Below, piece by piece: positions 1 through 64,000 of a DNA stretch of 64,000 nt (positions within the stretch are counted from its first letter, which is position 1; every line of letters starts with the position of its first letter). The notes under the pieces are model-generated. The model was not told the origin of the DNA. It was given only the letters and a program-made list of their open reading frames with translations, and searched no databases. The position numbers were made by a program, and so were the translations under genes. Origin of the DNA: a bacterium (GTDB lineage: Bacteria > Patescibacteriota > Minisyncoccia > Phycocordibacterales > UBA2100). Location: contig JAUSGQ010000020.1 in NCBI GenBank assembly GCA_030674455.1, positions 13,461 through 77,460 of the forward strand, in the 5' to 3' direction.

Positions 1-276
1 GGCAAGCTCACCGATGGAACCGTATTTGACAGTTCTGCCGCCCAGGGGAAACCGCTCGTCTTTACTCTCGGCTCGGAAGGAATCATCCCCGGATTTCAAG
101 TCGGCGTTAACGGCATGAAAGTTGGCGGGGAACGCCTTCTCGCGGTTCCGCCGTCTCTCGCATACGGAGCAGAGCAAGTTGGAACGATTCCACCTAATTC
201 CACGCTTATCTTCAACGTCAAGCTCATAAAAGTCGAGGAGCCGGCACCTGCGGCAGAAACAGCTCCCGCAAATTAA
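1..276 (+). CDS. FKBP-type peptidyl-prolyl cis-trans isomerase, C-terminal fragment (5' end outside window)
   Basis: Frame-1 translation GKLTDGTVFDSSAAQGKPLVFTLGSEGIIPGFQVGVNGMKVGGERLLAVPPSLAYGAEQVGTIPPNSTLIFNVKLIKV matches the FKBP domain signature (GxxxGxxxMxxGE...IPPNSTLxFxVxL); stop at 274-276. Confidence 0.7.
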   Translation, partial: GKLTDGTVFDSSAAQGKPLVFTLGSEGIIPGFQVGVNGMKVGGERLLAVPPSLAYGAEQVGTIPPNSTLIFNVKLIKVEEPAPAAETAPAN

Positions 277-336
277 GAAGCGGATAATAGTGTTCGGCAA
301 GGTCGTGAGTTGCCGACGAAGTTGGTGTATGGGCTT

Positions 337-469
337 GCCCGGTTAGTACAATGTGGCGTCGTTTCCGTCGCTGTTCAACTCGATTTTGTTGACTTCCTCT
401 CGTCTACAATTTGGCTGATTTTTGTTCAAGAAACTACACCCAAGACTACGCCACATTGTCCTACCGGGC
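337..469. repeat. TIR element family 'A' copy 1 (~135 bp, MITE-like)
   Basis: Left end GCCCGGTTAGTACAATGTGGCGT (337-360) and right end ACGCCACATTGTCCTACCGGGC (446-469) are near-perfect inverted repeats. Internal GTTTCYGYCG and ...CCAAGAC.ATGCC motifs are shared with copies at 3605, 43613, 45137 and 51483. Confidence 0.7.
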
Positions 470-504
470 TTGCGTGCAATATGAAAACGAGTAAGCTTCG
501 GCCA

Positions 505-550
505 TGCCCAGACACTAATACTGCCGTCGCCTCTATGAACACATTTTATT
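505..550. repeat. Fragment of the longer related element (matches the left end of the copy at 41119)
   Basis: ATGCCCAGACACTAATACTGCCGTCGCCTCTATGAACACA resembles 41119-41160 ATGCCCAGACACTCACTTTGGCATCGCCTCTTTATGAAAACA. Confidence 0.45.
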
Positions 551-800
551 GCATTAGACAACATTTCTCTTTCATCAAAAAACTCCAGTGGTCGCTGGAT
601 TTGTCTCGGCAGGAATTACGGCAGTATTAGTGTACGGGTATGCCTCATTACCCATGGATTTTCATCACAATCCTCACCGTTTGGGTATGCCTTACCTTTA
701 TCCTCGCGGGAGCTAGCGATAGGATAGACGTCACATTTGTCTTTCTTTTGGGCGCTGTTTTCACGACTATCATAGCCGTAAAGGGATTGCGTCCCGATGT

Positions 801-2402
801 TTGATTATTTCCAGCATGGAAATGATGCTTCGTTTTCCCAATCGAATCTTTTCCGTCTTTTTTGTAATTTGTAAGTGGAGTGCTAGACGCCACGCTTTGG
901 TGCATGGTGAATTGCGGCAGCTTGATGGCCCCTACCGGACCCTTCTCATTTTAGAGGAGCTCGGCGGAGTTTATCTAAAATTCGGCCAGATTCTCGCGAT
1001 GCGCATCGACCTTATTCCGGCGCGATATGCGGCGGTTTTGATGAATTTATTTTCGAACGTAGCTCCGCAGCCGAACCATTTATTCTTCAAAGCATTTGAA
1101 CGGGCAACGGGAAAGAAGCCGGACGAAGTTTTTGAAACGATAGACAGGGACCCCATCGGCATCGCATCTTTCGCGCAAGTTTACAAAGGCTTCATAGAGG
1201 GAAAGCCGGTCGCAATCAAAATTCAAAAACCGGATGCGGGTCTAGTGATTAAGGAGGATTTGCTGGTCCTTCGTTTTATTATCGAAGCTCTAAAAAAGTT
1301 CGGTTTTCTAGGTACCGTTTCCACCTCCCAACTCGTCGGGCAATTCACCGTATGGCTTCGGCAAGAGCTGGACTACCGCATCGAAGCGGCAAATCTTAAA
1401 GACATGTCAGAACAAATAAAAAAACACGGTTTGGAAAACCGCGTGCGAATACCAGGTCTTTACTCTCAATTTGTTACAAAAACCACGCTTGTCGAAGAAT
1501 TTTTCGATGGAGCAAGCGTCGATGATGTCATCAGGGGCCGCGTGCGCATATCTCCCGCCAAGCGCCTTAAAGCGGCAAAAGCATTTCAGCGAGACTTAAT
1601 GCGCCAGTCATGGGTCGACGGATTTTTCCACGCGGACCCGCACCCCGGAAACCTAATGATATTTGACGATGGGCGCATTGGATACATTGATTTCGGGATT
1701 ATGGGGCGCGCCTCGACCGCGCCTGTTCATTTTCTCCGCTTCGTCGAGGGAGCAGTAAACCGCGACGCCGCGTATTCTACAAAAAGTTTAATGCAATACG
1801 CTCACACGCGCATTAAGAACGAGGGAAGAGAATTATTTGAGAGAGAACCAAAATACCGAAATGCCGCTGACCTTGTCTTAAACTTCATCACACAAAAACT
1901 TTCGGAAAATCTTGTGCCGTTAATGGATGAATGGCATGAGCAGACGGGAAATCCCAATCTAAGCCTTTTCGAACGCAGCTCTTCCGTCGCTTTTTATAAA
2001 ATGATTAAAGAGGCGTCGAAACTCGGTGTTAAATTTCCGACAGATTCTATAGCGTTCGTGCGCGCTCTCCTCATTATCGACATGGTCTGCCTAAATCTCA
2101 GCCCGAAATTCAACATGATAGAGTCCGCAAAAGGATTCTTTGAAGAATTTCCCATGGAGCGCGTGGAGAGGGAGAATCCACTGTTCGCTCTAGAGCGTAA
2201 ATCCGCTCACATGACGCCGACATTCTCGCCGCATCTATTGGCCAACTCGGTCGGCAGACAATGGGACATTGAATACCAGGCGCACCGAAAAGGAATGGCC
2301 GCGCACCGCTACGAGAACAACAAACACCGGCTCATACGCCAGGTAGGCGCGCTTGCCGAGAAGTATCCGGAATTGTATACTACGTTGCGAGAGGTTTTAT
2401 GA
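801..2402 (+). CDS. UbiB/ABC1-family atypical protein kinase
   Basis: Motifs LKFGQILAMRIDLIP, FHADPHPGNLMI and IDFGIMG are characteristic of the ABC1/UbiB (aarF) kinase domain. True start may be an internal Met. Confidence 0.75.
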   Translation: MIISSMEMMLRFPNRIFSVFFVICKWSARRHALVHGELRQLDGPYRTLLILEELGGVYLKFGQILAMRIDLIPARYAAVLMNLFSNVAPQPNHLFFKAFERATGKKPDEVFETIDRDPIGIASFAQVYKGFIEGKPVAIKIQKPDAGLVIKEDLLVLRFIIEALKKFGFLGTVSTSQLVGQFTVWLRQELDYRIEAANLKDMSEQIKKHGLENRVRIPGLYSQFVTKTTLVEEFFDGASVDDVIRGRVRISPAKRLKAAKAFQRDLMRQSWVDGFFHADPHPGNLMIFDDGRIGYIDFGIMGRASTAPVHFLRFVEGAVNRDAAYSTKSLMQYAHTRIKNEGRELFEREPKYRNAADLVLNFITQKLSENLVPLMDEWHEQTGNPNLSLFERSSSVAFYKMIKEASKLGVKFPTDSIAFVRALLIIDMVCLNLSPKFNMIESAKGFFEEFPMERVERENPLFALERKSAHMTPTFSPHLLANSVGRQWDIEYQAHRKGMAAHRYENNKHRLIRQVGALAEKYPELYTTLREVL

Positions 2403-2436
2403 AAGGCTTTAAGCCTTTGCTGTCTGCGCCGCTCGG

Positions 2437-2464
2437 ATGTAAATGCGCAAGCACATTTACATCT
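2437..2464 (+). terminator. Hairpin downstream of UbiB-like gene
   Basis: GATGTAAATG-cgcaagca-CATTTACATC is a perfect 10-bp stem 35 nt after the stop. No strong T-run, so termination function is uncertain. Confidence 0.3.
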
Positions 2465-2760
2465 CTCGCTATCCTCGACAGATAAGCACCTCTCCTATTA
2501 TCATATGAAGTATCCATGGGTCGCTTTTACAATCGTCCTTTTGTGGATTGAGGCGACGTATACGATCCTCTCAAACCAAGCGAGCAACGCATTTATTATC
2601 ATTGTTGCAACGGTCGTTTGCACCTCGATACTCGTGCTTTTTGGTTTTCGTTCGGCAACGTAGCCGCGGGTTTCGGCCTGCGGATGATTGCCGGCAAAGC
2701 CGGCTTCATGTTCCTTTTACCCATAAGAGATTAATTTAATAACTGTAACTATTTATTTAT

Positions 2761-3339
2761 ATGAGCATCGTCAAACATCCGGAACAGCGCGTAGGCGTTT
2801 TTATTGATACGCAGAATCTATATCACAGCGCGAAAAACATTTATCATGCGCGCGTGAATTTTGGGAATGTGTTAAAAGATTCGGTCGCCGGCCGCCACCT
2901 CATCCGCGCGCGCGCCTACGTAGTCACCACCGAATCAGGGGAAGAGAAGGGTTTCTTTGAGGCGCTGGAAAAAATCGGCATCGAAACGAGAACCAAGGAT
3001 CTGCAAATATTTTTCGGGGGAGCAAAAAAAGCCGACTGGGACGTGGGGCTCGCAGTCGACGCGATTACCGCCGCTCCGAGCTTGGACACGGTCATCCTTT
3101 TTACCGGCGACGGCGACTTTATCCCCCTCGTCGAATACTTAAAGGTACACGACGGATGCCAGGTGGAGGTGGTTTCGTTCGGAAAAAGCACGTCCGGCCG
3201 TCTGAAAGAATCTGCAGACCACTTTTTGGACCTTGATATCGACCCGCGCCGCTACCTGTTGAACTATCGGCCTTCAAACTCTCGCCGCGCAAGCGAGAGG
3301 GATGTCAGTGTTACTTCTGACGAAGATTCTATAGCTTAA
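2761..3339 (+). CDS. NYN/LabA-like (DUF88) domain protein
   Basis: VGVFIDTQNLYHSAKN...ILFTGDGDFIPLVEYLK matches the NYN/LabA-like PIN-fold signature. Confidence 0.6.
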   Translation: MSIVKHPEQRVGVFIDTQNLYHSAKNIYHARVNFGNVLKDSVAGRHLIRARAYVVTTESGEEKGFFEALEKIGIETRTKDLQIFFGGAKKADWDVGLAVDAITAAPSLDTVILFTGDGDFIPLVEYLKVHDGCQVEVVSFGKSTSGRLKESADHFLDLDIDPRRYLLNYRPSNSRRASERDVSVTSDEDSIA

Positions 3340-3384
3340 AACTAGTTCGTAGTCTGTAGTGCGTAGAAAGTAGTAGAACTCAAA

Positions 3385-3606
3385 CTACTTATCTATGCGG
3401 TAAATGAATGCGAGTGCCGTAATTTGTCCGAGTACGAGGAAAGTGAGCGCTTCCAATTCAAACCCGCCGAGGAACGAATAGTTCTGATTGATGAACCAGC
3501 GCACATACGCCTGCGCGGCGATGAATCCTATAAAGAGAACGGATGAAACAACGAAGGTTATAATCGATAGCCAATACACTACGCTCTGCCGGGTTTCCGC
3601 TGTCAT
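3385..3606 (-). CDS. Small two-TM membrane protein (hypothetical)
   Basis: 73-aa ORF with two hydrophobic helices. Its ATG is formed exactly at the outer terminus of TIR element copy 2 (gtCATacccgg). Confidence 0.3.
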   Translation of the reverse strand: MTAETRQSVVYWLSIITFVVSSVLFIGFIAAQAYVRWFINQNYSFLGGFELEALTFLVLGQITALAFIYRIDK

Positions 3607-3741
3607 ACCCGGTCAGTACAATGTGGCATGGTTTCTGTCGCAGTTCATGCTCACATTATTATTTTTTCCCGACATATACATTTGATTGTTTTTGTTGAAG
3701 AAGCCACAACCAAGACAATGCCACATTGTCCTACCGGGCAT
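3605..3741. repeat. TIR element family 'A' copy 2
   Basis: Left TACCCGGTCAGTACAATGTGGCAT (3606-3629) and right ATGCCACATTGTCCTACCGGGCA (3718-3740). Internal GTTTCTGTCGCAG and ACAACCAAGACAATGCC motifs are conserved. Confidence 0.75.
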
Positions 3742-3766
3742 GTTGTTATGGTAGCACGCTTTTGGA

Positions 3767-4780
3767 CTAGATTTTGAGATTGGTCTGTGCGCGGCGGGAA
3801 GAGATATAGGCGAACACAATGAATACAAGGCCGATGAGTCCGGTAATAATTTCAGGAACGTGAACAAAAATCCCCGCGAGCATGGAAAGTGCGAGGCCAA
3901 AAATCGCATAGTGCGCGCCATGCTCGAGGTAGGGGAGATTTTCCAGCGTCCGAGCCCGCACGAGTCCAACGGTAAATGCCCGCACGAATATTGCGCCGAT
4001 TCCGAGACCCGCGATGATGACTGGAAGATTGGAGGTAATCGCGAACGCGCCAACAACGCCGTCGAGAGAAAACGCGGAATCAAGGACGTTCAAGTACACA
4101 AAGAGTGCTGCCCCTCCCGCGACAGCCCCCGCGCTTGTTTCCGTTTGGAATGATTGCGCCACCCCTTCTATCACTATAAAAAGCACGGCGCCTATGAGGC
4201 CTGCGACAAGAATGGTCGCGGCTTCCGCCGGCAACAGGGCGGCGCAGATAAGTAGCGTCACAAGAACAATGGCGATTTCTATCGCCTCGATGCCGCCCCA
4301 GCGTGACATGTGCATTTCAATCGCTTCTATCCAATGCACTGTTTTCCTATCATTAAAAAAATATTTGAGCGAGACCAGGAGTAGGAACACGCTTCCGAAC
4401 GACGCGATTGCGACATGTGCATTCTCAAGTTGCTCGCCATACGAAACCGGGTCAAAAAATGCAAGGAGCGCCACTGCGATGGGAGAGAGGCCGGCGGCAG
4501 CCGCGACAATGAGTATCGGGAGGACGAAGCGAGTGCCAAAAACCGCGACCGGAATACCCCAGACAAGAAATCGCTTCTGCCAGATAGCGTCCATCCGCGC
4601 GAGCACTTTCGCGTTCACCACGGCGTTATCAAAGGAAAGCGTTGTTTCCAAAATCGCCAAAAGCGCAACAAGAAGTAAAGCGCTTAAACCGCCCCATATA
4701 TAAGCGGCAACAAGCACGATTGCGGAAAGAACCGCAGGAAAAACGAGGACTTTCATAGGAATGCCATCATGGTAGCACAA
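3767..4780 (-). CDS. Integral membrane protein (DUF475/TerC-like, multiple TM helices)
   Basis: About 8 hydrophobic helices. LSFDNAVV motif resembles the SxDN motif of DUF475/TerC-type membrane proteins. Confidence 0.45.
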   Translation of the reverse strand: MCYHDGIPMKVLVFPAVLSAIVLVAAYIWGGLSALLLVALLAILETTLSFDNAVVNAKVLARMDAIWQKRFLVWGIPVAVFGTRFVLPILIVAAAAGLSPIAVALLAFFDPVSYGEQLENAHVAIASFGSVFLLLVSLKYFFNDRKTVHWIEAIEMHMSRWGGIEAIEIAIVLVTLLICAALLPAEAATILVAGLIGAVLFIVIEGVAQSFQTETSAGAVAGGAALFVYLNVLDSAFSLDGVVGAFAITSNLPVIIAGLGIGAIFVRAFTVGLVRARTLENLPYLEHGAHYAIFGLALSMLAGIFVHVPEIITGLIGLVFIVFAYISSRRAQTNLKI

Positions 4781-4866
4781 AGCATGTTAGTTTTGAGTTG
4801 ACGCACCTATCCAGTACATTTGTCTTGTCTTGTTATAATCCAGATACCTATATACACTTTTGAAAT

Positions 4867-5349
4867 ATGCTTGATGTACCGAACAATACACGCAATCATG
4901 AAAGCCAGGAAGTGGCCTTGCCGGCTCTTACATCAGAACAAAAAGCTGAGAGAAATGCACGATTAAGATCAGTCGTAGGGGCAATTGATGATTTGACAAG
5001 AACATTGAGAATTCAGATACCAGATCCGGGTTTTCCTAAGATAGATGACCTTAAATTTGACGACAACCTGCAAGCGGCACAAATTAGAGCAGAGCTGACG
5101 ATTACCGGTCATCATAGATATGAAGACTTTCGGACAGGCCTTGCAAGAGACCCGGACATGAAAGCGCTTATTGGTGCATACAAAGTAGCCAATCGTCCAG
5201 AACACAGAAGAGTTATCGGCGAGAAGATACTAGTCTTGACGAACAAGAAAATTGAGGAAGCGAGGTTGCGTGGGGCACCATTTGAGGCCGCTACAACCGA
5301 CCCACTCACCGTAGATGACGTAAGGCGAATTATGAGAATTCATTTTTGA
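4867..5349 (+). CDS. Hypothetical protein
   Basis: 160-aa ORF in a coding-like region. No recognisable motif. Confidence 0.4.
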   Translation: MLDVPNNTRNHESQEVALPALTSEQKAERNARLRSVVGAIDDLTRTLRIQIPDPGFPKIDDLKFDDNLQAAQIRAELTITGHHRYEDFRTGLARDPDMKALIGAYKVANRPEHRRVIGEKILVLTNKKIEEARLRGAPFEAATTDPLTVDDVRRIMRIHF

Positions 5350-5417
5350 GCTATATGTACATTTGACGACTCTGCCAAACCCGTTATAATTGTGTTCTAA
5401 CAGGATAAGATATCGCT

Positions 5418-5657
5418 ATGTCCCAAAAAGTAATCGTCATTGGAAACTCGCTAGCTGTCACCATTCCCAAGGAAACCGCCAGGGAACTGCGCATCGAAGC
5501 GGGAGACCGCGTGGAAATTCGCGTTGATTCGCGCCGCAAGACTGTTTCGTTTCGTCCTGTGGAAAAAGCATCGCAGTCCGAGCAAAAAATCGCAAAGATG
5601 ACGGCGAATTTCATGCGCCGATACGACAATGACCTGCGCGAACTCGCTGGCAAGTAG
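5418..5657 (+). CDS. Antitoxin, AbrB/MazE (SpoVT-AbrB fold), partner of Doc
   Basis: N-terminus MSQKVIVIGNSLAVTIPKETARELRIEAGDRVEI is a typical swapped-hairpin AbrB/MazE antitoxin. Immediately upstream of the Doc gene (8-bp gap). Confidence 0.8.
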   Translation: MSQKVIVIGNSLAVTIPKETARELRIEAGDRVEIRVDSRRKTVSFRPVEKASQSEQKIAKMTANFMRRYDNDLRELAGK

Positions 5658-5665
5658 CATGTAGC

Positions 5666-6055
5666 ATGCGCTACCTCACTTCGTCTCAAATACTCCTCAT
5701 CCATTCCATGCTCATTGATGAGTACGGAGGTTCTCATGGGGTGCGCGATAGAAACCTGCTCGCGAGCCTTAGGCAATTGCCCGCGCAGACAGCATTTGGA
5801 AAGAATCTGTATCCAACGCTTTTTCTTAAATCCGCTTTGTACGTGCGCAATATCATAACGAGCCACCCGTTCCTTGATGGCAATAAGCGGAATGGTATCA
5901 CATGCGCCGCGATTTTTCTTGAAAATAACGGATACGTTTTTGACGCGAAAGTGGGGGAGCTTGAGAAGTACGCTGTCCTCATCGCCCGCGAGAAACCCGA
6001 ACTTGAAGAAATCGCCGAGTGGCTTAAAAAACACTCCAAACGCAACCGCCCTTGA
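5666..6055 (+). CDS. doc: Doc (death-on-curing) toxin, Fic/Doc family
   Basis: HPFLDGNKRNGITCAAIFL carries the Doc motif HxFx(D/N)GNKR. Size 129 aa. Confidence 0.85.
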   Translation: MRYLTSSQILLIHSMLIDEYGGSHGVRDRNLLASLRQLPAQTAFGKNLYPTLFLKSALYVRNIITSHPFLDGNKRNGITCAAIFLENNGYVFDAKVGELEKYAVLIAREKPELEEIAEWLKKHSKRNRP

Positions 6056-6146
6056 GGTTTAACCTCAAAGATATAACCTCAAAGATAGGGTTTATACACA
6101 AGGTAATTTATCTATCTCCGAAAGTTTAATCTTCGGAGGTTAGTGG
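6046..6146. repeat. Composite palindromic site P1 (TTGAGGTTTAACCTCAA + CTCCGAAAGTTTAATCTTCGGAG)
   Basis: Two adjacent hairpin-forming palindromes starting at the Doc stop codon. The same two modules recur at 6762-6875 and 7472-7545. Confidence 0.6.
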
Positions 6147-6711
6147 CTTTAAGTATGAGTTCAACGGCCTCTGCCAGATCGCTCGCAGTTTCATCTGGAC
6201 GATATGATTCTATCCAAGAATCAAGGTCTCGCTTTCCGTAGCCTGTCATCACCAATATTGTCCGACATCCGGCCCGCGCCCTCGCGCCGATGTCAATCGC
6301 CTTGTCGCCGATGAGTACGCAATTTTCTAGATCAAGATTGAGATCGCGGGCGGCGCGCTCTAGAAGTCCGGGGAGGGGCTTACGGCAATCGCATTGTCTC
6401 GTGTAATCGCCCTCGCCTGCCGTTGGATGGTGCGGACAGTAGTAAAAGTGATCTATCGAGGCACCAAAGTCTTTGAGTATTTCCGAGAACTGCTTGTGAA
6501 AAGAATCAACGTAATCTTGCATATAGTATCCGCGTGCAATACCCGACTGGTTTGAGACGATAATGACAGGGATGGAAAGTTCATTGACGCGCCGAAGCGC
6601 CGCGGCTGCGCCAGGAAGCAGCCGTATGTATTGAGGGCGATGTTCATAACCGTGTTCCTCGTTGATGACGCCGTCACGATCTAGAAACACCGCTTCAAGC
6701 GTTTTTGGCAT
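6112..6711 (-). CDS. D,D-heptose 1,7-bisphosphate phosphatase-like HAD-IIIA hydrolase (GmhB/histidinol-phosphatase family)
   Basis: FLDRDGVIN (DxDGT/V motif I), VSNQSGIARGY and GDKAIDIG, plus the Zn-binding C-x-H...C-x-C motif YYCPHHP...CDCRKP. Start moved to Met 6711 (MPKTLEAVFLDRDGV). Confidence 0.75.
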   Translation of the reverse strand: MPKTLEAVFLDRDGVINEEHGYEHRPQYIRLLPGAAAALRRVNELSIPVIIVSNQSGIARGYYMQDYVDSFHKQFSEILKDFGASIDHFYYCPHHPTAGEGDYTRQCDCRKPLPGLLERAARDLNLDLENCVLIGDKAIDIGARARAGCRTILVMTGYGKRDLDSWIESYRPDETASDLAEAVELILKATNLRRLNFRR

Positions 6712-6761
6712 AGGGCTTTTGACGCAGTGTACCTTTGCCTGCAACGGGCTGCAATCGATGT

Positions 6762-6875
6762 AATCTTTGAGGTTAAACCTCAATAGGAACAAGCAATATT
6801 TCACGAGCTGAAGAAATGCTTGGGGTACATCTGTCGCTAGCTACCTCCGAAGGTTAAGCCTTCGGAGGTTTTAGT
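6762..6875. repeat. Composite palindromic site P2 (TTGAGGTTAAACCTCAA ... ACCTCCGAAGGTTAAGCCTTCGGAGGTT)
   Basis: Inverted-order copy of the P1 modules on the other side of the HAD phosphatase gene. Confidence 0.6.
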
Positions 6876-6981
6876 TTATTGCGAATGCTATACTTAAATT
6901 CATGAACTGACTTGCAGAAATAAGTGGTGAGCCACTCGGAATCGAGTGATGTCGAACCATTATAAATAATCTCTAAACCAT

Positions 6982-7473
6982 ATGAATGTCAAAACATTTT
7001 ATTTTTATCTGAATGTCGTGTTATTTGCTATATGTTCAATTGTTTTTATCTTTATTTTCGGTAGAGGAATTCTAGTTATTATTGATGATTTTTCGCTATT
7101 ATATAGTCCGAATTATACTACTTCACAAGTTCTTACGTCTTTTTTGAAAATTCTAATCCATCTTCCAATCTCATTATTACTCACATTATACTTTGGAAAT
7201 AATATTTTAAAATCTCTCAAAAATAATGATTACTTAAGGAAGAAAAAATTTAAATTTGTTTTGCCCATTGTTGCATTTATACTTACAATCATAGGAATTT
7301 TGCTTCTGATTGGATATGGAATGATCTTAATTCAATCAGATCCCTCGATTACTGAAGTCGGTGAAGGTGTGGGGTTTGGTATTGTATTTTTATTTGTTGG
7401 AGGTTTGATAACTTCAACAGCATTTGGAATCATAGGATTTTTTATTGATAAACATTATATGAATCAAAACTAA
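6982..7473 (+). CDS. AT-rich hypothetical membrane protein
   Basis: 163 aa with 4-5 TM helices. The local composition (visibly AT-rich) differs from the surrounding DNA. Bounded by palindromic sites P2 and P3. Confidence 0.5.
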   Translation: MNVKTFYFYLNVVLFAICSIVFIFIFGRGILVIIDDFSLLYSPNYTTSQVLTSFLKILIHLPISLLLTLYFGNNILKSLKNNDYLRKKKFKFVLPIVAFILTIIGILLLIGYGMILIQSDPSITEVGEGVGFGIVFLFVGGLITSTAFGIIGFFIDKHYMNQN

Positions 7474-7545
7474 CCTCCGAAGGTTTAACCTTCGGAGGTT
7501 GACTTCCTCTATAATCATCTTTGAAGTTTTAACCTCAAGAAATAG
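7472..7545. repeat. Composite palindromic site P3 (AACCTCCGAAGGTT-T-AACCTTCGGAGGTT + TTGAAGTTTTAACCTCAAG)
   Basis: Perfect 14-bp-arm palindrome plus the TTAACCTCAA module. Confidence 0.6.
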
Positions 7546-7575
7546 AGTAATCTTGAGACTAAATCACATCGCCCT

Positions 7576-8034
7576 GTGTTAGAATTTAATCCAATGAGTA
7601 ACGAAACAGACCACAAAAAGATGGATCCAGTTTGGTTTTGGTGGGCTATTTTTACTGTAATTTATATTGCCTTTAATTTAAAGGGATTTCCTGTTAATTA
7701 CTTAAATCTTGGAGATTATCCAAATGGGTTGCCGTTAATGTCCTATATTGCTGCTTTTTTCGGTCTTTTTGCTCCATATGGAACTCTCTCATTTATTTCT
7801 CTCGTTACTAATCCATTATCTTGGGTTTCGTTCGTAATATTCTTTTTATTTATGAAATATATAAGTACATACATTAAAAAACATAGGTTCTCTAAATATC
7901 AAATTTTCTTTATCTGTTTATTGAGTCTTCTTTTAATTACAATCGTGGTTGATATAATTCGAGGCACACCTTTTGCGTCGTGGAATATCTTGTTTACAGG
8001 ACATTTACCACAACTTCCTAGTTATAGCTGGTAA
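7576..8034 (+). CDS. AT-rich hypothetical membrane protein
   Basis: 152 aa and multi-TM. AT-rich like 6982-7473. Confidence 0.45.
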   Translation: MLEFNPMSNETDHKKMDPVWFWWAIFTVIYIAFNLKGFPVNYLNLGDYPNGLPLMSYIAAFFGLFAPYGTLSFISLVTNPLSWVSFVIFFLFMKYISTYIKKHRFSKYQIFFICLLSLLLITIVVDIIRGTPFASWNILFTGHLPQLPSYSW

Positions 8035-8325
8035 ATTGACCCGGAGATAACGGTGCCGGCCACCCTAATGTGCCAAATCCCAGAAGTGGGTAACTGGCCT
8101 TATCAAAAGACTTTGCTAAACTGCCTTTTTTTGATATAGTTCGGTCATTAGTAAATAGCCGTGGTGTTTGGATAGGCCGAGTTAGTATTAAGCTGAAACC
8201 CCGAAGTAGAGTCCTCAATTTTTGATTACGTTGTCTGAGTTATCGGAGAACACAATCAGGAATTGAGCGCACCCCGAGGAGAAGGCTGGACTCACTACGG
8301 GGCAGGTCCGAACATCACCAAAGAA

Positions 8326-10533
8326 ATGAAGAAAAAGGTATATTCCCTGGAAATCGGGGGAAAGACATTAACAGCTGAATTCAATAATTGGGCAGACCAG
8401 GCAAACGGGAGCGTTTTGGTGCGCCTGGGGAACAGCGCGGTTCTTGCGACCGCGGTGATGGGTTCGAAAGAATCCGATAAAGATTATTTCCCGCTTTCTG
8501 TCGAGTACGAGGAAAAGTTTTACGCCGTCGGAGCGATTTTGGGCTCGCGATTCATGCGCCGAGAGGGAAGGCCTTCGGACGAAGCGATTCTTTCCGGCCG
8601 AATGGTAGACCGCACTATCAGACCGCTATTCCCAAAAGGATTGAAGCGCGACGTGCAGATAATTCTTACTGTTCTATCTATAGAAGACTACGACACGGAT
8701 GTCCTCGCAATTAACGCGGCATCGCTCGCGCTCGCGACCTCTAACATTCCGTGGAATGGCCCGGCTTCCGCCGTTCGTCTTGAACTTCCGTCGACCGAAA
8801 CCGGTGTCAGTGACGGACCGTACATCGTTAACCCGACATACAAAGAACGCGAAGCCGAGGGCGTTCGCATGGATCTCTTGGCATGCGGAAAGGACGGCCT
8901 CATCAACATGATGGAAGTCGGCGCCTCCGAGGTCGGAGAGGATGTGCTTGAGAAAGCGCTTGCGCAGGCGGGCGAGGAAATCGAAAAAATCCAGGCGTGG
9001 CAGAAACAGATCGTTTCGGAAATCGGCAAACCCAAGCAAGAATTCAAAGCTCCTGCGACAACACCCGAACTCGTTTCCGCGTTCGCCGAAATCGTGGAGC
9101 CTAAACTCGCCGCTTTGAACGGCACATTTTCAAAAGAAAGCAGCGGTGCCATAAAAAGTGAATGGCTAAAAACGGCAACTGAAAAACTTCCCGAAATTAC
9201 TCCGGGCAGAATTGATTCATATTACGAAGAGCGCGTTGATGCGTTCGTACACGAACTCGCACTGAAGGAAGGGAAGCGCGTTGACGGCAGAGCATTCGAT
9301 GAGATCAGGCCTCTGTTCGCGCAAGCTGGCGGAGTCTCCCCCATCATTCACGGCAGCGGACTTTTCTATCGCGGAGAAACGCACGTACTCGCGGCGCTCA
9401 CCTTGGGCGGCCCCGGCGATGCGCAACTCATAGACACAATAGAGTACCAGGATACGAAGAAAACGTTCATGCTCCATTACAATTTCCCTCCGTTTTCCGT
9501 TGGGGAAACAGGACGCGTGGGAGGAATGAACCGCAGGATGACTGGGCACGGCGCGCTCGCGGAAAAAGCGCTTCGCGCGGTTCTTCCCGAAAAAGAAAAG
9601 TTCCCCTACACCGTCCGTATCGTTTCTGAATGTCTCGCCTCTAACGGCTCGACTTCCATGGCGACGGTATGCGCGGGAACCCTGGCGCTCATGGATGCGG
9701 GAGTCCCAATAGAGCGGCCGGTTGCCGGCATCGCGATGGGACTCATGTCTGACGCAAAAACGGGCGCATACAAGGTTCTTACCGACATCCAGGGACCCGA
9801 AGACCACCACGGCGATATGGATTTTAAAGTTGCCGGAACATCGAATGGGGTGACAGCAGTCCAGATGGACGTGAAAGTTGAAGGCGTTCCACTCAAAGTC
9901 CTTGCCGAAGCGTTCGTGCAGGCAAAAAAGGCGCGCATGCAAATACTTGAAGTAATCACGAAAGAGCTTGCTGAACCGCGAGCAGACATCAGTCCGCGCG
10001 CTCCGAAAATCCTCACCATCAAAGTCAAAGTTGACCAAATCGGACTCGTCATCGGCCCCGGCGGCAAGACCATCAATGGAATCCGCGAGCGGACGCTCTG
10101 CGACGATATCACGATTGAAGAAGACGGAACGGTGTTTGTAACAGGCAAAGAGGGAACCGCCGACGCGGCCATAAAAGAAATTTATGACCTCACGCGCGAG
10201 TACGTGGTGGGCGAGCGATTGGAAGGCCCAGTCGTGCGCATGCTGGACTTCGGCGCGTTCGTGCAGATCGGCCCCAATACCGACGGACTCGTGCATGTCT
10301 CGGAAGTTGCGCCATTCCGAATTGATAAAATTTCAGACGCCGTGTCTATCGGCGAAGTAGTTCCTGTCGTAATAAAAGAAATTGATGAGAAAGGGCGGTA
10401 TAATCTATCCATCAAGGCAGCCGATCCGGAGTTCGCTTCCCGCAAGGGTCTGACTCCCAGCAAGGGCGGCCCCGATTATGGACGAAACGAATCCGACAGA
10501 CACCACAGCAAGCCGCACCACCGCCGGATCTAA
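8326..10533 (+). CDS. pnp: Polyribonucleotide nucleotidyltransferase (PNPase)
   Basis: Two RNase PH domains, a KH domain (LTIKVKVDQIGLVIGPGGKTINGI) and an S1 domain (GERLEGPVVRMLDFGAFVQI). Start set at MKKKVYSLEIGGKTLTAEF, the typical PNPase N-terminus. Confidence 0.9.
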   Translation: MKKKVYSLEIGGKTLTAEFNNWADQANGSVLVRLGNSAVLATAVMGSKESDKDYFPLSVEYEEKFYAVGAILGSRFMRREGRPSDEAILSGRMVDRTIRPLFPKGLKRDVQIILTVLSIEDYDTDVLAINAASLALATSNIPWNGPASAVRLELPSTETGVSDGPYIVNPTYKEREAEGVRMDLLACGKDGLINMMEVGASEVGEDVLEKALAQAGEEIEKIQAWQKQIVSEIGKPKQEFKAPATTPELVSAFAEIVEPKLAALNGTFSKESSGAIKSEWLKTATEKLPEITPGRIDSYYEERVDAFVHELALKEGKRVDGRAFDEIRPLFAQAGGVSPIIHGSGLFYRGETHVLAALTLGGPGDAQLIDTIEYQDTKKTFMLHYNFPPFSVGETGRVGGMNRRMTGHGALAEKALRAVLPEKEKFPYTVRIVSECLASNGSTSMATVCAGTLALMDAGVPIERPVAGIAMGLMSDAKTGAYKVLTDIQGPEDHHGDMDFKVAGTSNGVTAVQMDVKVEGVPLKVLAEAFVQAKKARMQILEVITKELAEPRADISPRAPKILTIKVKVDQIGLVIGPGGKTINGIRERTLCDDITIEEDGTVFVTGKEGTADAAIKEIYDLTREYVVGERLEGPVVRMLDFGAFVQIGPNTDGLVHVSEVAPFRIDKISDAVSIGEVVPVVIKEIDEKGRYNLSIKAADPEFASRKGLTPSKGGPDYGRNESDRHHSKPHHRRI

Positions 10534-11983
10534 TCCCGCGCCGGCCGCGGCTCCTTCACCTTCCGCACCAATTGATACTTCAGCTATCGATAGGGCAGCT
10601 GCTACTATATCCGAGCAAATTGTTTCTCACTCAAGAAAGACCCCTACACCTCCCGCGCCGCCAATTCCGCCTCCCCAACCGGCACCGGCAGTTTCACCTG
10701 CTGTTCCACCACCGCCGGTTCGATCAATTCCTGTTCCGCCGATTCAACCGATTCAGCCTGTTCAGCCGCCGATTGCAGAAGCCGCGCCGGCGGCCATAGT
10801 CGCCCCATCTCCAAGTGATAGCGAAAAAGCCGCTCCGCCGGCGGCAATGGAACAGACACCGAAAAAACCTCTGCGCGAGGATATCGCGCGCATTATTGAT
10901 AAAATAAAACTGCCTGAACGAATGACGGTTAAAATCAGCGGGGAGAAACCAAAAGCCCCGGCCGCTCCGCCTCCGCCGCCGCCAACTCCTATTGAAGAAA
11001 AAGCGCCTGCGGGACCTGTGGGAAATGAAATACCGCCCCCCGCTGGCAAGGAGCAAGCGGCTAGCCTCAATGCATCTGCAGAAAAAGAGCCGGAATCGTC
11101 CGTCTTCTCTGTCCACACGCTGAAGGACGACCTGCAAAATGTAGTGCGCGATAAAAAAATGTCCCTCGTGCGCGCCGTTGCACTGGAGTCGGAAAAGAAA
11201 AAGGGGCAGGAACATCTGACCCGCGAGAGCATCAATTCGCCTCACGCGCGCAAAATTCTGGGTATCGTATTTGCCATCACAGTTTTTCTCGCGCTTGCCC
11301 TCGTCGCATACTTCGGCGCTCGAGGCATCCTTCAGCAAAATGCCGGGACTCCACAACCGGGCGCTCCTACTGCCCTTATATTTACCGAGAAAACTCTTTC
11401 GTTCCCTAGGGGCGCGCTCGAGGGACTTGATTTGAAGCGCACCCTCATCATCGGAGCGCGAAACGCTGCGCAGGTTCCTCTTGGCGGCATCGTGCAAATA
11501 GTTCCGACATCTCCGGCGGCGGGCGCAGATGGTAGCGCACAGGAACAGCCGATGAACATCGGAGAATTCTTGGGTGTCATCGGAGCGCAAGCTTCGCCGG
11601 AATTAATTCGCGCCTTCAGCGGCAACTTTTTCCTCGGCCTTCACCAGATAGTCAGTAAACTTTCTCCCGTTCTGATAATTCCGGTTAATTCATACGAGCG
11701 TGGTTTCGCCGGCATGCTTGCATGGGAGCCCACGATGAACGCGGACCTCTCGCCGATATTTACAACTGTTCCAGCGCAAACGATCGATGAGCGAGGCGTC
11801 TTAGTGGATAGGCAATTTCAGGATGAACTCCTCAACAACTTCGACGTACGGGTTCTGCGGGACGACTCGGGAGCAATCCAAATGCTGTATTCATTTCCAA
11901 CGCGCACGATGCTCATTATCTCGGAGAGCCCGTATTCATTTACGGAAAGTTTAAGCCGCCTGCGCGCAAGCCGCCAACTATAA
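10478..11983 (+). CDS. Proline/alanine-rich membrane-anchored protein (hypothetical)
   Basis: The N-terminal half is PAPPIPPPQP low-complexity. One TM segment (ILGIVFAITVFLALALVAYF) is followed by a ~230-aa extracytoplasmic domain. Start uncertain, as the ORF overlaps the pnp 3' end. Confidence 0.5.
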   Translation: MDETNPTDTTASRTTAGSNPAPAAAPSPSAPIDTSAIDRAAATISEQIVSHSRKTPTPPAPPIPPPQPAPAVSPAVPPPPVRSIPVPPIQPIQPVQPPIAEAAPAAIVAPSPSDSEKAAPPAAMEQTPKKPLREDIARIIDKIKLPERMTVKISGEKPKAPAAPPPPPPTPIEEKAPAGPVGNEIPPPAGKEQAASLNASAEKEPESSVFSVHTLKDDLQNVVRDKKMSLVRAVALESEKKKGQEHLTRESINSPHARKILGIVFAITVFLALALVAYFGARGILQQNAGTPQPGAPTALIFTEKTLSFPRGALEGLDLKRTLIIGARNAAQVPLGGIVQIVPTSPAAGADGSAQEQPMNIGEFLGVIGAQASPELIRAFSGNFFLGLHQIVSKLSPVLIIPVNSYERGFAGMLAWEPTMNADLSPIFTTVPAQTIDERGVLVDRQFQDELLNNFDVRVLRDDSGAIQMLYSFPTRTMLIISESPYSFTESLSRLRASRQL

Positions 11984-12007
11984 CCGCCAGAACAAAACTG
12001 ATAACCA

Positions 12008-12170
12008 CAAGCTTCAAGCTCCAAAAGCCAAACTTCCCGCCTGCGCCGAGGCTTCTGCGGGCAGGCAAACAAAATCTCAATGTTTAAATTCCAAACCACC
12101 AAACTGTTTCCGAGTTTGGAGCTTGGATATTGGAGCTTGTTTGATATTTGGAGCTTGGGATTTAGATTTT
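12008..12170. repeat. Intergenic inverted-repeat block, 'TTGGAGCTTG' family, locus 1
   Basis: CAAGCTTCAAGCTCCAAAAGCCAAAC ... GTTTGGAGCTTGGATATTGGAGCTTGTTTGATATTTGGAGCTTGGG. The same word family is at 26982-27117 and 44267-44404. Confidence 0.55.
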
Positions 12171-12227
12171 TGTTCATACTCTTCCGCATACTGGTCATCT
12201 GCGGCTCACTCATGTATTATGTCGCAC

Positions 12228-12368
12228 ATGCCCGGTAGGACAATTTCGAATTGCTTTGTATGAATATTCACCAGCGTACCGCAAGAAATATTTCTCTAAT
12301 CACACTTTGCATGGTCTTTATTATTCCACCGACAACAGTAATTATTCGAAATTGTACTAACCGGGTAT
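12228..12368. repeat. TIR element family 'A' copy 3 (TTCGAA variant, opposite orientation)
   Basis: ATGCCCGGTAGGACAATTTCGAA (12228-12250) and TTCGAAATTGTACTAACCGGGTAT (12345-12368). The terminal ...CCGGGTATG supplies the ATG of the downstream ORF. Confidence 0.75.
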
Positions 12369-12735
12369 GACACACATCAACGCTCAAGAATTAAACGATT
12401 TTCGCGCGGAGCTTGAGGCAGAGGTGGACTCGCTCAAGGAGGAACTTGCCTCGCATGGAAAAGCAACTCCCGAAACAGGAGACTGGCAGGGAACAAAGGG
12501 AGAACTTAACGGAGAAGAAGCCGACCCGAACGACGCGGCAGACCAGATGGAAGAACTTGCGACAAATGTTCCTCTCGTGGAGGAGCTTGAAAAAAGATAT
12601 AAGGACGTCGCATCCGCACTGGAGAAGATCGAGAATAATGCATATGGTGTTTGCGAGAAATGCGGTGAGGAAATCCCACTGAAACGATTGCGTGCAAATC
12701 CGGCCGCGCGCACATGCGTAGATCACAGTAAGTAA
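12367..12735 (+). CDS. DksA/TraR-family C4 zinc-finger protein
   Basis: C-terminal CEKCGEEIPLKRLRANPAARTCVDH is a CxxC-x17-C-x2-H/C zinc finger following an acidic coiled-coil N-terminus typical of DksA/TraR. Confidence 0.7.
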   Translation: MTHINAQELNDFRAELEAEVDSLKEELASHGKATPETGDWQGTKGELNGEEADPNDAADQMEELATNVPLVEELEKRYKDVASALEKIENNAYGVCEKCGEEIPLKRLRANPAARTCVDHSK

Positions 12736-12897
12736 TAGATAGTCAGTGGTCGATTTTTTCGTTGATATTTCAACGAGCAAAAATCGCGTCGAAATTGAAC
12801 GCAATTTCGACGCAGTAGTTGTTAATAGAAAAAATGCAAATTGGATTGTCCACTTTGGGCGCTACAATTTGCCAGCAACTAGCTGTAAGCTACGACA

Positions 12898-14454
12898 ATG
12901 GGAAAGAAACAGGCGATTGCTTCCGGTTTCGCGCGGCTCTCCGGTGCGCAACCCGCACTGCCGCGAGCGCATGTCGTTTCCGTTGAGACGGACATCACAA
13001 AAGGGCTTCACGCGTTTACGATAGTCGGACTCCCAGATAAATCGGTGGAGGAGGCGAAAGACAGGATCGCATCCGCGATAAAAAATAGCGGTTTCGAATC
13101 GCCCAAGAGGAGTAATAAAAAGATAGTGTTGTCGCTCGCCCCTGCAACTCTTCGAAAAGAGGGAGGGGCTTTTGATTTGCCGATGGCGCTCTGTTTTTTA
13201 CTCGCATCGGAACAGATGAAGTTCAATCCAGCAGGTAAAATGTTCGCCGGGGAGTTGGCACTCGACGGCGAAGTGCGCGCGATACCGTGTGCGCTTTCAA
13301 TCGCGCTCTCCGCACGCGACAAGGGTTTCAAAGAATTCTTTCTTCCAGAAGAAAATTTGGAGGAGGCGTCTCTGGTTTCCGGAATCTCTCTATTCGGGGT
13401 GAGTACGCTTAAAGAACTGGTTGAACACTTGAGCGGTATTAAGCTCATCGCGTCATTTGTAAAAAAAGAAAATTCGCAGGTCAGAAAAGACATCGAAATA
13501 GACGGTCCTATCTTTGACGATATACGCGAGCAAAAAAGTGCGAAGCGCGGATTGGAAATCGCGGTCGCCGGCAGACACAACATCGCGCTCTATGGTCCGC
13601 CGGGAACGGGAAAAACGATGCTTGCCCGCGCGGCCACAGCGCTTCTGCCGGAACTTTCGCCGGAAGAAATCATTGAGGTGACGATGATACATTCGCTCGC
13701 AGGAACGTCCGGCGGGCGGGCGATAGTGAGCGCGCCGTTTCGAAGCCCGCATCACACTTCATCATACTCATCGCTCATCGGTGGCGGTTCATCAAGCCCT
13801 CGAGCGGGAGAAGTCACTCTTGCGCACAGAGGAGTTTTGTTCCTCGACGAATTTCCGGAGTTCCATCGCGACGTCGTGCAGGCGCTTCGAGAGCCGCTGG
13901 AAGACAAAGTAGTTTCAATTTCGCGGGCTAAAGGCTCCGCCATATTTCCCGCGAACTTCATGCTTATCGCCGCACTGAACCCATGCCCGTGCGGATTTTG
14001 GGGGACTGCGCGCTGTGAGTGTATGCCGCACATCGTAGAAAAATACCGCCGAAAAATTTCCGGCCCTGTCGCCGACAGAATTGATATGTGGGTCTCTGTC
14101 GGCGACATCGCGCCCGAAGCAATGACGGCGCGAAAAAGAAAAGAGGCCGGGGAAACCGAAGCCGTACGTTCACGAATACTAAAAGCCCGCACGCGGCAAA
14201 GAGAGCGTTTCATCAATGCGAAGGGACTTTCCACGAATGCCGACATGAAAGCGAAACAAATTGATACGCTCGCTAAACTTTCACCCAAAGCGGAAGAAAC
14301 CTTGGTCGGCGCGGCCCGTTCTCTAAAACTTTCTCCCCGCGGTTATCATCGCACCATCAAGCTCGCCCGCACCGTCGCCGACTTAGCCGAAAGTGAAACG
14401 ATTGAGCCCTCTCACATGCTTGAAGCTCTTCAATATCGAGCCCGGGAATTGTAA
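12898..14454 (+). CDS. YifB/ComM-family Mg-chelatase-like AAA+ ATPase
   Basis: N-terminal Lon-protease-like domain, Walker A LYGPPGTGKTML and Walker B VLFLDEFPEF. C-terminal Mg-chelatase subunit ChlI-like region with Cys cluster NPCPCGFWGTARCEC. Confidence 0.85.
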   Translation: MGKKQAIASGFARLSGAQPALPRAHVVSVETDITKGLHAFTIVGLPDKSVEEAKDRIASAIKNSGFESPKRSNKKIVLSLAPATLRKEGGAFDLPMALCFLLASEQMKFNPAGKMFAGELALDGEVRAIPCALSIALSARDKGFKEFFLPEENLEEASLVSGISLFGVSTLKELVEHLSGIKLIASFVKKENSQVRKDIEIDGPIFDDIREQKSAKRGLEIAVAGRHNIALYGPPGTGKTMLARAATALLPELSPEEIIEVTMIHSLAGTSGGRAIVSAPFRSPHHTSSYSSLIGGGSSSPRAGEVTLAHRGVLFLDEFPEFHRDVVQALREPLEDKVVSISRAKGSAIFPANFMLIAALNPCPCGFWGTARCECMPHIVEKYRRKISGPVADRIDMWVSVGDIAPEAMTARKRKEAGETEAVRSRILKARTRQRERFINAKGLSTNADMKAKQIDTLAKLSPKAEETLVGAARSLKLSPRGYHRTIKLARTVADLAESETIEPSHMLEALQYRAREL

Positions 14455-14463
14455 GTTATAATC

Positions 14464-14491
14464 ATTCTAGTATTTTGCAAAATACTAGAAT
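14464..14491. promoter_or_regulatory. Perfect 28-bp palindrome ATTCTAGTATTTTGCAAAATACTAGAAT (candidate operator), copy 1
   Basis: Located 17 bp upstream of the ArsR-like gene. Identical core at 14776-14803 and 20873-20898. Confidence 0.5.
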
Positions 14492-14507
14492 GGTTTAGAA
14501 TTCTCAT

Positions 14508-14804
14508 ATGCCTGACTTAAACATCAACCCAACAACTAATAATTACCGACGCCTCGAAAGAGTCGTAAAGGGTTTCGCTAATCATCGGCGGTTAGAGATC
14601 TTACATTTGTTACACAAGAGTCCGGAACTTTCAGTTGAGGATATTTCGGAGATATTGGACATCGGGTATGAAAACGCATCCGACCATCTTCGCAAAATGG
14701 CAATCGCTGGTTTAATTCTGAAGCGCAACGAGGGCAACAATGTTAGACACAAACTCACGACGCGCGCAGAATCTATTCTAGTATTTTGCAAAACACTAGA
14801 ATAG
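14508..14804 (+). CDS. ArsR/SmtB-like winged-HTH transcriptional regulator
   Basis: HRRLEILHLLHKSPELSVEDISEILDIGYENASDHLRKMAIAGLI matches the ArsR-type HTH pattern. Confidence 0.6.
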   Translation: MPDLNINPTTNNYRRLERVVKGFANHRRLEILHLLHKSPELSVEDISEILDIGYENASDHLRKMAIAGLILKRNEGNNVRHKLTTRAESILVFCKTLE

Positions 14805-14810
14805 ATTCTC
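14771..14810. promoter_or_regulatory. 40-bp palindrome (1 mismatch) with the same TTCTAGTATTTTGCAAAA core, copy 2
   Basis: GAATCTATTCTAGTATTTTGCAAAACACTAGAATAGATTC overlaps the stop codon of the ArsR-like gene. May act as a terminator hairpin and/or operator. Confidence 0.45.
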
Positions 14811-15029
14811 CTCGGAATTCTCTCGCAATTGCTGCAGCTAGATGCGGACAAAAAGAGTTCTCGCGTTAGTCGCGAATTTTCTAACTTTTTCGCGCCGGTC
14901 AAAGATTTCGTTTCACATCGCTTTAGGTTTTTTCTTCCTCAATCTCCCTGGCCAGCATATAGGACATGGTCCGCTTCCCTGATATCGATGTCCCCGGCTG
15001 CATGTTTTCCAATTCTTTTGTTCCATTTT

Positions 15030-15533
15030 TTAGCGAAGAGAATCTGAAAGCTTGTCGAAGGATTGATTCCATCCCTGCGCCGTCAAATCACCCATCATTC
15101 CCTCGGGAAGTCCTTTGTGCCGCAGTGTCATAAGCGTGCGGCCACCCTCCACGTCTTCGAATATTACCGAGAATTCAAGTTCCATGGGAAAACCCTCCAT
15201 GCCGTAATGAGTAGACGAAACAACATTTCCTTTTTCATCGGCGAAACTGTCGGTCATCACGAGTTTTTTCGCGGGGACGACTTCTTTATATGTGCCGGTA
15301 CTCCAGAAATCCTGAACAGGCGCCTCGGGCGAGGATTTGCCCCGCATGCAAAACAAATATTTACCGCCCTCCCGTAAATCAATCGAGATTGAGGGGGCTG
15401 TAAAATCTTTCGGGCCCCACCATTTTTTCACCTGTTCCGGTTCTGTCCATGCGCGCCATATTTTTTCGCTCGGCGCGTCAAAAAAGCGGGTAATGGTAAG
15501 CAATCCACCCTCAATTGTTGTGGCTTCTTTCAT
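15030..15533 (-). CDS. SRPBCC-superfamily protein (AHSA1/activator-of-Hsp90-ATPase-like)
   Basis: ITRFFDAPSEKIWRAWTEPEQVKKWWGP matches the AHSA1/SRPBCC N-terminal signature. Confidence 0.65.
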   Translation of the reverse strand: MKEATTIEGGLLTITRFFDAPSEKIWRAWTEPEQVKKWWGPKDFTAPSISIDLREGGKYLFCMRGKSSPEAPVQDFWSTGTYKEVVPAKKLVMTDSFADEKGNVVSSTHYGMEGFPMELEFSVIFEDVEGGRTLMTLRHKGLPEGMMGDLTAQGWNQSFDKLSDSLR

Positions 15534-15677
15534 GTGCGTACATTCTGCCCAACCGAATCTAGAATTTCCATGAAGAGCATGCGAAATACACTCTCACAGA
15601 ATCTTCATCGGGGTACAGGTACTCTTGAAAACTGGTCTGCAAATATTATTTAATCGACCAAAATTTTATCGACATAT

Positions 15678-18338
15678 ATGCAATACAATATGCAACGATT
15701 CAGTATCGCCGGTATTTGTATATCGGCTCTTATTATTAGCGCAGTGGTTGCTTACGCGGGACTGCAAATAGTTTCCGCTCAAGCGACGGCAACTCTAACA
15801 CTGCATAAAGTAGTAATAAATAACAACGGCGGCGCAGCAACGACCACGGATTGGACGCTTCAGGCAAGCGGGACGACTCCACTTTCGGGAGTAGATGGCA
15901 GTGCGGCAGTAACAAACGCGGCGGTTGAACCCGACACGTACAGTCTTGGCGAATTCGGGCCATCCGGATATACCTCTGCGGGTTGGGTCTGTACTGGAAC
16001 GGGAAATCAAACCGATAGCAACACGATAGTCCTCGGGGCAAATCAGAATGCGACATGTACCATAACGAATGATGATGTTGCGACCGTAAGAGTTCATACG
16101 CTCAAGTACCTCGACGGTTTGGAAGCGACGTCCGCCTCCGCGAACAACTACCAGTTTCCTGTGAGGGGAACATGGAAAGCTTCGAACATCAACGGCGGAG
16201 CTACGACAACCGTTGACTTCCTACTCGGTGTTAATGCGGGCGGTGCTCCTGAACAATATGGCGCGCTCACTGAGCCCCTGGCTTCACCAGCATACTTCTC
16301 CTTATTCGAAATTCCCAACACTGTAGATGGCACGAGCCAGGTCTTGCCGATAGGTGCGCAGTGCGAGGCGGGGAAATACCGGCTGCTTGGATATTCGTCG
16401 AGCGTCGCTGGTTTCGGCGATGCTGCAATTCAGCCCATTAGCACTTCAACGCCCGAATTTATCAACCTCGCGACGGATAGATATCTCATTGTATGGAACG
16501 AGAACTGCGATACGCCGAAACTCACCGTCAACAAGGTTGTGATAAATGACGACGGCGGAGAGGCGACTGTACCCAACTTCACCCTCTTCATTGACAACTC
16601 GACGACAACTTCCGGAGTTGCTTCATCAACTACGGTCGGAGCGCACGTCGTATCTGAAGCGCCAGATTCCGAATACACAGGCACAATCAGCGGCGATTGC
16701 GATTCGAACGGAAATGTGACCCTGGCTGCTGGAGAGAATAAGACATGTACGATTACCAACAATGACATAGCGGCAACAACAACGCCGCCAACCCTGACAG
16801 TAAACAAAGTTGTCATTAATGACGACGGCGGCACGGCGACGACCACAGACTTCACGCTGTTCATTGATAACGCAACGACCACTTCCGGAGTTGCTTCCAC
16901 AACTTCAGTCGGTGCGCACGTTGTATCGGAAGGGGCGCACTCAGGATACGCAGCGACGATTGGCGGTGATTGCGACGCCAGTGGCAACATCACATTGGCA
17001 TCCGGAGAGAACAAGACCTGTACGATTACCAACAACGATATAGCAGCGACAACGACGCCGCCAACTCTGACCGTAAACAAGGTTGTGATAAATAACGATG
17101 GCGGAACGGCAACAACGAGCGACTTTACGCTGTTCATTGACAACGCGACGACCACTTCCGGAACAACTGCCACGACGACAGTGGGCGCGCATGTGGTATC
17201 GGAAGGTGCTCACGCTGGCTATGCGGAAACGATTAGCGGCGATTGCGATTCGAACGGAAATGTGACTCTGGCTGCTGGAGAGAATAAGACATGTACGATT
17301 ACCAACAATGACATAGCGGCAACAACGACGCTGAAGGTTCACATTCTTAAGTACCTCGACGGCGCAATGGCAACGGCTAGCTCATCAAACAATTACCAAT
17401 TCCCGATGACATCGACGTGGCAGACGGCAAATCTTAATGGAGGCGCCACTACTACTGGCAGCTTTGTCCTGGGCAACTTCCACGGCGGAGCCGCGGATCA
17501 ATACGGAGCGGACACATCAGCGATGGAGGCACCGGCATACTACACAACTTCGGAAATAACCGACAATACAAGCTTGGTGTTGCCGCCGGAGGCGCAGTGC
17601 GAGACTGGCAAGTACCGACTGGTTGGATATTCGACTAGTACTATCAGTTTTGCCGACGCTGCGTTACAGCCCTCAAGCACGAGTACGCCGGAGTTCATTG
17701 GATTGAATTCGGATCGCTTCGTTATCGTGCGCGATGTCACATGCACAACGCCGACACCTCCTCCTTCGAATGTGTGCAGCCTCTCGCAAGCACCAAGCGG
17801 ATACACTCTGCAAAATGGAACGCCTGGACATGATAACGTAACGCTCGCTCCCAATACCATGTTCGTGGGAATGGGCGGCAACGATAGAGTAACTGCAGGC
17901 GACGGCAACTACATCATCTGTACCGGCACTGGCAACGATAGGATACGAACGGGGAACGGCGACGTTATCATCGACGCGGGCGACGGTAATAATTCCGTCG
18001 TGACCGGCGACGGCACGGGAGATATCACGACTGGTTCAAAGAATGACAAGATTACGACCGGGACGGGTACTCACACCATCAATGCTGGCGATGGAAACAA
18101 CAACATCCGAACCGGCGACGGCGACCAGATGGTGACGACCGACACCGGCAACGACAAGATAACGACGGGCAACGGCAACGACACAGTATCGGCCGGCAAT
18201 GGTAACAACAATATCAAGACCAATGGCGGCACCGATACCATCACGGCCGGAACAGGGAATGATAAGGTCGACGGCGGGTCTGGAACCGATAGCTGCAATG
18301 CCGATGGCGGCTTCAACTCGGTAACCAACTGTCCGTAA
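15678..18338 (+). CDS. Large secreted repeat protein with tandem DUF11-like domains and RTX-like C-terminal Gly/Asp repeats
   Basis: N-terminal signal or TM segment. Three ~81-aa tandem repeats (TLTVNKVVINDDGGTATTTDFTLFIDNATTTSG...NKTCTITNNDIAATTTPP), flanked by two copies of a ~140-aa domain (VH.LKYLDG...GKYRL.GYS). C-terminal GNDxIxTGxGxDxI nonapeptide-like repeats. Confidence 0.8.
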   Translation: MQYNMQRFSIAGICISALIISAVVAYAGLQIVSAQATATLTLHKVVINNNGGAATTTDWTLQASGTTPLSGVDGSAAVTNAAVEPDTYSLGEFGPSGYTSAGWVCTGTGNQTDSNTIVLGANQNATCTITNDDVATVRVHTLKYLDGLEATSASANNYQFPVRGTWKASNINGGATTTVDFLLGVNAGGAPEQYGALTEPLASPAYFSLFEIPNTVDGTSQVLPIGAQCEAGKYRLLGYSSSVAGFGDAAIQPISTSTPEFINLATDRYLIVWNENCDTPKLTVNKVVINDDGGEATVPNFTLFIDNSTTTSGVASSTTVGAHVVSEAPDSEYTGTISGDCDSNGNVTLAAGENKTCTITNNDIAATTTPPTLTVNKVVINDDGGTATTTDFTLFIDNATTTSGVASTTSVGAHVVSEGAHSGYAATIGGDCDASGNITLASGENKTCTITNNDIAATTTPPTLTVNKVVINNDGGTATTSDFTLFIDNATTTSGTTATTTVGAHVVSEGAHAGYAETISGDCDSNGNVTLAAGENKTCTITNNDIAATTTLKVHILKYLDGAMATASSSNNYQFPMTSTWQTANLNGGATTTGSFVLGNFHGGAADQYGADTSAMEAPAYYTTSEITDNTSLVLPPEAQCETGKYRLVGYSTSTISFADAALQPSSTSTPEFIGLNSDRFVIVRDVTCTTPTPPPSNVCSLSQAPSGYTLQNGTPGHDNVTLAPNTMFVGMGGNDRVTAGDGNYIICTGTGNDRIRTGNGDVIIDAGDGNNSVVTGDGTGDITTGSKNDKITTGTGTHTINAGDGNNNIRTGDGDQMVTTDTGNDKITTGNGNDTVSAGNGNNNIKTNGGTDTITAGTGNDKVDGGSGTDSCNADGGFNSVTNCP
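16500..17340 (+). repeat. Three tandem ~243-bp coding repeats inside the large secreted protein gene
   Basis: ACCGTCAACAAGGTTGTGATAAATGACGACGGCGG... recurs at ~16518, ~16797 and ~17063 with >85% identity. Confidence 0.8.
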
Positions 18339-18363
18339 CAAGCTTCGGCGCGAAATCATCACT

Positions 18364-18392
18364 AAAAGTCCCCGTTCGCGGGGACTTTTAGT
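18364..18392 (+). terminator. Rho-independent terminator
   Basis: AAAAGTCCCCG-ttcg-CGGGGACTTTTAG is a perfect GC-rich stem plus T-run 26 nt after the stop of the large repeat protein. Confidence 0.75.
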
Positions 18393-18469
18393 GTTCTGCT
18401 ACCCATCTCATTTTTTCTTCATTCGATCCGAATACAATCGGAGTATTAGTAATAATTATTCAAACTTAT

Positions 18470-18808
18470 ATGAAAAAATTTCTTGTAATTTATAAAGCGC
18501 CAAGTGAGGAGTTCCAAAAACTAATGGCCAATTCAACTCCAGAAGAACAGAAGAAAGGCATGGAAGATTGGGGAAAGTGGATGAAGGAACATAGTGCGGA
18601 ACTCGTAGACGGAGGAGCGCCCGTCGGAAAAACCAAGCAAGTGACAATGGACAGCGTTACGGATATTAAAAACGACATCGGTGGATACTCGATTGTTCAG
18701 GCCGAATCTCATGATGATGCCGCGAAAATCTTCACCGACAGCCCGCATTTTTCCGTCCCGCGCTCATCAATTGAAGTGATGGAAATCATGCCCATGCTTA
18801 CGAATTAA
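18470..18808 (+). CDS. Hypothetical small protein (YciI/Dabb-like fold guess)
   Basis: 112-aa ORF. No definitive motif. Followed by a strong hairpin. Confidence 0.4.
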   Translation: MKKFLVIYKAPSEEFQKLMANSTPEEQKKGMEDWGKWMKEHSAELVDGGAPVGKTKQVTMDSVTDIKNDIGGYSIVQAESHDDAAKIFTDSPHFSVPRSSIEVMEIMPMLTN

Positions 18809-18817
18809 TGTCCTTTT

Positions 18818-18878
18818 CATTCTAACGTTTTGCTTGCCCTTCCATAGCTTTAGCGAAGGAGGGCAAAACGTTAGAATG
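18818..18878 (+). terminator. Long hairpin (16-bp perfect stem CATTCTAACGTTTTGC / GCAAAACGTTAGAATG)
   Basis: Starts 10 nt after the stop of 18470-18808. No T-run, so it may be a regulatory or structural hairpin. Confidence 0.4.
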
Positions 18879-18927
18879 AGAAGAGCTGCAATGCTGTTCC
18901 GCAGGTTTCCGCTTTGAATATGCACCT

Positions 18928-19012
18928 CAATCCAAATCCGGGGTTTTGGAGCCGAGGCCCCACATGAAATCAAAGTAGGCGCTTAGGGTGTTGGAAAATT
19001 CTTTGCTCTCTA
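18928..19012 (-). pseudogene. Duplicated 3'-terminal fragment of the TrmB-like gene (direct repeat / att-like)
   Basis: The 85-bp segment AATCCAAATCCGGGGTTTTGGAGCCGAGGCCCCACATGAAATC.AA.TAGGCGCTTAGGGTGTTGGAAAATTCTTTGCTCTC also occurs at 19766-19851. The minus-strand translation FIIESKEFSNTLSAYFDFMWGLGSKTPDLD* equals the C-terminus of 19764-20528. Confidence 0.7.
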
Positions 19013-19243
19013 TGATGAAGAAAGTGCCAGAAGATCGTGGTCATTGAAACTTCATTATTTTTTGTTATGCTTAAGTTATGACAAAGAAAAATATTACATT
19101 CATTGCAACGCAGTTCAGAAATAAGCCGGTGAATATCAGCTTCTACACCAAAGATGGCGAGCGCGTGAATTTTACTGCAACAGAAAAAACGCCTGTGAGG
19201 ACTCGCGTGCATTTCCGCGCTCGCAATCGTAAACCTTAAGAAA

Positions 19244-19696
19244 ATGGCTCAACCGTTCGACTATAAGTTCGGGCTCACCGAGATTATTCCCTCCAAGCAA
19301 TTAGACGACCGCGAAGGTCAAAAAGTGACCACCTTCAAGACACTTGTGGAGAAGACGATAACATCGGAGGTACTCAAATCCCTCGCTTTTCCTTCTAAAA
19401 GAGAGGTCTTTGTGTCGATAATGCAATTTTTTGCAAGCAAGAAGGAATATGAAAGCCGAGATATTGATAATATGTCAAAAACAGTTATGGACTGTCTCAA
19501 GGGTAAGCTTTACATTGACGACGCGCAGGTACGGACACTTTTGATAAGCAAAAAGATTTCTCCAAAGGTTCCGACGAACTTCGTGTTCGTTGGAATGAGG
19601 GAAATAAAGGGAGAAACAGATGTTGGCATCGTACAGAATAATTTGCTGGAACAGGCCGTTACCCTTTATCAGGCATCTGCGAAAGCGGTAGCATGA
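19244..19696 (+). CDS. rusA: RusA-like Holliday-junction resolvase (phage-type)
   Basis: SRDIDNMSKTVMDCLKGKLYIDDAQV matches the RusA catalytic signature (D-x-D-N...K...DD-x-Q-V). Confidence 0.65.
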   Translation: MAQPFDYKFGLTEIIPSKQLDDREGQKVTTFKTLVEKTITSEVLKSLAFPSKREVFVSIMQFFASKKEYESRDIDNMSKTVMDCLKGKLYIDDAQVRTLLISKKISPKVPTNFVFVGMREIKGETDVGIVQNNLLEQAVTLYQASAKAVA

Positions 19697-19763
19697 AAAG
19701 GGTCGGGCAGTATAAGATGATAGCAATCACTCTTTCCGCAAATAAAAGTGGTTTCCCGAGAGC

Positions 19764-20528
19764 CTAATCCAAATCCGGGGTTTTGGAGCCGAGGCCCCAC
19801 ATGAAATCGAAATAGGCGCTTAGGGTGTTGGAAAATTCTTTGCTCTCAATAATAAATCCGAAATTTTCTTCTTTGGTGGAAACCATGGCGACTTTGTGGT
19901 CGTAAATCATGATTATGGCCGCATAGAAAACGGACGGGGGGAGATAGCGCACGTAACGTTTTAGCTTCGGGTCTTCCATCCCGCGCTTATTCGTATACAA
20001 ATCTCCGTGCTTGGGGTGAAGATTGCGCGTAATAATGCCGCGCGCGATTCTTTTTTTAATAAACTCGTTGATGAACGCGTCTCCGACGACTTCGTTGTGC
20101 TGGCGCGCCCGCACAATTTGCTTTATTTCTTTTGATTGGCAGTCAAGCGCGTCGTCATAGATTTTCTTCACACCCTCGCGCCCCTCAAAAAACGCGATTT
20201 TCGGTCGCACGTGGTGTGTGATGAACAAATTTGAAAGCCCCGGCAGGACTTCTGCCACTCGTTTCTTCTTTTCTTCAAGCATCGAGAGGATAAGAGCGGG
20301 GTCTTGCGCCTCGTAGAGTTTCTGTTTTCCTTTGTACCTGCTTTTGACAAGGTCCATCGCCTCCAACTCTTCGACGATTCCGTAGACAGTCGTTCTTTTA
20401 ATTTGAGCGGCAGTTGCAATTTGCGGGATTTTAGACGGACCAGCTTCCAAGCAGGCGATATAGACTTGCGCCTGCTTGTGCGTGAGCCCTGCGTCCATAA
20501 GTTCCTTTTTGTACATATTTTTCGACAA
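19764..20528 (-). CDS. TrmB-like HTH transcriptional regulator
   Basis: N-terminal LTHKQAQVYIACLEAGPSKIPQIATAAQIKRTTVYGIVEELEAMDLV is a TrmB-type wHTH. The C-terminal 30 aa are duplicated at 18928-19012. Confidence 0.55.
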   Translation of the reverse strand: MSKNMYKKELMDAGLTHKQAQVYIACLEAGPSKIPQIATAAQIKRTTVYGIVEELEAMDLVKSRYKGKQKLYEAQDPALILSMLEEKKKRVAEVLPGLSNLFITHHVRPKIAFFEGREGVKKIYDDALDCQSKEIKQIVRARQHNEVVGDAFINEFIKKRIARGIITRNLHPKHGDLYTNKRGMEDPKLKRYVRYLPPSVFYAAIIMIYDHKVAMVSTKEENFGFIIESKEFSNTLSAYFDFMWGLGSKTPDLD

Positions 20529-20868
20529 CTTTCTATGCTCGATAATGCCTTATATTAAGCCATTTCTTGAAACTAGCTAGATAATAATACATGAATTATG
20601 ACGGATTTCAAAGAGTTGGGACATACTTTACACACGAAGACAGGATGTTTGTCTTCGTACGGCCCGGGTCGCACCTAGCGGTCCATTTGCGAGTCATTCG
20701 ACTCACAAAAAAGTTCTTTCCGGGAAGTTATTCATAACTTTCCATTTGCGAATCAAACGATTTGCAAAAGCTTTTCGGCAAATTTTCTCTTCCATGAAAA
20801 TTTCCACCACATTTAAAGACTTGAGCACACCCGTTCAAGTCTTTTCCTTATCTGACGCTGATAGAAAC

Positions 20869-20904
20869 CTATTCTAGTATTTTGCAAAATACTAGAATAG
20901 ATTT
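20869..20904. promoter_or_regulatory. Palindrome CTATTCTAGTATTTTGCAAAATACTAGAATAG, copy 3
   Basis: 32-bp perfect palindrome ~70 bp upstream of the DinJ-YafQ module. Identical core to the copies at 14464 and 14771. Confidence 0.5.
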
Positions 20905-20968
20905 GCTGTGAGAGGTGCTGCACGCGCGAGCTTGACATGGGTGCTACCGTTGTATATACTTCGGTTAT

Positions 20969-21256
20969 ATGAAAACCGTCATCAGCGTAAAGGTAGACAA
21001 AGACGTGCGCGACAGAGCGCGTAAGGTGGCACGGCAGATGGGCGTGCCTCTTTCAATGGTGGTCAACTCGGGGCTCCGGCAGTTCGCCCAAGAAGAGCGT
21101 ATCGTCTTTCAAACAGAAAAAGTCTACCGAATGACCAAAAAATTTGAGAAGAAGCTCGAGAAAATCGAGGCCGATATAAAGGCTGGACGAAATCTCTCGC
21201 CCGAATTTAAAACTGCTGCAGAAATGGACAGGTATCTTGATGGCCTGAAAAAATGA
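20969..21256 (+). CDS. dinJ: DinJ/RelB-family antitoxin
   Basis: KVDKDVRDRARKVARQMGVPLSMVVNSGLRQFAQEERIVF parallels the DinJ RHH N-terminus. Overlaps the toxin gene by 4 nt. Confidence 0.8.
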   Translation: MKTVISVKVDKDVRDRARKVARQMGVPLSMVVNSGLRQFAQEERIVFQTEKVYRMTKKFEKKLEKIEADIKAGRNLSPEFKTAAEMDRYLDGLKK

Positions 21257-21513
21257 TCATTCATACACATCGGTCATTTGAGAAAAAATACCTGAAATTA
21301 CAGGCGAAACTTCAAGATAAGTTCCGGGAACGTCGTGACTTGTTCATTGATTACCAGTTTCATCCATTGCTTGACAACCACGCTTTACACGGCGAGTGGC
21401 AGGGTTATCGAAGCATTAACGTTACCGGCGACTTTCGAGCAGTATTCAAACAAGAAAACAATATCGTAACTTTTGTTGATATTGATACGCACCACAAACT
21501 CTACGGCACATAG
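21253..21513 (+). CDS. yafQ: YafQ/RelE-family mRNA interferase toxin
   Basis: HPLLDNHALHGEWQGYRSINVTGDFRAVFKQENNIVTFVDIDTHHKLYG parallels YafQ (HPLQGSWKGYRDAHVEPDWILIY...RTGTHAALFG). Confidence 0.8.
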   Translation: MIIHTHRSFEKKYLKLQAKLQDKFRERRDLFIDYQFHPLLDNHALHGEWQGYRSINVTGDFRAVFKQENNIVTFVDIDTHHKLYGT

Positions 21514-21515
21514 CG

Positions 21516-22631
21516 TTAAATTTTCTCTTTCGATTCGGAAAAGAAAATGTGATTTCTTGAAATGCCAAGTGTCTTTAATCGCTTTACGATAAAATCGTTC
21601 ATGGCTTTTTCGGACTTTCCGCCAGAGGCGCCTTGCCCGCCTCTGGCTGGGGATCCGCCTCCGGCGGAAAATTTGATTACTTTGCCTTTATCTATTACCG
21701 CCCACTGTCCCACTGCACGCAAGACGTCGACTTTGTTGAATACGATGTGCGTGACGCCGTTCATGCGGATGGCGCGCTCGAGTGTTTGGATGTTCATCCA
21801 GTTGCACTGGCGGCGGCGGCCTGTCGTTGCGCCGTATTCTTCTCCGAGGTCGCCCATTTTGTTGAAGACATCTCCCTCGGGCTGGAATTTCTTGCTGCCC
21901 ACGTATGTTTCGTAGATTTTTGCGACTCCCCACACATCGCGGATTGCCGTTGCGGGAAAGCCGTTCAAAAGTGCGCCGGCCGTTGTGCAGTGAGACGATG
22001 TGACGAAGGGGTAGTCGCCCCAATCAATGTCGAGCCCGAATCCCTGCGCTCCCTCCGCGAGGATGTTTAATTCGCCCCTCGACTTCGCTCGGGGTAAATA
22101 CCACTCCTTGTATAAATCAATGAGATAGGGCTTCAGCTCCGGCACATTTTCGGCGCGCAAGCCGGTGCGGCCGTACTTGTCGCGATATGCGGGGCCGTTG
22201 CCGCGGCCCGTCGTGCCGATTGCACCGCCGCCTTTTTTGTCTTCGGCCTTGTGCGCGTCGGTGATGACGTGCGTGTTGTTTGCGATAAAGATTTTGCCTT
22301 TAGTCGCGACGCCGCCTTCGTTCAAAATTTTAATTTCGCGGAAGAACTGCTCGGGGTCCAGCACGCAGCCGGAACCGATGACAGAGCGCACGCCAAAAAA
22401 TACTCCGGCCGGAATGTGGTGGGTGATGAACTTAACTCCTTTATGAAAAATGGTGTGGCCTGCGTTGCATCCGCCGTTGTACCGCAGAACGTGGGAGTAT
22501 TTCTTCGTCTTGCACAAAAAGTGGGCGACTTTGCCCTTTCCGCAGTCTCCGTATTGGAGGTCTACGATTACATCAATGTTTATCTTTGACTTTGACACAG
22601 CTAACTTATAGTAACATCCCACAAACGACAT
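21516..22631 (-). CDS. purA: Adenylosuccinate synthetase
   Basis: YGDCGKGKV (P-loop), NAGHTI, GTTGRGNGPAYRDK and GATTGRRRQCNWMN are canonical PurA motifs. Start set at MSFVGCYYKLAV... (22631) rather than the longer ORF. Confidence 0.9.
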   Translation of the reverse strand: MSFVGCYYKLAVSKSKINIDVIVDLQYGDCGKGKVAHFLCKTKKYSHVLRYNGGCNAGHTIFHKGVKFITHHIPAGVFFGVRSVIGSGCVLDPEQFFREIKILNEGGVATKGKIFIANNTHVITDAHKAEDKKGGGAIGTTGRGNGPAYRDKYGRTGLRAENVPELKPYLIDLYKEWYLPRAKSRGELNILAEGAQGFGLDIDWGDYPFVTSSHCTTAGALLNGFPATAIRDVWGVAKIYETYVGSKKFQPEGDVFNKMGDLGEEYGATTGRRRQCNWMNIQTLERAIRMNGVTHIVFNKVDVLRAVGQWAVIDKGKVIKFSAGGGSPARGGQGASGGKSEKAMNDFIVKRLKTLGISRNHIFFSESKEKI

Positions 22632-22667
22632 GCAACTTAGACGGTTTGTGGGAAAATTTGCAAGTTC

Positions 22668-22698
22668 CAATTTGCAATTTGCAAACAAAATTCCAAGT
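22668..22698. repeat. 31-bp repeat CCAATTTGCAATTTGCAAACAAAATTCCAAG upstream of purA
   Basis: Exact reverse complement found at 52800-52830, next to the purH-like gene. Confidence 0.6.
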
Positions 22699-23163
22699 TC
22701 CAGTTTTCAAAAGGGGAAACCGGTATTGAATGGCTATAAATGGAACGGTCCCGAGGCGACTTGCTGTGCCTGCGGGATCCGTTTATTTGTTGCCTTTCGG
22801 CTTGTTCTGAGGGATGAACCTCAGTATGTGTTTTACCGATTGTCAGTCGGCGACTGTCGAAAGATCAGAAAAAAGTTACCTCGATAGACACCTCCCTCAT
22901 TATTAATCGGGTGACCGTTTGGGCTTTTGCCAGGAGCCGTGAACGATCACTTAATCGCGTACAATGCTTTGCTATCACCGTCAGGGCGGTTTGATGACTC
23001 TCATCATCATCCCTCCGAAGAATTAAGAAGCACTCGTCTGAGTGTCCTAACCAACTCTTGTATGGAAAGAGCTGGCTCGCGCCAATATACCCCCCCCGAC
23101 TATTTTGTACAGCGCACCAAAAATGACTGAAATTCCCAAGGTCTCACCTCACATACAGAATTC

Positions 23164-23183
23164 CCGAGGAGAGGCCTTCCAAT
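23164..23183. repeat. 20-mer GAATTCCCGAGGAGAGGCCT (also inverted at 63335-63354) within a repeat-rich intergenic region
   Basis: The region 23150-23245 contains three variants (GAATTCCCGAGGAGAGGCC, GAAATTCCCGAGGAGACACCTCC, GGTGAGGAGTCACCTCGGGGAATCACC). Confidence 0.5.
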
Positions 23184-23329
23184 GCGAAATTCCCGAGGAG
23201 ACACCTCCCCTTTAGGTGAGGAGTCACCTCGGGGAATCACCCAAAAACATCTGCGTGAATCTGCGTTTATTTTCCTGCGTCGTCGCCGATAGAGTTCATA
23301 TCGGCACCTGTGGACGGTCTGCGCTTAGA

Positions 23330-24502
23330 CTAGAACGGGTTTCGGATATCGTTACGAATCTCAAAATGCACGTGCGAACCGGTGGATTTGCCGGTGGAGC
23401 CGACATATCCGATGACCTGGCCTCGCACAACGCTCTGTCCGACGGAGACGATGTTTTTGGAGTTGTGCGAATACAGAGTTTGCGAGCCGTTGCTATGCTG
23501 AATCACGATGTAGAGTCCATACCCGCCATTCCATCCTCCATTTTTCGATACAATTACATCTCCATCCGCCGAGGCGAGTATAGGAGTACCTTTAGGTGCT
23601 GCGAGGTCCACTCCGTTGTACCCGTGGATACCTTGAGTCCTTACATAATGTGCGAGGGGAGCTGTGTAGTAGGCAATCTGCGCTACCGTACCCGTGTGTG
23701 AATTGAGCGTCGTGGCTAAGGTACCCTTAGCCGGCTTGGTCGAGGCCGGGGCGGCAACGACCGCAGCGACCGCAATCTCGCCATCCGGAATGATAAGTTT
23801 CATGCCTGCGATAATCATGCCCTCGTCAAGGCCGTTGAAATTGGCGATGTCCACTGCGTCCGCATCGAACTTCTTTGCGATTGAGGCGAGCGTATCGCCC
23901 GACTTTACGGTGTATCGCACGCCGGTAATCGGCAAGATAACGAGCATTTGCCCGACTTTAAGCACGGCGTTGCGGGGTAAATCGTTTGCCCAAAGGATGG
24001 TGTCGGGAGAGACCTTATAGAGCTTCGCGATGCCATTCAGCGTATCGCCCTCGACTACGGTGTAGACGCTGATGGTCGCGTTCTTCGGCTTTTCAATGTC
24101 GGATATCGTGCCGGCGGGACCCTCTTCCGGCATGAGCGCGGAACCGTCCACTATGGTTATGTCGCCGCCGCCTCGCGCGGCTGATGGGTCGATGTTCATT
24201 GCCGGCCGCGGAAGCTGCATCGTTTGAACGTTGTCAGTTATGACAGCGGCCGCCTCTGTTGGCTTTGCCGTCATCATGCCTAGCGATGCCAGCAAATCGC
24301 CGAGGACTCCGGCTTTTGCCATGCTAGGAAGAACCGAACCGGTTATAAGTATGAGAGAAATTAAAGAAACCGCCAGCCTGCGTCGCCTGCCCGCGCGTTG
24401 CGCGCAGGCGGACGAACGCGACAGGCAGGCCACTCGTGCAGTCTTAGACCTCCGATATGTCCTCTCGCGCGCGGGTCGTAAATCCGCGCCGGAATCCTTC
24501 AA
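23330..24502 (-). CDS. LysM-domain M23 family peptidoglycan metalloendopeptidase
   Basis: Two LysM repeats (YTVVEGDTLNGIAKLYKVSPDTILWAN; YTVKSGDTLASIAKKF). C-terminal M23 motifs HGYNGVDLAAPKGTP and GSTGKSTGSHVHFEI. N-terminal Arg-rich segment, then a TM or signal sequence. Confidence 0.85.
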   Translation of the reverse strand: MKDSGADLRPARERTYRRSKTARVACLSRSSACAQRAGRRRRLAVSLISLILITGSVLPSMAKAGVLGDLLASLGMMTAKPTEAAAVITDNVQTMQLPRPAMNIDPSAARGGGDITIVDGSALMPEEGPAGTISDIEKPKNATISVYTVVEGDTLNGIAKLYKVSPDTILWANDLPRNAVLKVGQMLVILPITGVRYTVKSGDTLASIAKKFDADAVDIANFNGLDEGMIIAGMKLIIPDGEIAVAAVVAAPASTKPAKGTLATTLNSHTGTVAQIAYYTAPLAHYVRTQGIHGYNGVDLAAPKGTPILASADGDVIVSKNGGWNGGYGLYIVIQHSNGSQTLYSHNSKNIVSVGQSVVRGQVIGYVGSTGKSTGSHVHFEIRNDIRNPF

Positions 24503-24952
24503 TTGGCTTGTTATATGCGTTTTTGGACGGGGTCGATGAGAATTTCAATCGAAATGTGGCTTTATATCTGGCCCTTTAAGAAAGCAGGGAAAGATAGGCC
24601 GCAAAGAGCAAGGACAAGACCACCGTACCTTTTCACTCTACCTTCATGGTTTGGCGAGTCAACCTCATAGAATCTTCACAGGTGGATAGCGATTTTGTCA
24701 ATTTTGGCTCCGGAGAGGTTGCCGAGGGTGCGCTACCATGCAAAATATCGATAATAACGTGCTTTTGAGCCGTATTTTGACGCTCCATGCTCGCGAGGCG
24801 AGGAATGCCCAGTGCCGAAAAGCACTATTGGTGACTTCACCAAATCACGATAGGCGATGTTTAGTTACTGGGTGTCAATAGCAAAAATGCCGGCGTGCTA
24901 TAGTTCACCGGTTCCCGTTAGTTACTGATGGAGACGTATCACCCTTGCTATT

Positions 24953-26980
24953 ATGACAACAAAATTCCTGGATGGCTTAAATGTGGCTCAAAAGCAGGCT
25001 GTCTTGCATAAAGACGGACCGCTGCTAATCGTTGCGGGAGCGGGAGCCGGAAAAACAAAAACTATCACGCACAGAATCGCACAACTAATAGAGAGCGGGG
25101 TGTCCGCACGTTCGATACTCGCGGTTACTTTTACAAATAAAGCTGCTGAAGAAATGCGCACACGAGTACAGAACTTATTACGAGCGGAGGGGGACCTGCC
25201 CGCCGAAGCTTCTGCCTGTGCGTCTTCGCACGCAGACAGGTCGGCGCAGGCGGGGATGCGCGAGCGGGTACTCGGCCTGCTCCCCGAACGACACGGCGGC
25301 CTGCCTGCATCGCAGACGCGACAGGCAGGCTTGCCTCTCATAACGACCTTCCACTCGCTCGGCGTCCGGCTTTTGCGGGAATTCCATGAGGTTGCCGGCA
25401 TCCCGCGCGGTTTTTCCATCTGGGATCAGGATGACAGCACGCGCGCCGTCAAAAATATCCTGAAACAGCTCGATACCGAGGAATGGACTCCGCGGCAGAT
25501 ACTTTCCGCAATTTCCCGAGAGAAAGGAGCGGGGAAGTCGGCTGGTGAATATCGTGAGCGCGCGGAGAACCGCCGCGAGCAGGCAACGGCGCAGGTGTGG
25601 GAGCGCTATGAGAAAATGCTAAAAGATGAGGGGGGATTGGACTTTGATGATTTACTGGTCCGGACGGTCACGCTTTTCCGCGAATCGCCAAAAACGCTCT
25701 CGCTTTTGCAAAATCGCTGGCACTATCTGACCGTTGATGAATATCAGGACACAAGCGGGATGCAATATGAAATGATGAGACTTTTGTGCGGGGATCGTAA
25801 TAATATTTGCGTTGTGGGCGACTTGGACCAATGTATATACGCATGGAGGCAAGCAGAAATTGGAAACTTGTTGTCGTTCGAGCGAATTTTCCCAAGCACA
25901 AAAGTTGTTCGGCTCGAGCAGAACTACCGCTCGACGAGGACCATCCTCGCGGCGGCAAACGCTGTGATAGCAAAAAACGTCAACCGAATTCCAAAAAATC
26001 TTTTCAGCGAGAATGATACCGGGGAGCCCATAACGATTTACGACGCGATGAATGAGCGCGATGAAGCATGGTTCGTCGTGGAAAAATCAGCGGGACTGAT
26101 TGATTCTCGCGTGCCATCGCAGGAAATCGCCGTGCTATATCGTGAGAATGCCATGTCGAGAGTTTTGGAAGAAGCGTTTCTTCACGCAGGTATTCCATAC
26201 CGCGTCTTGGGAACCAGATTTTTTGAGCGTAGAGAAGTGAAAGATGTGCTTTCATATCTGCGCGCCGCACTCAATCCAAAAAGCAAGGGCGATTTCGCGC
26301 GAATCATCGCCGTTCCGCCGCGCGGAATCGGAAAAATCACGCTCGAAAAGTTCTTTAAGGGAGAAACGCTCGGCGCTGCCGGAGTGAAAGTCGCGAAGTT
26401 CCAGGAGTCGCTTGTAAAAATCGGGCATGCAGTGAAAACTTTGCCCGCATCCGAGGCAGTTCGTTTTTGCATTGAAGAAAGCGGGATACAAAAAATGTTC
26501 GACAGCAAAACGGAAGAGGGACGCGAACGGCTCGGTAACGTTCGCGAGCTTGCAAACCTCGCGGCGAAATACGAAAACGATGAGCCGCCATCGGGAATTG
26601 AACGGCTATTGGAAGAGGCGGCGCTGCAGAGCGAGCAGGACGAACTCGACATCGCGAGAGATAAGAGCGGGGTTTCACTTATGACAGTACACGCCTCGAA
26701 GGGGCTGGAATTCGACGCGGTATTCATTGTAGGGCTAGAACAGGGGCTTTTCCCGTCACTGCGAGATGACGGCAGCCGCGACCCGGAAGAAGAGCGGCGG
26801 CTTTTTTATGTTGCCCTTACGCGCGCGCGCAAACATCTTTTTCTTTCATACGCTCATGAGCGCACAAAATACGGCATGAGAGACACTGCCATGCCGTCGG
26901 AATTCCTTTCGGATATTGATTCGCGATTGATGAAACACGCTCTCGATGATAACGGGGGAAAGGAAGACATCATCGAGTAA
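24953..26980 (+). CDS. UvrD/PcrA/Rep-family ATP-dependent DNA helicase (superfamily 1)
   Basis: Motifs I (AGAGAGKTKTITHRIA), Ia (TFTNKAAEEM), II (YLTVDEYQDT), III, V and VI (VALTRARKHLFLSY). Contains an unusual ~50-aa GC-rich insertion between motifs Ia and Ib. Confidence 0.9.
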   Translation: MTTKFLDGLNVAQKQAVLHKDGPLLIVAGAGAGKTKTITHRIAQLIESGVSARSILAVTFTNKAAEEMRTRVQNLLRAEGDLPAEASACASSHADRSAQAGMRERVLGLLPERHGGLPASQTRQAGLPLITTFHSLGVRLLREFHEVAGIPRGFSIWDQDDSTRAVKNILKQLDTEEWTPRQILSAISREKGAGKSAGEYRERAENRREQATAQVWERYEKMLKDEGGLDFDDLLVRTVTLFRESPKTLSLLQNRWHYLTVDEYQDTSGMQYEMMRLLCGDRNNICVVGDLDQCIYAWRQAEIGNLLSFERIFPSTKVVRLEQNYRSTRTILAAANAVIAKNVNRIPKNLFSENDTGEPITIYDAMNERDEAWFVVEKSAGLIDSRVPSQEIAVLYRENAMSRVLEEAFLHAGIPYRVLGTRFFERREVKDVLSYLRAALNPKSKGDFARIIAVPPRGIGKITLEKFFKGETLGAAGVKVAKFQESLVKIGHAVKTLPASEAVRFCIEESGIQKMFDSKTEEGRERLGNVRELANLAAKYENDEPPSGIERLLEEAALQSEQDELDIARDKSGVSLMTVHASKGLEFDAVFIVGLEQGLFPSLRDDGSRDPEEERRLFYVALTRARKHLFLSYAHERTKYGMRDTAMPSEFLSDIDSRLMKHALDDNGGKEDIIE

Positions 26981-26981
26981 G

Positions 26982-27117
26982 CTCCAAGCCACAAAATCCA
27001 AGCCACAAACAAGCTACAATATATAAATTCTAAAAATCTAAACGAAATGCGTCTTGTTGTTTATGAGTTTAATTATTGAGATTTTGTTTGGATTTTGGTA
27101 TTTGGAGATTGGAGCTT
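26982..27117. repeat. Intergenic inverted-repeat block, 'TTGGAGCTTG/CCAAGCC' family, locus 2
   Basis: GCTCCAAGCCACAAAATCCAAGCCACAAACAAG ... TTGTTTGGATTTTGGTATTTGGAGATTGGAGCTT ends at the rsmA ATG. Confidence 0.5.
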
Positions 27118-27975
27118 ATGCGGCATAGACCAAAACTTGGACAACATTTCCTGAAAGCTAAATGGGCTGCGCGCTCGCTCGCTTATGCAGTTGGCATTTC
27201 TCCGGGCGACACAGTGCTAGAAGTCGGGCCTGGCAAAGGAGCTCTCACGCGCGAGCTACTTGCGATTGCTAAAGATGTCGGCGCAAAAGTTGTGGCGATT
27301 GAAAAAGATGAGGCGCTGGTCGCACATCTCGGTGAAATATTCGCAGATGAGATATCTTCGGGAATTCTCATAGTTGTTGCGGGAGATGTACGCGATGTTT
27401 ACCAAGGAGAGACCTTAAAATCCCCAAGGTCTCACCTTGGAGACGCGACCGCGGCACTATCTGGAAAATATGTTGTGGCGGCAAATATTCCGTACTACAT
27501 AACCGGAGAAATCATCCGCCAATTTCTAACAGCAGAGATACAGCCGCGCACGATGGCGCTTCTTGTGCAAAAAGAAGTCGCGCAAAGGGTTGTAGCTAAA
27601 CCCGCCGGAGGCGGGTCCTCCTCCGGAGGAAAGGAGAGCTTGCTTTCGCTCTCCGTTAAAGCGTACGGAACTCCGAAAATAGTTGTGAAAGTTCCACGCG
27701 GGAATTTCTCGCCGGCGCCGAATGTTGATTCGGCCATTCTTCTGGTAGAAAATATTTCCAGAGACTTTTTCTCTAGTATTAGCGAGGAGCTATTCTTCAA
27801 GGTGATACACGCCGGGTTCAAATCGAAAAGAAAATTCCTGCTCAATAATCTCGCTGGCACATTCGAGAAGGAGATTGTCGCGCGAGCATTCACCGAGTGC
27901 GGCATCAGTATGAAAGCCCGCGCTGAGGACGTACCGCTCGAGAAATGGAAAGCCCTTGCATTACACCTCGCTTAG
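27118..27975 (+). CDS. rsmA: 16S rRNA (adenine1518/1519-N6)-dimethyltransferase
   Basis: RPKLGQHFL at the N-terminus, the SAM-binding VLEVGPGKGALT, and NIPYYIT. Start at Met 27118. Confidence 0.85.
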   Translation: MRHRPKLGQHFLKAKWAARSLAYAVGISPGDTVLEVGPGKGALTRELLAIAKDVGAKVVAIEKDEALVAHLGEIFADEISSGILIVVAGDVRDVYQGETLKSPRSHLGDATAALSGKYVVAANIPYYITGEIIRQFLTAEIQPRTMALLVQKEVAQRVVAKPAGGGSSSGGKESLLSLSVKAYGTPKIVVKVPRGNFSPAPNVDSAILLVENISRDFFSSISEELFFKVIHAGFKSKRKFLLNNLAGTFEKEIVARAFTECGISMKARAEDVPLEKWKALALHLA

Positions 27976-28592
27976 TCCTGTTGGCCTCCTGTGGCCGGAG
28001 TCAGCGTTGTTTGTTGCACATTTTGAAGTGTCGCGCTATTCGGATCAAGCCCCGCTGGAGAAACCTGTGCTGGCGGAGGCGATGCCGGCACAAATGTGTT
28101 CAAGGGCGACCCTCCTCCGCTTGAGCCCATCATGCCAATCGCGATACCGGGAACAACAATCGGCCCGACCGGAAATACGACGCAAATGTAGGGAATACTT
28201 GTAAGCCCCAATAACCATTTGCCCGGAGCCGGAGGACCATTTTTATAGGTACGGGTGGCTAACGTCCATATATAGAGGCCGGGATTCGGCGACCCCACAA
28301 CGGAAATAGTGCCATAGGGAACGACACCAAACACAAAACATGGCCACACAAGGCTTGCTTTGCCTCCAAACGGATATGCGAGAGCCAAATTGGGCGCGCT
28401 AAGAAGAAGAGCGGCACAAATGAGAACTGCGGAAACAGGACGCCTGAACATGCTGTACATTCTAGCACTACGCGACTGGATACAGGTACATACAGCGAGG
28501 CCAAAATACCCGAGGTGCGACCTTGGGAGTGGCTCTTTAAGGTCGCACCTCGGGTATTTTGCTATGTTCGTTGCTGTGCTGTTGCTACTCAA
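27972..28592 (-). CDS. Hypothetical secreted protein
   Basis: Probable true start MYSMFRRPVSAVLICAALLLSAPNLALA (signal peptide) near 28455. Gly/Pro-rich. Confidence 0.4.
   Translation of the reverse strand: MSSNSTATNIAKYPRCDLKEPLPRSHLGYFGLAVCTCIQSRSARMYSMFRRPVSAVLICAALLLSAPNLALAYPFGGKASLVWPCFVFGVVPYGTISVVGSPNPGLYIWTLATRTYKNGPPAPGKWLLGLTSIPYICVVFPVGPIVVPGIAIGMMGSSGGGSPLNTFVPASPPPAQVSPAGLDPNSATLQNVQQTTLTPATGGQQD
28501..28558. promoter_or_regulatory. Perfect palindrome AAAATACCCGAGGTGCGACCTT-n14-AAGGTCGCACCTCGGGTATTTT between divergent genes
   Basis: 22-bp perfect arms. Lies between the likely starts of the divergent genes at 28455 (-) and 28564 (+). Confidence 0.5.
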
Positions 28593-29580
28593 CGCTATAC
28601 GCTATACCCTATACCTTATGCACTGGCTTCGCGAACACCGACACACCGTTGCGCTCATCGGGGCGGCTGTTTTTGTCGTAGTAGGCGGAATTCTCGCCAG
28701 AAACAATACTGGAGCTTCAGAACTCGGGAACATTAAAAATGTCGCTGTGGAATATCCTTACTACGCTCCTTCAGCAGATACAGAGGGCGTATCGGTAAAG
28801 AACCAGCGTACAAATCCGCAGAGTGCGGTTTCTGATATAGGCAGTTCAACGGCATCTCTCGCTGTTTTCTTTGACCGAGCATCAACGCCGGAACGGCCAC
28901 CGACAACATCTGTAACGCAAACCGCTACAAAAATCGTCCCGCAAACGCCGACTAAATCTCAAAGCACTATTACGAATTCTGCGTATTCGTCTTTCTTCCG
29001 CACGCTCTCGAATATTCTTTCTCCATCAGACACGCGAACACCGGAACAAAAAGAGCTTTATAATTACGGCAACGAGGTGGGCTCGATCGTAAAAACTTTT
29101 GAAAATAGCCATGGTAACCTGACGCAGGTGTTAAAAACGTTCTTCGACAGCCGCGTCGACCCCTCGAAAGCGGCTGCGACCCCTGAAATTGCCGATGCCT
29201 ACGCGCAATTGACGAGAGGAATTCCATCCTCAGCTGGCACAACTCCCGCCTCGGCAACCGCTGGAGTCCAATCCATCGCAAACGATTACGCACAATTGAG
29301 CTTCGCGATAGGGAGCATCGCAGATGTTCCTCCGCAAGCCGAAATCTTGAATGCGAAACTCGCCAAAGGATATGGGGACGTTGCACAAGGCATGTCCAAA
29401 CTTGCGAAAACTGACAATAATGATGCGCTTCTCGAGGCAATTAACTCTTATAACGCAACCGCGGAGGAATTTATCAGAACTTACGTCGCACTTGCGGATC
29501 TTTTTTCAGCATATGGAGTGAAATTCTCCGCGAGCGACCCGGGTTCAATTTTTTCTTTTAGTATGACTGGTGGGCTGTAG
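28564..29580 (+). CDS. Hypothetical membrane-anchored extracytoplasmic protein
   Basis: Start taken at MFVAVLLLL (N-terminal TM) just after the palindrome. Ser/Thr/Ala-rich exported domain. Confidence 0.45.
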   Translation: MFVAVLLLLNAIRYTLYLMHWLREHRHTVALIGAAVFVVVGGILARNNTGASELGNIKNVAVEYPYYAPSADTEGVSVKNQRTNPQSAVSDIGSSTASLAVFFDRASTPERPPTTSVTQTATKIVPQTPTKSQSTITNSAYSSFFRTLSNILSPSDTRTPEQKELYNYGNEVGSIVKTFENSHGNLTQVLKTFFDSRVDPSKAAATPEIADAYAQLTRGIPSSAGTTPASATAGVQSIANDYAQLSFAIGSIADVPPQAEILNAKLAKGYGDVAQGMSKLAKTDNNDALLEAINSYNATAEEFIRTYVALADLFSAYGVKFSASDPGSIFSFSMTGGL

Positions 29581-29860
29581 CGAAATACCCAAGGTCACAA
29601 ATGCGCGCATAGCGTGGCGGCCTGTCATAGTCGAGCGTAGCGAAGCAATCCAATTCCTTTCTTCTGGATTGCTTCGCGTTGCTCGCAATGACGATTCTTC
29701 GAAGGTTAAATTTTCCCCTATTGGTCGAAACTGTGGTCAGTTTCGACACGATTTTTGCTCCGTGGAGTACCACGGAAAAAATCGCCTACTGCCTAGTGCT
29801 TTTTCTTTTCCTTACTGCGTTTAGACCTCTTGCCTATTCATTGGATGTTATAATTTTCAT

Positions 29861-30703
29861 GTGGAAAACAAACACGCGAACGATGCGGGGTTTATTTTGA
29901 CGTGGCGAGATCGTCTGGGAATTTCATTCTCGCCGATGCTCATCGCCGCCGTTCTTTCCGTCGCGGTTTTATTAATTGCAATCGGCTGGCAGGCCAATAA
30001 AACTATCGTAACGGCAAATCCCGGAGCTTTTACCGGTTCGGGGAAGGTATCTTCCGCCCAAAATCAAACCGGGAGCGGAACAATTACAGAAATGAACTAT
30101 ATCGCACTCGCAGACGAAGCAGGTCCGAATGATTTCTCGAACACCGAAAGCGACGTTTTTGGACAACTTTTCGGAACATATATTAGCCTCAAAAATTCGG
30201 GAACGTACACAGAGGAGAAAGGGGCTGACCTGGCCAATCGCATAGCCGAGGCAACGGTGGCGCAGGTTGAATACACGCCTATTGCGAGGAGCGAAATAAA
30301 AACCGATTCCGACGTCTCTCGCGAACGAGTTCTTGCATATAGAAATGACTTGCAAACCGCTCTTGCGCCTTTTTTAACGAAGTCCGAATCGGAACTCGGA
30401 ATTTTTAACAGCTATGTACAAACGGGAGATAAGCACAACCTTGAGCTTTTGGCAGATGCTGCGGGGAAATATCGCAAAACTGTTTCTCTGCTCTCCGCAG
30501 TGACCGTACCGCAAGACGCGATTGATTATCACCTGGGAATCACGAACTCTCTTTTGCAGTTCGCAGTAACTCTTGATGCGATGATAAAAAATGCGGATGA
30601 CCCGATGGCTACTCTTGCCCTCTTGCGCACATACAATTCCGCTGAAGATAGCGTGTACACATCGTTCAGCTCCCTTGCTTCCTACGAAAAGCGAAAAATA
30701 TGA
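29861..30703 (+). CDS. Hypothetical membrane-anchored protein (T4SS-like cluster)
   Basis: N-terminal TM LIAAVLSVAVLLIAIGW. 4-nt overlap with the next gene suggests an operon. Confidence 0.45.
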   Translation: MENKHANDAGFILTWRDRLGISFSPMLIAAVLSVAVLLIAIGWQANKTIVTANPGAFTGSGKVSSAQNQTGSGTITEMNYIALADEAGPNDFSNTESDVFGQLFGTYISLKNSGTYTEEKGADLANRIAEATVAQVEYTPIARSEIKTDSDVSRERVLAYRNDLQTALAPFLTKSESELGIFNSYVQTGDKHNLELLADAAGKYRKTVSLLSAVTVPQDAIDYHLGITNSLLQFAVTLDAMIKNADDPMATLALLRTYNSAEDSVYTSFSSLASYEKRKI

Positions 30704-32442
30704 CTCCCATTAGAGACCGCGGAAGTTTAGTCTGTGTCCATTCAACGGATGTTTTTCATTGGTCTATTGCTTACGGGCAATTGCTTTTGAGTCGGAAGCG
30801 CAAACTTCCTACTTCTAACGGGACAGGTAACAAATATTCTTTCATCGCCCTGTGGTGCGCGCTGGCAATATTCGCAGCGCCCGCAGGCGTTTACGCGCAA
30901 CTTACAGCAAACGATGACCCCATGGAAAATTGCAGTATATATGGCGCCCAATCAATGAGCGTGGGCTCTATCGCAACGCTCGGAGGCGGAGTTGTGCCGG
31001 TGAGCGACGCGGCCGTTACTCTGAATACCGGAATGCTCGTCTACAAAGAATGCATCGTTCGCAAAATAATAGACGCAAAAAAGAAAGCCGCGATAGCGCA
31101 ACTTATAAGCGATTCTTCAAAAACATATCTGAAAGGACGAGAGGTCTGCACAGTGGACATTGACGGCAATAGAACATGCGAAACGACCAGTCCGTATTTT
31201 CCCGAAGATCTGGCGGCCGACCAGCGGCTGTGGGAGAGCAATGTTGTCAACCAAAACATAAGCGGCGGGCTATCAAATTCTCTAAATCCTGCGTATCAGA
31301 ACGACCTGCGGCTTGCCCTCAATCGCTCCTATCAGCAACAAATCCAGAATCCGGGCGCATCGCTCGCCTGTTCGTATACGGGAGACCTCGTCGCTCTTAA
31401 CAACGGTGCATACGACGGTCCGCAGTCATTGTTTGCGGTCGGCGACCCCAACTGCAATCCTCTCTTCAATTATTACAATTACCAAAGTTCCGTCATGAGC
31501 ATCGCGGCCGCCGACACAGCAAACAGGATGACCCGCCTTGGCTGGAACAATGGCACGTATGACGTCGAGTACAGGGATCCCGCGACCGGACGAGTGCGCG
31601 TCGTTACGCCCGGATTCATAGTAGCGGGAACTTTCCAACAGCAACTCGGCTCGAATTTCCGACAGCTTGAAAATGCCAACGACATAGGACAATTGATAAA
31701 CGTATTCTTCGCCGGAATAGGGAACCTTGCTATTTCGGCCACAGCTCAAGGGCTTAACGCGCTTATCAATTCCTCCGTCGGGACATCTTTCGTTGACAGG
31801 ATGGTGCAAGACTTCGGTGCGGAACAATCAGCCGCGCAGACCGGCGCAGCTCTACAGAATCTCCAGGCGGCGGTCTATAACGAGAGTCAATATCTCGCGG
31901 CAAAAAATGCGACGAAGGACGTGTTGATGCAGGCCGCGACAAGTTTGCGCGATGCGGAAAACCTATGTTGGAGCCGGATAGTTCCTCTGGTAACGACGTA
32001 TGCGCAACAAAACAGCATCGCTCAAATACAGATAGCGACAACGTCAGAGCAATGGGCGCAAAAAGTCATAGAAAACAACAACAATAGTCTCGTTAGGCTG
32101 GCGGCTTCTCTAAACACCGAAGCTACTGCCGCCTCCACAGCGCTTGACCGTCTCAATGAAATCAGTGCCGGAGTAACTAACAACACTATTAGTGGAACCG
32201 ACGGCTACAATCAACTCAACGCCATCGTTTCAACCCTCCCTACACAGGCCGACGTGCAGGGCGCACAAGAGCAAACGCAGACCATGCAAACAAATCTTGG
32301 GACACTTGTTCAGGGAACCCTGACAGCCTGGCAAGGAAATGCAGACCCTACTGTCGGCTGGTGCAATGTCAATACTCCCGCCGTGATTAAAGGATGGGCA
32401 GACAAATGGAGCGGGAGCAGCAGCATCTATGACCACCGATAA
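30700..32442 (+). CDS. Hypothetical secreted protein (T4SS-like cluster)
   Basis: Signal peptide FIALWCALAIFAAPAGVYAQ followed by 580 aa of Asn/Gln/Thr-rich sequence. Operonic with the VirB6-like gene. Confidence 0.45.
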   Translation: MTPIRDRGSLVCVHSTDVFHWSIAYGQLLLSRKRKLPTSNGTGNKYSFIALWCALAIFAAPAGVYAQLTANDDPMENCSIYGAQSMSVGSIATLGGGVVPVSDAAVTLNTGMLVYKECIVRKIIDAKKKAAIAQLISDSSKTYLKGREVCTVDIDGNRTCETTSPYFPEDLAADQRLWESNVVNQNISGGLSNSLNPAYQNDLRLALNRSYQQQIQNPGASLACSYTGDLVALNNGAYDGPQSLFAVGDPNCNPLFNYYNYQSSVMSIAAADTANRMTRLGWNNGTYDVEYRDPATGRVRVVTPGFIVAGTFQQQLGSNFRQLENANDIGQLINVFFAGIGNLAISATAQGLNALINSSVGTSFVDRMVQDFGAEQSAAQTGAALQNLQAAVYNESQYLAAKNATKDVLMQAATSLRDAENLCWSRIVPLVTTYAQQNSIAQIQIATTSEQWAQKVIENNNNSLVRLAASLNTEATAASTALDRLNEISAGVTNNTISGTDGYNQLNAIVSTLPTQADVQGAQEQTQTMQTNLGTLVQGTLTAWQGNADPTVGWCNVNTPAVIKGWADKWSGSSSIYDHR

Positions 32443-32448
32443 ATCGTT

Positions 32449-34965
32449 ATGAAAAAAATCCTCACATTAGGTTTTTTGACAATAGCACTGCTCATTACTG
32501 CTGCACCTGAGTTGGCTACAGCACAATCCGCACAACCCGAGTGGTGGGAATTAGCGAGGAACACTGCATGGTGTGGGACTTTAGGACTTCTTGATCCATC
32601 CTGCTGGATTAAATTAATCGCCGTCGTAGGCGGCACCATCTTGGTTAATTTAGCAGCATTGCTTTTGGGACTGGCGGATATGCTGTTCGGATGGACGTTT
32701 GATAACACGGTACTTTTATTCAAAACAGAGATATTTCAAAAGGCGGAAGAGGGAATAAACGCCGGTTGGACGGCACTTCGTGACATCGCGAATATCGTCA
32801 TAATCGGAATGCTCACCTTTACTGCAATCTCGACAATCCTCGGGATACAGGAATATGCCGCAAAGAAATTTCTCGCTCGCGTGCTTATAATAGCGGTGCT
32901 CATAAACTTCAGCTTACTTTTTACAAAACTTATTATTGACGCTTCCAACTTTACCGCAGGGCAGTTCTACGCGGCGGCGGCCGGAACATCCTTAGGCGGA
33001 GCGATGGATGATGCAACAAAGCGCAGCAGCGGCCATAAGGCCGACATCGCGGCACCCGAGACATCCTTTCGAAAGACCGGTATTTCCGGCGCATTCATGC
33101 GATTTTCAAGAGCGACGAGCATTAGCGGCACTGGGGGAAGCTTATTTAGGACTGCTTATAGCGATGCTGGTGGTGCACTCATGGCACTCGGGCAGGCCGT
33201 TCTTGCGGTGATACTACTGGGCGGAGCCGCGTTAGTTCTTTTCTATGGCAGTTATCTCCTCATATCCCGCGCTTTGCTGTTTATTTTTCTTATGATTACC
33301 GCGGCTGGCGCATTCGCGACCTACCTCATCCCCGGAATGAGCGACAGTAGGTATGGATGGAAGGGCTGGTGGTCGTCGCTTTTGCACAATGCCGCTCTTG
33401 CCCCCATTTTAATGGTACTGATATGGGTAACAATCCAGGTGTCCTCAAAAATGTCGGACATGAGAGAGGGTGCCGGGGGAACCCTCGGGACATTGGCCGA
33501 CCCCAAGCTCTTGTCCTCGGCTGATGGAGGGGTTTCATCGATAAGTGAGCTATTCTCCTTTATCGTAATTATAGGATTGCTCTACGCTTCTTTCCTTCTT
33601 GCGAGCAAATGGGCGGGGAAGGTGGGCGGTCTCAGCATGGCGTCAATGGCATTAACCGTTCCATTCAACCTCGGCTCGCAAGCGGTAGGATTCGCTCTCA
33701 AAAAAGGATTGGGCGGCGGAGCCGCATTAATTGAAAAGAAGATTGGCGCGAAGCAAGGAAAACTAAGGGATAGACTGGCTCGTTACCCCGACATGTCGCC
33801 TGCCAGAAAGAGCACAATCCAGGCTGGCATCGATAAGTATGCGTGGCAAAAGGGACTTGCCGGACGGTTTGCAAAACAGAATTACAATCCTATTGCACAA
33901 CTTGCAAAGACAAAGTTGGGCCAAACGGTCGCAAAGCAAGCCGGATTTACCAGCCCGATATCTGCCGGCGACGCGAAGTCTAATTTTGCAGATGATGCGA
34001 AAAAGGTAACTGAAGCCGCTGTAGCGCGCGCAGAAGCTGCGTACCAGTTCTCTACGAGCGATCAGAGAAAAATGCGTGAAAAGGAAGAGGCAAGACGAAG
34101 AAAAGAATGGCAGGAACACAAACAATTGCTCACCGAACAGGCAGTACTGGCAGCAAGAACTGCCGAAGCATCGGAACAACAGACGCAAAGAGAGAAAGCC
34201 AGATTGGAGCTTGAAAAACAACTGGTTGTGAGAGAAGCGACAGACAAAAAGACAAATGAAAATCTTGCGCCTAAAAAAGCCGTCGCGGAAGATAATCTAA
34301 AGACTGTAACGAAAGATGCGACGGCGCAAAAGGCAACCGTGGCTCTCACCTCGGACACATTAATCAAGAAACTCCAGGACGAACTAAGCCATGCCCAGAC
34401 GCCTGACCAAACAAAGGAAATAACCGGTAAGATAAAGAGCGCGGTGGCGGAAAAACAAGCGGCAATTGATGAGCAAGATGTGAGGATAAGAGACGCACAG
34501 AAAGCCGTAAAAGATATTGAGAATAGAATCGGTGAAATAGACAGGGATGCGAGAAAAGAAACACAAGAACTTGATGAATCTCTTTCACACTATGAAGAAA
34601 ATGCGGTTCGTGATGCGAGAAGGAGCAAGGGGCTCAACGAAAGGCTTAGAAAGGAAGATAACAAGGAAGAAACTGGACAACTTGATATTGATATTTCAAG
34701 AGCGGCGGAGAGAGTAGTGCAACGGTCAATTGATGCCGTTAAAAAACCGGGCGCGGAAGCGGCGGAAAGATATGCAGCCAATAGGATATCTGCTCTCGGA
34801 TTTGGGGCCTATGTCGGAGGAAAGGCGAAGACAATGTATGAAGACAAACAGGGTAAGACTAGGATTAAGAAAGACCTCGAAACGTATCTTGAAGATATGT
34901 TGAAACCAGAAAGTGCATCCACGGTGGCGCCGACTCCGCCGGCAACCCCAGGGACAACCGCTTGA
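32449..34965 (+). CDS. VirB6/TrbL-like polytopic membrane protein with long C-terminal coiled-coil
   Basis: N-terminal signal, then about 6 TM helices over ~400 aa, as in TrbL/VirB6. The C-terminal 400 aa are charged coiled-coil (EKARLELEKQLV...). Lies upstream of the PrgI-like and VirB4-like genes. Confidence 0.45.
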   Translation: MKKILTLGFLTIALLITAAPELATAQSAQPEWWELARNTAWCGTLGLLDPSCWIKLIAVVGGTILVNLAALLLGLADMLFGWTFDNTVLLFKTEIFQKAEEGINAGWTALRDIANIVIIGMLTFTAISTILGIQEYAAKKFLARVLIIAVLINFSLLFTKLIIDASNFTAGQFYAAAAGTSLGGAMDDATKRSSGHKADIAAPETSFRKTGISGAFMRFSRATSISGTGGSLFRTAYSDAGGALMALGQAVLAVILLGGAALVLFYGSYLLISRALLFIFLMITAAGAFATYLIPGMSDSRYGWKGWWSSLLHNAALAPILMVLIWVTIQVSSKMSDMREGAGGTLGTLADPKLLSSADGGVSSISELFSFIVIIGLLYASFLLASKWAGKVGGLSMASMALTVPFNLGSQAVGFALKKGLGGGAALIEKKIGAKQGKLRDRLARYPDMSPARKSTIQAGIDKYAWQKGLAGRFAKQNYNPIAQLAKTKLGQTVAKQAGFTSPISAGDAKSNFADDAKKVTEAAVARAEAAYQFSTSDQRKMREKEEARRRKEWQEHKQLLTEQAVLAARTAEASEQQTQREKARLELEKQLVVREATDKKTNENLAPKKAVAEDNLKTVTKDATAQKATVALTSDTLIKKLQDELSHAQTPDQTKEITGKIKSAVAEKQAAIDEQDVRIRDAQKAVKDIENRIGEIDRDARKETQELDESLSHYEENAVRDARRSKGLNERLRKEDNKEETGQLDIDISRAAERVVQRSIDAVKKPGAEAAERYAANRISALGFGAYVGGKAKTMYEDKQGKTRIKKDLETYLEDMLKPESASTVAPTPPATPGTTA

Positions 34966-34977
34966 TATACTGGCAAT

Positions 34978-35715
34978 ATGAACGACGACAAAAAATTAGA
35001 CGATATTCTCAAAGAGCGGCTCGCGAGCTTGCCATTGCCAGTGCGTAATGCGATTACGTCAGCAGACGTAGAAAAAGGTCTGCGCGAACTTGCCGACAAA
35101 CACAAACTTCACTTGGACCAGTGGGAAACCTTAGAGAATGCGGTAATGTTAACGCTTATCGGCTTCAAAAAGATAGCTGATTTGAGCGAAAACATCGAGA
35201 AAGAAGTCGGCGTAGACGCAGAGACAGCGCGAGCTATTGCGTCGGATATCACGGTTATTGTTTTTGAACCAATCCGCAAAGAGTTAGAGCGCGAACTGGG
35301 AGAACCGGTGACGGAAGAAGTTGGTGAAACGACCACCGTTGCTGAAGAACCCGCGCCAGTGGAAAAACCTATCGCGGAAAAACCGGTATCCAGTGAGTCC
35401 ATACTGAATACAGAATACCGGATACCGAATACTATTCCCGCGCGGGAAATAATCGATAACCTTCCTCCGCGGCCGATTGAAGTTAAGCCCGCAAATCAGC
35501 CCGCAGCCGGTAACCCGCAGCCGGTAGTCAGAGAAGCGGCTTCCATACAGAATACAGAATACAGAATACCAAATACATCTCCTTCTACTCCGCCTCCAGC
35601 TCCGCTAATGGCAAAATCAGTGCGCGCCGTTCCGTCGCCCGCGTATGCGCTGGACACGAAAAGCCACGAGCGCACAGCTATCGACGACGATCCATATAGG
35701 GAGTCGATAGCATAG
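34978..35715 (+). CDS. Hypothetical protein with internal repeat (NTEYRIPNT x2)
   Basis: 245-aa ORF. ESILNTEYRIPNTIP and ASIQNTEYRIPNTSP are internal repeats. Confidence 0.4.
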   Translation: MNDDKKLDDILKERLASLPLPVRNAITSADVEKGLRELADKHKLHLDQWETLENAVMLTLIGFKKIADLSENIEKEVGVDAETARAIASDITVIVFEPIRKELERELGEPVTEEVGETTTVAEEPAPVEKPIAEKPVSSESILNTEYRIPNTIPAREIIDNLPPRPIEVKPANQPAAGNPQPVVREAASIQNTEYRIPNTSPSTPPPAPLMAKSVRAVPSPAYALDTKSHERTAIDDDPYRESIA

Positions 35716-36146
35716 GTGTCAGGTTCCAGGTTTTAGGTTCCAGACAAAAATGCAAAGCATCAATTCGTACAAAGACCTTATAGTGTGGCAAAAAGCTATT
35801 GATGTTGTCGCTGACACATATGCCATCACGCGAAAGTTCCCGTCTTTTGAGAACTTCGGACTTTCATCACAGATGCAACGAGCTGCTGTTTCCATCGCCG
35901 CGAATATCGCGGAGGGACGTGGCCGCGGGACACGAACCGATTACGCGCATTTTTTGGATATATCGAATGGATCAGTATCGGAACTGGAAACGTTGCTAAC
36001 AATTGCGAAGCGTTTGTCGTACTGTAGAGAAGAACAGTGTAGTAGAATGGAGGAGCAGTTAGGTGAAATCGGGAAAATGCTCGGTACTTTGCGTGCTAAG
36101 TTACGACGCTTCTCCTAACACCTGAAACCTGTCACCTACAACCTAC
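35715..36146. mobile_element. IR-flanked mini-element carrying a four-helix-bundle gene (copy 1)
   Basis: Left GGTGTCAGGTTCCAGGTTTTAGGTTCCAG and right CTAACACCTGAAACCTGTCACCTACAACCTAC are imperfect inverted repeats. The same IR words occur without cargo at 36599-36725 and 48926-49030. Confidence 0.45.
35750..36118 (+). CDS. Four-helix-bundle protein (PF05635-like, '23S rRNA intervening-sequence protein' family)
   Basis: YKDLIVWQKAIDVV...SQMQRAAVSIAANIAEG...FLDISNGSVSELETLL matches the family signature. Confidence 0.7.
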   Translation: MQSINSYKDLIVWQKAIDVVADTYAITRKFPSFENFGLSSQMQRAAVSIAANIAEGRGRGTRTDYAHFLDISNGSVSELETLLTIAKRLSYCREEQCSRMEEQLGEIGKMLGTLRAKLRRFS

Positions 36147-36151
36147 CCAAT

Positions 36152-36598
36152 ATGCAATTCCAAGTTCCGCAATTTATAGAGGTTGAAGATAAGATTTTCG
36201 GGCCTCTTACTTTTAAGCAGTTCGTGTATGTCGCGGGCGGGCTTGGCACGTGCTATCTCTTCTGGAAAATTCTGCCTGTGCTCATATCGGTTCCGCTCAT
36301 TGCGGTGACAGCTGCGCTTGCGGCCGTTCTCGCGTTTTTCCAATTCAACGGAAGACCGTTTGTCGCCGCGCTCGAGCACGGCTTCTATTTTCTTTTGCGG
36401 AGCAAACTCTACCTCTGGAGGAATGATGAGAATGGAAGGGAACAGGCGGCAACAAAAAAACAGCTTCTGGACAAACAGGCGCAGGAAAAGGGGAAATCTC
36501 TCGTATATATTCCGAGCCTTTCCAACAGCAAACTGCACGATTTAGCCTGGAGCCTAGATATAAAAGAACAAATCGCCGAGAGCGAGGCGAGTGAATAG
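36152..36598 (+). CDS. PrgI/VirB3-like small conjugal-transfer membrane protein
   Basis: IEVEDKIFGPLTFKQFVYVAGG followed by two TM helices matches the PrgI-family architecture. Immediately upstream of the VirB4 homolog. Confidence 0.5.
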   Translation: MQFQVPQFIEVEDKIFGPLTFKQFVYVAGGLGTCYLFWKILPVLISVPLIAVTAALAAVLAFFQFNGRPFVAALEHGFYFLLRSKLYLWRNDENGREQAATKKQLLDKQAQEKGKSLVYIPSLSNSKLHDLAWSLDIKEQIAESEASE

Positions 36599-36725
36599 GT
36601 GATAGGTTCCACCCAGTAGGTGATTCTGCTAAATCAGGTGCTAGGTACTAGGTTAAAATCAAAACAATGAAACTTCAAGAAATCCATCTCCCTGACACCT
36701 GTAACCTGACACCTATAACCTAATC
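36599..36725. repeat. Empty copy of the GGTG.(T)AGGT ... CCTGACACCTGTAACCT inverted-repeat element
   Basis: GGTGATAGGTTCCACCCAGTAGGTGATT...CTGACACCTGTAACCTGACACCTATAACCT, with no cargo ORF. Confidence 0.45.
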
Positions 36726-36727
36726 CT

Positions 36728-37378
36728 ATGCCCCAATCTCTAGCCAGCAAAAAATCAACGCAGGATTTCGTGCCAGTGCGCGAGGTGCGCGACGGAATTG
36801 TCGTTCTCAAAGACGGCGGCCTGCGCGCGGTACTTCTCGCGTCCTCAATCAACTTCGCTCTCAAATCGGACGACGAACAGACCGCTTTCATAACTCAATT
36901 CCAGAGCTTCCTGAATTCTCTTGATTTTTCCGTACAGATATTCATAGAGTCGCGTATGCTGGACATCCGCCCTTATGTCGCCACGCTCGAGGCTGCGCAC
37001 AAAGAGCAGTTGGACGACCTAATGCGCGTTCAGATACGGGAGTACATCGAGTTCATCAAGAGCTTTACAGAGACCGCCAGCATTATGACGAAGAATTTCT
37101 TCGTGGTAGTGCCGTATTCAACTGGAGGAATAGGTGCGGGACTTTCGGGGCATTCTTCGTTCCTGCCGTGGAAAAGAAAAAAAGGTTCCTCCGAAGAAGA
37201 AAATAAATCGTTCGCAGAACAAGTGTCCCAGCTGGAACAGAGAATCGGGATTGTTCAACAGGGGCTCGTGCGCACCGGCGTCCGCACCGTCCAGCTTGGA
37301 ACGGAAGAGACCATTGAACTTCTCTATAAATTATTTAACCCGGGAGAGGAAGGGAAGCCGATGGTACTTGAAAAGTAA
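36728..37378 (+). CDS. VirB4-like protein, N-terminal fragment (split gene)
   Basis: DFVPVREVRDGIVVLKDGGLRAVLLASSINFALKSDDEQTAFI matches the extreme N-terminus of Gram-positive-type VirB4 proteins (IPY..I.DGI...DG.Y.K...INF.L.S..E). The ORF stops exactly at the boundary of the inserted element. Confidence 0.55.
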   Translation: MPQSLASKKSTQDFVPVREVRDGIVVLKDGGLRAVLLASSINFALKSDDEQTAFITQFQSFLNSLDFSVQIFIESRMLDIRPYVATLEAAHKEQLDDLMRVQIREYIEFIKSFTETASIMTKNFFVVVPYSTGGIGAGLSGHSSFLPWKRKKGSSEEENKSFAEQVSQLEQRIGIVQQGLVRTGVRTVQLGTEETIELLYKLFNPGEEGKPMVLEK

Positions 37379-37850
37379 ATCCGAAATCCGAAGCACGAAA
37401 TCCGAAAAAATCCTAAATCCAAATATGAAAAAAGAAGACCGGAAATATGACTTGGAAGAAAGAAGTTTCTTGTTCGCAAAGAACGTGCGGGCCTTTGTGA
37501 AAAACTTGCCACGTTCCATTACCAGTATAGAAGACACGAAGCAACTTGTGCGGTCATCTGGGTCAATTGGCGCAAATTATATTGAAGCGAACGAGTCGTT
37601 GAGCAAGAAAGATTTTTTGCTACGAATACGCATCGCGCGAAAAGAGGCAAAGGAAAGCAAATATTGGCTACGACTCATAGATACCAATACTGATGGCTTA
37701 GAAAAGCGACGAGCGGAACTAGAACAGGAAGCCACAGAATTGATGATGATTTTAAGTTCGATTATGAGAAAATATGTTTAAAATTTCTTTCTTTTTTGGT
37801 TTTCGGCATTTTTTCGGATTTCGGATTTCGGATTTCGTGCTTACTATATA
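37379..37850. mobile_element. IR-flanked mini-element carrying a second four-helix-bundle gene, inserted in the VirB4 homolog
   Basis: Left AAATCCGAAATCCGAAGCACGAAATCCGAAAAAATCC and right GGCATTTTTTCGGATTTCGGATTTCGGATTTCGTGCTTAC are imperfect inverted repeats. Confidence 0.5.
37425..37781 (+). CDS. Four-helix-bundle protein (PF05635-like), copy 2
   Basis: ERSFLFAKNVRAFVKNLPRSI...RSSGSIGANYIEANESLSKKDFLLRIRIARKEAKESKYWLRL is the same family as 35750-36118. Start taken at MKKEDRKYD. Confidence 0.65.
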   Translation: MKKEDRKYDLEERSFLFAKNVRAFVKNLPRSITSIEDTKQLVRSSGSIGANYIEANESLSKKDFLLRIRIARKEAKESKYWLRLIDTNTDGLEKRRAELEQEATELMMILSSIMRKYV

Positions 37851-37854
37851 GTCT

Positions 37855-39762
37855 ATGTCCCTCCTCGACCTCTTCAGAAGCAAAAAGACAAACGCCGAAC
37901 CGTCGGCGCTTCCCATACTCCCCGAGGAAATTTATTCGGCCGGCGTTTTGGATTTGCAGGATGTCATCGCTCCGCACGCGCTAAAGATAAGCTCGCGCGA
38001 ACTGGACTTGGGCGAGCGCATCGCGCGCACATTTTTTGTTATTTCCTATCCGCGCTTTCTCACCACCGGCTGGTTCGCGCCCATCATCAACATGGACAAA
38101 GTCCTGGACATTTCCATATTCATTCACCCGATGGACACGAGCGAAATGCTCCGAAAATTCCAAAAGAAAGTCGCCGAAGTGCAGAGCCAGATATCCACGC
38201 GCGAGCAAAAGGGAATGGTGCGCGACCCGATGCTCGATACCGCGTATTCCGACCTCGAGGGTCTGCGCGACTCTCTCCAGCAGGCGCAGGAACGCATCTT
38301 TGAGGTCGGCCTGTATCTCACCGTATACGGCAACACCCGTGAGGCGGTAGATAAAATAGAATCCGAGATACGCTCTGTTCTTGAATCGCGCTTAGTCTAC
38401 ATTCGCCCCGCGCTTTTTCAGCAAGAGCAAGGATTCAGGAGCGTCCTTCCGCTCGGCAATGACGAGCTCGATGTTCATACGAAATTGAATTCCGCTCCGC
38501 TCTCCTCTATCTTCCCATTTATCTCATTCGACCTCACTTCAAACCGCGGAATTCTCTACGGCATCAACCGGCATAATTCTTCGCTTATTCTCTTCGACCG
38601 ATTCTCGATGGAGAACTATAACTCGGTCATGTTCGCGAAATCGGGTTCTGGAAAGAGCTACATGACGAAATTGGAAATCCTGCGCTCGCTCATGTTCGAC
38701 ACGGAAGTCATCGTCATAGACCCTGAACGCGAGTATGAATATCTGGCGTCTACCGTGGGCGGCCGGTATTTCAATATTTCACTTTCATCGGAACACCACA
38801 TCAATCCGTTCGATCTTGCTATCCCGCGCGAAGACGAAAATCCTGCGGATATTTTGCGAAGCAACATCATTACTCTCGTCGGACTTTTCCGCATTATGCT
38901 TGGAGGCCTCTCTCCCGAGGAAGACGCTATTATCGACAGGGCGATAACTGAAACGTACGCGCTTAAAGACATTACGGCGGAAGCAAACTTCGCGGCAATT
39001 GAGCCGCCGCTACTCTCCGACTTTGAGCTGGTGCTCTCCGGCATGGAGGGAAGCGAATCGCTCGTACAGCGACTTTCGAAATATACTAAAGGTACGTGGT
39101 CGGGATTTATGAACAGGCCGACGAACGTGGACATGAATAAAAAACTCATCGTATTTTCCGTCCGCGATATGGAAGACGACCTGAAGCCCATCGCGATGTA
39201 CATCATTACGCACCACATATGGAATGTCGTGCGCAAAGAACTTCGCAAGCGCCTACTCGTCATAGACGAGGCGTGGTGGATGATGCGCTCCGCGGACACC
39301 GCCTCATTCCTGTTCTCAATCGCAAAAAGAGGAAGAAAATATTTCCTCGGTATTTCCACGATAACGCAGGACGTTTCGGACTTCTTGAACTCTCCGTACG
39401 GCCTGCCCATGATAACGAACTCGTCCATACAGATTCTTTTGCGGCAATCCCCGACTTCGGTGGACCTCGTCCAGCAGACTTTCAAGCTTTCGGATGAAGA
39501 AAAATATCTTCTGCTCGAGTCGGACGTGGGAGAGGGAATATTTTTCGCCGGACTAAAGCACGTGGCCATCAAAGTCATCGCTTCGTACACGGAAGACCAG
39601 ATAATCACATCCGACCCGTCGCAAATTCTTGCAATCCGCAAGGCAAAACAGGAATTGGCAGATGCAGAGAGCGCCCAGGCTACGTCTGCGATTACAACTG
39701 ACGCCGCTTCCTTCGCCCCGGCTCAGAATACCGCCGCCAGTTCTACAGCCACGCTCAAATGA
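37855..39762 (+). CDS. VirB4-like T4SS ATPase (C-terminal 635 aa including the ATPase domain)
   Basis: IAPHALKISSRELDLGERIARTFFVISYPRFLTTGWFAPIINMDKVLDISIFIHPMD is a VirB4-typical segment. Walker A MFAKSGSGKSYMTK, Walker B RLLVIDEAWWMM. Together with 36728-37378 it would make ~851 aa, a normal VirB4 length. Confidence 0.8.
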   Translation: MSLLDLFRSKKTNAEPSALPILPEEIYSAGVLDLQDVIAPHALKISSRELDLGERIARTFFVISYPRFLTTGWFAPIINMDKVLDISIFIHPMDTSEMLRKFQKKVAEVQSQISTREQKGMVRDPMLDTAYSDLEGLRDSLQQAQERIFEVGLYLTVYGNTREAVDKIESEIRSVLESRLVYIRPALFQQEQGFRSVLPLGNDELDVHTKLNSAPLSSIFPFISFDLTSNRGILYGINRHNSSLILFDRFSMENYNSVMFAKSGSGKSYMTKLEILRSLMFDTEVIVIDPEREYEYLASTVGGRYFNISLSSEHHINPFDLAIPREDENPADILRSNIITLVGLFRIMLGGLSPEEDAIIDRAITETYALKDITAEANFAAIEPPLLSDFELVLSGMEGSESLVQRLSKYTKGTWSGFMNRPTNVDMNKKLIVFSVRDMEDDLKPIAMYIITHHIWNVVRKELRKRLLVIDEAWWMMRSADTASFLFSIAKRGRKYFLGISTITQDVSDFLNSPYGLPMITNSSIQILLRQSPTSVDLVQQTFKLSDEEKYLLLESDVGEGIFFAGLKHVAIKVIASYTEDQIITSDPSQILAIRKAKQELADAESAQATSAITTDAASFAPAQNTAASSTATLK

Positions 39763-40064
39763 ACACAACCCGCATAAGCGTAACGACTGCAATTTTTTTG
39801 GTCGCTATAGCTGTATTAACTGACATAGCTGATTTTCTCTTGGGGATGGGGGCTTTGGGTATTCTTGTAGACATTCCTGCCGCTCTCATATTAGGAATAT
39901 GTTTTTCACACTGCGACGTAAGTTTGATGGATTCCAAACGCGTCGGTAAATTTCTAGCCACCATTGTTGCAGAGGCGACCCCCGTTGTTAACGACTTTCC
40001 TATATGGACTTACACGATCCTTTCCACAATAAAACAAGAGTGGCAAGAACCTCTCGAGATATAA
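39759..40064 (+). CDS. Small two-TM membrane protein (possible pilin/VirB2-like or VirB3-like)
   Basis: 101 aa with two hydrophobic helices. 4-nt overlap with the VirB4 homolog stop. Confidence 0.35.
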   Translation: MNTTRISVTTAIFLVAIAVLTDIADFLLGMGALGILVDIPAALILGICFSHCDVSLMDSKRVGKFLATIVAEATPVVNDFPIWTYTILSTIKQEWQEPLEI

Positions 40065-40071
40065 TTGCCAT

Positions 40072-41106
40072 ATGCAGACAAGAATTTACGTCATTTGTCT
40101 TACGGTCTTCCTTTTTTCTCCAACAACAATTCACGCGCAATTTAATTCCCCAAGCGAATTGGGAAAGATATTTATTTCTCTAACACCGGGGAATCCGGCC
40201 CCCGGCGAAAATGTTCAGCTTTCCGCGACAAGCCCGCTTATCGACCTCGCACGAAGTGACATCATCTGGTATGCGGATAAAAAAGTAATCGCGGAGGGGC
40301 GGGGTCAAATACATGCGGGCGTTACCGCGGGTCCTGCCGGGTCGGAGACTGATATCGTAGTCATCGCACAGTCCGAGAACGCAAGCGCAACCGGAGAAGC
40401 ATTTTTGAGACCGGCCGAAGTTGGACTAATGTGGGAATCCGATTCCTATACACAGCCCTTTTATAGAGGGCGCGCGCTTCCTTCCGCAGGAACAAAGCTC
40501 CGAGTGCAGGCACTCGCGCGGTTGGTCCTTCCAGATGGCAGTTCTGTACCGGAAAATGAAATTACCTACACCTGGAAGCGAAACGGTTCCGTTGTTGGGT
40601 CTGTATCGGGAATCGGCAAGTCTTTTGCGATTTTTCCGTCTCCATCGCTTTTCGGCACTGACATAATTGAGGTGGAGGCGGCTTCTGCGGACGGCACGCG
40701 CGTGGGACACGCAAGCGCGAGAATACCGTCCGTTGAACCCGTGCTTGCTTTGTATGAAGACCACCCTCTCTTTGGAATAATGTACGGAAAAGCACTCGAC
40801 AAACAGATTTCCGCAAAAGACCAGGAAATGACTTTCGCCGCAGTTCCATACTTTGCACAAGCAAGAAGCCCGGATGACGAACAATTCATATACAAGTGGC
40901 GGGTTAATGGGAGAGATATTACTGCTGATTATGCGCGGCCGAGCGAAATTACAATAAACTCAACGGATTCAAGCGGGGAAGCGCTTCTCGCTCTTACTAT
41001 AACTCGCGAACGCAACTGGAACATGAAAGCGAGCGGTGCATGGAATATTTTGTTCCCATCGGGGTCAGGCACGCCCGCAACTGACCCGTTCACATCCGCC
41101 CAATAG
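40072..41106 (+). CDS. Hypothetical secreted protein
   Basis: Signal peptide MQTRIYVICLTVFLFSPTTIHA. 344 aa. Confidence 0.45.
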   Translation: MQTRIYVICLTVFLFSPTTIHAQFNSPSELGKIFISLTPGNPAPGENVQLSATSPLIDLARSDIIWYADKKVIAEGRGQIHAGVTAGPAGSETDIVVIAQSENASATGEAFLRPAEVGLMWESDSYTQPFYRGRALPSAGTKLRVQALARLVLPDGSSVPENEITYTWKRNGSVVGSVSGIGKSFAIFPSPSLFGTDIIEVEAASADGTRVGHASARIPSVEPVLALYEDHPLFGIMYGKALDKQISAKDQEMTFAAVPYFAQARSPDDEQFIYKWRVNGRDITADYARPSEITINSTDSSGEALLALTITRERNWNMKASGAWNILFPSGSGTPATDPFTSAQ

Positions 41107-41118
41107 TCTTTTAATTGT

Positions 41119-41404
41119 ATGCCCAGACACTCACTTTGGCATCGCCTCTTTATGAAAACAATCCTTGTGAGCAAACTTCGAACAATGGGACAAGTTCAGG
41201 TTACATCTAGGTATGCTTCGGCAATAAAGGTTCCTCGCGGCAAGCCGCGAGGAATTAGTGGAACTCGCTTCGCTCGTTCAGTCGCGCAGCAAGCTGCGCG
41301 GTATTCCACCTGTGTTGCGTCTTCGCTCGGACGAAGTGTGAGCAAGCTCCCACTTCGCTCCTCGCTAGCCACAATAAATTATGCCAAAGTTAGTGTACGG
41401 GTAT
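41119..41404. repeat. Long (286-bp) relative of TIR element family 'A' with structured interior
   Basis: Left ATGCCCAGACACTCACTTTGGCAT, and the right end ATGCCAAAGTTAGTGTACGGGTAT is its inverted repeat (20 of 24). The interior holds several GC hairpins (CCTCGCGGCAAGCCGCGAGG; CGCGCAGCAAGCTGCGCG; CGTCTTCGCTCGGACGAAG). The terminal GGGTATG supplies the ATG of the downstream gene. Confidence 0.6.
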
Positions 41405-42713
41405 GATATCCACAAAAACATTTCTTCATTACGCCATAACTATCACGATCATTCTCCTCGTTGGAGGACTCGCCGGATGGTATTACTTTCTCAACAAGCA
41501 AAAGCAGGCAATTTCCACGAGCGACACGGGGCGGGGGTTAGACTCGCCTGCGCCCGCTTTCGGCGGCAGTACGGGGAGCAATTACAGCAACGTCTCCGGA
41601 ACAATCTCCGATGGCACGCCCGTCAATCAGGCCAAAGCACCGCCCCGGATTTGGCAGGTTACAAAAACGCCGGTCGCAGGCATGGGATTTGTTACAAGCA
41701 CTTCTTCAGCCGCAACAACATCAGCTGCGCAATTGTATTTCGTTGAGCGCGCAACCGGATACATCCTAAAAGCCGATACGGAAACCAGCCTGATATCTCG
41801 ACTTACAAACAAACTTTTTGCCCGCACATATGAAGCGTCGTTCAGTTCGGACGGTTCCGTAGTTCTCCGCTCAATCGACGACCGGGGCAATATCACGAGC
41901 TTTGCCGGTGATAATCCTCTGCAAAGTGCAGCGACAGCCTCCACTTCTCCAACGAACTCTAAAGAGCTCGCTGGGGGCCCACTTTCCGGCAAATATTTGG
42001 AGCCCAATATTCGTATGATCGTGCCGATGCAGAAAACACGTGAATTGCTTCTTCTCATACCGAATGCGGGCGGGGGATCAAGCGTGGTTCTATCGTCATG
42101 GAACGGTATTAAACAAAAAACTCTTTTTTCATCGCCTCTTGCTGGATGGAAACTCTTCTCCCTCTCGGATGGGCGGATATTTCTTTCTCTCTTGCCTTCT
42201 GATGATGCGGCAGGCTACGCGTTTGAGTTAAAAAACGGCACCCTGGTACCGCGTTTAAGGAACATCCCCGGGCTGACGTTCCTGCCGCGAACATCGTCGG
42301 ATGCCGTATTATTTGGCGAATCGAGCGGAAGGCTTTCGCTCTTCTCAAGCGCCAAAGAAGGGGCCGAGAGGGTGTATCTTCCGCTTCAAACTGTAGCTGA
42401 TAAGTGCGTATGGGCTCCCTTAAACGCGCCGCTTCGCAGAGCGTCGGGCGAGCGACTCATCGCGTATTGCGCTGTTCCGCAATATGTCGCGTCAAGCAAT
42501 TTTCTTATGGATTGGTACAGGGGAGCTCTGCGCACCTCTGACTCATGGTGGCGCATTGATACTGCTACCGGAGAAGTAACGCCTCTGCTTGAGACCGAGG
42601 AAACTGACAAGGTTTTTGATGTGGAAAATCCGATCATTGACAGCTCGGGAGAGCAAATAGCTTTTATGGACGCGAAAGACAAGTCTCTGTGGCTTCTTCG
42701 CATAACACAATGA
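41403..42713 (+). CDS. Hypothetical membrane-anchored exported protein
   Basis: N-terminal TM ITITIILLVGGLAGWYYFL. 436 aa and Ser/Thr-rich. Confidence 0.45.
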   Translation: MISTKTFLHYAITITIILLVGGLAGWYYFLNKQKQAISTSDTGRGLDSPAPAFGGSTGSNYSNVSGTISDGTPVNQAKAPPRIWQVTKTPVAGMGFVTSTSSAATTSAAQLYFVERATGYILKADTETSLISRLTNKLFARTYEASFSSDGSVVLRSIDDRGNITSFAGDNPLQSAATASTSPTNSKELAGGPLSGKYLEPNIRMIVPMQKTRELLLLIPNAGGGSSVVLSSWNGIKQKTLFSSPLAGWKLFSLSDGRIFLSLLPSDDAAGYAFELKNGTLVPRLRNIPGLTFLPRTSSDAVLFGESSGRLSLFSSAKEGAERVYLPLQTVADKCVWAPLNAPLRRASGERLIAYCAVPQYVASSNFLMDWYRGALRTSDSWWRIDTATGEVTPLLETEETDKVFDVENPIIDSSGEQIAFMDAKDKSLWLLRITQ

Positions 42714-43603
42714 CTATGAATACAAAGAATATCTTGAAACACCTTAAAACGCGCATTTCCAACGTCTTGTACGCTGTCGCGTTCGCACCGCTTGCAGATG
42801 TGGCAAGTTCCCAAAAACTTAGAGCTCTTTATAGTAGCGACGCCGATTTGGTCACTTACCTGAACACGCTATTCAAAGTGGCTATTTCGGTGGGAGCCAT
42901 TATCGCGGTATTGCGCCTCATGTATGCGGGCTACCTCTACATGGCAAGCGACATGTGGACAAGTAAAGAATCTGCGAGAAGTATATTTCGCGACGTCTTT
43001 GTTGGCCTGCTGCTTCTTCTTTCTGTATACATTATTCTCAAGCAGATCAATCCTAACCTCCTGAATTTGGACGCCAAGCTTAGCGAGGTGACAGTGGTTC
43101 TACCGAGCGACACCAGAAGAGATTGGGCGACTGACCCCGCGCTGAGCGCAGCAATGGCTACTGCATTTGGCGACAGTGGCAGAACATGGGAAAGATTACG
43201 AACTGCTGGCATAAGCAGAAACAAAAGCGAATGTACTGCGGCAGCCCCAACCAATTGCACGAGTCTGGGAGGGCTTGGCGAGGGTGCTGTTAACGGCCTT
43301 ATCAACCTAAAATCTGCGTGTACTGAAGCCGCCCGAGCTAGTTGCACAGGTTCCGCATGCAGTTGCGATGTTACTGTAACAGGTGGTACCGAATCATGGC
43401 TTCACAGCCGAGGCACTCAACATCGCCCCGGGAATTCTGTTGTTGATCTGGCTCCTTCAGCAGGTCTAAATACATTCCTTCTCGGATCCGGCGTAGCTCC
43501 TGTAAGCGGCCAGCAGGTTACCAAAAACTTTGCGCGTTACACATACGAAACCACCGGGGACAACGGCGTGTCGACTGGTAATCACTGGCACGTCCAGTAT
43601 TAA
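42689..43603 (+). CDS. Membrane protein with two N-terminal TM helices and a C-terminal Cys-rich domain bearing an M15/VanY-like metallopeptidase motif (possible T4SS pilin-like / cell-wall hydrolase)
   Basis: TM helices VAISVGAIIAVLRLMYAGYLYMA and VFVGLLLLLSVYIIL. C-terminal SRGTQHRPGNSVVDL (H-x7-D) and the terminal GNHWHVQY resemble the Zn ligands of VanY/M15 peptidases. Confidence 0.35.
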   Translation: MASSHNTMTMNTKNILKHLKTRISNVLYAVAFAPLADVASSQKLRALYSSDADLVTYLNTLFKVAISVGAIIAVLRLMYAGYLYMASDMWTSKESARSIFRDVFVGLLLLLSVYIILKQINPNLLNLDAKLSEVTVVLPSDTRRDWATDPALSAAMATAFGDSGRTWERLRTAGISRNKSECTAAAPTNCTSLGGLGEGAVNGLINLKSACTEAARASCTGSACSCDVTVTGGTESWLHSRGTQHRPGNSVVDLAPSAGLNTFLLGSGVAPVSGQQVTKNFARYTYETTGDNGVSTGNHWHVQY

Positions 43604-43612
43604 TTTGCCGCG

Positions 43613-43753
43613 TACCCAGTTAGTACAATTTGGCATAGGTTCTGCCGCGGTCTTCATGCAGGAAAGGGAAGGGAAAAATCGCGTGACTCAAAATCGCCAT
43701 CGTTCGGTAAGAACGGGTGAACCAAAGGCAATGCCAAATTGTCCTACTGGGCG
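43613..43753. repeat. TIR element family 'A' copy 4
   Basis: TACCCAGTTAGTACAATTTGGCAT (43613-43636) and ATGCCAAATTGTCCTACTGGGCGTA (43731-43755). It lies between convergent genes, and its right TIR overlaps the last codons of jag. Confidence 0.75.
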
Positions 43754-44238
43754 TATTTAATTACAACTCTGCGGTTTCTTCCTTCTCCTGCTGATTCTGT
43801 TTTTACGTTCGGCGAATCGGCGAGCACGGTGTGTACTATGAGGCGTTCATACGCATTCATCGGCGTGAGTTCAACATCATACTGAAAAGAGCGCGCCCGT
43901 TCCGCCATCATGAGTGCTTTTGTTTCCAATTCTTTTATCTGTTTTGCCCGGTAGTCGTTAACATCCACCAAAAATTGGAGGTATTCAACGGCTTCTTCGA
44001 CTCCCTCCGCATTTCTGGCGGTCTCGCCTGTCGGAAAAGACTGTTTTTCAGCGATTTTCTTCACGAGATGGTCTATGGCATGCACCGTATCGCCGTGCAT
44101 CCCGATGAACTGGCGTGCATCCTGCATTTGTATCGCAAAAATCGTCTGTCCCGCGATTTGATTTTTTACAACGCCGGAATGAGAGACGCCGAGAGCCTCG
44201 AGCAACTCATTGAGAATCTTTTCAACCTTTTTTTCCAT
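43744..44238 (-). CDS. jag: Jag/KhpB-like RNA-binding protein (KH + R3H domains)
   Basis: The C-terminal R3H-like MNAYERLIVHTVLAD motif and position downstream of yidC match the yidC-jag operon. Start set at MEKKVEKILN. Confidence 0.65.
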   Translation of the reverse strand: MEKKVEKILNELLEALGVSHSGVVKNQIAGQTIFAIQMQDARQFIGMHGDTVHAIDHLVKKIAEKQSFPTGETARNAEGVEEAVEYLQFLVDVNDYRAKQIKELETKALMMAERARSFQYDVELTPMNAYERLIVHTVLADSPNVKTESAGEGRNRRVVIKYAQ

Positions 44239-44266
44239 GGGGCAACTATACCTCTCGAAAGAGAAA

Positions 44267-44404
44267 ATCCCAAATCTCAAAGTCCAAATCACAAACAAAC
44301 CTCAATATTCAAACATCTAATATTGAAAACGAATTCTGTTTTGTTTTTTTGAGCTTTAATTGACTGGAGCTTGTTTGGAGCTTGGAATTTGGGATTTGGA
44401 GCTT
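44267..44404. repeat. Intergenic inverted-repeat block, 'TTGGAGCTTG' family, locus 3
   Basis: CCCAAATCTCAAAGTCCAAATCACAAACAAACC ... CTGGAGCTTGTTTGGAGCTTGGAATTTGGGATTTGGAGCTT extends into the yidC 3' end. Confidence 0.5.
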
Positions 44405-45125
44405 ATGTCGTCATTGAACCTTCTGCCCATCAGCAATTCTTGTGCGATCATCGCGGTGTTGCTCGTCACCCAGTAAAGCGCAGCGGCGGAAGGGACTGCA
44501 TAGGCAAATCCGCCTATCATTATCGGCAGTGCGTATCGCATCATCATATCGGCGCTTCTTGCCATGTCCTTAGAGAATGTGCCGTCGGGAGCAACTTTTT
44601 TAGCAGCGCCCATGGAAAGGCGCGTATAGATAATCTGCGTTACTCCCGCGAGAATGGCAAGAACAAAACTTTTGCCGGCCATATTTATAAGCCCGATGAA
44701 TTCCATATTCACTCCGGAAGGGACAGAAATAAAAGCGTACAAGCGTTCGAGATTGATTTCTGGAAGACCGCCCCAGGCAAATATCCAATACAAAGCCAAT
44801 AAAATCGGAAGCTGGATAAATATCAGCCCGAAACTCGCGAATGGATGCACATCATTCTCTTTATAGAGAGCAAACATGGCTTTACCTTGCTGTTCTCTGT
44901 CATTTTTGTATTTTTCTTTCAGCTTTTCCAGCTCCGGCGCAATTTTTTTCATTTTTTGCTGCGTCTCGATGGCGCGCTTGGAGAGAGGGAAGAGGATGAT
45001 GCGCACAATTATCGTCAAGATAATAACGGCAATGCCTACGTCATGAGTAGGAAGAATATCTACGATATAAATAAGCCCGTTATAGAGCGGGTTATATACG
45101 GCGGCATGGAATGCGGATGAAATCA
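44356..45125 (-). CDS. yidC: Membrane protein insertase YidC (short form)
   Basis: Five-TM core with conserved PILLALYWIF and the hydrophilic groove Arg. Start set at MISSAFHAAVYNP (45125), because the longer ORF N-terminus merely translates the TIR element. Confidence 0.85.
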
Positions 45126-45136
45126 TCGGACTAGTA

Positions 45137-45275
45137 TACCCGGTCAGTACAATTTGGCATAGTTTCTGCTGTGGCTCCGTTTGCGCCACACCAGTCTGTC
45201 ACCATCGCGTGATTTATTCGAGTTTATCAAGAATAGCTGTAACCGAGGCAATGCCAAATTGTCCTACCGGGTGTA
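45137..45275. repeat. TIR element family 'A' copy 5 (between rnpA and yidC)
   Basis: TACCCGGTCAGTACAATTTGGCAT (45137-45160) and ATGCCAAATTGTCCTACCGGGTGTA (45251-45275). Confidence 0.8.
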
Positions 45276-45283
45276 CCCATCAA

Positions 45284-45640
45284 CTACAAAGCGCGAGGTT
45301 TTGCGATTGTGCGCGCCACAAGTTGCTCGACATCGTTCTTAATTTCCGCATAGGAGGCGGTATTCGCCAGCCGCATCGCGTAAAATACGAGAATCGCAGG
45401 CGCGGACACGGCGGATAGGCATTGCTTCATCGCCGCGCGCCATCTTCGTTTGATACGATTTCTTGCAACAGCGAGCGCGGCAGTTTTTTTAGAAACTACG
45501 CAACCAGCCTTGATTTCCGCCGTCTTTTGGCCGGCAAATGACCCAAATGACAAAATAAAAAGCGCTCCGCGCTCTCTTTTGAATTTGGCTTTTTCCGCGC
45601 GAACAAAATCCGCGTGCGTCAGTGAATTTTTTCGAGGCAT
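45284..45640 (-). CDS. rnpA: Ribonuclease P protein component
   Basis: LTHADFVRAEKAKFKRERGALFILSF...AVARNRIKRRWRAAM matches the RnpA signature (RNR.KR). Start at MPRKNS with AAGGAAC 5 nt upstream. Confidence 0.85.
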   Translation of the reverse strand: MPRKNSLTHADFVRAEKAKFKRERGALFILSFGSFAGQKTAEIKAGCVVSKKTAALAVARNRIKRRWRAAMKQCLSAVSAPAILVFYAMRLANTASYAEIKNDVEQLVARTIAKPRAL

Positions 45641-45704
45641 AAAGGTTCCTTGAACCCGTATTGGCTCCTCGGCTCGCCGCCCATTCGCCAATCAAACTGA
45701 AAAC

Positions 45705-45839
45705 CTATGTGGACAGTCGGGCGCGTCCCTTTCGGCGGCGGCGTTTCAAAAGCGCGCGCCCGCTCGTCGTGGCGGAACGTTTACGGAACCCGTGAGTCTT
45801 CGAACGCTTTCTCTTTTTCGGCTGATATGTGCGTTTCAT
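45705..45839 (-). CDS. rpmH: 50S ribosomal protein L34
   Basis: The minus-strand translation [44 protein letters not shown] is a canonical L34. Not in the ORF track (44 aa). Confidence 0.9.
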
Positions 45840-46090
45840 AAATGCGTATAGCGTATGGAGTATAGCGTATGGAGGGCGTGAAGGGAAGTAGCAGTGCCAA
45901 TCTACAAATTTATCCCAATCTACAAATGTCTACGAATGACATATACGTCCATTTGTAGTTATTTGTAGTATTCGAATCATTCGTAGATTGGAACATTTCA
46001 TTGTCCCCACGCTATCCACACCTTGTGAACACCCGCGACAAAAAGCGCGGGACTATACCTTCGCGGCGGGACGCGTATAATGACCGGTCT
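45840..46090. other. Putative chromosomal replication origin (oriC)
   Basis: Lies between rpmH and dnaA. Tandem TATAGCGTATGGAG x2 (45848-45875), six 9-mers TCTACAAAT/TCTACGAAT in inverted arrangement (45901-45987) and a DnaA-box-like TATCCACA (46013-46020). Confidence 0.55.
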
Positions 46091-46229
46091 ATGCCCGGTA
46101 GGACAATTTCGAATCGTCTCATATGAATATATTCCTACCGAATCAAAAAAATGCTGGACGAGTAGAGGGGCAATGCCCTTGTGCGATTATTTGCGACCGT
46201 AATAATTCGAAATTGTACTAACCGGGTAT
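46091..46229. repeat. TIR element family 'A' copy 6 (TTCGAA variant) abutting dnaA
   Basis: ATGCCCGGTAGGACAATTTCGAA (46091-46113) and TTCGAAATTGTACTAACCGGGTAT (46206-46229). Internal CATATGAATAT is shared with copy 3. Ends in the annotated dnaA ATG. Confidence 0.8.
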
Positions 46230-47613
46230 GCCTCCTACTTCAATGATGTCCGCTCCCTCGATGACGAATCGGGAACTTTGGCAAAACGCCCTCGTGCAAA
46301 TCGAGCTTGGGACATCCGAGGCAAGTTTTCGCACCTGGTTTCGCAACACAGACATCTCCAGCCGCGACGGAAGCACCGTGCATGTATCCGTTCCGAGCAA
46401 AATCGTTAAGGAATGGCTCGTAGAGAAGCACCACAAGCTCATTTTGAAGGCGCTCCGCACGCTCGATAGCACGATCCGGACCGTCGAATACACCGTCCAC
46501 CGCTCCGCGACACCGCCGGCAGTTGAAAGAAAGCCCGGACGAGCCCCGTCTCCGGAAAACGCGTCGTTCGACCTCCAGTCTCTCTACATCGACAAGCGCG
46601 ACAACCTGAATCCGCGCTACACATTCGAGACATTTGTCGTCGGCCCGTTCAACCAGCTCGCTCACGCGGCAGCAAAAGCCATCCTCGAGCGTCCGGGACA
46701 GATTTACAATCCGCTTTTTATATATGGCTCGACCGGACACGGCAAGACTCACCTCATACAAGCTATCGGCAACTACTTCAAGAAGGCGCATGCCAACAAA
46801 AAAGTGCTGTATGTTACATCTGAGCGCTTCGCGGTCGATTACATCAACGCGGTTCGCGCCGGCCGCGCGAACGGATTCAAAGACCAGTACCGGCAGTATG
46901 ACGTTTTGATAATGGATGACGTCCAATTCATCGCGAATACCGAAAAAACACAGGAGGAACTCTTCCATTTGTTCAACGCGCTCCACGACAACAACAAGCA
47001 GATAGTTTTCTCGTCCGACAAGCACCCGAATTTCCTCCCCGGCTTCGAAGAACGGCTGCGCGGCCGCTTCTCCGCCGGGATGATCGCGGAAATTCCTGAA
47101 CCCGATATTGAGTCTAGAACGGCTATAATCAAGGCTAAAATCGAGCAACATGGATTCAATATTCCCGACGACATAATCCAGTACATCGCCGAGAGCGTAC
47201 GCGGCAACATACGGGAACTTGAGGGCGTCCTTAATATGATCGTCTGCAAATCCCAGCTCAAGGGCAAGGCGGTTTCTCATGCGGACGTGCGGGCGCTGGT
47301 GAAGCACAATATAAAACCGAACAAGGGAGTCTCAATTGAGGAAGTCGTGCGCAGAATTTCCTTGTATTACGAAATCCCGGAAAAAAGTATTTACGAAAAA
47401 ACCCGCAAGAAAGAAGTTGTTAAGCCGCGGCAGATAATCATGTATATGCTTCGTGAAGAATTCAATGTTTCGTATCCGTCGATAGGGGAAAAGCTTGGCG
47501 GACGCGACCATACCACGGTTATTCACTCATGCGAAAAAATAAAACATGAAATAAAGACCAACACGTCGCTAGAGCAAGAGGTCGAGCACATACGCTCTCT
47601 CATTCACTCGTAG
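46228..47613 (+). CDS. dnaA: Chromosomal replication initiator protein DnaA
   Basis: AAA+ Walker A GSTGHGKTHL, Walker B LIMDDVQF, sensor/box VII, and the C-terminal HTH DnaA-box-binding domain (GGRDHTTVIHSCEKI). True start may be an internal Met (MMSAPS / MTNRELW). Confidence 0.95.
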   Translation: MPPTSMMSAPSMTNRELWQNALVQIELGTSEASFRTWFRNTDISSRDGSTVHVSVPSKIVKEWLVEKHHKLILKALRTLDSTIRTVEYTVHRSATPPAVERKPGRAPSPENASFDLQSLYIDKRDNLNPRYTFETFVVGPFNQLAHAAAKAILERPGQIYNPLFIYGSTGHGKTHLIQAIGNYFKKAHANKKVLYVTSERFAVDYINAVRAGRANGFKDQYRQYDVLIMDDVQFIANTEKTQEELFHLFNALHDNNKQIVFSSDKHPNFLPGFEERLRGRFSAGMIAEIPEPDIESRTAIIKAKIEQHGFNIPDDIIQYIAESVRGNIRELEGVLNMIVCKSQLKGKAVSHADVRALVKHNIKPNKGVSIEEVVRRISLYYEIPEKSIYEKTRKKEVVKPRQIIMYMLREEFNVSYPSIGEKLGGRDHTTVIHSCEKIKHEIKTNTSLEQEVEHIRSLIHS

Positions 47614-47827
47614 TGTGTTGATATGGTGTGGAAATCAATCTCACAACATCCGTATAGCCATCGAGAAAAATATAAAATTTAAAATAAAATCTAACAACTC
47701 TAAGCTATCAACATATCTTCAACACTCGAAGAACCTAAAATACCACCCATCTTCATCGTAAAATCATCTTATACACACAATACACAGACATAGTAGTAAT
47801 AGTATTTTATATATATAAAAAGTATTT

Positions 47828-48925
47828 ATGCATCTAACAACTACCAAGGAACAAATTCTTTCAGCATCGGTAATAGCAGAACGGATAGTCGGGAAAAAAG
47901 AATCTCTTCCGATATTATCCTGTATTTTTTTAGATGCCGGTAGCGGTTTATCAGTCCAATCAACCAATTTAGAAGCTGGTGTTGATATAGCGGTTGCCGC
48001 AGAGATTAAGGAGAAGGGGGTAATTGCGATTCCGGCCACAATATTTTCACAAACGATCAAATCCATTAACAGCGACAGAGTTGTGCTGAAAACAGAATCG
48101 GAAAACTTAGTTGTCGAATCACGCGGCGCGAGAACCTTGATAAAGGCGATCCCCCATGAGGAATTTCCAAAACTATCATGGGATAACGGTAAAAAAGGTA
48201 TTGCAGTTCAGCGATTAACGCTCATAAAAGGTATTCAATCAGTCTTGTATTCCGCTTCCCACTCAATGATACGGCCAGAACTTGGAAGTGTTTACATATC
48301 AATAAAAGGAGGGCAGATTACGTTTGCGGCCACGGATTCATTCCGTCTCGCGGAAAGGTCTATAAAAGGACATTCGTCGTCCGAGGAGGGTGAATTTCTC
48401 ATTCCATCGAAGCATGCCGCGGAACTTGTGTATGTTTTGGAACGCGGCGCCAGTGAAAACGTAAAAATACAAGCATCCGACGCACAGCTTGTTGTTGTAG
48501 CGGACGGAACGCGATTCGCCGCGCGCGTTGTCGAGGGAGTATTTCCCAACTACACCGAGATTATTCCAAAGCAATTCACTACAGAGGCGACACTGCTCAA
48601 GAATGACTTTGCGGAGATGTTGCGGAAGGCGCGCGTGTTTTCCGGAAACGACCAGCATGTGGGGCTTCACGTGTATCCAAAAAAGAAAATTTTTTCCGCT
48701 ACTGCGCAGAGCCCAGATGTAGGAGAAACATCAGATTCTATTGATGCGGCCGTATCCGGAGAGGACATAGATATAAATTTCCACATCGGCTATCTTGCGG
48801 ACTGTATTCCGTCGATTGATTCCGACAGCATCACGCTTGGTTTCTCCGGCCCGAGCAAACCACTTGTCATTCGAGGAGCATCCGACATCGGCTTCACGTA
48901 TCTTGTGATGCCACTGAATAGGTGA
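47828..48925 (+). CDS. dnaN: DNA polymerase III beta subunit (sliding clamp)
   Basis: 365 aa with a three-domain clamp pattern, directly downstream of dnaA. Confidence 0.85.
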   Translation: MHLTTTKEQILSASVIAERIVGKKESLPILSCIFLDAGSGLSVQSTNLEAGVDIAVAAEIKEKGVIAIPATIFSQTIKSINSDRVVLKTESENLVVESRGARTLIKAIPHEEFPKLSWDNGKKGIAVQRLTLIKGIQSVLYSASHSMIRPELGSVYISIKGGQITFAATDSFRLAERSIKGHSSSEEGEFLIPSKHAAELVYVLERGASENVKIQASDAQLVVVADGTRFAARVVEGVFPNYTEIIPKQFTTEATLLKNDFAEMLRKARVFSGNDQHVGLHVYPKKKIFSATAQSPDVGETSDSIDAAVSGEDIDINFHIGYLADCIPSIDSDSITLGFSGPSKPLVIRGASDIGFTYLVMPLNR

Positions 48926-49030
48926 AAGGTGTCAGACAAATAGGTGTCAGGTTCCAGCTGTCAGGTGTCAGGAGTATCCGAACCACAAGTATTTTCCTGT
49001 AACCTGTAACCTAAAACCTGTAACCTGATT
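48926..49030. repeat. Empty copy of the GGTGTCAGGT ... AACCTGTAACCT inverted-repeat element between convergent dnaN and PBP1A
   Basis: GGTGAAAGGTGTCAGACAAATAGGTGTCAGGTTCCAGCTGTCAGGTGTCAGG ... CCTGTAACCTGTAACCTAAAACCTGTAACCTG. Confidence 0.5.
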
Positions 49031-51468
49031 TCATTGAATCGTAAACGAAACTGTTTGTTCCGCGTTACCGAGAGAGCTTTCTGCAACGGCGCGCAATACT
49101 GCGGGTCCGTGCGTCGTCGGCATAAAAGAAACGGAATACGGAGGCGTTGTGGCGCTTCCTATAAACTGGCCATTCAGGTAGTAAGCGACACGCGATACGC
49201 TTTCGGGACGAGGGTGCATTGAGGAAATAGGAAATGAGGCGAACCCCGAGACACTAATGCCATTTTGCGGGCTCAAAATTACGAATTGACCCGGGGCTCC
49301 CGCGGCTGGAGTTGGCGCGGGCGCAGATGATACCTCCTCTGCAAATGGGGCAGGATTGGCGCTTGCCCACACCTGCACTGGATATTCCCAGCGTGCGAAT
49401 TGCGGGTCGGCGTATGGGTTTGAGGGCGGGCCGGAGCGCGGGTCGCCTTTGTTTATCCAATAGAGGATGTCGTGTATGCCCTGCGCGGGATTGCTGTTCC
49501 AGCTTCCCCGCAAAACCGGCGGCAAAGAATCAAGGTCTGTGTCGGGAGAAGGAGGTGGAAACTCCACAGACTGATATTTAGTGAGAGCGTATGCAAAAAC
49601 TTCATGCCACATGGGCGCAACGATAAATGCCGCTATCTTTTTTACCATCGGACTATTGTCATTGTTGCCGGCCCACGCGCCCATCGCAATTCCGGGCGTG
49701 TAGCCGATTATCCATGCGTCATGGAAATCATTCGTGGTGCCTGTTTTATCTGCTACCTGGAACCCTGGGAAGTAGAGGGGAGAGTTGGCGCCGAATTCCG
49801 GAGTCCGCGCGACGTTGTCGGAGAGGATATCGTTCATCTGGCGCGCGATTTGGCTGTCGATGACGCGCACGCTCTGTTCCGCATAACTCTCGAGGATGTT
49901 TCCCGCGCTGTCCTTTACTGTAAGTATCGGCGTCGGCGGATTGCGCACGCCGTCATTGGCGAATACGCCGTATGCGCCTGTCATCTCAAGAAGGCTTACC
50001 TCGCCGCCTCCCAATACGAGCGTTAATCCGTACTGGTCTTTGTCTCCCAGCGTTGTAATTCCCATGTCGCTTGCTGTTTTTAGGGAATCTGTTATTCCCG
50101 CGAGATAGAGAGTTTTAATTGACGGTACGTTTATTGATTGCGCAAGAGCATTGCGCAGCGTTATCGGCCCGCGGAACTTTTCGTCGTAGTTACCCGGCGA
50201 GTAGCAGGGAGCCTGGTTGTTCGTATAATCAGCCGGCTGGCAGAAGGTCGAGAACTGTGTCTGCAGGTCAAACACCACGGTGTCCGGCGTGTAGCCCTTT
50301 TTAAATGCGGTCGCGTATACAAACGGCTTGAAGGATGATCCCGGTTGGCGATTGGCGAGAGTGACATTCACCATACCGTCGATATTTGGGTCAAAATACC
50401 CGCGCGAGCCAACCATGGCGAGGATTTGTCCGGACTTCGGCTCTACCGCGACGAGACCCGCGTTCGAGGCATTGAAATTCTTTTCATTTTGAAGAGCGGT
50501 TTTGGAAACAACCTCTTCAGCTTTCTTTTGCAGGTCATAATCGAGCGTTGTTATGACCTGAAGACCGCCGCTTGCAACGGCATCAGCCCCGTACTTTTCT
50601 TCCAAGTATTCACGCACATAAAATACGAAATGGGGAGCCTTGATGCCTGCCTCTGCTTCATCCCTGAACGCTACCGTTTCATTTCTGGCACTCTCATATT
50701 CCGCGTCATCAATAAATCCGTTCTCTTTCATTTTTAGAAGCACGAGATTTTTCCGGCCTTCCAATTCGTCGCGGTGTCTGCCGTACGGAGAATAGCGCGT
50801 CGGAGCCTGGGGGAGCGCCGCCAGGTATGCGGCCTGCGCGAGGTCCACATCTTTCGCGTCGATGCCGAAGAAATATTGGCTCGCTTCCTCTACCCCATAA
50901 ATAGTCCCGCCGTACGAAGTTTCATTCAGATAGATATAGAGAATCTCATCTTTAGAATAAATGCGCTCAAGCCGTATTGCGAGAATGATTTCTTTCAGCT
51001 TGCGAATGATGGTTTTGTCCCGCGTAAGAAGCGCATTTTTTACGACTTGTTGCGTGATGGTGGAGCCGCCCTGCACGAAACCGCCGGAAAAGATATTTAC
51101 GAGCATGGCGCGCGCAAACGAAAGCGGGCGGAAACCGAAATGCTGGTAAAATGTGGCATCTTCGATGGCAATAGAGGCGTTCCTGATATTTACCGAGATG
51201 GCATCAAAGGGAACCGTGGTGCGGCGCATCGCGCCATGCACGTCGTAGAGGAGTATGTTTCCTGTACGGTCGTATATTTTTGTGGATTCATCCACTCTGC
51301 GGTTCTGAAAATTCTCCAGCGAGGGAATTGAGACAACGGCGCCCCACGCGGCCACGATGCCGACGATGAGCATGCTTAGGATAAAAATTGCCGCAAGCGA
51401 CATTTTGATTGCCTGAAAGAGATTGGCGCGTGAAAAATCTTTGCCGTAGCGGTTATATTTTGAGGACA
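49031..51468 (-). CDS. Penicillin-binding protein 1A (bifunctional glycosyltransferase/transpeptidase)
   Basis: GT51 motifs (EDATFYQHFGF, GGSTITQQVVKN, RKLKE) and transpeptidase SSFKPF, SIN and KTGTT, with an extra C-terminal domain. Start set at MSSKYNRYG (51468), because the upstream ORF extension translates the TIR element. Confidence 0.9.
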
Positions 51469-51482
51469 TGTTGGGTGGATTG

Positions 51483-51622
51483 TACCCGGTTAGCATACTT
51501 TGGCATAGTTTCTGCCGTCCTTCACCGCGCCTTCGTCTAAAAATCTTCTCCCGGTGCAATTCGAACGATTATATGTATAAAATCACAACCGAGGCGATGC
51601 CAAAGTGTTCTACCGGGTGTAC
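51483..51622. repeat. TIR element family 'A' copy 7
   Basis: TACCCGGTTAGCATACTTTGGCAT (51483-51506) and ATGCCAAAGTGTTCTACCGGGTGTA (51598-51622). Internal AGTTTCTGCCG and ACAACCGAGGCGATGCC are conserved. Confidence 0.8.
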
Positions 51623-51687
51623 AAAAAACAGCCTGTTGCTAACAGCGGAAATTTGTGGCATCTTCAGGTATTCGTCCTCTTCGCTTC

Positions 51688-52713
51688 ATGGAAACAAAAC
51701 TCAAATACGGAGAAAATCCCCACCAAAAAGCGACCGCGAAGAGCCGCCCAACTACAGACCCCCTTGCCATAGGCAATTTCCAGCGTGAAGATGGCAGTCC
51801 ATTTGTGGGTGAAGGCACGAGCTGGATTTCTATAACCGACCTCGGACGCCTTCTGCAAGTTGTAGAAAGATTCGCCGCCGCTTATCGAAAGAATGTCGGC
51901 AGCGCGCTCCCCAATGTCGCCATTATCGTTAAGCATGGCAGCCCGTGTGGCGCTTCGTTCGGGGACGATACGGAAAAGGTGGCGGGCAATATGTGGCTTG
52001 GTGACCCCCAAGCGGCCTTCGGCGGAGCCATCGTTGTCTCGTTTCCGTTCACTTCAAGAATTGCGGATGCTCTCGCGAAGGCAAACGGCGGGAAGATTCC
52101 TTTCATCAGCGCGATTGCGGCTCCTTCTTTCGAAAAGGGCTTAACCGAGAAAATCGGCGCAAAAAGCAAGGGAACGCACTTCATATCGAACAAAGCGCTC
52201 GCGAAAATTCCTGCCGAAATTTCATCGCTGCCGGAAATTAAGTCGGTGCGCGACCATGTGCTTGAACAAACGGCCCCGCAATTCGTTCCGGACTTCGCAA
52301 ACATGGAATATCACGGCCCCACGTTCTCGGATGAGGATAAGAAACAAATTTTTGCAGACCTTTCGCTCGCATATGCCGTGTGTTCCGCGAGTACGAGCAA
52401 TACTGTTTCACTAGTGCGCGGCGGAATGTTGATTGGAAATGCGGTAGGCCAGCAGAAGCGAGTGGGAAGCGCGAAGCTTGCCCTAGGGCTCGCGCGTGGG
52501 AGCGGCCACGAGACGAAAGGCGCCGTAGCCGTCTCCGACAGCTACTTTCCATTTCCCGACGGCGTAGAGGCACTGGCAGAGGGAGGAGTGAGAGCGATTT
52601 TCTGCACTTCCGGCTCCGTGCGCGATGGGGCTGTGTTCGCACGAGCCAAGGAATTAAATGTCGGAATGTTTACTGTGCCGGATAAGGAGGGAAGAATGTT
52701 CGCGGGACACTAA
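51688..52713 (+). CDS. AICAR formyltransferase-domain protein (PurH C-terminal domain only)
   Basis: KYGENPHQ and the downstream AICARFT pattern are present. It lacks the ~200-aa N-terminal IMP cyclohydrolase/MGS-like domain of bifunctional PurH. Confidence 0.7.
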   Translation: METKLKYGENPHQKATAKSRPTTDPLAIGNFQREDGSPFVGEGTSWISITDLGRLLQVVERFAAAYRKNVGSALPNVAIIVKHGSPCGASFGDDTEKVAGNMWLGDPQAAFGGAIVVSFPFTSRIADALAKANGGKIPFISAIAAPSFEKGLTEKIGAKSKGTHFISNKALAKIPAEISSLPEIKSVRDHVLEQTAPQFVPDFANMEYHGPTFSDEDKKQIFADLSLAYAVCSASTSNTVSLVRGGMLIGNAVGQQKRVGSAKLALGLARGSGHETKGAVAVSDSYFPFPDGVEALAEGGVRAIFCTSGSVRDGAVFARAKELNVGMFTVPDKEGRMFAGH

Positions 52714-52799
52714 ACCAGCGAAGCTGGAATTTGCAAACGCTAAATACCAATTTGCAAAGAAATCACAAGAATTAAAACCCAAACGAGATTCTGGAAATT

Positions 52800-52830
52800 G
52801 AGACTTGGAATTTTGTTTGCAAATTGCAAA
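52800..52830. repeat. 31-bp repeat CTTGGAATTTTGTTTGCAAATTGCAAATTGG (reverse complement of 22668-22698)
   Basis: Exact match to the purA-upstream repeat. Confidence 0.6.
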
Positions 52831-52845
52831 TTGGATTTTGCAAAT

Positions 52846-53322
52846 TTATCTTCTGTGTCTGGCCAAATGCGTAACGCCCACCGCTATCGCGTCGTACTCG
52901 TCGTCATATTTAATTTCTTTTTCGATTTTCACAAGCGCGTGCAGCATTTTGGCCACTTGTTGTTTGCCCGCACCGCCATGGCCTCCGGCGGCGCTTTTGA
53001 TTTCTCCCGGAGTGTATTCAAAAACCGGAATACCGAGACTCGTCGCCGCCTGTATGAGCGCTCCGCGCACTTCGGCGACGCGCATCACCGTCTTTTGATT
53101 TGTGCTGAAATAGAGTTTCTCCAACGCAACCGCCTCCGGTTTATAGATATTTGCCAGCCGCGTGCATTCATTGGCGACGATTCCAAGTCGCGCAGTAAAT
53201 TCAGTATCTTTTGACGTTTCTATGCACGCGGAATAAAGCAGTGTTTCTTTTTCCCCGCCAACGCGCTCAAGCACCGCGACTCCACATCTGCCGTAACCGG
53301 GGTCAATGGCAAGAACTTTCAT
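52846..53322 (-). CDS. ruvC: Crossover junction endodeoxyribonuclease RuvC
   Basis: MKVLAIDPGYGRCGVAVLE with catalytic Asp/Glu pattern. Length 158 aa. Confidence 0.9.
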   Translation of the reverse strand: MKVLAIDPGYGRCGVAVLERVGGEKETLLYSACIETSKDTEFTARLGIVANECTRLANIYKPEAVALEKLYFSTNQKTVMRVAEVRGALIQAATSLGIPVFEYTPGEIKSAAGGHGGAGKQQVAKMLHALVKIEKEIKYDDEYDAIAVGVTHLARHRR

Positions 53323-53375
53323 ACATGCAGTATAGCCCGACAATGTAGCGCTCAGAGTAAAAGACCCTTGACCCG

Positions 53376-53789
53376 ATGTTCCATATCCCTATACTTAGTT
53401 ATATGACTAAGTATTGGAATGCTGAACGGGTACAAAGGGTAAGGCAAAGAAAGGTCAAAGCAGCCGCGCACGAGGCCGAACGGGCAAAATCCTTGCGCGA
53501 ACAACAACGTACTTATACGCAAGGAGATTCCCAAAAAAATTCCAACCTAATGCTGGACGCCCTCGGTCTTCCGCTCCGACGGCAAATGGCCGCACGCCTG
53601 CGTGAAGGCGGGGCGATGTCACTTTCGAAGCTTGTAGAACCATTTAGCATCACATTGCCAACCGCGCTCGTGCATTTGGAGGCGCTTGAGCGAGCGGGGA
53701 TTGTCGTTACTCATAAACACGGACGTGTGCGCATGTGCGTATACAACAAAAAGGCTCTCGAAGAGCTTGCGGCTTGGCTTACCAAATAG
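53376..53789 (+). CDS. ArsR-family HTH transcriptional regulator
   Basis: LDALGLPLRRQMAARLREGGAMSLSKLVEPFSITLPTALVHLEALERAGIVV matches the ArsR/SmtB wHTH pattern. Confidence 0.65.
   Translation: MFHIPILSYMTKYWNAERVQRVRQRKVKAAAHEAERAKSLREQQRTYTQGDSQKNSNLMLDALGLPLRRQMAARLREGGAMSLSKLVEPFSITLPTALVHLEALERAGIVVTHKHGRVRMCVYNKKALEELAAWLTK
53391..53414. promoter_or_regulatory. Palindrome ATACTTAGT-tatatg-ACTAAGTAT at the 5' end of the ArsR-family gene
   Basis: 9-bp perfect arms. The related 19-bp-arm palindrome AATCCCGATACTTAGTTAAT|TAACTAAGTATCGGGATT lies 3' of the gene (53801-53838). Confidence 0.45.
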
Positions 53790-53800
53790 GCGAAATATTA

Positions 53801-53838
53801 AATCCCGATACTTAGTTAATTAACTAAGTATCGGGATT
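53801..53838. terminator. Perfect 38-bp palindrome between convergent ArsR-family gene and yebC (bidirectional terminator and/or operator)
   Basis: AATCCCGATACTTAGTTAATTAACTAAGTATCGGGATT shares its GATACTTAGT core with the upstream site. Confidence 0.5.
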
Positions 53839-53865
53839 GATGGAAATTATATTTAGTTACTTCAG

Positions 53866-54396
53866 TTACTCTGCGTTGGTGAATACTTCCTCCACATCGT
53901 CGTGGTCGTCTATTACTCCGAGGACCCTCATGAGCTTTTCGCTGTCGGCTTCGGATAGTTTAACTTCCGTCTTTGGCGCGTAGCCGTCGGCAGTTTTTTC
54001 AAATGCCCACATGGCGCTGCCAGGTGAGGCGAGCGTAAGACCGATATCCCCCAGCAGGTGTTTAATTTCTTGCGATGTTCGATTGTGGCTGTCGGTAAGA
54101 GCGACAATTAAAATTGCGACGCCTCCCGGCCCGTAGGTTTCATATACGACAGTGTCCAGCGAGCCGGAATCGGCAGAAATACCTTTCGCGACAGCACGGT
54201 CAATGTTTTCTTTCGGCATGTTCGCTCCGCGCGCTTTCTCGATTACCGTCCTAAGCCCGGGCGAAGTGACATCGCCGTTTGCTTTCTTGGACTCAACGGA
54301 AATTCGCTTGGAGAGTTTGCCCCACACATTGCTTTTCACAGCATCTGCCGCGCCTTTGCGATGTTTTATTTGCGACCATTTATTGTGTCCGGACAT
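53866..54396 (-). CDS. yebC: YebC/PmpR-family transcriptional regulator
   Basis: MSGHNKWSQIKHRKGAADAVKSNVWGKLSKRI and ...KARGANMPKENIDRAVAKG are near-canonical. Confidence 0.9.
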   Translation of the reverse strand: MSGHNKWSQIKHRKGAADAVKSNVWGKLSKRISVESKKANGDVTSPGLRTVIEKARGANMPKENIDRAVAKGISADSGSLDTVVYETYGPGGVAILIVALTDSHNRTSQEIKHLLGDIGLTLASPGSAMWAFEKTADGYAPKTEVKLSEADSEKLMRVLGVIDDHDDVEEVFTNAE

Positions 54397-54601
54397 ATCT
54401 TAGAGTTTCTTAATGAGCGAAGCGAGTTTAGAAAGCTCTTAGACCCCGCCCCACTTTTCACGGTAATTTACCCTACAGCGATTGTATATCATGGTGATAG
54501 TCAATCAAGTTATTACACGCACCGAAAATAAAAAAAGTGATGTGGGGTGGATGAATTTATTAGGTTATAGGGAATAGTAAACAATGCAAAACTGCACGAC
54601 G

Positions 54602-54949
54602 TCAATGTTTCGTTCTGATGTCCTTAGGCAATGCCATCAATGCATTTTGGTTTGCGGCTATGCCGCATATTGTTTCAATTATTTTTTCATGGATAGTTTC
54701 GGCCTTTTCTCTAAGGCCGTTCATCCTTTCCGTTCCTTTATTCTCGAGTTGAAGAACGGTGTTCTTTACATGCTCCTCTTCTAAATCGTGTAGTTGTTTT
54801 TTCAACTTTGTCAGATTGTTTATATACGTTACCTCCCTTGAGTTTACGGGTGATCGCCATGTACTAGGATTTTCAAAATTGTGCATAGAAACAGAGTATA
54901 AACGCCAGATTATAGGGAATAGTGGAAAATGCAAAGTATTGTCGTTCAT
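54602..54949 (-). CDS. Hypothetical coiled-coil protein
   Basis: Charged heptad-like sequence. True start may be MHNFENP (54886). Confidence 0.4.
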   Translation of the reverse strand: MNDNTLHFPLFPIIWRLYSVSMHNFENPSTWRSPVNSREVTYINNLTKLKKQLHDLEEEHVKNTVLQLENKGTERMNGLREKAETIHEKIIETICGIAANQNALMALPKDIRTKH

Positions 54950-55275
54950 TACTCGATTTTTTTATTAGCGAGTTTGGCAAGCTTTTTCTCACACTCTATT
55001 TTATTTATAAGAGTTTCTCTTATTTTCGATTGAAGCTTCTCAGCAGCATGTTGTTGCGACCGAAGTTCTCCCGCTTTCTCCTCAATCACTGTTAGCTCTG
55101 AAGTTTCTTGTGATTGCCTCTCGATATCAGCTTGAACTTTATTGTTTTCGAACAGAGCTTTTTGTAATAGAGACAAATCAACATCAAGCTGTCTTAGCTG
55201 AAGCTCAATCCTTAGTTCTTGGCGTTCCTGTAGATTTTTTTGTCTTTGTGATTTAGGAGGTTGTAGCTTGTCCAT
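54949..55275 (-). CDS. Hypothetical coiled-coil protein
   Basis: 108 aa and highly charged (ELRIELQLRQLDVDLSLLQKA...). Confidence 0.4.
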   Translation of the reverse strand: MDKLQPPKSQRQKNLQERQELRIELQLRQLDVDLSLLQKALFENNKVQADIERQSQETSELTVIEEKAGELRSQQHAAEKLQSKIRETLINKIECEKKLAKLANKKIE

Positions 55276-55372
55276 ACCAGCAGATTATATGGAACATAGA
55301 GAAAATCAAAGGTGGCAAAGTAGACTGTTGAATAATTAAACGGGGCATGTGCGTGATCATGCCCCGTCGCTC

Positions 55373-55480
55373 CTACTCAACCCGTTTCCGTCCGCGGTAT
55401 ACCCACCACCAATAGTGGATATAACCAGCGATAACTGCGATTGAGCACAGAAGGAATCCGGGTCCCCTGATCTTTTTCAT
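55373..55480 (-). CDS. Small hydrophobic peptide (35-36 aa) with SD and terminator
   Basis: M(M)KKIRGPGFLLCSIAVIAGYIHYWWWVYRGRKRVE. GAGGAG lies 6 nt upstream of the second ATG. Followed by the hairpin ACGGGGCATGATCACGCACATGCCCCGT (55341-55368). Confidence 0.4.
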   Translation of the reverse strand: MKKIRGPGFLLCSIAVIAGYIHYWWWVYRGRKRVE

Positions 55481-55871
55481 CATTGTCTCCTCGTTAGGGT
55501 CAAACCTCCTTATACGCCATGCCTCTAATGCGGTCAATCAAAGCGAAAACATTACTCGCTCATAGTTATACACACCTATATCCACACCATATCCACGATT
55601 TTTTGGCTTTTTGCTCATTACGGATTCATAACGATTACTTTATAATCTTTCTTATCGATGTGCTTAACCGTGCGTCGGTCGCTTTCCAAGGAGGTTCGCA
55701 GAAATGCAAATCACACCGGATAGCAGTTCCTTGAATCTATAGATACGAAAGTATCTAAACATTGCAGGAACAGTTCGGCGAGAGGAGTGGGGTGGAATGC
55801 AGATGTGCGGGGAGATCGTATCAAGTTGCACGGAACATTCAATCGGTTCGTAACCGCCGAAGAAAAGCAAA

Positions 55872-55899
55872 AGACCTCCGCAAGAGAGGTCTTTTGTTT
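55872..55899 (+). terminator. Orphan rho-independent terminator in gene-poor region
   Basis: AGACCTC-cgcaa-GAGAGGTCTTTTGTTTG. No convincing ORF upstream. Confidence 0.5.
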
Positions 55900-56086
55900 G
55901 CCCAAGTGAGACAAGACTCTTCACATTCTCGGTCTCACAAGGTTAACCGTGCGTATGTACCCGTATAGTACACGCCATTTGCGCGCAAGATGTTCTTATC
56001 CACACATTTTGAATTCGGATAATTTTCTGTTTCAGAATTTTAAATCGAAAAAACAAAAAGGCCTGGTCCCTCGACAGGCCTTTCGG

Positions 56087-56311
56087 TCACATGGAATCCA
56101 GAAACATCGTACATCCGACACATCTATAGCGACGCCACTGTCCGAGCTTAGTTTGTAGCGTTACAATCGTACGCCGATGGCTCTGGCAAACCGGGCATGC
56201 TTCCGGTACCTCGATTTCTCCTTCGCGCAAGGAGGAGTACATGTAAAACGGAATCGTTACCATGACCATGGCCGCTAGAACAATTGCCGGAGGAATTAAA
56301 ACGATTACCAT
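56087..56311 (-). CDS. Small membrane protein with C-terminal CxxC...CxxC zinc-ribbon
   Basis: 74 aa with one TM, then CPVCQS...CVGC. Confidence 0.4.
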   Translation of the reverse strand: MVIVLIPPAIVLAAMVMVTIPFYMYSSLREGEIEVPEACPVCQSHRRTIVTLQTKLGQWRRYRCVGCTMFLDSM

Positions 56312-56625
56312 GGGAGCCTCCTTAAATCGGATGGCACGATTGCCCAGAGGACGCGCGGGACATCCCCTAGAAGCCGAGACATCTCAAAGCTGGTTACCCT
56401 TAACACCAGCCAGAGCAGAGTTGCAGCCACCCCTACGCGGACTCCATCAATTATCTCGAATCCGGAGAGATAAGCCAATGCCACACCAGTTGTAACGAAC
56501 GCGATGTAAATCGCGATTACTTCTCGTCCCGTGAGACTCATGATTTGTTCCTTTCCAAAATATGGGGAAAAAAGACCAAAAAAAGAGCAAGCGCTGAAAC
56601 GCCGCCCTTTCGGTCGCCTCAGCAC
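56305..56625 (-). CDS. Small hypothetical membrane protein
   Basis: Two TM helices. Overlaps the downstream small gene. Confidence 0.35.
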   Translation of the reverse strand: MLRRPKGRRFSACSFFGLFSPYFGKEQIMSLTGREVIAIYIAFVTTGVALAYLSGFEIIDGVRVGVAATLLWLVLRVTSFEMSRLLGDVPRVLWAIVPSDLRRLPW

Positions 56626-56680
56626 TTGTAATTTATGTGAATTGAGATTAAGGGAGAGTGAAGGTATTAATAGGTATTTA

Positions 56681-56718
56681 AAAAAGCCTGGCGCGCGGGG
56701 CGGGCCAGGCTTTTTCTG
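56681..56718. terminator. Bidirectional rho-independent terminator
   Basis: AAAAAAGCCTGGCGCGCGGGGCGGGCCAGGCTTTTTC has a GC-rich stem with A-run and T-run. It follows the stop of 56725-57261 (-). Confidence 0.7.
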
Positions 56719-56724
56719 TAGGTG

Positions 56725-57261
56725 CTATCCTTTCTCCCTTTGAGTTAGCGCCTTGATATACTCCCAAATGACTATTAGATAAATTACGCCAATCCAAAAC
56801 TTATCTTGCAATTGCTTTTTCGGATCAGTATGAGTATCAAGGTATTTACCTAGCACACGGCTCGATACAATAAAACAAAACCGCATGTAAGCCTCGGTCA
56901 TGTTCTTGAAAAACGGTGGAATTTGTTCAAGGATAGCTTGCGCATCCCTGTTTTCTTCCTTCGATAGCTTGAGCGTATCTAGGCGGTTGCGGATTTTTAA
57001 CACAAGCTCCTTCACTCCGGCTTGGTCTGGTCGACCCACAAAGGTTGAGGCACTGTCTGCCATCTCTTTTATTTCCGCCACCAGACTTCTTAGTGCAGAT
57101 GGCCTGAGAACGAGATATTTCCACATCCACCAAGCGGCCAAGAGTACCCCGACCACCAAACCAATGACCCACGGGATGTTGAAAATCGTCGCAGCCAGAC
57201 TGCAGGCCATGGTGGAAACAAGCAAAGCCGAGAAAACTTCTGCTACAATCCTTCTGTTCAT
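56725..57261 (-). CDS. Hypothetical membrane protein
   Basis: 178 aa with 3-4 TM helices. Confidence 0.45.
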   Translation of the reverse strand: MNRRIVAEVFSALLVSTMACSLAATIFNIPWVIGLVVGVLLAAWWMWKYLVLRPSALRSLVAEIKEMADSASTFVGRPDQAGVKELVLKIRNRLDTLKLSKEENRDAQAILEQIPPFFKNMTEAYMRFCFIVSSRVLGKYLDTHTDPKKQLQDKFWIGVIYLIVIWEYIKALTQREKG

Positions 57262-57365
57262 TCGAATTTCCTTTCCGATAATTTCGATTGTCCGCTCAAA
57301 GAACTAGTAAAGAGCGGGGCTAGTGAATCAGCCTCTATCCTGTTCCAGCACCCTGTTTATGTCAA

Positions 57366-58385
57366 TCAATCGTTTTCAGCCGGTTGAGATTTTCTTGGAG
57401 CGTCCATTCCGATGTGCTCGTAGCCTTTAGGGGTTACGGTTCTTCCTCGAGGAGTTCTGTCCAATAGGCCGAGTTGCATCAGGTACGGCTCGTGAACTTC
57501 TTCAATCGTATCTTCTTCTTCAGAGAGGGAAGCGGAAATTGTTTTTAAACCCACGGGGCCGCCGTTAAATTTCTCCACAATTATGCTCAAGATGTCGCGG
57601 TCGGTCTGATTGAGCCCGCCCTCGTCAATTTCCAGAAGCGCGAGCGCCTTTTTTACCGTTTTCAGGTTGAGCGGCTCTTCGTTCACTTCCGCGAAGTCGC
57701 GGCATCGCTTTAACAAATAATTTGCGGTACGCGGAGTCGAGCGGCTTCTGCTCGCGATTTCTTTTATGGAATCGTCGTCAATTTTTATATTTAATATTTT
57801 TCCGGAGCGCTTTAGAATTTCTGCGATTTCAGCATCGGTGTAGTACTGCAAACGGAATGTCCCGCCGGAAAAGCGTGAGCGCAGGGGGGCGGAGAGCATT
57901 GAGATGCGCGTGGTTGCCGCAATGAGCGTGAAGGGGGGAAGGTCTAATTGCACGGTGCGTGCCGAAGGACCTTTGCCGATGATGATATCCAAAACGCCTG
58001 CCTCCATCGCCGGATAGAGAACTTCTTCAATCGTGCGATTGAGCCGGTGGATTTCGTCTACAAAAAGAACGTCGCCGGGGGATAGGTTCGTAAGGATTGA
58101 GGCGAGGTCGCCCACGCGCTCGATTGCGGGGCCGGAGGTGGCGCGCAGGGATGCACCGATTTCTTTCGTCATCAAGTGCGCGAGAGTTGTCTTTCCAAGC
58201 CCTGGTGGGCCGTAAAGAAGCACGTGCTCCGGCTGATGATTCCTGCCTTTAGCGGCGGTGAGAAGAATCCGCAGGTTCTCTTTTATCGTCGGCTGGCCCA
58301 CATATTCGGCCCAATCCGCGGGGCGAAGCGCCTGGTCAAGAGAACGCGGACTTTTTTCAATTGTTTGTTTTTCTGTTTGGGTCAT
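57366..58385 (-). CDS. ruvB: Holliday junction branch-migration ATPase RuvB
   Basis: LRPADWAEYVGQ, Walker A LLYGPPGLGKTTLA, Walker B VLFVDEIHRL, and the RuvB C-terminal wing. Confidence 0.95.
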   Translation of the reverse strand: MTQTEKQTIEKSPRSLDQALRPADWAEYVGQPTIKENLRILLTAAKGRNHQPEHVLLYGPPGLGKTTLAHLMTKEIGASLRATSGPAIERVGDLASILTNLSPGDVLFVDEIHRLNRTIEEVLYPAMEAGVLDIIIGKGPSARTVQLDLPPFTLIAATTRISMLSAPLRSRFSGGTFRLQYYTDAEIAEILKRSGKILNIKIDDDSIKEIASRSRSTPRTANYLLKRCRDFAEVNEEPLNLKTVKKALALLEIDEGGLNQTDRDILSIIVEKFNGGPVGLKTISASLSEEEDTIEEVHEPYLMQLGLLDRTPRGRTVTPKGYEHIGMDAPRKSQPAEND

Positions 58386-58744
58386 GTTTAGTTTGCTCTC
58401 TGCGATTCAATCGAATCGGTTTGAGGGAACTAGTGATGCTTGACAAATGAGTTTAATGTGCTATACTTGCCAATAACTTCATTTTACACCCATTTACTCG
58501 GCCTTTGCTAGGCTACGGCGGACTCAGCTCGCCTTCGCTAAAGCTTCGGCGGAGCAAAGTCGGAAGCAGGATTTTCCGAGCGATAGTGACCACATCGAGG
58601 ATGAGGCGGTTTCGGCCTCCTCTCTCCTTAGATTTCGCGTTGCCACTTTCGCCAGAAAGTTTCGCTCGGATAATCGTACTCCCGACTACTAAATGAACGA
58701 TACCATTGCACGCAGGCCGCGCAATGGCCTTTTGCATATAGGTA

Positions 58745-58782
58745 TTGCTCTAGCAAATGCGGCCGCATTTGCTAGAGCAATA
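58745..58782. terminator. Perfect palindromic hairpin ATTGCTCTAGCAAATGC-GGCC-GCATTTGCTAGAGCAAT after the pilB/gspE stop
   Basis: 17-bp perfect arms, 4 nt from the stop of 58786-60537 (-). Confidence 0.55.
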
Positions 58783-58785
58783 GGT

Positions 58786-60537
58786 TCAACCTGCGATTTC
58801 CGCCGTTAGGTCTACTACGCGGCCGAGTTCTTCAAGCGACGTAACTCCCTGCAAGACTTTTACGATTCCGTCTTGACCCATGCGGCGGATGTTTTGATGT
58901 TTGGCCGCTTTCCATATCTCGCGCTCGCTCAATGTCGTGCGGACCGCGTCTTCAATAATTCTGTCCATCAAAATGACTTCTACGACTGCCACGCGCCCCT
59001 TGTATCCTAGGTTGCGGCATTTCTCGCATCCTTTCGGAACCCACATTGTGTCGTGATTCGCCGGAAGTTCATCGGCGTGCGGAATATCTTTGAGATACAT
59101 TGCGATTGTCTGTGCGTCTTTCCCTGTTATGGGCTTCGGCTCGCGGCAGATAGGGCAGAGCCGGCGCACCAAGCGCTGTGCCATCGCGACTGTGAGGGAT
59201 GCGCCCAGAATGTCGGCGGAGACACCCATGTCGATAAGGCGTGGGAAAGTTCCCGCGGCGTCGTTGGTGTGAAGCGTGGCAAAAACGAGGTGGCCGGTTA
59301 ATGCCGCGTGGACGGCAGTTGAAGCCACTTCGGCATCGCGGATTTCGCCGACCATTATCACATCGGGGTCTTGGCGCAGGGTGGAGCGAAGGCCGAGCGC
59401 GAAGGTGTAATCTTTTGAAACTTGCGTCTGCACGATTCCCGGCAGGTGATATTCAATCGGGTCTTCAATCGTGACGATTTTAATTTCCGGACGATGCACT
59501 TTGCGCAAGAATGCGTAGAGCGTCGTCGTTTTTCCCGAACCGGTGGGGCCGGTGTTCAGTATCATGCCGTTGGGCTTCTCTATCTCGCGGTTGAAGATTT
59601 CCATTAAGTATTTGTCGAAACCGAGCTGCTCCAGGGGCAGGGCGATGGTCGAAGGGTCCAAAACGCGCATGACGATTGTTTCCGCATATGCGCCCGGCAA
59701 AATTGAAGTACGAATTTCTATCTCTTTCTCGTTTATCGCGATTGAAAAGCGGCCGTCTTGCGCCGCGTTTTTGATGTTGAGCTTCATGCCCGAGAGGAGT
59801 TTGATGCGGGAGGAAATGAGCGCGTATGTCGGCGCGTCGAAAATCAGCACCTCAATCAGCACGCCATCGAGACGGAAGCGCATGTGGACGTCTTTTTCTT
59901 CCGGCTCAAGGTGGATGTCGGAAATACCGAGCGAGAGGGCGCCCGCCATGATGATTTCCAAAATGCGGGAGACCCGGTGCGGGTCTTTACTCTTCATATT
60001 CGTCTCCACGTGCTGCTTGAGGTCTGCCAGGGTCTTCAGTTCTTTCATCATCTGGTCGATAGTTTCGTTGGAAAGCGTGAGAATGCCCGCTTCGGTCTCC
60101 GTCGCGTATGAGAGGTCGTGGAAGCGGTCCCACGCGTGTTCGAGCGATGCCTGCGTCGCGATAAATCTCTGCGCACGGTACCCGAGACGCTCCAGATTCT
60201 GGACTATCGCGAGAGAGTCCGCCCGTTCGGGCGAGCGCATGGCGACAAAAACATTTTTATTAACCTTGCGGAAAGCGGCGACTTCTCCGGCGCGGGAATC
60301 CGCTTCGGGTATCAGGCGCAGAGCATCGGTATCAACCGCGCGCGTCGTAAGGTCGATATATTCCACTCCGTATTTTTTCGCGAGGATTTCCGCGAGCTGT
60401 TCTTCTTCGCGCGCGCGAAGGTCGTGCAATCGCTCCTCCTGTTTCTTTTCGTCAAATTGGGTCACAAGAGTATTATACTCTACACATGAAGTCGCATGAC
60501 GTGAATGTTGAACAGTTGAATTCATTGGCGGAGACAT
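58786..60537 (-). CDS. Type IV pilus assembly / type II secretion ATPase (PilB/GspE family)
   Basis: N-terminal GSPII_E_N-like region, Walker A GPTGSGKTTTLYA, Asp box, Walker B VIMVGEIRD, His box TGHLVFATLHTN, and the tetracysteine CPICREP...CEKC. Confidence 0.85.
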   Translation of the reverse strand: MSPPMNSTVQHSRHATSCVEYNTLVTQFDEKKQEERLHDLRAREEEQLAEILAKKYGVEYIDLTTRAVDTDALRLIPEADSRAGEVAAFRKVNKNVFVAMRSPERADSLAIVQNLERLGYRAQRFIATQASLEHAWDRFHDLSYATETEAGILTLSNETIDQMMKELKTLADLKQHVETNMKSKDPHRVSRILEIIMAGALSLGISDIHLEPEEKDVHMRFRLDGVLIEVLIFDAPTYALISSRIKLLSGMKLNIKNAAQDGRFSIAINEKEIEIRTSILPGAYAETIVMRVLDPSTIALPLEQLGFDKYLMEIFNREIEKPNGMILNTGPTGSGKTTTLYAFLRKVHRPEIKIVTIEDPIEYHLPGIVQTQVSKDYTFALGLRSTLRQDPDVIMVGEIRDAEVASTAVHAALTGHLVFATLHTNDAAGTFPRLIDMGVSADILGASLTVAMAQRLVRRLCPICREPKPITGKDAQTIAMYLKDIPHADELPANHDTMWVPKGCEKCRNLGYKGRVAVVEVILMDRIIEDAVRTTLSEREIWKAAKHQNIRRMGQDGIVKVLQGVTSLEELGRVVDLTAEIAG

Positions 60538-60926
60538 TCGCGGCGAAGCTCATGCCCAAAAAAACGGGAGCAACGGTAGTGGCGCTTTCGGGAGATTTGG
60601 GCGCGGGGAAAACAGCTTTCGCCAAAGCGCTCGCGCGCGCATACGGCATTGAAGAGGAGGTTACAAGCCCGACCTTTGTTATCGAAAAGATTTATGCGCC
60701 GTTAAAAGGACCGTTCCAGCGATTTATTCACATTGATGCATATCGTCTCAATGGTGCGCACGAGCTTGAAGCGATAGGCTGGAAAGAGTTGATACAGGAA
60801 CCCGGCAACCTTATTCTTCTTGAATGGCCGGAAAAAGTCTCTGAGGCGATACCGCCGGACGCCGCTCGCATTTCTCTTAAATACGTCGACGAGCATACGC
60901 GCACAATCACCCATGACATCACATAA
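60486..60926 (+). CDS. tsaE: tRNA threonylcarbamoyladenosine biosynthesis protein TsaE
   Basis: LSGDLGAGKTAFAKALARAYGI and SPTFVIEKIY are canonical YjeE/TsaE motifs. Confidence 0.85.
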   Translation: MKSHDVNVEQLNSLAETFAAKLMPKKTGATVVALSGDLGAGKTAFAKALARAYGIEEEVTSPTFVIEKIYAPLKGPFQRFIHIDAYRLNGAHELEAIGWKELIQEPGNLILLEWPEKVSEAIPPDAARISLKYVDEHTRTITHDIT

Positions 60927-63321
60927 AAAAACAAAACGCCTCGTTATTCTTGATACGCACGCGATTGTTCATCGCGCATACCACGCGATTCCCGATCTTT
61001 CTTCCTCAAAGGGCGAGCCGACGGGTGCCTTGTATGGACTGACGGCGATGATTCTCAAAACTATTGCCGATTTGAAACCTGATTACATAATCGCCGCGCG
61101 CGACCGCGCCGAGAAGACGCACCGGCACGAAATATTTGAAGCGTATAAAGGAACGCGGGCAAAAGTGGAGGACGCTCTTGTGGCGCAGTTGAAACGCACA
61201 GGCGAAGTCTTCGACGCGTTCGGCATCCCGACACTTGATGTTGCAGGATTCGAAGCAGACGACATCATCGGCACGGTGGCGGAGCAGGTCGCAAAACGAA
61301 AAGACCTCCAGACGGTCATTCTGACGGGTGATATGGACATGCTGCAGCTCATCGAGGACGGGCGCGTCACTGTCTACCGGCTTCTTACCGGCATTTCCAA
61401 CATGAAATTCTATGATGAAGCAGCGGTCAAAGAGCGATACGGATTTGGGCCGGAAAATGTAACCGACTTCAAGGGAATATCGGGCGATGTCTCCGATAAC
61501 ATCAAAGGCGTGCCCGGTGTAGGAGAAGGCGGCGCGTCAAAACTCATACAAACATTCGGCGGACTCGACGAAATATACAAGGCCATCCGGAAAGATGGCG
61601 TGGAAAGCGTTGCGAAAAAAGCGGGAATACAAAAACGGTACGTCCAACTCGTGGCCGATAACGAGGAGGCAGCCCGATTTTCCAAAGGACTCGCGACCAT
61701 ACGCCGCGATGCACCAATCACTTTCACAGAGCCGGACCATCCGTGGCGCATAGAAGACCATGCACCCGGAATTCTTTCTTTGTGCGACGAGCTTGAATTC
61801 CATTCGCTCAAAAAACGCGTACCTGCCTTGCCCGCCGAAGCCTCGGCGAAGGCGGGAGTGTCTGAAAAGTTGGAGGTTGTTGATGCGCGAGCCCTGCAAG
61901 AAGCCTCGATAGCTCTCTGGCTTCTCCATTCCGACAACACGGCGCCATCCTTGGAAGATATTTTGCGGTATGCAAAAAAAGACTTGCCCGCCGAAGCTTT
62001 AGCGAAGGAGGGGGATTTTGAGGCGGCGCGCGCGATAATTTTTGATGAACTCAAGAAAACGCCGAGTGTGCAGAATGTATACGACACAATTGAGCGGCCG
62101 CTCATACCGGTCATTGAGCGCATGAATAAAGACGGAATCCTTCTGGACGTGCCGTATCTGAAGAAACTCGCGGAGGAATATGAGAAAGAATTGGGAAAAA
62201 TCAGCGCGCGCATCTATAAAGCGGCTGGGCGCGAATTCAATATCAATTCTCCGAAGCAATTGGCGGGCGTGCTGTTTGATGAATTAAAAATTGTGCCCCA
62301 AAAACAAAGGAAGACCCCGGGCGGGGCGCGGACAACGCGCGAGGATGAGCTGGAGAAAATGTCGGAGCTACACCCGATTATTGCCGATATCCTCGCGTAC
62401 CGTGAACTGCACAAATTGCTTTCTACGTATGTTCAAAAAATGCCCGGGATGGTCGGGGAGAGCGGCCGCTTGCACGCGGAATTTCTGCAGGCTGGGACGA
62501 CCACGGGGCGCATGTCGAGCCAGAATCCGAATCTGCAGAATATTCCGATTAAGAGCGAGTACGGCAGGCGCGTCCGCTCGGCATTTCGCGCGAGCCCGGG
62601 GTTTTTGCTCGCGGCGCTCGATTATTCGCAGATAGAGCTTCGCATCGCGGCCGGACTTTCGGGCGACAAGAAATTACTCAAGACGTTTGCGGAGGGGAGC
62701 GATGTACACACGACTGTCGCGAGCCAGGTCTTCGGCGTGCCGGAGGAAAAGGTGGACTACGAAATGCGCCGAAAGGCAAAGGTTATAAACTTCGGCATCC
62801 TTTACGGAATGGGTTCGAATGCCCTGAAGTCGAATTTGGGAAATGTTTCGCGCGAAGAGGCCGCGCGATATCTTTCCGAATACTTTAAGAAATTCTCGGG
62901 ACTTGCTCTGTGGATAGAACGTACGAAGCTGGACGCCGCGCGCAACGGCTTTACCGAAACTCTGTTTGGCCGTCGCCGTTACTTCGCTGGTTTCAATTCG
63001 CCGCTTCCGAATATGCGGGCGCAGGCGGAGAGAATGGCGGTGAATGCTCCGATACAAGGAACGCAGTCGGACATCATAAAGCTTGCGATGGTGAAAGCCG
63101 ATAATCTCATTGAAGAAAAAGGATTGCGCAAACAAGTGCGGCTGGTTCTACAGATACACGACGAGCTGGTGTATGAAATTGAGAGAAAAGAAGCGGAAGA
63201 AATCGCGCGCGAACTCCGCGAGACAATGGAATCCGTCGTCCCTAAGGGCAAGCTTTCCGGTGTGCCGATCGTGGCGGAAGTTGCGATTGGGGAGAATTGG
63301 GGAGCGATGAAGCGCGTATAG
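60913..63321 (+). CDS. polA: DNA polymerase I (5'-3' exonuclease + family A polymerase domain)
   Basis: N-terminal 5'-nuclease (LVILDTHAIVHRAYHA; GIPGVG). Pol motif A DYSQIELRI, motif B RRKAKVINFGILYG and motif C QIHDELV. No obvious 3'-5' exonuclease motifs. Start at MTSHKK (60913). Confidence 0.9.
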   Translation: MTSHKKTKRLVILDTHAIVHRAYHAIPDLSSSKGEPTGALYGLTAMILKTIADLKPDYIIAARDRAEKTHRHEIFEAYKGTRAKVEDALVAQLKRTGEVFDAFGIPTLDVAGFEADDIIGTVAEQVAKRKDLQTVILTGDMDMLQLIEDGRVTVYRLLTGISNMKFYDEAAVKERYGFGPENVTDFKGISGDVSDNIKGVPGVGEGGASKLIQTFGGLDEIYKAIRKDGVESVAKKAGIQKRYVQLVADNEEAARFSKGLATIRRDAPITFTEPDHPWRIEDHAPGILSLCDELEFHSLKKRVPALPAEASAKAGVSEKLEVVDARALQEASIALWLLHSDNTAPSLEDILRYAKKDLPAEALAKEGDFEAARAIIFDELKKTPSVQNVYDTIERPLIPVIERMNKDGILLDVPYLKKLAEEYEKELGKISARIYKAAGREFNINSPKQLAGVLFDELKIVPQKQRKTPGGARTTREDELEKMSELHPIIADILAYRELHKLLSTYVQKMPGMVGESGRLHAEFLQAGTTTGRMSSQNPNLQNIPIKSEYGRRVRSAFRASPGFLLAALDYSQIELRIAAGLSGDKKLLKTFAEGSDVHTTVASQVFGVPEEKVDYEMRRKAKVINFGILYGMGSNALKSNLGNVSREEAARYLSEYFKKFSGLALWIERTKLDAARNGFTETLFGRRRYFAGFNSPLPNMRAQAERMAVNAPIQGTQSDIIKLAMVKADNLIEEKGLRKQVRLVLQIHDELVYEIERKEAEEIARELRETMESVVPKGKLSGVPIVAEVAIGENWGAMKRV

Positions 63322-63334
63322 CGTATGGAGTAAG

Positions 63335-63374
63335 GCCTCTCCTCGGGAATTCTGCATTTTGAGGTGAGGCCTTG
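63335..63374. repeat. Hairpin AGGCCTC...GAGGCCT nested in inverted TATAGCGTATGGAG / CTCCATACGCTATA arms, after polA
   Basis: The 20-mer AGGCCTCTCCTCGGGAATTC is the reverse complement of 23164-23183. The flanking TATAGCGTATGGAG 14-mer also occurs twice at oriC (45848-45875). Confidence 0.55.
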
Positions 63375-63455
63375 AGTATTCTCTCCATACGCTATACTTT
63401 ATACTGTATGTTGTATTTCTACAGCGGTACTGACACAAAAAAGGCGCGGGGAGAG

Positions 63456-64000
63456 ATGAATAAAGAAATCGCACGGGCGGCTAAAAGCGGCGCGCGCATC
63501 GTGCGCATAAACGACACTAACTCCGCCGATGATTTGCACTCATCGCTCCAAGGCGAAGGGCTTTTTGGCGAAAGCCACGTTTTTGTTTTGGATACCATAT
63601 CGCAAAACGAAGAAATGTTTATCGCGTTTCTCGGCATGCTGGAGAGAATGAAAGATTCGAAGGAGTCTTTTTTTGTGTATGAGGCGAGCCCGAATGCAAA
63701 TACACGCCGCACGATAGAAGAATTCGCGGAAACCTCCAAACGTTTTGATGCCCCGAAGAAAGAAAAAGATAACAGCGTGTTCGCGCTGGCAAATGCCATG
63801 CGGCGAGCCGACAAAAAAGCTCTGTGGACCAGCTATCAGCGCGAACTTTTGAAAGGGAAAGAACCGGAGGCTATTCACGGCGTGCTTTTTTGGGGAGCGA
63901 AAGACATGTTGTTGAAATCAAGAGACGGAACTCCGGAAAGTAAAAGAGCTAAGAAACTCGTGGCAGAGCTTGCAGAGCTTCCTCATGAAGCAAGGCGCAA
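63456..64000 (+). CDS. DNA polymerase III delta-subunit-like protein (HolA-like), 3' end outside window
   Basis: ATG at 63456. MNKEIARAAKSGARIVRIND...FALANAMRRADKKALWTSYQRELLKGKEPEAIHGVLFW resembles the HolA N- and C-terminal signatures. Partial, so not in the ORF track. Confidence 0.5.
   Translation, partial: MNKEIARAAKSGARIVRINDTNSADDLHSSLQGEGLFGESHVFVLDTISQNEEMFIAFLGMLERMKDSKESFFVYEASPNANTRRTIEEFAETSKRFDAPKKEKDNSVFALANAMRRADKKALWTSYQRELLKGKEPEAIHGVLFWGAKDMLLKSRDGTPESKRAKKLVAELAELPHEARR

Follow-up and report, generated by a model that had tools for sequence, protein, structure and literature searches.

A MITE family of Kaiserbacteria/Paceibacteria that inserts at start codons, with a candidate termination-reinitiation relay across the element

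The short repeats dispersed through the window (the whole 64,000-nucleotide stretch of DNA that was analysed) are MITEs, as evidenced by their inverted repeats, target-site duplications (TSDs) and empty sites, and the family extends beyond the source genome across many Kaiserbacteria/Paceibacteria assemblies. The hosts, uncultured Candidatus Kaiserbacteria and allied Paceibacteria, belong to the candidate phyla radiation (CPR). Copies commonly end on the start codon of a gene, and the arrangement of open reading frames (ORFs) within them suggests that such insertions are probably made tolerable by a termination-reinitiation relay. Seven copies of family 1 (131-137 bp, ends CCCGG...CCGGG) and two of a sister family, family 2 (CCCAG...CGGG), were located in the window. 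Coordinates, strand and associated upstream ORFs (uORFs) are as follows.

46094..46226, plus: family 1, on the dnaA start (ATG 46228); TSD TATG 46090-46093 / 46227-46230; native -10 box TATAAT at 46076-46081, 5' of the copy; uORF1 46091-46126 (MPGRTISNRLI-stop), ATGA overlap, uORF2 46123-46221 ending TAA, then CCGGGT.
12231..12365, plus: family 1, start of a dksA-like gene (ATG 12367); TSD CATG 12227-12230 / TATG 12366-12369; -10-like TATTAT at 12215-12220; uORF1 12228-12263; uORF2 12260-12370, its TGA overlapping the gene ATG (ATGA).
3608..3738, minus: family 1, start of a 73-aa membrane ORF (ATG 3606, minus); -10-like TACCAT 3748-3753; one 42-codon uORF 3613-3741 (minus), from the upstream ATG copy to TGA.
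45139..45271, minus: family 1, between rnpA and yidC, within the yidC -10 box; duplication TACA/TATA (gene sense); the downstream duplicate makes TATACT, followed by 6 nt and ATG 45126.
51485..51617, minus: family 1, within the PBP1A -10 box; TSD TACA (gene sense) 51481-51484 / 51618-51621; downstream TACAAT, followed by 9 nt and ATG 51469.
43615..43751, minus: family 1, convergent genes on either side; TSD TACG/TACG (gene sense); an R3H-domain ORF (43744-44298, minus) stops at a TAG in the 5' arm.
338..468, minus: family 1, away from any gene start; TSD CAAG/CAAG (gene sense).
507..638, plus: family 2 (132 nt), start of a 54-aa ORF (ATG 640); uORF1 504-518 (MPRH-stop); uORF2 535-630 ending TAG, 9 nt 5' of the ATG.
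41122..41401, plus: long family 2 copy (280 nt), start of a gene (436 aa) within a T4SS-like cluster; TSD TATG/TATG; one uORF of 95 codons, 41119-41406, beginning at the upstream ATG copy and closing with a TGA that overlaps the gene ATG 41403.

The initial annotation had described seven copies of ~140 bp, and searching with the 24-nt end consensus recovered all seven at three or fewer mismatches, compared with none in 100 dinucleotide shuffles. The terminal inverted repeats that it reported were borne out by alignment of family 1, in which ~45 nt are conserved at each end, the ends being inverted repeats of one another and the middle variable. Folding likewise agreed with the proposed long hairpin, every copy yielding -40 to -58 kcal/mol with z-scores of -2.9 to -7.2, and the TTCGAA sub-variant (copies 12228 and 46091) is real, with compensatory alteration of both arms. 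A '286-bp relative' placed at 41119-41404 is indeed a related copy, but its exact bounds are 41122-41401 and it belongs to the second family. What had been called a fragment at 505-550 is the left arm of the complete second-family copy at 507-638, which carries the family 2 ends CCCAGACACT...AGTGTACGGG. The elements matched no Rfam family, even at E<=1, and no prior description was found in the literature searched, in keeping with the view that this was not a recognised family.

A genome scan detected ~80 copies in ~27 Kaiserbacteria/Paceibacteria assemblies, so that copies exist in other genomes, as the initial annotation had proposed to check. The TSD is 4 bp, mostly TATG but also TACA, TACG and CAAG, and the flanking 4-mers were identical in 52 of the 80 copies scanned. 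Where the 3' flank was not TATG (n=23), identical flanks were found at 14 sites against 2.7 expected, a value reached in none of 10,000 permutations. Copy pairs from the same genome had interiors 79-92% identical at loci with unrelated flanks. The dnaA site is empty in four syntenic relatives (L081, L079, L100 and L101; DnaA 84-93% identical), each with one TATG in place of the window's TATG[element]TATG, and the L101 site, gcgTATAATgaccggtcTATGcaac, is identical to the 5' flank in the window. The empty PBP1A site of L081 reads cgTTGTACAATgcac, with a single TACA in TTGTACAAT; the yidC element is absent in L079 and L081, and at the 41122..41401 site these same two relatives have the two neighbouring genes close together with no element between them. 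A MITE-like, non-autonomous nature was thus upheld by the inverted repeats, the 4-bp TSDs and precise empty sites. The possibility that the copies were merely paralogous 5'-UTR leaders was ruled out by the TSDs and empty sites. An autonomous transposase with the element ends, which the annotation had suggested seeking, was not found in ~0.8 Mb of related DNA.

Mobilisation of a hairpin doublet in single-stranded form by a Y1 (tyrosine) transposase of the REP-associated type, as in REPINs, would account for the hairpin architecture with its compensatory changes and for the GTAG in the 5' arm, and the syntenic region of L079 contains a Y1_Tnp gene. However, Y1/HUH transposition leaves no TSD, whereas variable 4-bp TSDs are present here, and the Y1_Tnp gene lacks flanking arms in a relative with no copies in 21 kb. 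A REPIN-type origin is therefore considered very improbable. REPINs and REP-RAYT systems resemble the present family in being hairpin-forming, non-autonomous and multi-copy, with pairing kept by compensatory change; they differ in having no TSD, a Y1 transposase and no association with start codons.

The insertions that survive are mainly of two kinds, those at the TATG of a gene start and those inside a -10 hexamer. Fifty-nine of the 80 family 1 copies end ...ACTRAC-CGGGT-ATG, where that ATG is the start of an ORF 50 or more codons long; the scan pattern contained the 3'-arm stop (TRA) but no ATG. In family 2, 20 of 22 copies end at a start ATG. The placements originally noted in the window held up: copies end at the ATGs of dnaA, of the dksA-like gene and of the 73-aa ORF, one separates rnpA from yidC, and one lies 15 nt ahead of the PBP1A ATG. 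The two family 2 copies also abut ATGs, at 640 and 41403. For yidC and PBP1A the insertion lies within the -10 box and not at the ATG. Such splitting of a -10 box was also seen among other copies. In insertions of this class the hexamer nearer the gene is kept intact by the duplication, and a single orientation is shared (~12 to 0).

Shine-Dalgarno signals are missing in the hosts, whose genes are either tightly coupled or leaderless, the -10 hexamer then being centred on no other signal than its position at -12 relative to the ATG. Among 681 other long ORFs of the element-bearing loci, TAnnnT peaked at -12 from the ATG (55 against a background of ~9), and no Shine-Dalgarno peak was present. 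Upstream of the 5' ATG copy, a -10 box was found at leaderless distance at 17 sites and the stop of a preceding ORF 4-16 nt away at 21 sites. A native precedent for such a relay is seen in L079, where a leaderless uORF of 19 codons overlaps dnaA by ATGA.

These signals bear on the idea that the element is a portable leaderless promoter, in which an outward -10-like hexamer in the 3' arm, 6 nt 5' of the gene ATG, would start the transcript at that ATG and leave uORF and hairpin irrelevant to expression. Both families have a hexamer at -12 to -7 from the ATG (TACTAA in family 1, TAGTGT in family 2), coinciding with the native TAnnnT peak, and that of family 2 fits TAnnnT. Starts at the element-end offset are nearly all ATG (59, against one GTG), a requirement of leaderless translation. 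However, the family 1 hexamer ends in A rather than the critical T with which all native boxes seen end, and the promoter explains neither the depletion of stops by frame, limited to start-codon copies, nor the conserved ATGA junction and internal ATG. As a complete account it appears unlikely, albeit worth keeping in view; a promoter may also operate alongside the relay instead of replacing it.

The relay reading draws on an ORF that crosses the element. It begins at the ATG duplicate on the 5' side and reaches, in one step or in two with an ATGA overlap, a stop lying 6 nt ahead of the gene's own ATG. In 55 of 80 copies the frame that leads into the 3'-arm stop was open throughout the interior (P=3e-19), compared with 15 and 12 in the other sense frames and 11, 19 and 30 in the antisense frames. 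Among non-redundant representatives, 25 of the 31 copies on start codons had no stop in this frame over the central 63 nt, as against 8 in each of two control frames (P=3e-10); copies not on start codons showed no excess (6 of 16, against 8 and 4). Complete ORF chains linking the upstream ATG with that of the gene were present in 42 of 56 family 1 copies; shuffling the interiors reduced the number to 6.1+-2.4, and deleting 1 or 2 nt reduced it to 13. Under this strict rule, 14 of the 56 start-codon copies have no complete chain. In family 2 the figure was 15 of 17 (1.6+-1.2 with shuffled interiors), and in the window all five start-codon copies had complete chains. Copies share descent, so these counts are not fully independent, which the non-redundant representatives handle in part. 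The invariance of the 3'-arm stop in the 80 copies follows by construction from the scan pattern; it is put to the test only by five copies found independently of that pattern, all of which have a stop. The earlier proposal of an element that creates or targets contexts for translation start is supported by this spanning ORF and by the 59 copies at T-ATG in other genomes.

That the peptide itself is the functional product, the repeats being a multiplied gene for a small protein (~43 aa, MPGRTI...NYSKLY), seems barely credible. Open frames of 42-43 codons do occur in 22 of the 24 ATG-flanked copies with a length that is a multiple of three, but both conserved ends of the peptide come from the inverted repeats and do not vary at any of the three codon positions, its middle shows no conservation, the frame is split into two ORFs in many copies, and copies off start codons lack openness. 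The element ORF would instead act only as a conduit for ribosomes.

A putative transposase targets TAYR tetranucleotides, and each insertion duplicates 4 bp. The starts that are hit do not depend on Shine-Dalgarno sequences, some being leaderless (-10 box 6-9 nt upstream) and others coupled to a nearby upstream stop. In the relay that we propose, the upstream duplicate ATG would retain this native initiation context, and transcription may start at that ATG copy. Ribosomes initiating there would translate the element ORF, either as a single frame of 42-43 codons or as two joined by ATGA (in family 2, a 4-codon ORF and then a conserved internal ATG), unwinding the inverted-repeat hairpin as they pass. 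Termination in the 3' arm, 6-9 nt ahead of the gene ATG or overlapping it, would then be followed by reinitiation on the real ATG.

The relay leaves two observations unexplained, the shared orientation of the -10-box insertions and the maintained pairing of the stem. Covariation, which the annotation had proposed looking for, was found: compensatory double changes occur at 10 pairs of the 20-bp consensus stem, 98.8% of cells are paired, and none of 500 shuffles reached these values. Leaderless initiation should also be inefficient at a 5'-terminal AUG buried within a long helix, unless ribosomes load during transcription. The copies could alternatively be structured 5'-leader or intercistronic RNA hairpins, a mode of action that has been proposed for Correia elements (an RNase III processing site, a 5' stem-loop that confers stability, or a gate on translation that sequesters the AUG), and the ORF would then be incidental. 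In favour of this, besides the covariation, the folds are very stable, the base of the stem pairs the upstream AUG with the U-A-U of the downstream start, and in 16 copies a C replaces T in the 5' flank, which would add a C-G pair with the G of the start codon. However, the two strands fold about equally well, and in free stem columns G.U pairs (7) are not commoner than A.C (5); therefore neither RNA strand is favoured. The pairing might just as well have a role in transposition, this reading does not account for the ORF signal and Rfam offers no match, and we regard an RNA function without translation as improbable.

Correia elements (CREE/NEMIS) of Neisseria are likewise MITEs, 100-155 bp in length, whose long terminal inverted repeats form a hairpin and which occur in many copies per genome. 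They duplicate TA, carry an IHF site and, to our knowledge, have no fixed register with start codons. The present family differs in its 4-bp duplication, an end abutting the ATG to the nucleotide, its frame-constrained uORF and its CPR hosts, and shares no sequence similarity with them. Correia elements are often co-transcribed with their neighbours, carry outward promoters and affect mRNA (PMC3184786). Neisseria REP2 and Borrelia IR repeats also lie directly 5' of many genes and supply expression signals including the ATG (PMC3184786), but REP2 has no terminal inverted repeats and brings its own promoter, ribosome-binding site and ATG, whereas here the ATG comes from the TSD, there is no ribosome-binding site and the insertion is genuine, with empty sites in relatives. 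The RPE of Rickettsia and enterobacterial RU are small mobile repeats that, as here, are open in one frame and tolerate translation (PMC3184786, PMC2759123); they are read within the host protein as in-frame insertions or extensions, while here a stop separates the element ORF from the gene.

Termination-reinitiation and post-termination scanning are established in bacteria, and in known coupling, as here, the stop overlaps or shortly precedes the next ATG, with ATGA overlaps among the known cases (PMC6728339). Leaderless mRNAs of mycobacteria often start with a short ORF before the main gene (PMC4633059; 10.1101/834739), and an engineered 'leaderless bicistronic design' follows the same logic (PMC10367133). 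Known coupling is chromosomal or engineered, whereas here the cassette is transposon-borne and installed by the insertion itself. If the relay is true, a mobile element would keep genes whose starts it has disrupted, dnaA included, expressed by passing ribosomes on.

Seven sequences matching the end consensus of the repeat (three mismatches or fewer) were found in the window at the positions given for its copies in the initial annotation, versus none in 100 dinucleotide shuffles. Alignment of these family 1 copies (CCCGG...CCGGG) showed ~45 conserved nucleotides per end, the two ends being mutually inverted repeats, and a variable middle. Their exact boundaries were as follows.

Family 1 copies in the window
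338-468, family 1 copy
3608-3738, family 1 copy
12231-12365, family 1 copy
43615-43751, family 1 copy
45139-45271, family 1 copy
46094-46226, family 1 copy
51485-51617, family 1 copy

The sequence initially described as a 286-bp relative is indeed related, and was assigned to a sister family (family 2, CCCAG...CGGG) with boundaries 41122-41401 and ends CCCAGACACT...AGTGTACGGG. The sequence at 505-550 is also related; it is not a fragment, however, but the left arm of a complete family 2 copy (507-638). The elements were 131-137 bp long apart from a single 280-bp copy, and their density was nine copies in 64 kb. The longest ORF carried was 95 codons (an upstream ORF, or uORF, over the 280-nt copy) and 42-43 codons in the 131-137-bp copies, and none was of transposase size. 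Genes beside the window copies were identified by Pfam as encoding DnaA, a DksA/TraR zinc-finger protein, YidC, the RNase P protein and PBP1A. An R3H-domain ORF (43744-44298, minus strand) terminates at a TAG in the 5' arm of family 1 copy 43615-43751 (window 43744-43751); with the stop inside the arm, the insertion appears to have replaced the last codons and stop of this ORF.

Terminal inverted repeats were present, with ends CCCGGTAGGACAAT... and ...ATTGTACTRACCGGG. When copies were oriented to read CCCGGTAGGAC...GTACTRACCGGG, the flanking four bases were direct repeats, mostly TATG and also TACA/TACA, TACG/TACG, CAAG/CAAG, ATTG/ATTG and CATA/CATA; the repeat was 5 bp in three cases (CATGA, TATGA) and otherwise 4 bp. 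Flanking 4-mers were identical on both sides in 52 of 80 copies, and 16 copies had C in the 5' flank where the 3' flank has T. Where the 3' flank was other than TATG, 14 of 23 copies had identical flanks against 2.7 expected, a value reached by none of 10 000 permutations. As TACA, TACG and CAAG cannot self-pair, the flanking repeats represent duplications rather than a lengthened stem.

Empty sites were found in four syntenic relatives (loci L079, L081, L100 and L101 from other assemblies), which share the rpmH-rnpA-yidC / dnaA-dnaN / PBP1A neighbourhood and contained no element copies. The dnaA site was empty in all four, and the PBP1A and yidC sites in L081 and L079. Two junctions were exact: at dnaA, L101 reads gcgTATAATgaccggtcTATGcaac and the window gcgTATAATgaccggtcTATG-element-TATGcct, and at PBP1A, L081 reads cgTTGTACAATgcac and the window ttTTGTACA-element-TACAATcca. 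Copy pairs within one assembly had interiors 79-92% identical at loci with unrelated flanks. Duplications, empty sites, same-genome pairs and the lack of a transposase ORF are together the defining features of a MITE, and the suggestion in the initial annotation of a MITE-like element, to be examined for target-site duplications through empty sites in relatives, was borne out in size, inverted repeats, 4-bp duplication, filled and empty sites and dispersed copies. The element is very probably a MITE associated with start codons. A conserved paralogous leader or a regulon operator was ruled out by the target-site duplications and empty sites.

A search for an autonomous partner with nhmmer arm profiles detected no solitary arms in ~0.8 Mb of related loci, and no long element with these arms was present in the same loci (CCCRG...CYGGG inverted ends 0.4-3.5 kb apart). 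The 4-5-bp duplication and ends starting CC may point to the IS1380 family, whose pattern they resemble. In L079, positions 1319-2047 hold a 242-aa Y1_Tnp (PF01797) gene within a conserved T4SS-like cluster (PrgI, TraC-like, TraG, pilin) by the origin region; this gene was absent from L081 and L101. A REPIN-type element was ranked last of four rival explanations, behind an outward -10, a hairpin acting as RNA and a functional peptide: no target-site duplication would be expected of it, yet variable 4-bp duplications are present, and the L079 Y1_Tnp gene is not flanked by MITE arms, with no copies in the 21 kb of L079.

The distribution of family 1 was assessed in a single genome for each bacterial and archaeal species, using a pattern of arm cores, GTAGGACAAT-N(92-122)-ATTGTACTRAC, which returned 78 loci, ~74 of them true copies, in ~27 assemblies, with up to 14 exact-pattern copies in a single assembly. 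Nearly all of these assemblies were labelled Candidatus Kaiserbacteria, Paceibacterota, or Patescibacteria/'Saccharibacteria' MAGs, and the window DnaA was 82-93% identical to Kaiserbacteria/Paceibacteria DnaA proteins. The element family is therefore common to a whole candidate phyla radiation (CPR) lineage and is not a peculiarity of one genome. A divergent family 1 copy on a start codon (L008, 4448-4568) lies in a MAG labelled as Bdellovibrionales, a non-CPR group, which could reflect a binning error or horizontal transfer. Family 2 copies were gathered from metagenomes by an arm-only pattern. No DNA similar to the element was found in plasmid and phage collections.

Other repeats were observed in the same material. 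A third inverted-repeat family of ~97 nt, CCCAGCACCTTT...AAAGGTGCTGGG, occurs on the same metagenome contigs; the sequence after it is usually TGTAAG or TATAAG rather than a start codon. Many intergenic regions of the window carry short-period simple repeats just 5' of promoters or starts, with a unit differing by region (AATTTGCAA, ACCTGTAACCTG, CGGATTT, GGAGCTTGGAATTTGG).

Third inverted-repeat family in loci of other assemblies
L087 730-827, third-family copy
L087 2059-2153, third-family copy
L087 2603-2699, third-family copy
L087 5616-6054, third-family sequence
L087 6533-6571, third-family sequence
L088, third family present
L082 5313-5410, third-family copy

Short-period simple repeats in the window
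22654-22712, simple repeat
52728-52848, simple repeat
36109-36147, simple repeat
36686-36724, simple repeat
48991-49029, simple repeat
37374-37411, simple repeat
37808-37845, simple repeat
27029-27120, simple repeat
44316-44407, simple repeat

A 38-nt near-perfect palindrome, AATCTATTCTAGTATTTTGCAAAACACTAGAATAGATT, occurs three times in the window (14459-14496, 14770-14807 and 20866-20903), which also contains a 91-nt direct duplicate, 95% identical, at 18929-19019 and 19766-19856, 837 nt apart. Three tandem 273-nt repeats (16513-17331, 75-79% identical) lie within an 886-aa ORF (15678-18338) and encode a repeated 91-aa module. A GC-rich hairpin, CTCCGAAGGTTTAACCTTCGGAGG, is located at three gene ends (6109-6141, 6838-6870 and 7468-7500) and looks like a terminator.

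The placement of the MITE on genes was precise. Although the scan pattern did not include an ATG, 59 of 80 family 1 copies have the ending ...ACTRAC-CGGGT-ATG, in which the ATG starts an ORF of 50 codons or more, and 20 of 22 family 2 copies end at such a gene-start ATG. In a second class of insertion the duplication falls within a -10 hexamer (TACA|AT, TACA|CT, TATA|AT) followed by 6-9 nt and an ATG; the yidC and PBP1A insertions of the window are of this type. Orientation was almost uniform, with the GTACTRACCGGG end towards the gene and the reverse-complement duplication CATA in only one or two copies. The -10-box insertions were likewise in one orientation (about 12 to 0), which the proposed reading-frame relay described below leaves unexplained.

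In family 1 the gene ATG is preceded by an in-frame stop 6 nt away, within the 3' arm (TAA, replaced by TGA in approximately one quarter of copies). Read in the frame closed by this stop, the ~100-nt interior was stop-free in 55 of 80 copies (P = 3e-19), compared with 15 and 12 in the other sense frames and 11, 19 and 30 in the antisense frames. A single conserved uORF from the upstream copy of the ATG was rejected as a general description because not every element length is divisible by 3, a discrepancy resolved by two-step ATGA chains. Where the length class is a multiple of 3 (123 or 126) the upstream ATG starts a single 42-43-codon ORF, which was open in 22 of 24 such copies lying between two ATGs. 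Elements of the 125-nt class split the frame: the TGA that closes uORF1 (MPGRTISNRLV*) overlaps the start of uORF2 as ATGA, and uORF2 (32 codons) ends at the arm stop. Such chains were simulated by starting at the upstream ATG, translating, and restarting at any ATG located -4 to +12 nt from the stop. The family 1 chain reached the gene ATG in 42 of 56 copies, versus 6.1+-2.4 with shuffled interiors (maximum 14) and 13 after a 1- or 2-nt mid-element deletion.

The influence of kinship among copies was reduced by considering the hypervariable central 63 nt only, with one representative per 65%-identity cluster. Among start-codon copies 25 of 31 were stop-free, the two control frames giving 8 and 8 (P = 3e-10), whereas copies elsewhere showed no excess (6 of 16 versus 8 and 4); the frame is thus constrained only where a relay would be needed. 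In family 2, uORF1 is MPRH* and a conserved internal ATG at about nt 32 opens an ORF that closes either with a TAG, 9 nt ahead of the gene ATG, or with a TGA overlapping it. All 19 distinct copies were open in one of these two frames, against 1 of 19 in the third, and the chain was complete in 15 of 17 versus 1.6+-1.2 in shuffles (restart window up to +25 nt). Chains were complete in all five start-codon copies of the window, and in the 280-nt copy the chain is one uORF of 95 codons that ends as ATGA on the gene start. The spacing of stop and start, 6 nt in family 1, 9 nt in family 2 or an ATGA overlap, is that of coupled uORFs. The earlier proposal that the repeat targets or creates translation-start contexts agrees with these data, as 59 of 80 copies abut a gene ATG and the relay ORF spans the element. 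That the ORF is kept for a functional peptide was the third-ranked rival.

Gene starts in the host lineage were surveyed in 681 other long ORFs of loci L001-L081 and in the window. A sharp TAnnnT peak began at -12 from the ATG (55 of 681 versus ~9 background), and the profile of GGAG-type motifs upstream of the 681 long ORFs was flat, with no Shine-Dalgarno peak. This combination would be the signature of leaderless transcription, and suggests, as judged from sequence, that leaderless or coupled initiation may be the rule in this CPR lineage. A hairpin bringing a Shine-Dalgarno sequence near the AUG was ruled out, there being no such sequence upstream of the element or of genes generally. Among 52 evaluable start-codon sites, 17 carried, ahead of the 5' copy of the ATG, a -10 box spaced as for a leaderless transcript, 21 had the stop of a long upstream ORF 4-16 nt away, which is an operon junction, three had both and 17 neither. 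In leaderless and operon-junction contexts initiation would rest on the position of the ATG alone, and the duplicated upstream ATG preserves that position. The element-free L079 (CP066682.1, ~9935-10003) has TATAAT-N9-ATG before dnaA opening a 19-codon ORF, whose TGA overlaps the dnaA ATG as ATGA in what is predicted to be a native leaderless uORF coupled to dnaA; this style of coupling would therefore already be in use at dnaA. In the first-ranked rival, TACTAA or TAGTGT in the 3' arm (-12 to -7) would act as an outward -10 and give rise to a new leaderless transcript, which is plausible as a contributor, especially in family 2.

All copies formed long hairpins, with folding energies of -40 to -58 kcal/mol and z-scores of -2.9 to -7.2. 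In the 20-pair consensus stem 98.8% of cells are paired and 10 pairs show compensatory double changes (among them TTCGAA, TGGCAT, TAGAAT, TGCGAA and CTGTCT, with complements on the other arm), values matched by none of 500 shuffles, the invariance of the outer 10-11 nt per arm being by construction, as these are fixed by the scan pattern. The fold initially proposed, with covariation as its check, was recovered as stable hairpins with 10 covarying pairs. The second-ranked rival is that the hairpin acts as RNA, in processing, stability or gating. In the free stem columns G.U pairs (7) were no commoner than A.C pairs (5), a comparison uninformative for strand assignment, and both strands folded comparably well; pairing may accordingly serve either the RNA or the transposing DNA.

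The relay can be set out as a mechanism. A DDE-type transposase, to which the staggered duplication points, would insert the element at TAYR sites. Insertions would persist where the duplication rebuilds a -10 hexamer beside the gene, or on a TATG start in the orientation that lets the element ORF carry ribosomes from the upstream ATG to the real one. The hand-over would occur by termination-reinitiation, with translation melting the hairpin en route. Bacteria are known to use termination-reinitiation and post-termination scanning (PMC6728339), and mycobacteria have leaderless mRNAs that start with a short ORF (PMC4633059; 10.1101/834739). On balance we favour the relay as the reason that insertion on the start codon is tolerated.

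Correia elements have a TA target-site duplication and their own inverted-repeat consensus. The element described here differs in its 4-bp duplication (TATG, TACA, TACG and others), in ends unrelated in sequence and in its CPR hosts. Its nearest known counterparts are the Correia MITEs together with REP2/Borrelia upstream repeats (PMC3184786) and gene-fusing ORF MITEs (PMC2759123), none of which is known to sit on the start codon to the nucleotide or to carry a frame-constrained, stop-terminated ORF ending at the gene ATG. Rfam 15 gave no match at gathering score for the whole window and none at E<=1 for one copy, ruling out a known RNA family, and no description of the element was found in the literature on MITEs, leaderless genes and reinitiation in CPR/Kaiserbacteria.

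These data describe a MITE with what appears to be a new, testable way of start-codon tolerance in a CPR lineage. At element sites gene callers lengthen or misplace N-termini (yidC and PBP1A here), and the elements themselves pinpoint true start codons to the nucleotide. The host picture, without Shine-Dalgarno, with a -10 at -12 and with stop-start coupling, would be a first sequence-based view of initiation in a CPR lineage and is testable with simple reporters. A bolder and rather doubtful reading is of a 'self-neutralising' transposon, whose own relay lets it colonise the starts of essential genes and whose cassette was co-opted in Kaiserbacteria as a shared translational gate, leaving ~1 gene in 10 (dnaA, dksA, yidC and PBP1A among them) dependent on uORF translation and hairpin unwinding; expression of those genes would then be coupled to ribosome availability. 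If the relay is real, it would explain how a genome of <1 Mb can have the repeat on the start codons of dnaA and further core genes, and would represent a new way to be harmless, in which a transposon, instead of avoiding genes, hits the most sensitive triplet and repairs the damage by a built-in coupling cassette.

Follow-up and report, generated by a model that had tools for sequence, protein, structure and literature searches.

What are the recurring palindromic sites that punctuate a short run of genes between a Doc toxin gene and pnp in a Kaiserbacteria-like (CPR) genome, and did they have a part in bringing those genes together? An earlier note on the 64,000 nucleotides analyzed here (the window) described three sites, each combining a palindrome with a hairpin, and took them for attC-like boundaries of a small array of compositionally foreign gene cassettes, or else for signs of an insertion hotspot. 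All three composite sites are present where it placed them, and the gene identities were upheld by Pfam and NCBIfam searches and by hydrophobic segments, several in each of the two AT-rich ORFs (Table 1). As described below, the modules mark the seams of a patchwork of foreign genes, and they look REP-type, not integron-type.

Table 1. Features of the island and its borders (window positions), and contents of the corresponding gap in relatives
Feature	Location	Strand	Remarks
ORF of 160 aa	4867-5349	+	In strain-specific insertion 4745-5362, between TerC and MazE; without palindromes
MazE-type antitoxin	5418-5657	+	Pfam MazE_antitoxin, 43 bits
Doc toxin	5666-6055	+	Pfam Fic/DOC, 55 bits
Site 1	6052-6141		A1 + spacer + B1
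A1	6052-6086		Palindrome TTGAGGTT-T-AACCTCAAAGAT (6052-6072) plus second direct copy of right arm (6075-6086)
HAD-IIIA/GmhB-like phosphatase (cargo 1)	6112-6711	-	NCBIfam HAD-SF-IIIA, 109.7 bits (cut-off 44.6)
B1	6114-6141		Degenerate hairpin ATCTCCGAAAGTT-T-AATCTTCGGAGGTT; phosphatase ORF reads through and ends at TAG 6112-6114
Site 2	6763-6870		A2 6763-6783, unrelated middle hairpin 6790-6822, B2 6843-6870; between starts of phosphatase gene and memb1
memb1 (cargo 2)	6982-7473	+	163-aa hydrophobic ORFan; GC 0.27; TAA stop 7471-7473 overlaps B3 foot
Site 3	7472-7538		Opposite orientation to sites 1 and 2; B3 7472-7500, 16-nt spacer, degenerate A3 7517-7538
memb2 (cargo 3)	7594-8034	+	146-aa membrane protein; GC 0.32; small family in low-GC CPR genomes
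GC-rich 62 nt	8038-8099		Unique to source strain; ends at right insertion junction; no A or B module
pnp leader	8100-8322	+	Conserved (CATTAGTAAATAGCCGTGGTG...); right hotspot border; PNPase start 8323
TerC-pnp gap empty	L017, L025, L018/19
Gap content: MazE-Doc only	L014/15
Gap content: Doc + 404-aa gene	L024
Gap content: Doc + 188-aa gene	L026
Gap content: Doc + Phd-PemK + TrmB + 55-aa ORF	L027/28
Gap content: GIY-YIG gene	L030-32
Gap content: two other genes	L016

Anatomy of the composite sites

All three sites represent one composite repeat of ~70-110 bp, each with one palindrome A (ATCTTTGAGGTT-N-AACCTCAAAGAT) and one hairpin B (AACCTCCGAAGGTT-N-AACCTTCGGAGGTT) that have the core RAGGTT-N-AACCTY in common and are separated by a variable spacer. 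A modules are 17-25 nt and B modules 28-29 nt long, arranged as A-spacer-B composites, and B consists of two inverted copies of AACCT-N4-AGGTT. Palindrome A matches exactly at 6052-6068 and 6767-6783 and with three mismatches at 7522-7538 (three matches in the window, with 0.23 expected from shuffles). The B copies range from degenerate (6114-6141) through a single mismatch (6843-6870) to a perfect 14-1-14 hairpin (7472-7500). With up to three mismatches allowed, the B pattern has 35 matches in the window, 12 of them inside the three sites, a total of 35 that was reached by no shuffle; the core AGGTT-N-AACCT common to A and B occurs four times, versus 0.06 expected. The hairpin feet read CTA(N)CCTCC / GGAGGTTAG. 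Given the weak homology between the spacers of sites 1 and 3, A-spacer-B behaves as a single unit. Folded as single-stranded DNA, either strand of each site gives two or three separate perfect hairpins with no pairing between A and B, and site 2 folds into three independent hairpins (z = -5.1).

The sites fall within 1.5 kb, and the remaining 62 kb has none; profile searches of the 64 kb (nhmmer) recovered no further significant copy of either module (next best match, E = 0.25). They also sit tightly against genes. Three genes (Doc, the phosphatase gene, and memb1) have their stop codons within a module or abutting one; that of Doc (TGA, 6053-6055) is part of the left arm of A1, and the earlier note likewise has the first site begin there. 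It should be noted that we rejected the idea that A1 truncated Doc, a protein of 129 aa in the window and in the relatives L024, L026, and L027 (135 aa in L014). The AT-rich blocks begin and finish at the feet of site 3, and both A2 and A3 end exactly 55 nt upstream of an ATG (that of the phosphatase at 6711 and that of memb2 at 7594).

The last of these observations could suggest that the palindromes are operators of a dimeric DNA-binding protein that recognizes AGGTT-N-AACCT and regulates the island genes, and the perfect dyad symmetry and conserved 11-13-bp core would suit such a function. However, A1, B1, and B3 are at gene 3' ends, the island has no regulator gene, the arms (12-20 bp) are far longer than those of typical operators, and in other genomes there are in-frame copies inside genes. 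We consider this explanation highly improbable.

Alternatively, the hairpins could be terminators or RNA-stabilizing stem-loops that were carried along with genes, one per gene at the convergent Doc/cargo junction, and that have no role in DNA rearrangement. A1 indeed follows Doc, B1 the phosphatase gene, and B3 memb1, with the same layout in L026; a terminator scan matched B2 (+) and B3 (-), and in a Firmicute (Peptoniphilaceae, L002) the same hairpin core forms a textbook A-tract/T-tract terminator. On the other hand, A1, B1, and B3 lack a T-run in the direction of the preceding gene, the T-runs detected by the scan lie on the opposite strand or, in the case of B2, where no gene precedes, and site 2 is upstream of both of its neighbors. 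A common core, homologous spacers, and paired changes in the arms (see below) are not expected of independent terminators, and in other CPR genomes there are hairpins inside ORFs. Nor are the sites generic terminators of the source genome, for A/B hairpins are found at no other gene in the 64 kb; such terminators were what the earlier note had named as its refutation. Overall, we regard a purely transcriptional role as fairly unlikely.

Two further candidates were rejected. The window has no Rfam match at gathering score (sub-threshold His_leader matches over site 3, 30 bits vs. 49, are spurious) and no tRNA or tmRNA genes, which excludes a known RNA or tRNA target there. A TIGR or CRISPR-like array was dismissed because the sites are spaced ~700 bp apart with whole genes between them.

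A variable interval between Doc and pnp

The claim that the cassettes are compositionally foreign holds in part. Relative to 47 other ORFs (GC 0.50 +/- 0.04), memb1 (z = -6.1) and memb2 (z = -4.9) deviate strongly, whereas the phosphatase gene is host-like (GC 0.51, z = +0.3). The phosphatase scores 158 bits against the GmhB equivalog model, under the cut-off of 178, and identity to its best homologs is no higher than 55-60%, although for PNPase there are relatives at 92%. None of the relatives compared has the gene at the Doc-pnp locus, and synteny alone identifies it as strain-specific. Its product has an extra C-terminal tail (TNLRRLNFRR); nine homologs stop 1-8 residues past the conserved LL. 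A search for memb1 among 5.8 billion proteins returned only itself, and the donor of this ORFan is untraceable by homology. For memb2 there are 60 representative homologs, the best 45% identical and one of them named Campbellbacteria. Paralogy of memb1 and memb2 was rejected (BLASTP E = 0.11), as was the possibility that the palindromes travel with the memb2 family, given that they were not seen in L023, where a memb2 homolog is on a 36%-GC contig.

Elsewhere in the window, no palindromes were found at a second low-GC ORF pair (54602-55275). The 160-aa ORF upstream of MazE has no Pfam or NCBIfam match, and the insertion that holds it is missing in L014 (window 4744 and 5363 align to L014 7038 and 7080, respectively).

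Synteny with about 10 relatives identifies segment 6041-8099 (2.06 kb, comprising the phosphatase gene and two membrane genes of 27%-32% GC) as strain-specific. On the left, the variable gap is bordered by the conserved MazE-Doc pair (5418-6055), which is present in L014, L024, L026, and L027 and absent in L017, L025, L018, and L030. To the right, similarity to relatives restarts at window 8102-8125. Even in relatives with 86%-92% identical PNPase, the TerC/Doc-pnp gap is empty or holds quite different genes (Table 1). Seven or more distinct contents in these alignments make the gap an insertion hotspot, and this part of the earlier proposal can be retained. The A/B sites are limited to the strain-specific segment, in which they are positioned at internal seams. 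We rejected a phage or plasmid source for the island: blastn against 50,697 phage and 72,556 plasmid records gave no match, and the A/B patterns are absent from IMG/VR viral contigs.

One relative has a comparable site. In L026 (GCA_030648875.1), an orthologous A-like + B site directly follows Doc, with a different cargo gene. Its A-like module is a 41-nt perfect palindrome (5069-5109) with the same core as A in the window, and the A-type arms of the two genomes differ by paired changes that preserve dyad symmetry. The AT-rich spacer and that of site 1 are homologous, and the GAAAG mismatch of B1 recurs in the L026 B hairpin (5130-5156). Similarity between L026 and the window stops within ~3 nt of the B stem, after which there is lower-GC (0.40) cargo. 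Besides L026, no A/B copies were found in ~100 kb of syntenic DNA of relatives.

A conserved site with changing cargo is what would be expected if these were true attC/attI-like cassette sites, with the site by Doc serving as a resident landing pad, each gene bringing its own 3' site, and a recombinase encoded elsewhere swapping cargo at the hairpin feet. As in integrons, hairpin-forming sites with internal stop codons lie at the 3' ends of single foreign genes, and cargo varies between strains beside a conserved site. The end of similarity at the B foot, the cargo GC (varied, mostly low), and the lack of sites in the other 62 kb are consistent with this, and the B side faces the cargo 3' end in three of the four composite sites (phosphatase, memb1, and the L026 188-aa gene). 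However, a Pfam scan of the ~66 ORFs of the 64 kb found no integrase (IntI or other tyrosine recombinase), transposase, or Y1 domain. Each site forms separate, perfect hairpins, unlike attC, with its R''(RYYYAAC)-L''/L'-R'(GTTRRRY) bulged stem and extrahelical bases; the sole GTTRRRY match in the sites (GTTAAGC, in B2) is in the loop, not the foot. Gene orientation is mixed (phosphatase gene, minus; memb1 and memb2, plus), site 2 separates the starts of two genes, and neither memb2 nor its homolog in L023 has a site. Furthermore, variants L024, L027, L014, and L030 have cargo and no such site, and related hairpins elsewhere show no association with foreign DNA. The attC/integron reading is rejected on structure, gene orientation, and the lack of an integrase in the window, and we consider cassette sites that work in an attC/attI-like manner quite unlikely.

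Related hairpins and Y1 genes in other genomes

The hairpin family is almost confined to CPR/Patescibacteria. When the genomes of 185,579 species were scanned for the B core, 12 loci came up, 11 of them in CPR, with a maximum of two exact-core loci per genome; several of these loci carry two to four diverged copies. Exact A-type matches number only three in 241 million metagenome records, none with an adjoining B. The related CPR hairpins are in ordinary places, either inside ORFs (some in long stop-free spans) or intergenic, with no adjacent GC anomaly. In one case, a doublet in L021, a candidate insertion in KsgA, was compared with KsgA of the window; the natural sequence there is similar to the doublet, and the L021 contig is cut.

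In two CPR genomes (L003 and L012), related hairpins occur on both sides of a transposase gene of the Y1 (IS200/RAYT-like) type and also, in frame, inside it. The Y1_Tnp ORF of L003 (34.4 bits, cut-off 23) is preceded at 21 nt by a B-type hairpin and followed at 25 nt by one with the A core; doublets of the A core also occur in frame within it and within the next gene. In L012, the Y1 ORF is 60% identical to that of L003; its upstream hairpin occupies the corresponding position and differs by compensatory changes in the stem, a second hairpin lies in frame inside the ORF, and an inverted REPIN-like doublet is just downstream. The in-frame hairpins encode the peptides GGSTS..EVEPP and FRRLNLRK. 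The sole NCBIfam match of both proteins is REP-associated tyrosine transposase, at 33 and 23 bits (cut-off 80). Both genomes are of Moraniibacteriota type, and the core is all that their hairpins have in common with A and B.

Hairpins together with a Y1 HUH gene of the IS200/RAYT superfamily constitute a REPtron-like arrangement, in that the hairpins flank a single Y1 gene. REPtrons have been described (PMC6006769), as have in-frame REP insertions inside tnpA(REP) and other genes, the latter for TnpA-Y1 subclass 2.4 (PMC6006769). In the window itself, tblastn found no Y1 gene remnant (best E = 0.99).

Likeness to REP systems and a possible mechanism

The closest parallel is with the REP/BIME/REPIN sequences and RAYT (TnpA-REP) proteins of E. 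coli, Pseudomonas, and Stenotrophomonas, which likewise involve GC-rich palindromes of 20-40 nt, mosaics, and inverted doublets. REPs are also often at gene 3' ends and able to act as transcript ends. There are differences, however. The 5' foot of REP hairpins has a conserved GT[AG]G (or CGTC) tetranucleotide, according to PMC6006769 and PMC3733652, and there is no GTAG or GTGG at the 5' feet in the window. The window palindromes are perfect or nearly so, and the copies are very few and clustered in one island, unlike classical REPs, which are dispersed and far more abundant. In addition, the CPR Y1 proteins are far below the RAYT cut-off.

Other systems share some of these features. The ends of IS200/IS605 elements and PATEs have subterminal hairpins that a Y1 transposase reads in single-stranded form, cutting close to the hairpin foot, and no target-site duplication was seen at the window sites either. 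In contrast, there is no tnpA or tnpB between the window hairpins, and comparison of four sites revealed no recognizable conserved cleavage tetranucleotide at a fixed distance. The window hairpins are also symmetrical, unlike those of IS200/IS605, and the strand is therefore undefined. Core-gene integration hotspots similarly have many alternative contents at one interval (here, TerC/Doc to pnp), including toxin-antitoxin pairs and small genes of mobile-DNA type, but here a conserved structured repeat is at the cargo boundary in two variants. Finally, Rickettsia palindromic elements, credited to Ogata and colleagues in 2000, are palindromic repeats that reportedly enter coding sequences without breaking the frame, so that the protein gains a peptide segment. 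They are 100-150 bp long and belong to another lineage, and they are not known to have a transposase partner. Comparable peptide additions here are the C-terminal tail of the phosphatase and the in-frame segments in L003 and L012.

We give roughly even credence to the reading in which the sites are REP/BIME-like palindromic modules, the hairpin feet are breakpoints of cargo turnover, and a Y1 enzyme is the acting partner. The palindromes would fold into hairpins on single-stranded DNA, and a Y1 enzyme encoded elsewhere would recognize the conserved apex and nick and rejoin at the hairpin foot. Such nicking and rejoining could lead to local copying of modules and could make the feet preferred breakpoints for gain, loss, or swap of adjoining DNA. 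As a by-product, the hairpins would provide stop codons and probably transcript ends. We infer both the action of a Y1 enzyme on the window sites and a causal, rather than merely accompanying, role of the sites in cargo turnover.

Some observations run counter to this REP-like reading. Copy number is low, and the 64 kb lack a Y1 gene or any other recombinase gene. The REP foot tetranucleotide is missing, the Y1 genes with related hairpins come from Moraniibacteriota-type genomes, and the few exact A-type matches in metagenomes have no neighboring B. Ordinary homologous recombination could also account for the turnover between conserved flanks, and the hairpins would then be bystanders.

A bolder version combines the Y1 enzyme with cassette behavior. 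CPR would have an integron-like gene-exchange platform that depends on a single-strand HUH (Y1) enzyme, with the site after Doc as the landing pad and module-bounded single genes inserted, inverted, or swapped at the feet. We find this very doubtful; if true, it would be a second, independent hairpin-based cassette system.

Genomes of CPR/Patescibacteria are tiny, few mobile elements have been described in them, and there is little understanding of how they gain surface and membrane genes specific to a strain. The locus is a concrete case in which a conserved structured repeat is located exactly where cargo changes between strains. The literature that we searched contains no description of REP/RAYT-type systems in CPR. 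If the REP-like reading of the sites is true, such systems would reach CPR, where they would be tied to gene turnover and not to repeat proliferation alone.

Anatomy of the composite repeats

All three composite sites described in the earlier note are present, each combining a palindrome (A) with a hairpin (B). A1 and A2 together give the full form of A as ATCTTTGAGGTT-N-AACCTCAAAGAT. B reads AACCTCCGAAGGTT-N-AACCTTCGGAGGTT and is composed of two inverted copies of AACCT-N4-AGGTT. The centre AGGTT-N-AACCT, common to both modules, occurs four times in the window versus 0.06 expected. Pattern searches and shuffles place the A and B matches far above chance in the window, and nhmmer profiles made from the copies gave no other significant match in the 64 kb. 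Sites 1 and 2 share one orientation, and site 3 is in the opposite one. Residual similarity is left between the site 1 and site 3 spacers, so A-spacer-B acts as a unit.

Positions of the repeat modules and neighboring genes (window coordinates unless marked L026, a related locus)
Feature	Position	Remark
A1	6052-6072	right arm repeated directly at 6075-6086
A2	6763-6783	
A3	7517-7538	degenerate form
B1	6114-6141	degenerate
B2	6843-6870	1 mismatch
B3	7472-7500	perfect
MazE	5418-5657	toxin-antitoxin pair with Doc
Doc	5666-6055	toxin-antitoxin pair with MazE
Phosphatase	6112-6711	minus strand; HAD-IIIA, GmhB-like
memb1	6982-7473	hydrophobic
memb2	7594-8034	small family, proteins of ~135 aa
L026 A-type	5069-5109	41-nt perfect palindrome TAAGCGCCACTTCTAAGGTT-A-AACCTTAGAAGTGGCGCTTA, core as in window
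L026 B	5130-5156	ACCTCCGAAAGTTTAACCTTCGGAGGT; GAAAG mismatch in common with B1

The modules abut or enter genes. As had been noticed, the Doc stop codon is at the first site (the A1 left arm contains its TGA); the phosphatase stop (TAG) falls just past B1, and the memb1 stop (TAA) overlaps the foot of B3. The nine nearest homologues of the phosphatase, which are 55-60% identical, each end 1-8 residues past a conserved LL, and the window protein carries an additional 11-residue tail (TNLRRLNFRR) coded by B1. It is unlikely that the hairpins are generic terminators, given that the remaining genes in the 64 kb lack them and that no T-runs follow them in the direction of the preceding genes.

The proposal that the sites are attC-like was rejected. 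There is no integrase or recombinase among the ~66 ORFs of the window, and the fold is wrong: as single-stranded DNA each site forms two to three independent hairpins, and A-B pairing was never seen. The genes do not share one orientation, site 2 is located between the starts of two genes, and memb2 is without a site.

A2 and A3 end exactly 55 nt upstream of the ATGs of the phosphatase (6711, minus strand) and memb2 (7594), respectively, and each is followed after 12-14 nt by a TTG-type -35-like hexamer. The spacing may be coincidence, or the element may be placed at a constant distance from promoters that it precedes.

Gene turnover between TerC and pnp

The suggestion of foreign composition holds for the two membrane-protein ORFs, memb1 (GC 0.27, z = -6.1) and memb2 (GC 0.32, z = -4.9), versus 0.50 +/- 0.04 in 47 other ORFs, but not for the phosphatase gene (z = +0.3), whose assignment to HAD-IIIA was correct. 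Among 5.8 billion proteins, memb1 has no homologue except itself. One member of the memb2 family is named Campbellbacteria, and another is on a 36%-GC contig.

The NCBI MAG that contains the window (locus tags Q7S01_*; contig of 98,719 bp) has a PNPase nearest to those of Kaiserbacteria/Paceibacteria MAGs, and synteny was compared across pnp neighborhoods of relatives with 86-92% identical PNPase. The TerC-pnp interval is empty in some (L017, L025, L018/19) and holds MazE-Doc only in L014/15. Elsewhere MazE-Doc is accompanied by a 404-aa gene (L024), a 188-aa gene (L026), or Phd-PemK, TrmB, and a 55-aa ORF (L027/28). Other relatives have an 88-aa GIY-YIG gene (L030-32) or two other genes (L016), and the window has a 160-aa ORF, MazE-Doc, the phosphatase, memb1, and memb2. 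The interval is thus a true insertion hotspot, as the earlier note had allowed. Relative to L014, the window is extra from 6041 to ~8099, with similarity back at 8102-8125 in the conserved pnp leader, and every A and B module lies within this extra segment.

In L026 (GCA_030648875.1), whose flanking genes are ~79% identical to those of the window, an orthologous composite site lies immediately past the Doc stop. Its AT-rich spacer is homologous to that of site 1, and the A-type arms differ from those of the window by paired changes that keep the dyad symmetry. Similarity stops ~3 nt or less from the B stem, and past the site is a different, minus-strand cargo gene (GC 0.40 vs. 0.52 for the locus); thus, both strains keep the site and differ beyond its foot. 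Real cassette exchange at the hairpin feet is possible, with low probability. The cargo-bearing variants L024 and L027 have no composite site.

Several further observations concern this region. A second strain-specific insertion (4745-5362, between TerC and MazE, absent from L014) carries the 160-aa ORF (4867-5349; GC3 z = -2.2), with palindromes at neither edge. Within the pnp leader is a 25-nt inverted repeat (arms 8214-8238 and 8243-8267), and in L030-L032 the GIY-YIG gene (L030 5694-5960) lies between its arms. An independent 4,465-bp Logan assembly (SRR13727527) corresponds to window 3709-8173 and preserves both its gene order and the three sites. The assembly stops at each edge of the variable region, possibly owing to strain heterogeneity in the sample.

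Elsewhere in the window, an ORF block mostly without Pfam matches (28360-43603) includes a PrgI-family protein (36152-36598) and a TraG/VirB4-like P-loop ATPase (37855-39762), and resembles a type IV secretion or conjugation-like cluster. A 23S_rRNA_IVP/bAvd-like four-helix protein is also present (35750-36118). Another low-GC ORF pair (54602-55275; GC 0.38, z ~ -3.2), with no Pfam match and no palindromes at its flanks, may be another small foreign insertion. A RelB/YafQ toxin-antitoxin pair (20969-21513) lies near a RusA resolvase gene (19244-19696). The replication origin region is likely within the window, where an R3H protein, yidC, and rnpA are followed by dnaA (46228-47613) and dnaN (47828-48925) in 43744-48925.

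Related hairpins and Y1 transposase genes

A scan for the exact B core CTCCGAARGTTNARYCTTCGGAG in one genome per species (185,579 species) yielded 12 loci, 11 of them in CPR phyla (Moranii-, Kaiser-, Nomura-, and Saccharibacteria, Parcubacteria). The other is a Firmicute (Peptoniphilaceae) locus, where the hairpin is a textbook terminator. Because the pattern is palindromic, natural hairpins should match it by chance a few times; chance does not account for the enrichment in CPR. Several loci have two to four diverged copies, some copies are within long stop-free spans, and no GC anomaly was found beside the loci. The A-type pattern TTGAGGTTNAACCTCAAAGAT was matched only three times across 241 million metagenome records, one match being a doublet within an ORF, and neither pattern was found in viral contigs. 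In a Kaiserbacteria genome (RIFCSPHIGHO2_02_FULL_49_16; L011 528-550), a B-type hairpin just after an in-frame stop lies exactly at the 5' edge of an apparent truncated MetE-like C-terminal fragment (..WINPDCGLKTR.., read by eye only); this would be another hairpin at a gene-rearrangement boundary.

At two of the 12 loci, far above chance, a Y1 gene lies no more than 60 nt from a hairpin. The 228-aa ORF of one (L003) matches Pfam Y1_Tnp (34.4 bits vs. a gathering score of 23). Its ATG is preceded at 21 nt by a B-type hairpin (CCTCCGAAGGTTGAACCTTCGGAGG), and its stop is followed at 25 nt by an A-core hairpin (GGAGGTTGAACCTCC). In-frame doublets of the A core (GGAGGTTCAACCTCC-5 nt-GGAGGTTGAACCTCC) lie within this gene and the adjacent methyltransferase gene: the 35-nt palindromic sequence is the same in these two unrelated genes (2190-2226 and 3260-3296) and adds the peptide GGSTS(L/I)(M/R)EVEPP to both proteins. 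The second locus (L012) has a 60% identical Y1 ORF and repeats this pattern: its upstream hairpin occupies the equivalent position, with compensatory stem changes and a conserved leader, a further hairpin is in frame within the Y1 gene, and an inverted doublet follows directly downstream (CCGAAGG-CTAAA-CCTTCGG, then CCGAAGG-TTTAG-CCTTCGG). The only NCBIfam match of both proteins, well below cut-off, is REP-associated tyrosine transposase. In-frame REP insertions are known within tnpA(REP) genes of one subclass, and the layout of both loci matches a REPtron, in-frame hairpin insertions included (PMC6006769).

The observation of the sites stands, as does the hotspot part of its interpretation. 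The best-supported reading places the sites among REP/BIME-like palindromic modules, in a CPR-specific family that is tied to Y1 HUH enzymes, with hairpin feet that coincide with breakpoints of cargo turnover in a hotspot. This reading is weakened by the absence from the window of a Y1 gene and, unlike in canonical REP elements, of a GT[AG]G tag in the modules, by the very low copy number, and because the Y1 link is seen in other CPR lineages, whose hairpins are alike in the core only. Our literature search found no paper on REP or RAYT elements in Patescibacteria; the feature is REP/BIME-like and REPtron-related in a lineage where we found none described. The association of the repeat modules with strain-specific gene cargo is unusual and testable.

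What the first reader, a model, noticed from the sequence alone, without database searches (positions are those of the whole stretch)
18928..19851. RusA-carrying insertion flanked by an 85-bp direct repeat that duplicates the 3' end of a TrmB-like regulator gene
The segment 19766-19851 is the 3' end of gene 19764-20528 (minus strand). It is repeated at 18928-19012, where it encodes the same C-terminal 30 aa followed by a stop. Between the repeats lies a ~750-bp segment with a RusA-like Holliday-junction resolvase gene (19244-19696) and a possible 53-aa basic ORF (19078-19239). This is the signature of site-specific integration into the 3' end of a gene with reconstitution of the target (attL/attR). 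It is probably a decayed prophage or integrative-element remnant.
Basis: seen in the sequence. Interest (0 to 1): 0.65.

Follow-up and report, generated by a model that had tools for sequence, protein, structure and literature searches.

The report
Integrase-less RusA cassette in gene end
A small two-gene DNA cassette (a RusA-type DNA-junction-cutting enzyme plus a tiny partner protein) was recombined into the tail of a regulator gene, bringing its own replacement tail; related bacteria stack several such cassettes at the same spot, and none carries an enzyme for its own insertion.

Summary
A 91-nt direct repeat (18929-19019 / 19766-19856, 5 mismatches) duplicates the last 30 codons of a TrmB-family gene. 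The upstream copy is a dead fragment. 19244-19696 is RusA family (Pfam E 4e-10).

All five differences between the copies are synonymous. The two copies therefore diverged as working gene ends in different lineages, so this is imported DNA and not a local duplication.

The genome is Kaiserbacteria-like (Patescibacteria). Relatives show empty sites, one cassette, or two stacked cassettes (AbiE toxin-antitoxin, then RusA), each bounded by a copy of the gene end.

The 53-aa ORF is a real gene. It precedes RusA in 22 of 26 Patescibacteria genome loci. This module is also bracketed by diverged direct repeats at other targets: an RmuC-like gene end (three copies), plus intergenic and promoter regions.

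I found no integrase in about 45 window ORFs or in any cassette. There are no phage genes and no IMG/VR relatives.

"Integration with reconstitution of the gene end" is supported. "Decayed prophage" is not. It is best read as a stackable cassette without its own integrase at a gene-end hot spot, inserted by functions supplied in trans. Whether that is a site-specific recombinase or host homologous recombination is unresolved.

The parts
18813..18883 (.). Inverted repeat (21-nt arms, 29-nt loop) between the YCII-family gene (18470-18808) and the displaced gene end. It is terminator-like and belongs to a dispersed palindrome family.
   Evidence: Pair I1. The 17-mer TCATTCTAACGTTTTGC occurs only in these two arms within the window. 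The same arms follow the intact TrmB gene in the empty-site locus L035. A 91% identical copy sits in another context in L068, so orthology is only suggestive.
18927..19019 (-). Displaced, non-functional copy ('U') of the last 30 codons plus stop (TGA) of the TrmB-family gene. This is the resident gene end that the insertion pushed downstream.
   Evidence: It has no start codon and a stop lies 38 codons upstream in frame. Its differences from the live copy are all synonymous.
19020..19077 (+). Cassette promoter region: -35 TTGAAA (19044-19049), 16-nt spacer, extended -10 TG-TATGCT (ending at 19071), 6 nt before the ATG.
   Evidence: Promoter scan. The same TTGAAA...TGnTATnnT arrangement is conserved upstream of the small ORF in L005 and L008 and in L010 and L042.
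19078..19239 (+). 53-aa basic protein, the conserved partner gene of this RusA. It is predicted to be a single long beta-hairpin. Function unknown.
   Evidence: tblastn finds it immediately upstream of RusA in 22 of 26 genome loci, plus L005-L008 and L072-L076. There are 58 cluster representatives in the 1.84-billion-protein library. AlphaFold2 with 37 sequences gives pLDDT 90.3 with strands 3-23 and 29-49. There is no Pfam or PHROG family and no meaningful PDB fold match.
19244..19696 (+). RusA-family Holliday-junction resolvase gene (150 aa).
   Evidence: Pfam PF05866, E 4.2e-10. PHROG 140, E 7.8e-11. The motif RD(I/V)DN...IDD is invariant in 17 homologs and aligns to the D70/D72/D91 region of E. 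coli RusA 1Q8R, although weakly (E 0.08).
19697..19763 (.). Spacer between the RusA stop and the TrmB stop. It is a shortened remnant of a roughly 135-nt structured element that follows the TrmB stop in relatives.
   Evidence: Alignment A4: the first bases after the stop (GCTCTCGGG) are homologous to L042 and L068, and the rest is deleted in the window. The structure in relatives has compensatory changes.
19764..19856 (-). Live copy ('G') of the last 30 codons plus stop (TAG) of the TrmB-family gene. It is at least partly supplied by the incoming cassette.
   Evidence: The post-stop sequence is homologous to the arm that accompanies the RusA cassette in L042 and L068.
19764..20516 (-). TrmB-family winged-helix regulator gene (250 aa from the ATG at 20516; a TTG at 20528 is also open). 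This is the target gene of the insertion.
   Evidence: Pfam PF01978. A 100% identical 250-aa protein, P0071, is in NCBI. There are 99 homologs, mostly Kaiserbacteria.

Best explanation
**What it is.** The 837-bp segment is a horizontally acquired cassette with no integrase of its own. It holds its own promoter, a 53-aa beta-hairpin protein and a RusA-family resolvase. It was joined to the chromosome by a crossover inside the last ~90 nt of a TrmB-family regulator gene.

**How the structure arose.** The incoming DNA carried its own copy of the gene's last 30 codons, which now completes the gene (19764-19856). The resident end was pushed 837 bp downstream, where it survives as a dead fragment (18927-19019).

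**Wider pattern.** The TrmB 3' end is a hot spot. In related Kaiserbacteria-like genomes it is empty, or carries one cassette, or carries two stacked cassettes, each bounded by a copy of the gene end with the newest next to the gene. The small-ORF + RusA module is bracketed by comparable diverged repeats at other targets in other Patescibacteria.

**Shown.**
- The insertion, the reconstituted gene end and the foreign origin of one copy.
- Stacking, empty sites, and the absence of a recombinase in cis.

**Inferred.** Recombination functions act in trans. I give about 45% to a site-specific recombinase encoded elsewhere (a CIME-like or integron-like situation). I give about 35% to host homologous recombination using the gene-end copy as a portable homology arm, with the first junction made by an illegitimate event.

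**RusA itself.** It is most likely cargo, a second resolvase beside the host RuvC, and not the insertion enzyme.
For: 1. The repeat and the identical 30-aa translations are real.

2. Differences between copies are biased towards synonymous changes:
- window: 5 synonymous, 0 non-synonymous, P = 2.6e-4
- L013: 17 and 8, P = 6e-7
- L042, two displaced copies compared with each other: 8 and 2, P = 1e-4
- L006: 9 and 7, P = 0.0016

So the copies diverged as functional gene ends before they were brought together.

3. Empty sites exist in relatives:
- L035: sigma factor gene convergent with TrmB
- L037-L040 and L078: ComM convergent with TrmB, 83-185 bp apart
- L045: TrmB 95% aa identical, no RusA in 13.8 kb

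4. Stacking is seen in L042 and L057: TrmB, copy 1, AbiEii/AbiEi, copy 2, ~135-nt hairpin, RusA, small ORF, copy 3. L005, L006, L007 and L009 show the same inner part.

5. Each cassette keeps its own flanks in different backgrounds. The AbiE arm AAATTAACCGAGG follows the TrmB stop in L036, L070 and L042. The RusA-type arm follows it in the window, L042, L006, L068 and L060.

6. The same architecture occurs at another gene. In L013 the small ORF + RusA lie convergent to an RmuC-like gene, with three copies of that gene's end: full, 38 codons and 14 codons. Bracketing repeats also occur in L024 (133 nt) and L019 (54 + 30 nt).

7. No recombinase was found. Pfam was run on about 45 window ORFs and on cassette and neighbour ORFs. 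tblastn with XerD, lambda Int and gamma-delta resolvase against all loci and the window hit only L018, 5 kb from its RusA.

8. There is no viral link.

9. For homologous recombination:
- TrmB genes are mosaics. L036 and L042 are 100% identical over nt 1-332 and 73-80% in the middle. L036 and L070 are identical from about nt 557 to the stop.
- Codons 187-249 show raised synonymous identity in the cassette-bearing clade (0.756 against about 0.60, permutation P = 5e-5).

10. For a site-specific step: the unrelated AbiE and RusA cassettes share exactly the same sharp junction (before TCCAAC, codon 228). Neither has any homology to TrmB upstream of it.

11. RuvC (52846-53343) and RuvB (57366-58385) are present, so RusA is an extra resolvase.
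Against: - No circular intermediate and no recombinase partner was seen, so the mechanism of joining is inferred only.
- The window's junction (codon 220) differs from the junction of the RusA cassette in L042, L005 and L065 (codon 228). The two RmuC cassettes in L013 also have different junctions (38 and 14 codons). That does not fit one fixed crossover site.
- Conversely, the identical junction of two unrelated cassettes does not fit purely random illegitimate joins.
- The ~135-nt hairpin that accompanies RusA cassettes also follows intact TrmB in L060 without RusA and without any displaced copy. Part of the 'cassette arm' may simply be ordinary TrmB-downstream DNA of a donor lineage.
- About 15 of some 20 RusA lineages show no flanking repeats.
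- The flank similarities I used to call U 'native' involve dispersed intergenic repeats and are therefore weak.
- The loci are metagenome assemblies.
Confidence: 0.72

Rival explanations
1. Classical reading: this is the remnant of a prophage or integrative element that inserted by its own integrase at an att site in the TrmB 3' end, then lost everything except RusA and a small ORF.
For: Direct repeats containing the target gene's 3' end, a reconstituted gene, empty sites in relatives and tandem accretion are the textbook signature (CIME definition in PMC5704250; stacked islands with partial tRNA repeats in 10.1101/2020.12.28.424599). RusA genes are common in phages (PHROG hits). AbiE and RusA cassettes share one sharp junction.
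Against: - No integrase, integrase pseudogene or phage gene lies in any of about 12 occupied sites or in the 64-kb window.
- The cassettes are clean units of exactly two genes with the same limits in different genomes. They do not look like ragged deletion products.
- The small ORF + RusA is a module conserved across Patescibacteria, with its own promoter, in many non-phage contexts.
- This RusA clade and the repeat core have no match in IMG/VR.
Confidence: 0.15
2. Local duplication: the 91 nt were duplicated in place when the module was inserted (a long target-site duplication, or a tandem duplication followed by deletion), and the copies then diverged.
For: The two window copies are 95% identical and share a GAG codon (E223) that close relatives have as GAA. 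Bracketing repeats occur at non-coding targets too (L024, L019).
Against: - A dead copy should collect random changes, but 5 of 5 (window), 17 of 25 (L013) and 8 of 10 (two dead copies in L042) are synonymous.
- In L024 the repeat is 85% identical over 89 nt and then 100% over 46 nt, which is not uniform decay.
- Cassette-linked gene ends travel with the cassette across TrmB backgrounds.
- No transposase or terminal inverted repeats are present.
Confidence: 0.04
3. Self-mobilising resolvase element: the small ORF + RusA module is itself a minimal mobile element. It carries a captured piece of its target, pairs with the chromosomal copy, and uses its own Holliday-junction resolvase (with the basic beta-hairpin protein) to complete integration and excision.
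For: The module is found at many different places. It is bracketed by diverged repeats of the local target in at least 4 independent lineages with 4 different targets. It always carries a junction resolvase, a conserved partner and its own promoter. The host already has RuvC.
Against: - The AbiE cassette (L042) and the 75-aa cassette (L013) have the same gene-end architecture without RusA, so RusA in cis is not needed.
- RusA is not known to initiate recombination (general knowledge of the family).
- Most RusA lineages show no repeats.
Confidence: 0.07
4. Assembly artefact: strain variants were collapsed into one contig, creating a false repeat.
For: All data are metagenome assemblies of populations with many co-existing strains (for example ten contigs from sample Ga0209542).
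Against: The same architecture recurs in independent assemblies and samples from ENA, JGI and NCBI, made with different assemblers. The copies differ from each other, and both junctions are covered by unique sequence.
Confidence: 0.02

Closest known systems
CIMEs (cis-mobilizable elements) and tandem accretion at the 3' end of a gene, for example ICESt1/ICESt3-related elements at fda in Streptococcus thermophilus (as reviewed in PMC5704250)
   Same: Flanked by direct repeats that contain the 3' end of a protein-coding target gene. The gene is reconstituted. There is no integrase inside. Elements are stacked, with the incoming one next to the gene.
   Different: No related integrase-bearing element was found at this site in any locus. 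The cassettes are minimal, clean two-gene units rather than decayed ICEs or IMEs. The repeats are long (64-133 nt) and diverged like alleles rather than being a short identical core. Junction positions are not uniform.
Island stacking at tRNA or tmRNA genes (tycheposons in Prochlorococcus, 10.1101/2020.12.28.424599; ssrA islands in Dehalococcoides, PMC3146451, seen as title and abstract only)
   Same: Successive integrations at one site push older elements further from the target and leave partial target copies as markers. The cargo is accessory or defence-type genes.
   Different: Those systems have identifiable tyrosine or serine recombinases and RNA-gene targets. Here the targets are protein-gene ends (TrmB-like, RmuC-like) and no recombinase was seen.
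Orphan C-terminal modules downstream of cdiA, rhs and other polymorphic-toxin genes
   Same: Arrays of displaced 3' gene fragments plus small cargo genes lie downstream of a full-length gene. They are generated when incoming DNA recombines in a conserved stretch and displaces the former end.
   Different: In those systems the displaced ends encode different toxin domains. Here every copy encodes the same conserved C-terminus, and the cargo is unrelated and convergently transcribed.
Integron gene cassettes
   Same: Small cassettes of one or two genes with no recombinase are stacked at one site, with the newest proximal. A trans-acting recombinase would be the implied engine.
   Different: No intI/attI is present and no attC with RYYYAAC/GTTRRRY cores. 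The cassettes have their own promoter. The repeat is a coding gene end.
RusA of lambdoid prophages (E. coli rusA, phage 82)
   Same: Pfam and PHROG RusA family. The acidic motif aligns with D70/D72/D91.
   Different: It is a deep Patescibacteria-specific clade, always paired with a 53-aa beta-hairpin protein. It lies in chromosomal, non-phage contexts beside a host RuvABC set.

Membership tests
RusA (PF05866) Holliday-junction resolvase | Profile match above the curated threshold | tested here: met
   Pfam 40.7 bits against a cut-off of 22.8, E 4.2e-10. PHROG 140, E 7.8e-11.
RusA (PF05866) Holliday-junction resolvase | Catalytic acidic residues (E. coli D70, D72, D91) | tested here: met
   R72-D73-x-D75-N76 and D92-D93 are invariant in 17 homologs. 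They align with RRRDLDN...LDDAQV of 1Q8R, though the PDB hit is weak (E 0.08).
RusA (PF05866) Holliday-junction resolvase | Dimeric junction-specific cleavage | not testable with these tools
   Needs biochemistry.
Prophage or integrative element inserted by its own integrase | Integrase (tyrosine or serine recombinase) or its remnant within or next to the element | tested here: not met
   Pfam was run on the two insert ORFs, the neighbours and about 45 window ORFs. tblastn with XerD, lambda Int and gamma-delta resolvase found nothing in the window or in any TrmB locus.
Prophage or integrative element inserted by its own integrase | Direct repeats at both ends that include the target's 3' end, and an empty site in relatives | tested here: met
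   L035, L037-L040; L078.
Prophage or integrative element inserted by its own integrase | Phage structural or replication genes, or relatives in viral collections | tested here: not met
   No IMG/VR relative of this RusA clade or of the repeat core. The small ORF has no PHROG hit.
CIME (att-flanked element without integrase) | attL- and attR-like repeats kept while integration genes are absent; tandem accretion with other elements | tested here: met
   Window. L042 and L057 have three copies and two cassettes.
CIME (att-flanked element without integrase) | Derivation from, or mobilisation by, a related integrase-bearing element using the same site with a fixed crossover core | tested here: inconclusive
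   No such element was found in roughly 25 TrmB loci. The junction is identical for AbiE and RusA cassettes in L042-type arrays but 24 nt different in the window.
Integron cassette | attC imperfect palindrome with RYYYAAC/GTTRRRY cores, an adjacent intI/attI, and promoterless cassettes | tested here: not met
   No intI. The cassette has its own promoter. The structured ~135-nt element lacks these cores and is largely deleted in the window.
Transposon or insertion sequence | Transposase, terminal inverted repeats, and a short identical target duplication | tested here: not met
   No transposase domains. The listed inverted repeats do not lie at the insert ends. The repeats are 91 nt and diverged in an allele-like way.
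TrmB-family transcription regulator (the target gene) | N-terminal TrmB winged-helix domain | tested here: met
   PF01978, E 1.9e-12, residues 11-77. The C-terminal ~170 aa have no Pfam family.

The most novel reading that the evidence does not exclude
The 53-aa beta-hairpin protein plus RusA is a minimal autonomous mobile element of Patescibacteria. It would carry a captured, allele-like piece of its target and use its own Holliday-junction resolvase to integrate and excise by homeologous recombination. That would be a 'resolvase-only' class of mobile element. The gene-end cassette stacks, including cassettes without RusA, would then be built with RusA supplied in trans.
Probability: 0.08. 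Interest if true: 0.85.

Novelty: new variant of a known kind. Interest (0 to 1): 0.57.

Why it matters
Patescibacteria (CPR) have tiny genomes, and how they gain and shuffle accessory genes is poorly understood.

This locus shows a compact way of adding genes without damaging the target. Each incoming cassette brings a spare copy of the last 14-38 codons of a conserved gene. Cassettes can be stacked: AbiE toxin-antitoxin and RusA here, and other defence-type cargo at the same hot spot in relatives. None encodes its own recombinase.

If a trans-acting recombinase is responsible, this is an integron-like or CIME-like capture system in CPR. If host homologous recombination is responsible, the gene-end copy is a portable homology arm that lets cassettes spread among diverged strains.

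The work also defines a conserved, uncharacterised partner protein of a CPR-wide RusA clade. That clade exists beside RuvABC.

Tried and rejected
- **Exact-protein look-ups** of the window's RusA and of the TrmB ORF read from TTG 20528 found nothing. The TrmB product from the ATG start is on record in NCBI as P0071.
- **tRNA or tmRNA as target or cargo:** none in the window.
- **Rfam family for the ~135-nt element after the TrmB stop:** only sub-threshold miRNA noise.
- **Viral origin:** no IMG/VR relatives of the RusA clade or of the repeat core.
- **Hidden extension of the displaced copies:** the apparent 43-aa tblastn alignment of L005's second copy was not backed by shuffle tests on the arm sequences, so I dropped the idea that the fragments were once longer and decayed.
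- **DNA-level constraint on the gene end across the whole TrmB family:** synonymous identity is not clearly raised there family-wide. It is raised only in the cassette-bearing clade.
- **Using the downstream hairpin and flanks as proof that U is 'native':** weakened, because these are dispersed intergenic repeats.
- **Fold of the small protein:** The 37-sequence model is confident, but Foldseek against the PDB gave only trivial long-hairpin matches to pore-forming toxins.
- **PDB sequence search** with the RusA profile at the default threshold found nothing.
- **Literature searches** for RusA in Patescibacteria were dominated by an author name and gave nothing specific. One search failed on syntax.
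- **Two further TrmB look-ups** (L077, L078) added only one more empty site.
Full report
**1.

- The repeat finder reports a 91-nt direct repeat at 18929-19019 and 19766-19856, 95% identical and 837 nt apart. The pairwise alignment shows homology ending sharply on both sides.
- The downstream copy is the 3' end of a minus-strand gene (19764-20516/20528) with a TrmB winged-helix domain, PF01978, E 1.9e-12.
- Read on the minus strand, both copies encode the same 30 residues, FIIESKEFSNTLSAYFDFMWGLGSKTPDLD, followed by a stop.
- The upstream copy lies in a 38-codon stop-to-stop frame with no start codon. It is a fragment, not a paralog.
- Between the copies lie a 53-aa ORF (19078-19239) and a 150-aa ORF (19244-19696). 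The second passes the Pfam RusA model: 40.7 bits against a cut-off of 22.8. It also matches PHROG RusA families.
- Its invariant RD(I/V)DN...IDD motif aligns with the catalytic D70/D72/D91 region of E. coli RusA. The PDB match itself is weak.

**2. Organism and setting**

- Homologs of both proteins are almost all from Kaiserbacteria and other Parcubacteria/Patescibacteria MAGs. A 100% identical TrmB-family protein is in NCBI on a 98.7-kb MAG contig (P0071).
- The window is core chromosome. It holds dnaA, dnaN, polA, PNPase, ComM, adenylosuccinate synthase, UvrD, RuvC, YebC and RuvB.
- RusA is therefore a second junction resolvase beside RuvC (52846-53343).

**3. The copies are alleles, not a decaying duplicate**

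- All five differences between the window copies are synonymous. The expected synonymous fraction is 0.19, P = 2.6e-4.
- The same bias appears elsewhere:
  - L013: 17 synonymous and 8 non-synonymous, P = 6e-7.
  - L006: 9 and 7, P = 0.0016.
  - L042, two displaced copies compared with each other: 8 and 2, P = 1e-4.
- A dead copy made in place would collect random changes. These copies therefore diverged while each was the working end of the gene in some lineage, and were later brought together.
- This rejects a local target-site or tandem duplication. It shows that one copy came in with foreign DNA.

**4. Empty, single and stacked sites**

Empty sites:
- L035: a sigma factor gene is convergent with TrmB, 155 bp apart.
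- L037-L040 and L078: ComM is convergent with TrmB, 83-185 bp apart.
- L045: TrmB is 95% aa identical to the window's, but other cargo (an ImmA/IrrE peptidase and DUF4411) lies next to the gene end and there is no RusA.

Stacked sites:
- A scan of JGI metagenomes for the repeat core found L042 and L057 with three copies.
- Their order is: intact TrmB, copy 1, AbiEii/AbiEi, copy 2, a ~135-nt structured element, RusA, the small ORF with its promoter, copy 3, then unrelated flank.
- The RusA-91% loci L005, L006, L007 and L009 show the inner part of the same array. Their 'second fragment' is copy 2, and their AbiE genes lead towards a TrmB gene beyond the contig end.
- Each cassette keeps its own flanks in different TrmB backgrounds:
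  - The AbiE arm AAATTAACCGAGG follows the TrmB stop in L036, L070 and L042.
  - The RusA-type arm GCTC(T/G)C... follows the stop in the window, L042, L006 and L068.
- The site is therefore a hot spot at which cassettes accumulate. Each brings a replacement gene end, and the most recent lies next to the gene.
- Other cargo at the same place includes a RelA/SpoT-like protein with a restriction-modification pair (L060) and an HATPase_c_3 protein (L068). This is a defence and toxin-antitoxin type island.

**5. The RusA module is not a phage leftover**

- The 53-aa ORF lies immediately upstream of RusA in 22 of 26 Patescibacteria species-representative loci, at 34-88% identity. It is also there in L005-L008 and L072-L076.
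- The promoter is conserved too: TTGAAA, 16 nt, TG-TATGCT.
- The module sits in many different chromosomal contexts. Examples are upstream of rpoB in L008, near EF-Tu in L072, and next to a sigma factor gene in L005.
- There are no relatives in IMG/VR.
- The small protein has 58 cluster representatives in a 1.84-billion-protein library. It has no Pfam or PHROG family.
- It is predicted with confidence (pLDDT 90, 37 sequences) to be one long beta-hairpin. It has no informative structural neighbour.

**6. The same architecture at other targets**

- Self-comparison of all RusA loci found bracketing direct repeats in other lineages.
- L013 (RusA 68% identical): the module is convergent to an RmuC-like gene, and three copies of that gene's end are present (full, 38 codons, 14 codons). 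A second cassette, a 75-aa ORF, lies between copies 2 and 3.
- L024: 133-nt repeats flank the module, 85% identical over 89 nt and then 100% over 46 nt.
- L019: repeats containing a promoter flank the module.
- About 15 other lineages show nothing detectable.

**7. Mechanism**

No recombinase was found:
- Pfam on about 45 window ORFs and on cassette and neighbour ORFs found none.
- tblastn with XerD, lambda Int and gamma-delta resolvase against all loci and the window hit only one unrelated Xer-like gene, in L018.

Two trans-acting routes remain.

For a site-specific enzyme:
- The unrelated AbiE and RusA cassettes share exactly the same sharp junction, immediately before TCCAAC at codon 228.
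- Neither has detectable TrmB homology beyond that junction.

For homologous recombination:
- The TrmB genes are obvious mosaics. L036 and L042 are 100% identical over the first 332 nt and 73-80% in the middle. L036 and L070 are identical from about nt 557 to the stop.
- In the cassette-bearing clade, synonymous identity rises to 0.756 in codons 187-249 against about 0.60 elsewhere, permutation P = 5e-5.
- Once a cassette is flanked by gene-end copies, an ordinary double crossover can move it into any related genome and reproduce the same junction. One crossover would fall in the TrmB body and the other in the distal copy.

Against a single fixed site:
- The window's junction is 24 nt further 5' (codon 220) than in L042, L005 and L065.
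- The two RmuC cassettes differ from each other (38 and 14 codons).

A further complication: the ~135-nt structured element follows intact TrmB in L060 with no RusA and no displaced copy. The 'arm' may therefore be ordinary donor-lineage DNA.

I therefore commit to the general statement with confidence 0.72: a horizontally acquired cassette joined by a crossover in the gene end, with the enzymes supplied in trans. Within it I give about 45% to a trans site-specific recombinase and about 35% to homologous recombination, with the first junction made illegitimately.

**8. Comparison with known systems**

- The architecture matches CIMEs and tandem accretion at gene 3' ends (PMC5704250). It also matches island stacking with partial target copies (10.1101/2020.12.28.424599; PMC3146451, listed).
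- It differs in four ways: no integrase-bearing relative was found, the cassettes are clean and minimal, the repeats are long and allele-like, and the junctions are not uniform.
- It resembles the orphan-module arrays of polymorphic toxin genes in how old ends are displaced, but here every end is the same conserved C-terminus.
- It is not an integron cassette: no attC cores, no intI, and it has its own promoter. It is not a transposon.

**9. Verdict**

The core inference, integration into a gene end with reconstitution, is supported.
- 'Decayed prophage' is not supported.
- The finding is a new variant of a known kind. Its most interesting open point is how integrase-less cassettes, including a Patescibacteria-wide RusA + small-protein module, are inserted.
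- The most novel reading not excluded is that the RusA module drives its own homeologous integration. I give it about 8%.

Noticed in passing
window 19078-19239: The 53-aa ORF is a genuine, conserved gene family with no Pfam or PHROG family. It sits directly upstream of this RusA clade across Patescibacteria. It has a periodic (K)xVxFxAxK pattern and is predicted to be a single 50-residue beta-hairpin. One database member (P0170, 85 aa) carries an internal duplication of it.
   Followed up: yes
window 14460-14497, 14765-14808, 20865-20904 (and the variant at 18813-18883): A family of ~40-nt near-perfect palindromes (consensus about TATTCTAGTATTTTGCAAAATACTAGAATA) sits between genes, and the same family recurs in related loci (L042, L043, L045, L060). 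L042 also holds a second dispersed ~55-nt repeat (TTCTCTCTGCAATGAGCGGGGAGGGAACTGGTTTTGTTTTTGC). They look REP-like or terminator-like. Any role at cassette borders is unknown.
   Followed up: partly
L060 1904-2045; L068 4125-4266 (-); L006 4520-4660 (-); L042 3337-3465; remnant at window 19697-19763: A ~135-nt structured element lies directly after the TrmB stop codon. It is conserved with compensatory base changes (7 pairs), has no Rfam family, and occurs with three different downstream cargos. It is mostly deleted in the window.
   Followed up: partly
window 14455-19763: The 5.3 kb between ComM (12898-14454) and the TrmB 3' end is a flexible island holding an ArsR-type HTH, an AHSA1/SRPBCC protein, an 886-aa SpaA-fold/RTX-repeat surface protein, a YCII protein and the RusA cassette. 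In L037-L040 and L078 ComM and TrmB are only 83-185 bp apart. In L001-L004 TrmB instead lies between dksA/traR and ComM in the other orientation.
   Followed up: partly
TrmB genes of L036, L042, L070, L035, L045, L060 and window 19767-20513: There is strong mosaicism between co-occurring strains: blocks of 100% identity next to blocks of 73-80%. This indicates frequent homologous recombination in these Kaiserbacteria-like populations.
   Followed up: yes
window 20969-21513: A RelB-like antitoxin and YafQ-like toxin pair lies just upstream of the TrmB gene. A homologous pair lies in L068 in a different neighbourhood.
   Followed up: no
window 29861-43603: A block of mostly family-less ORFs includes a TraG/VirB4-like P-loop ATPase (37855-39762) and a weak, sub-threshold match to a T4SS pilin family (42689-43603). 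It may be a type IV secretion or conjugation-like cluster. No integrase was seen.
   Followed up: no
window 15678-18338: The 886-aa predicted surface protein has internal ~270-nt tandem domain repeats (SpaA_2 prealbumin-like fold, four matched stretches) and a C-terminal run of 27-nt RTX-type nonapeptide repeats.
   Followed up: no
L013 5086-7623: An RmuC-like gene carries a stack of two cassettes (RusA module, then a 75-aa ORF of unknown family) marked by 38- and 14-codon copies of its own 3' end. Ribosomal protein L21 lies just beyond.
   Followed up: partly
L009 (MFEL01000015.1): A 5.2-kb contig binned as 'Candidatus Doudnabacteria' carries a RusA cassette 92% identical to the window's, with the same TrmB-end fragments. 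This is either mis-binning or recent transfer between lineages.
   Followed up: no
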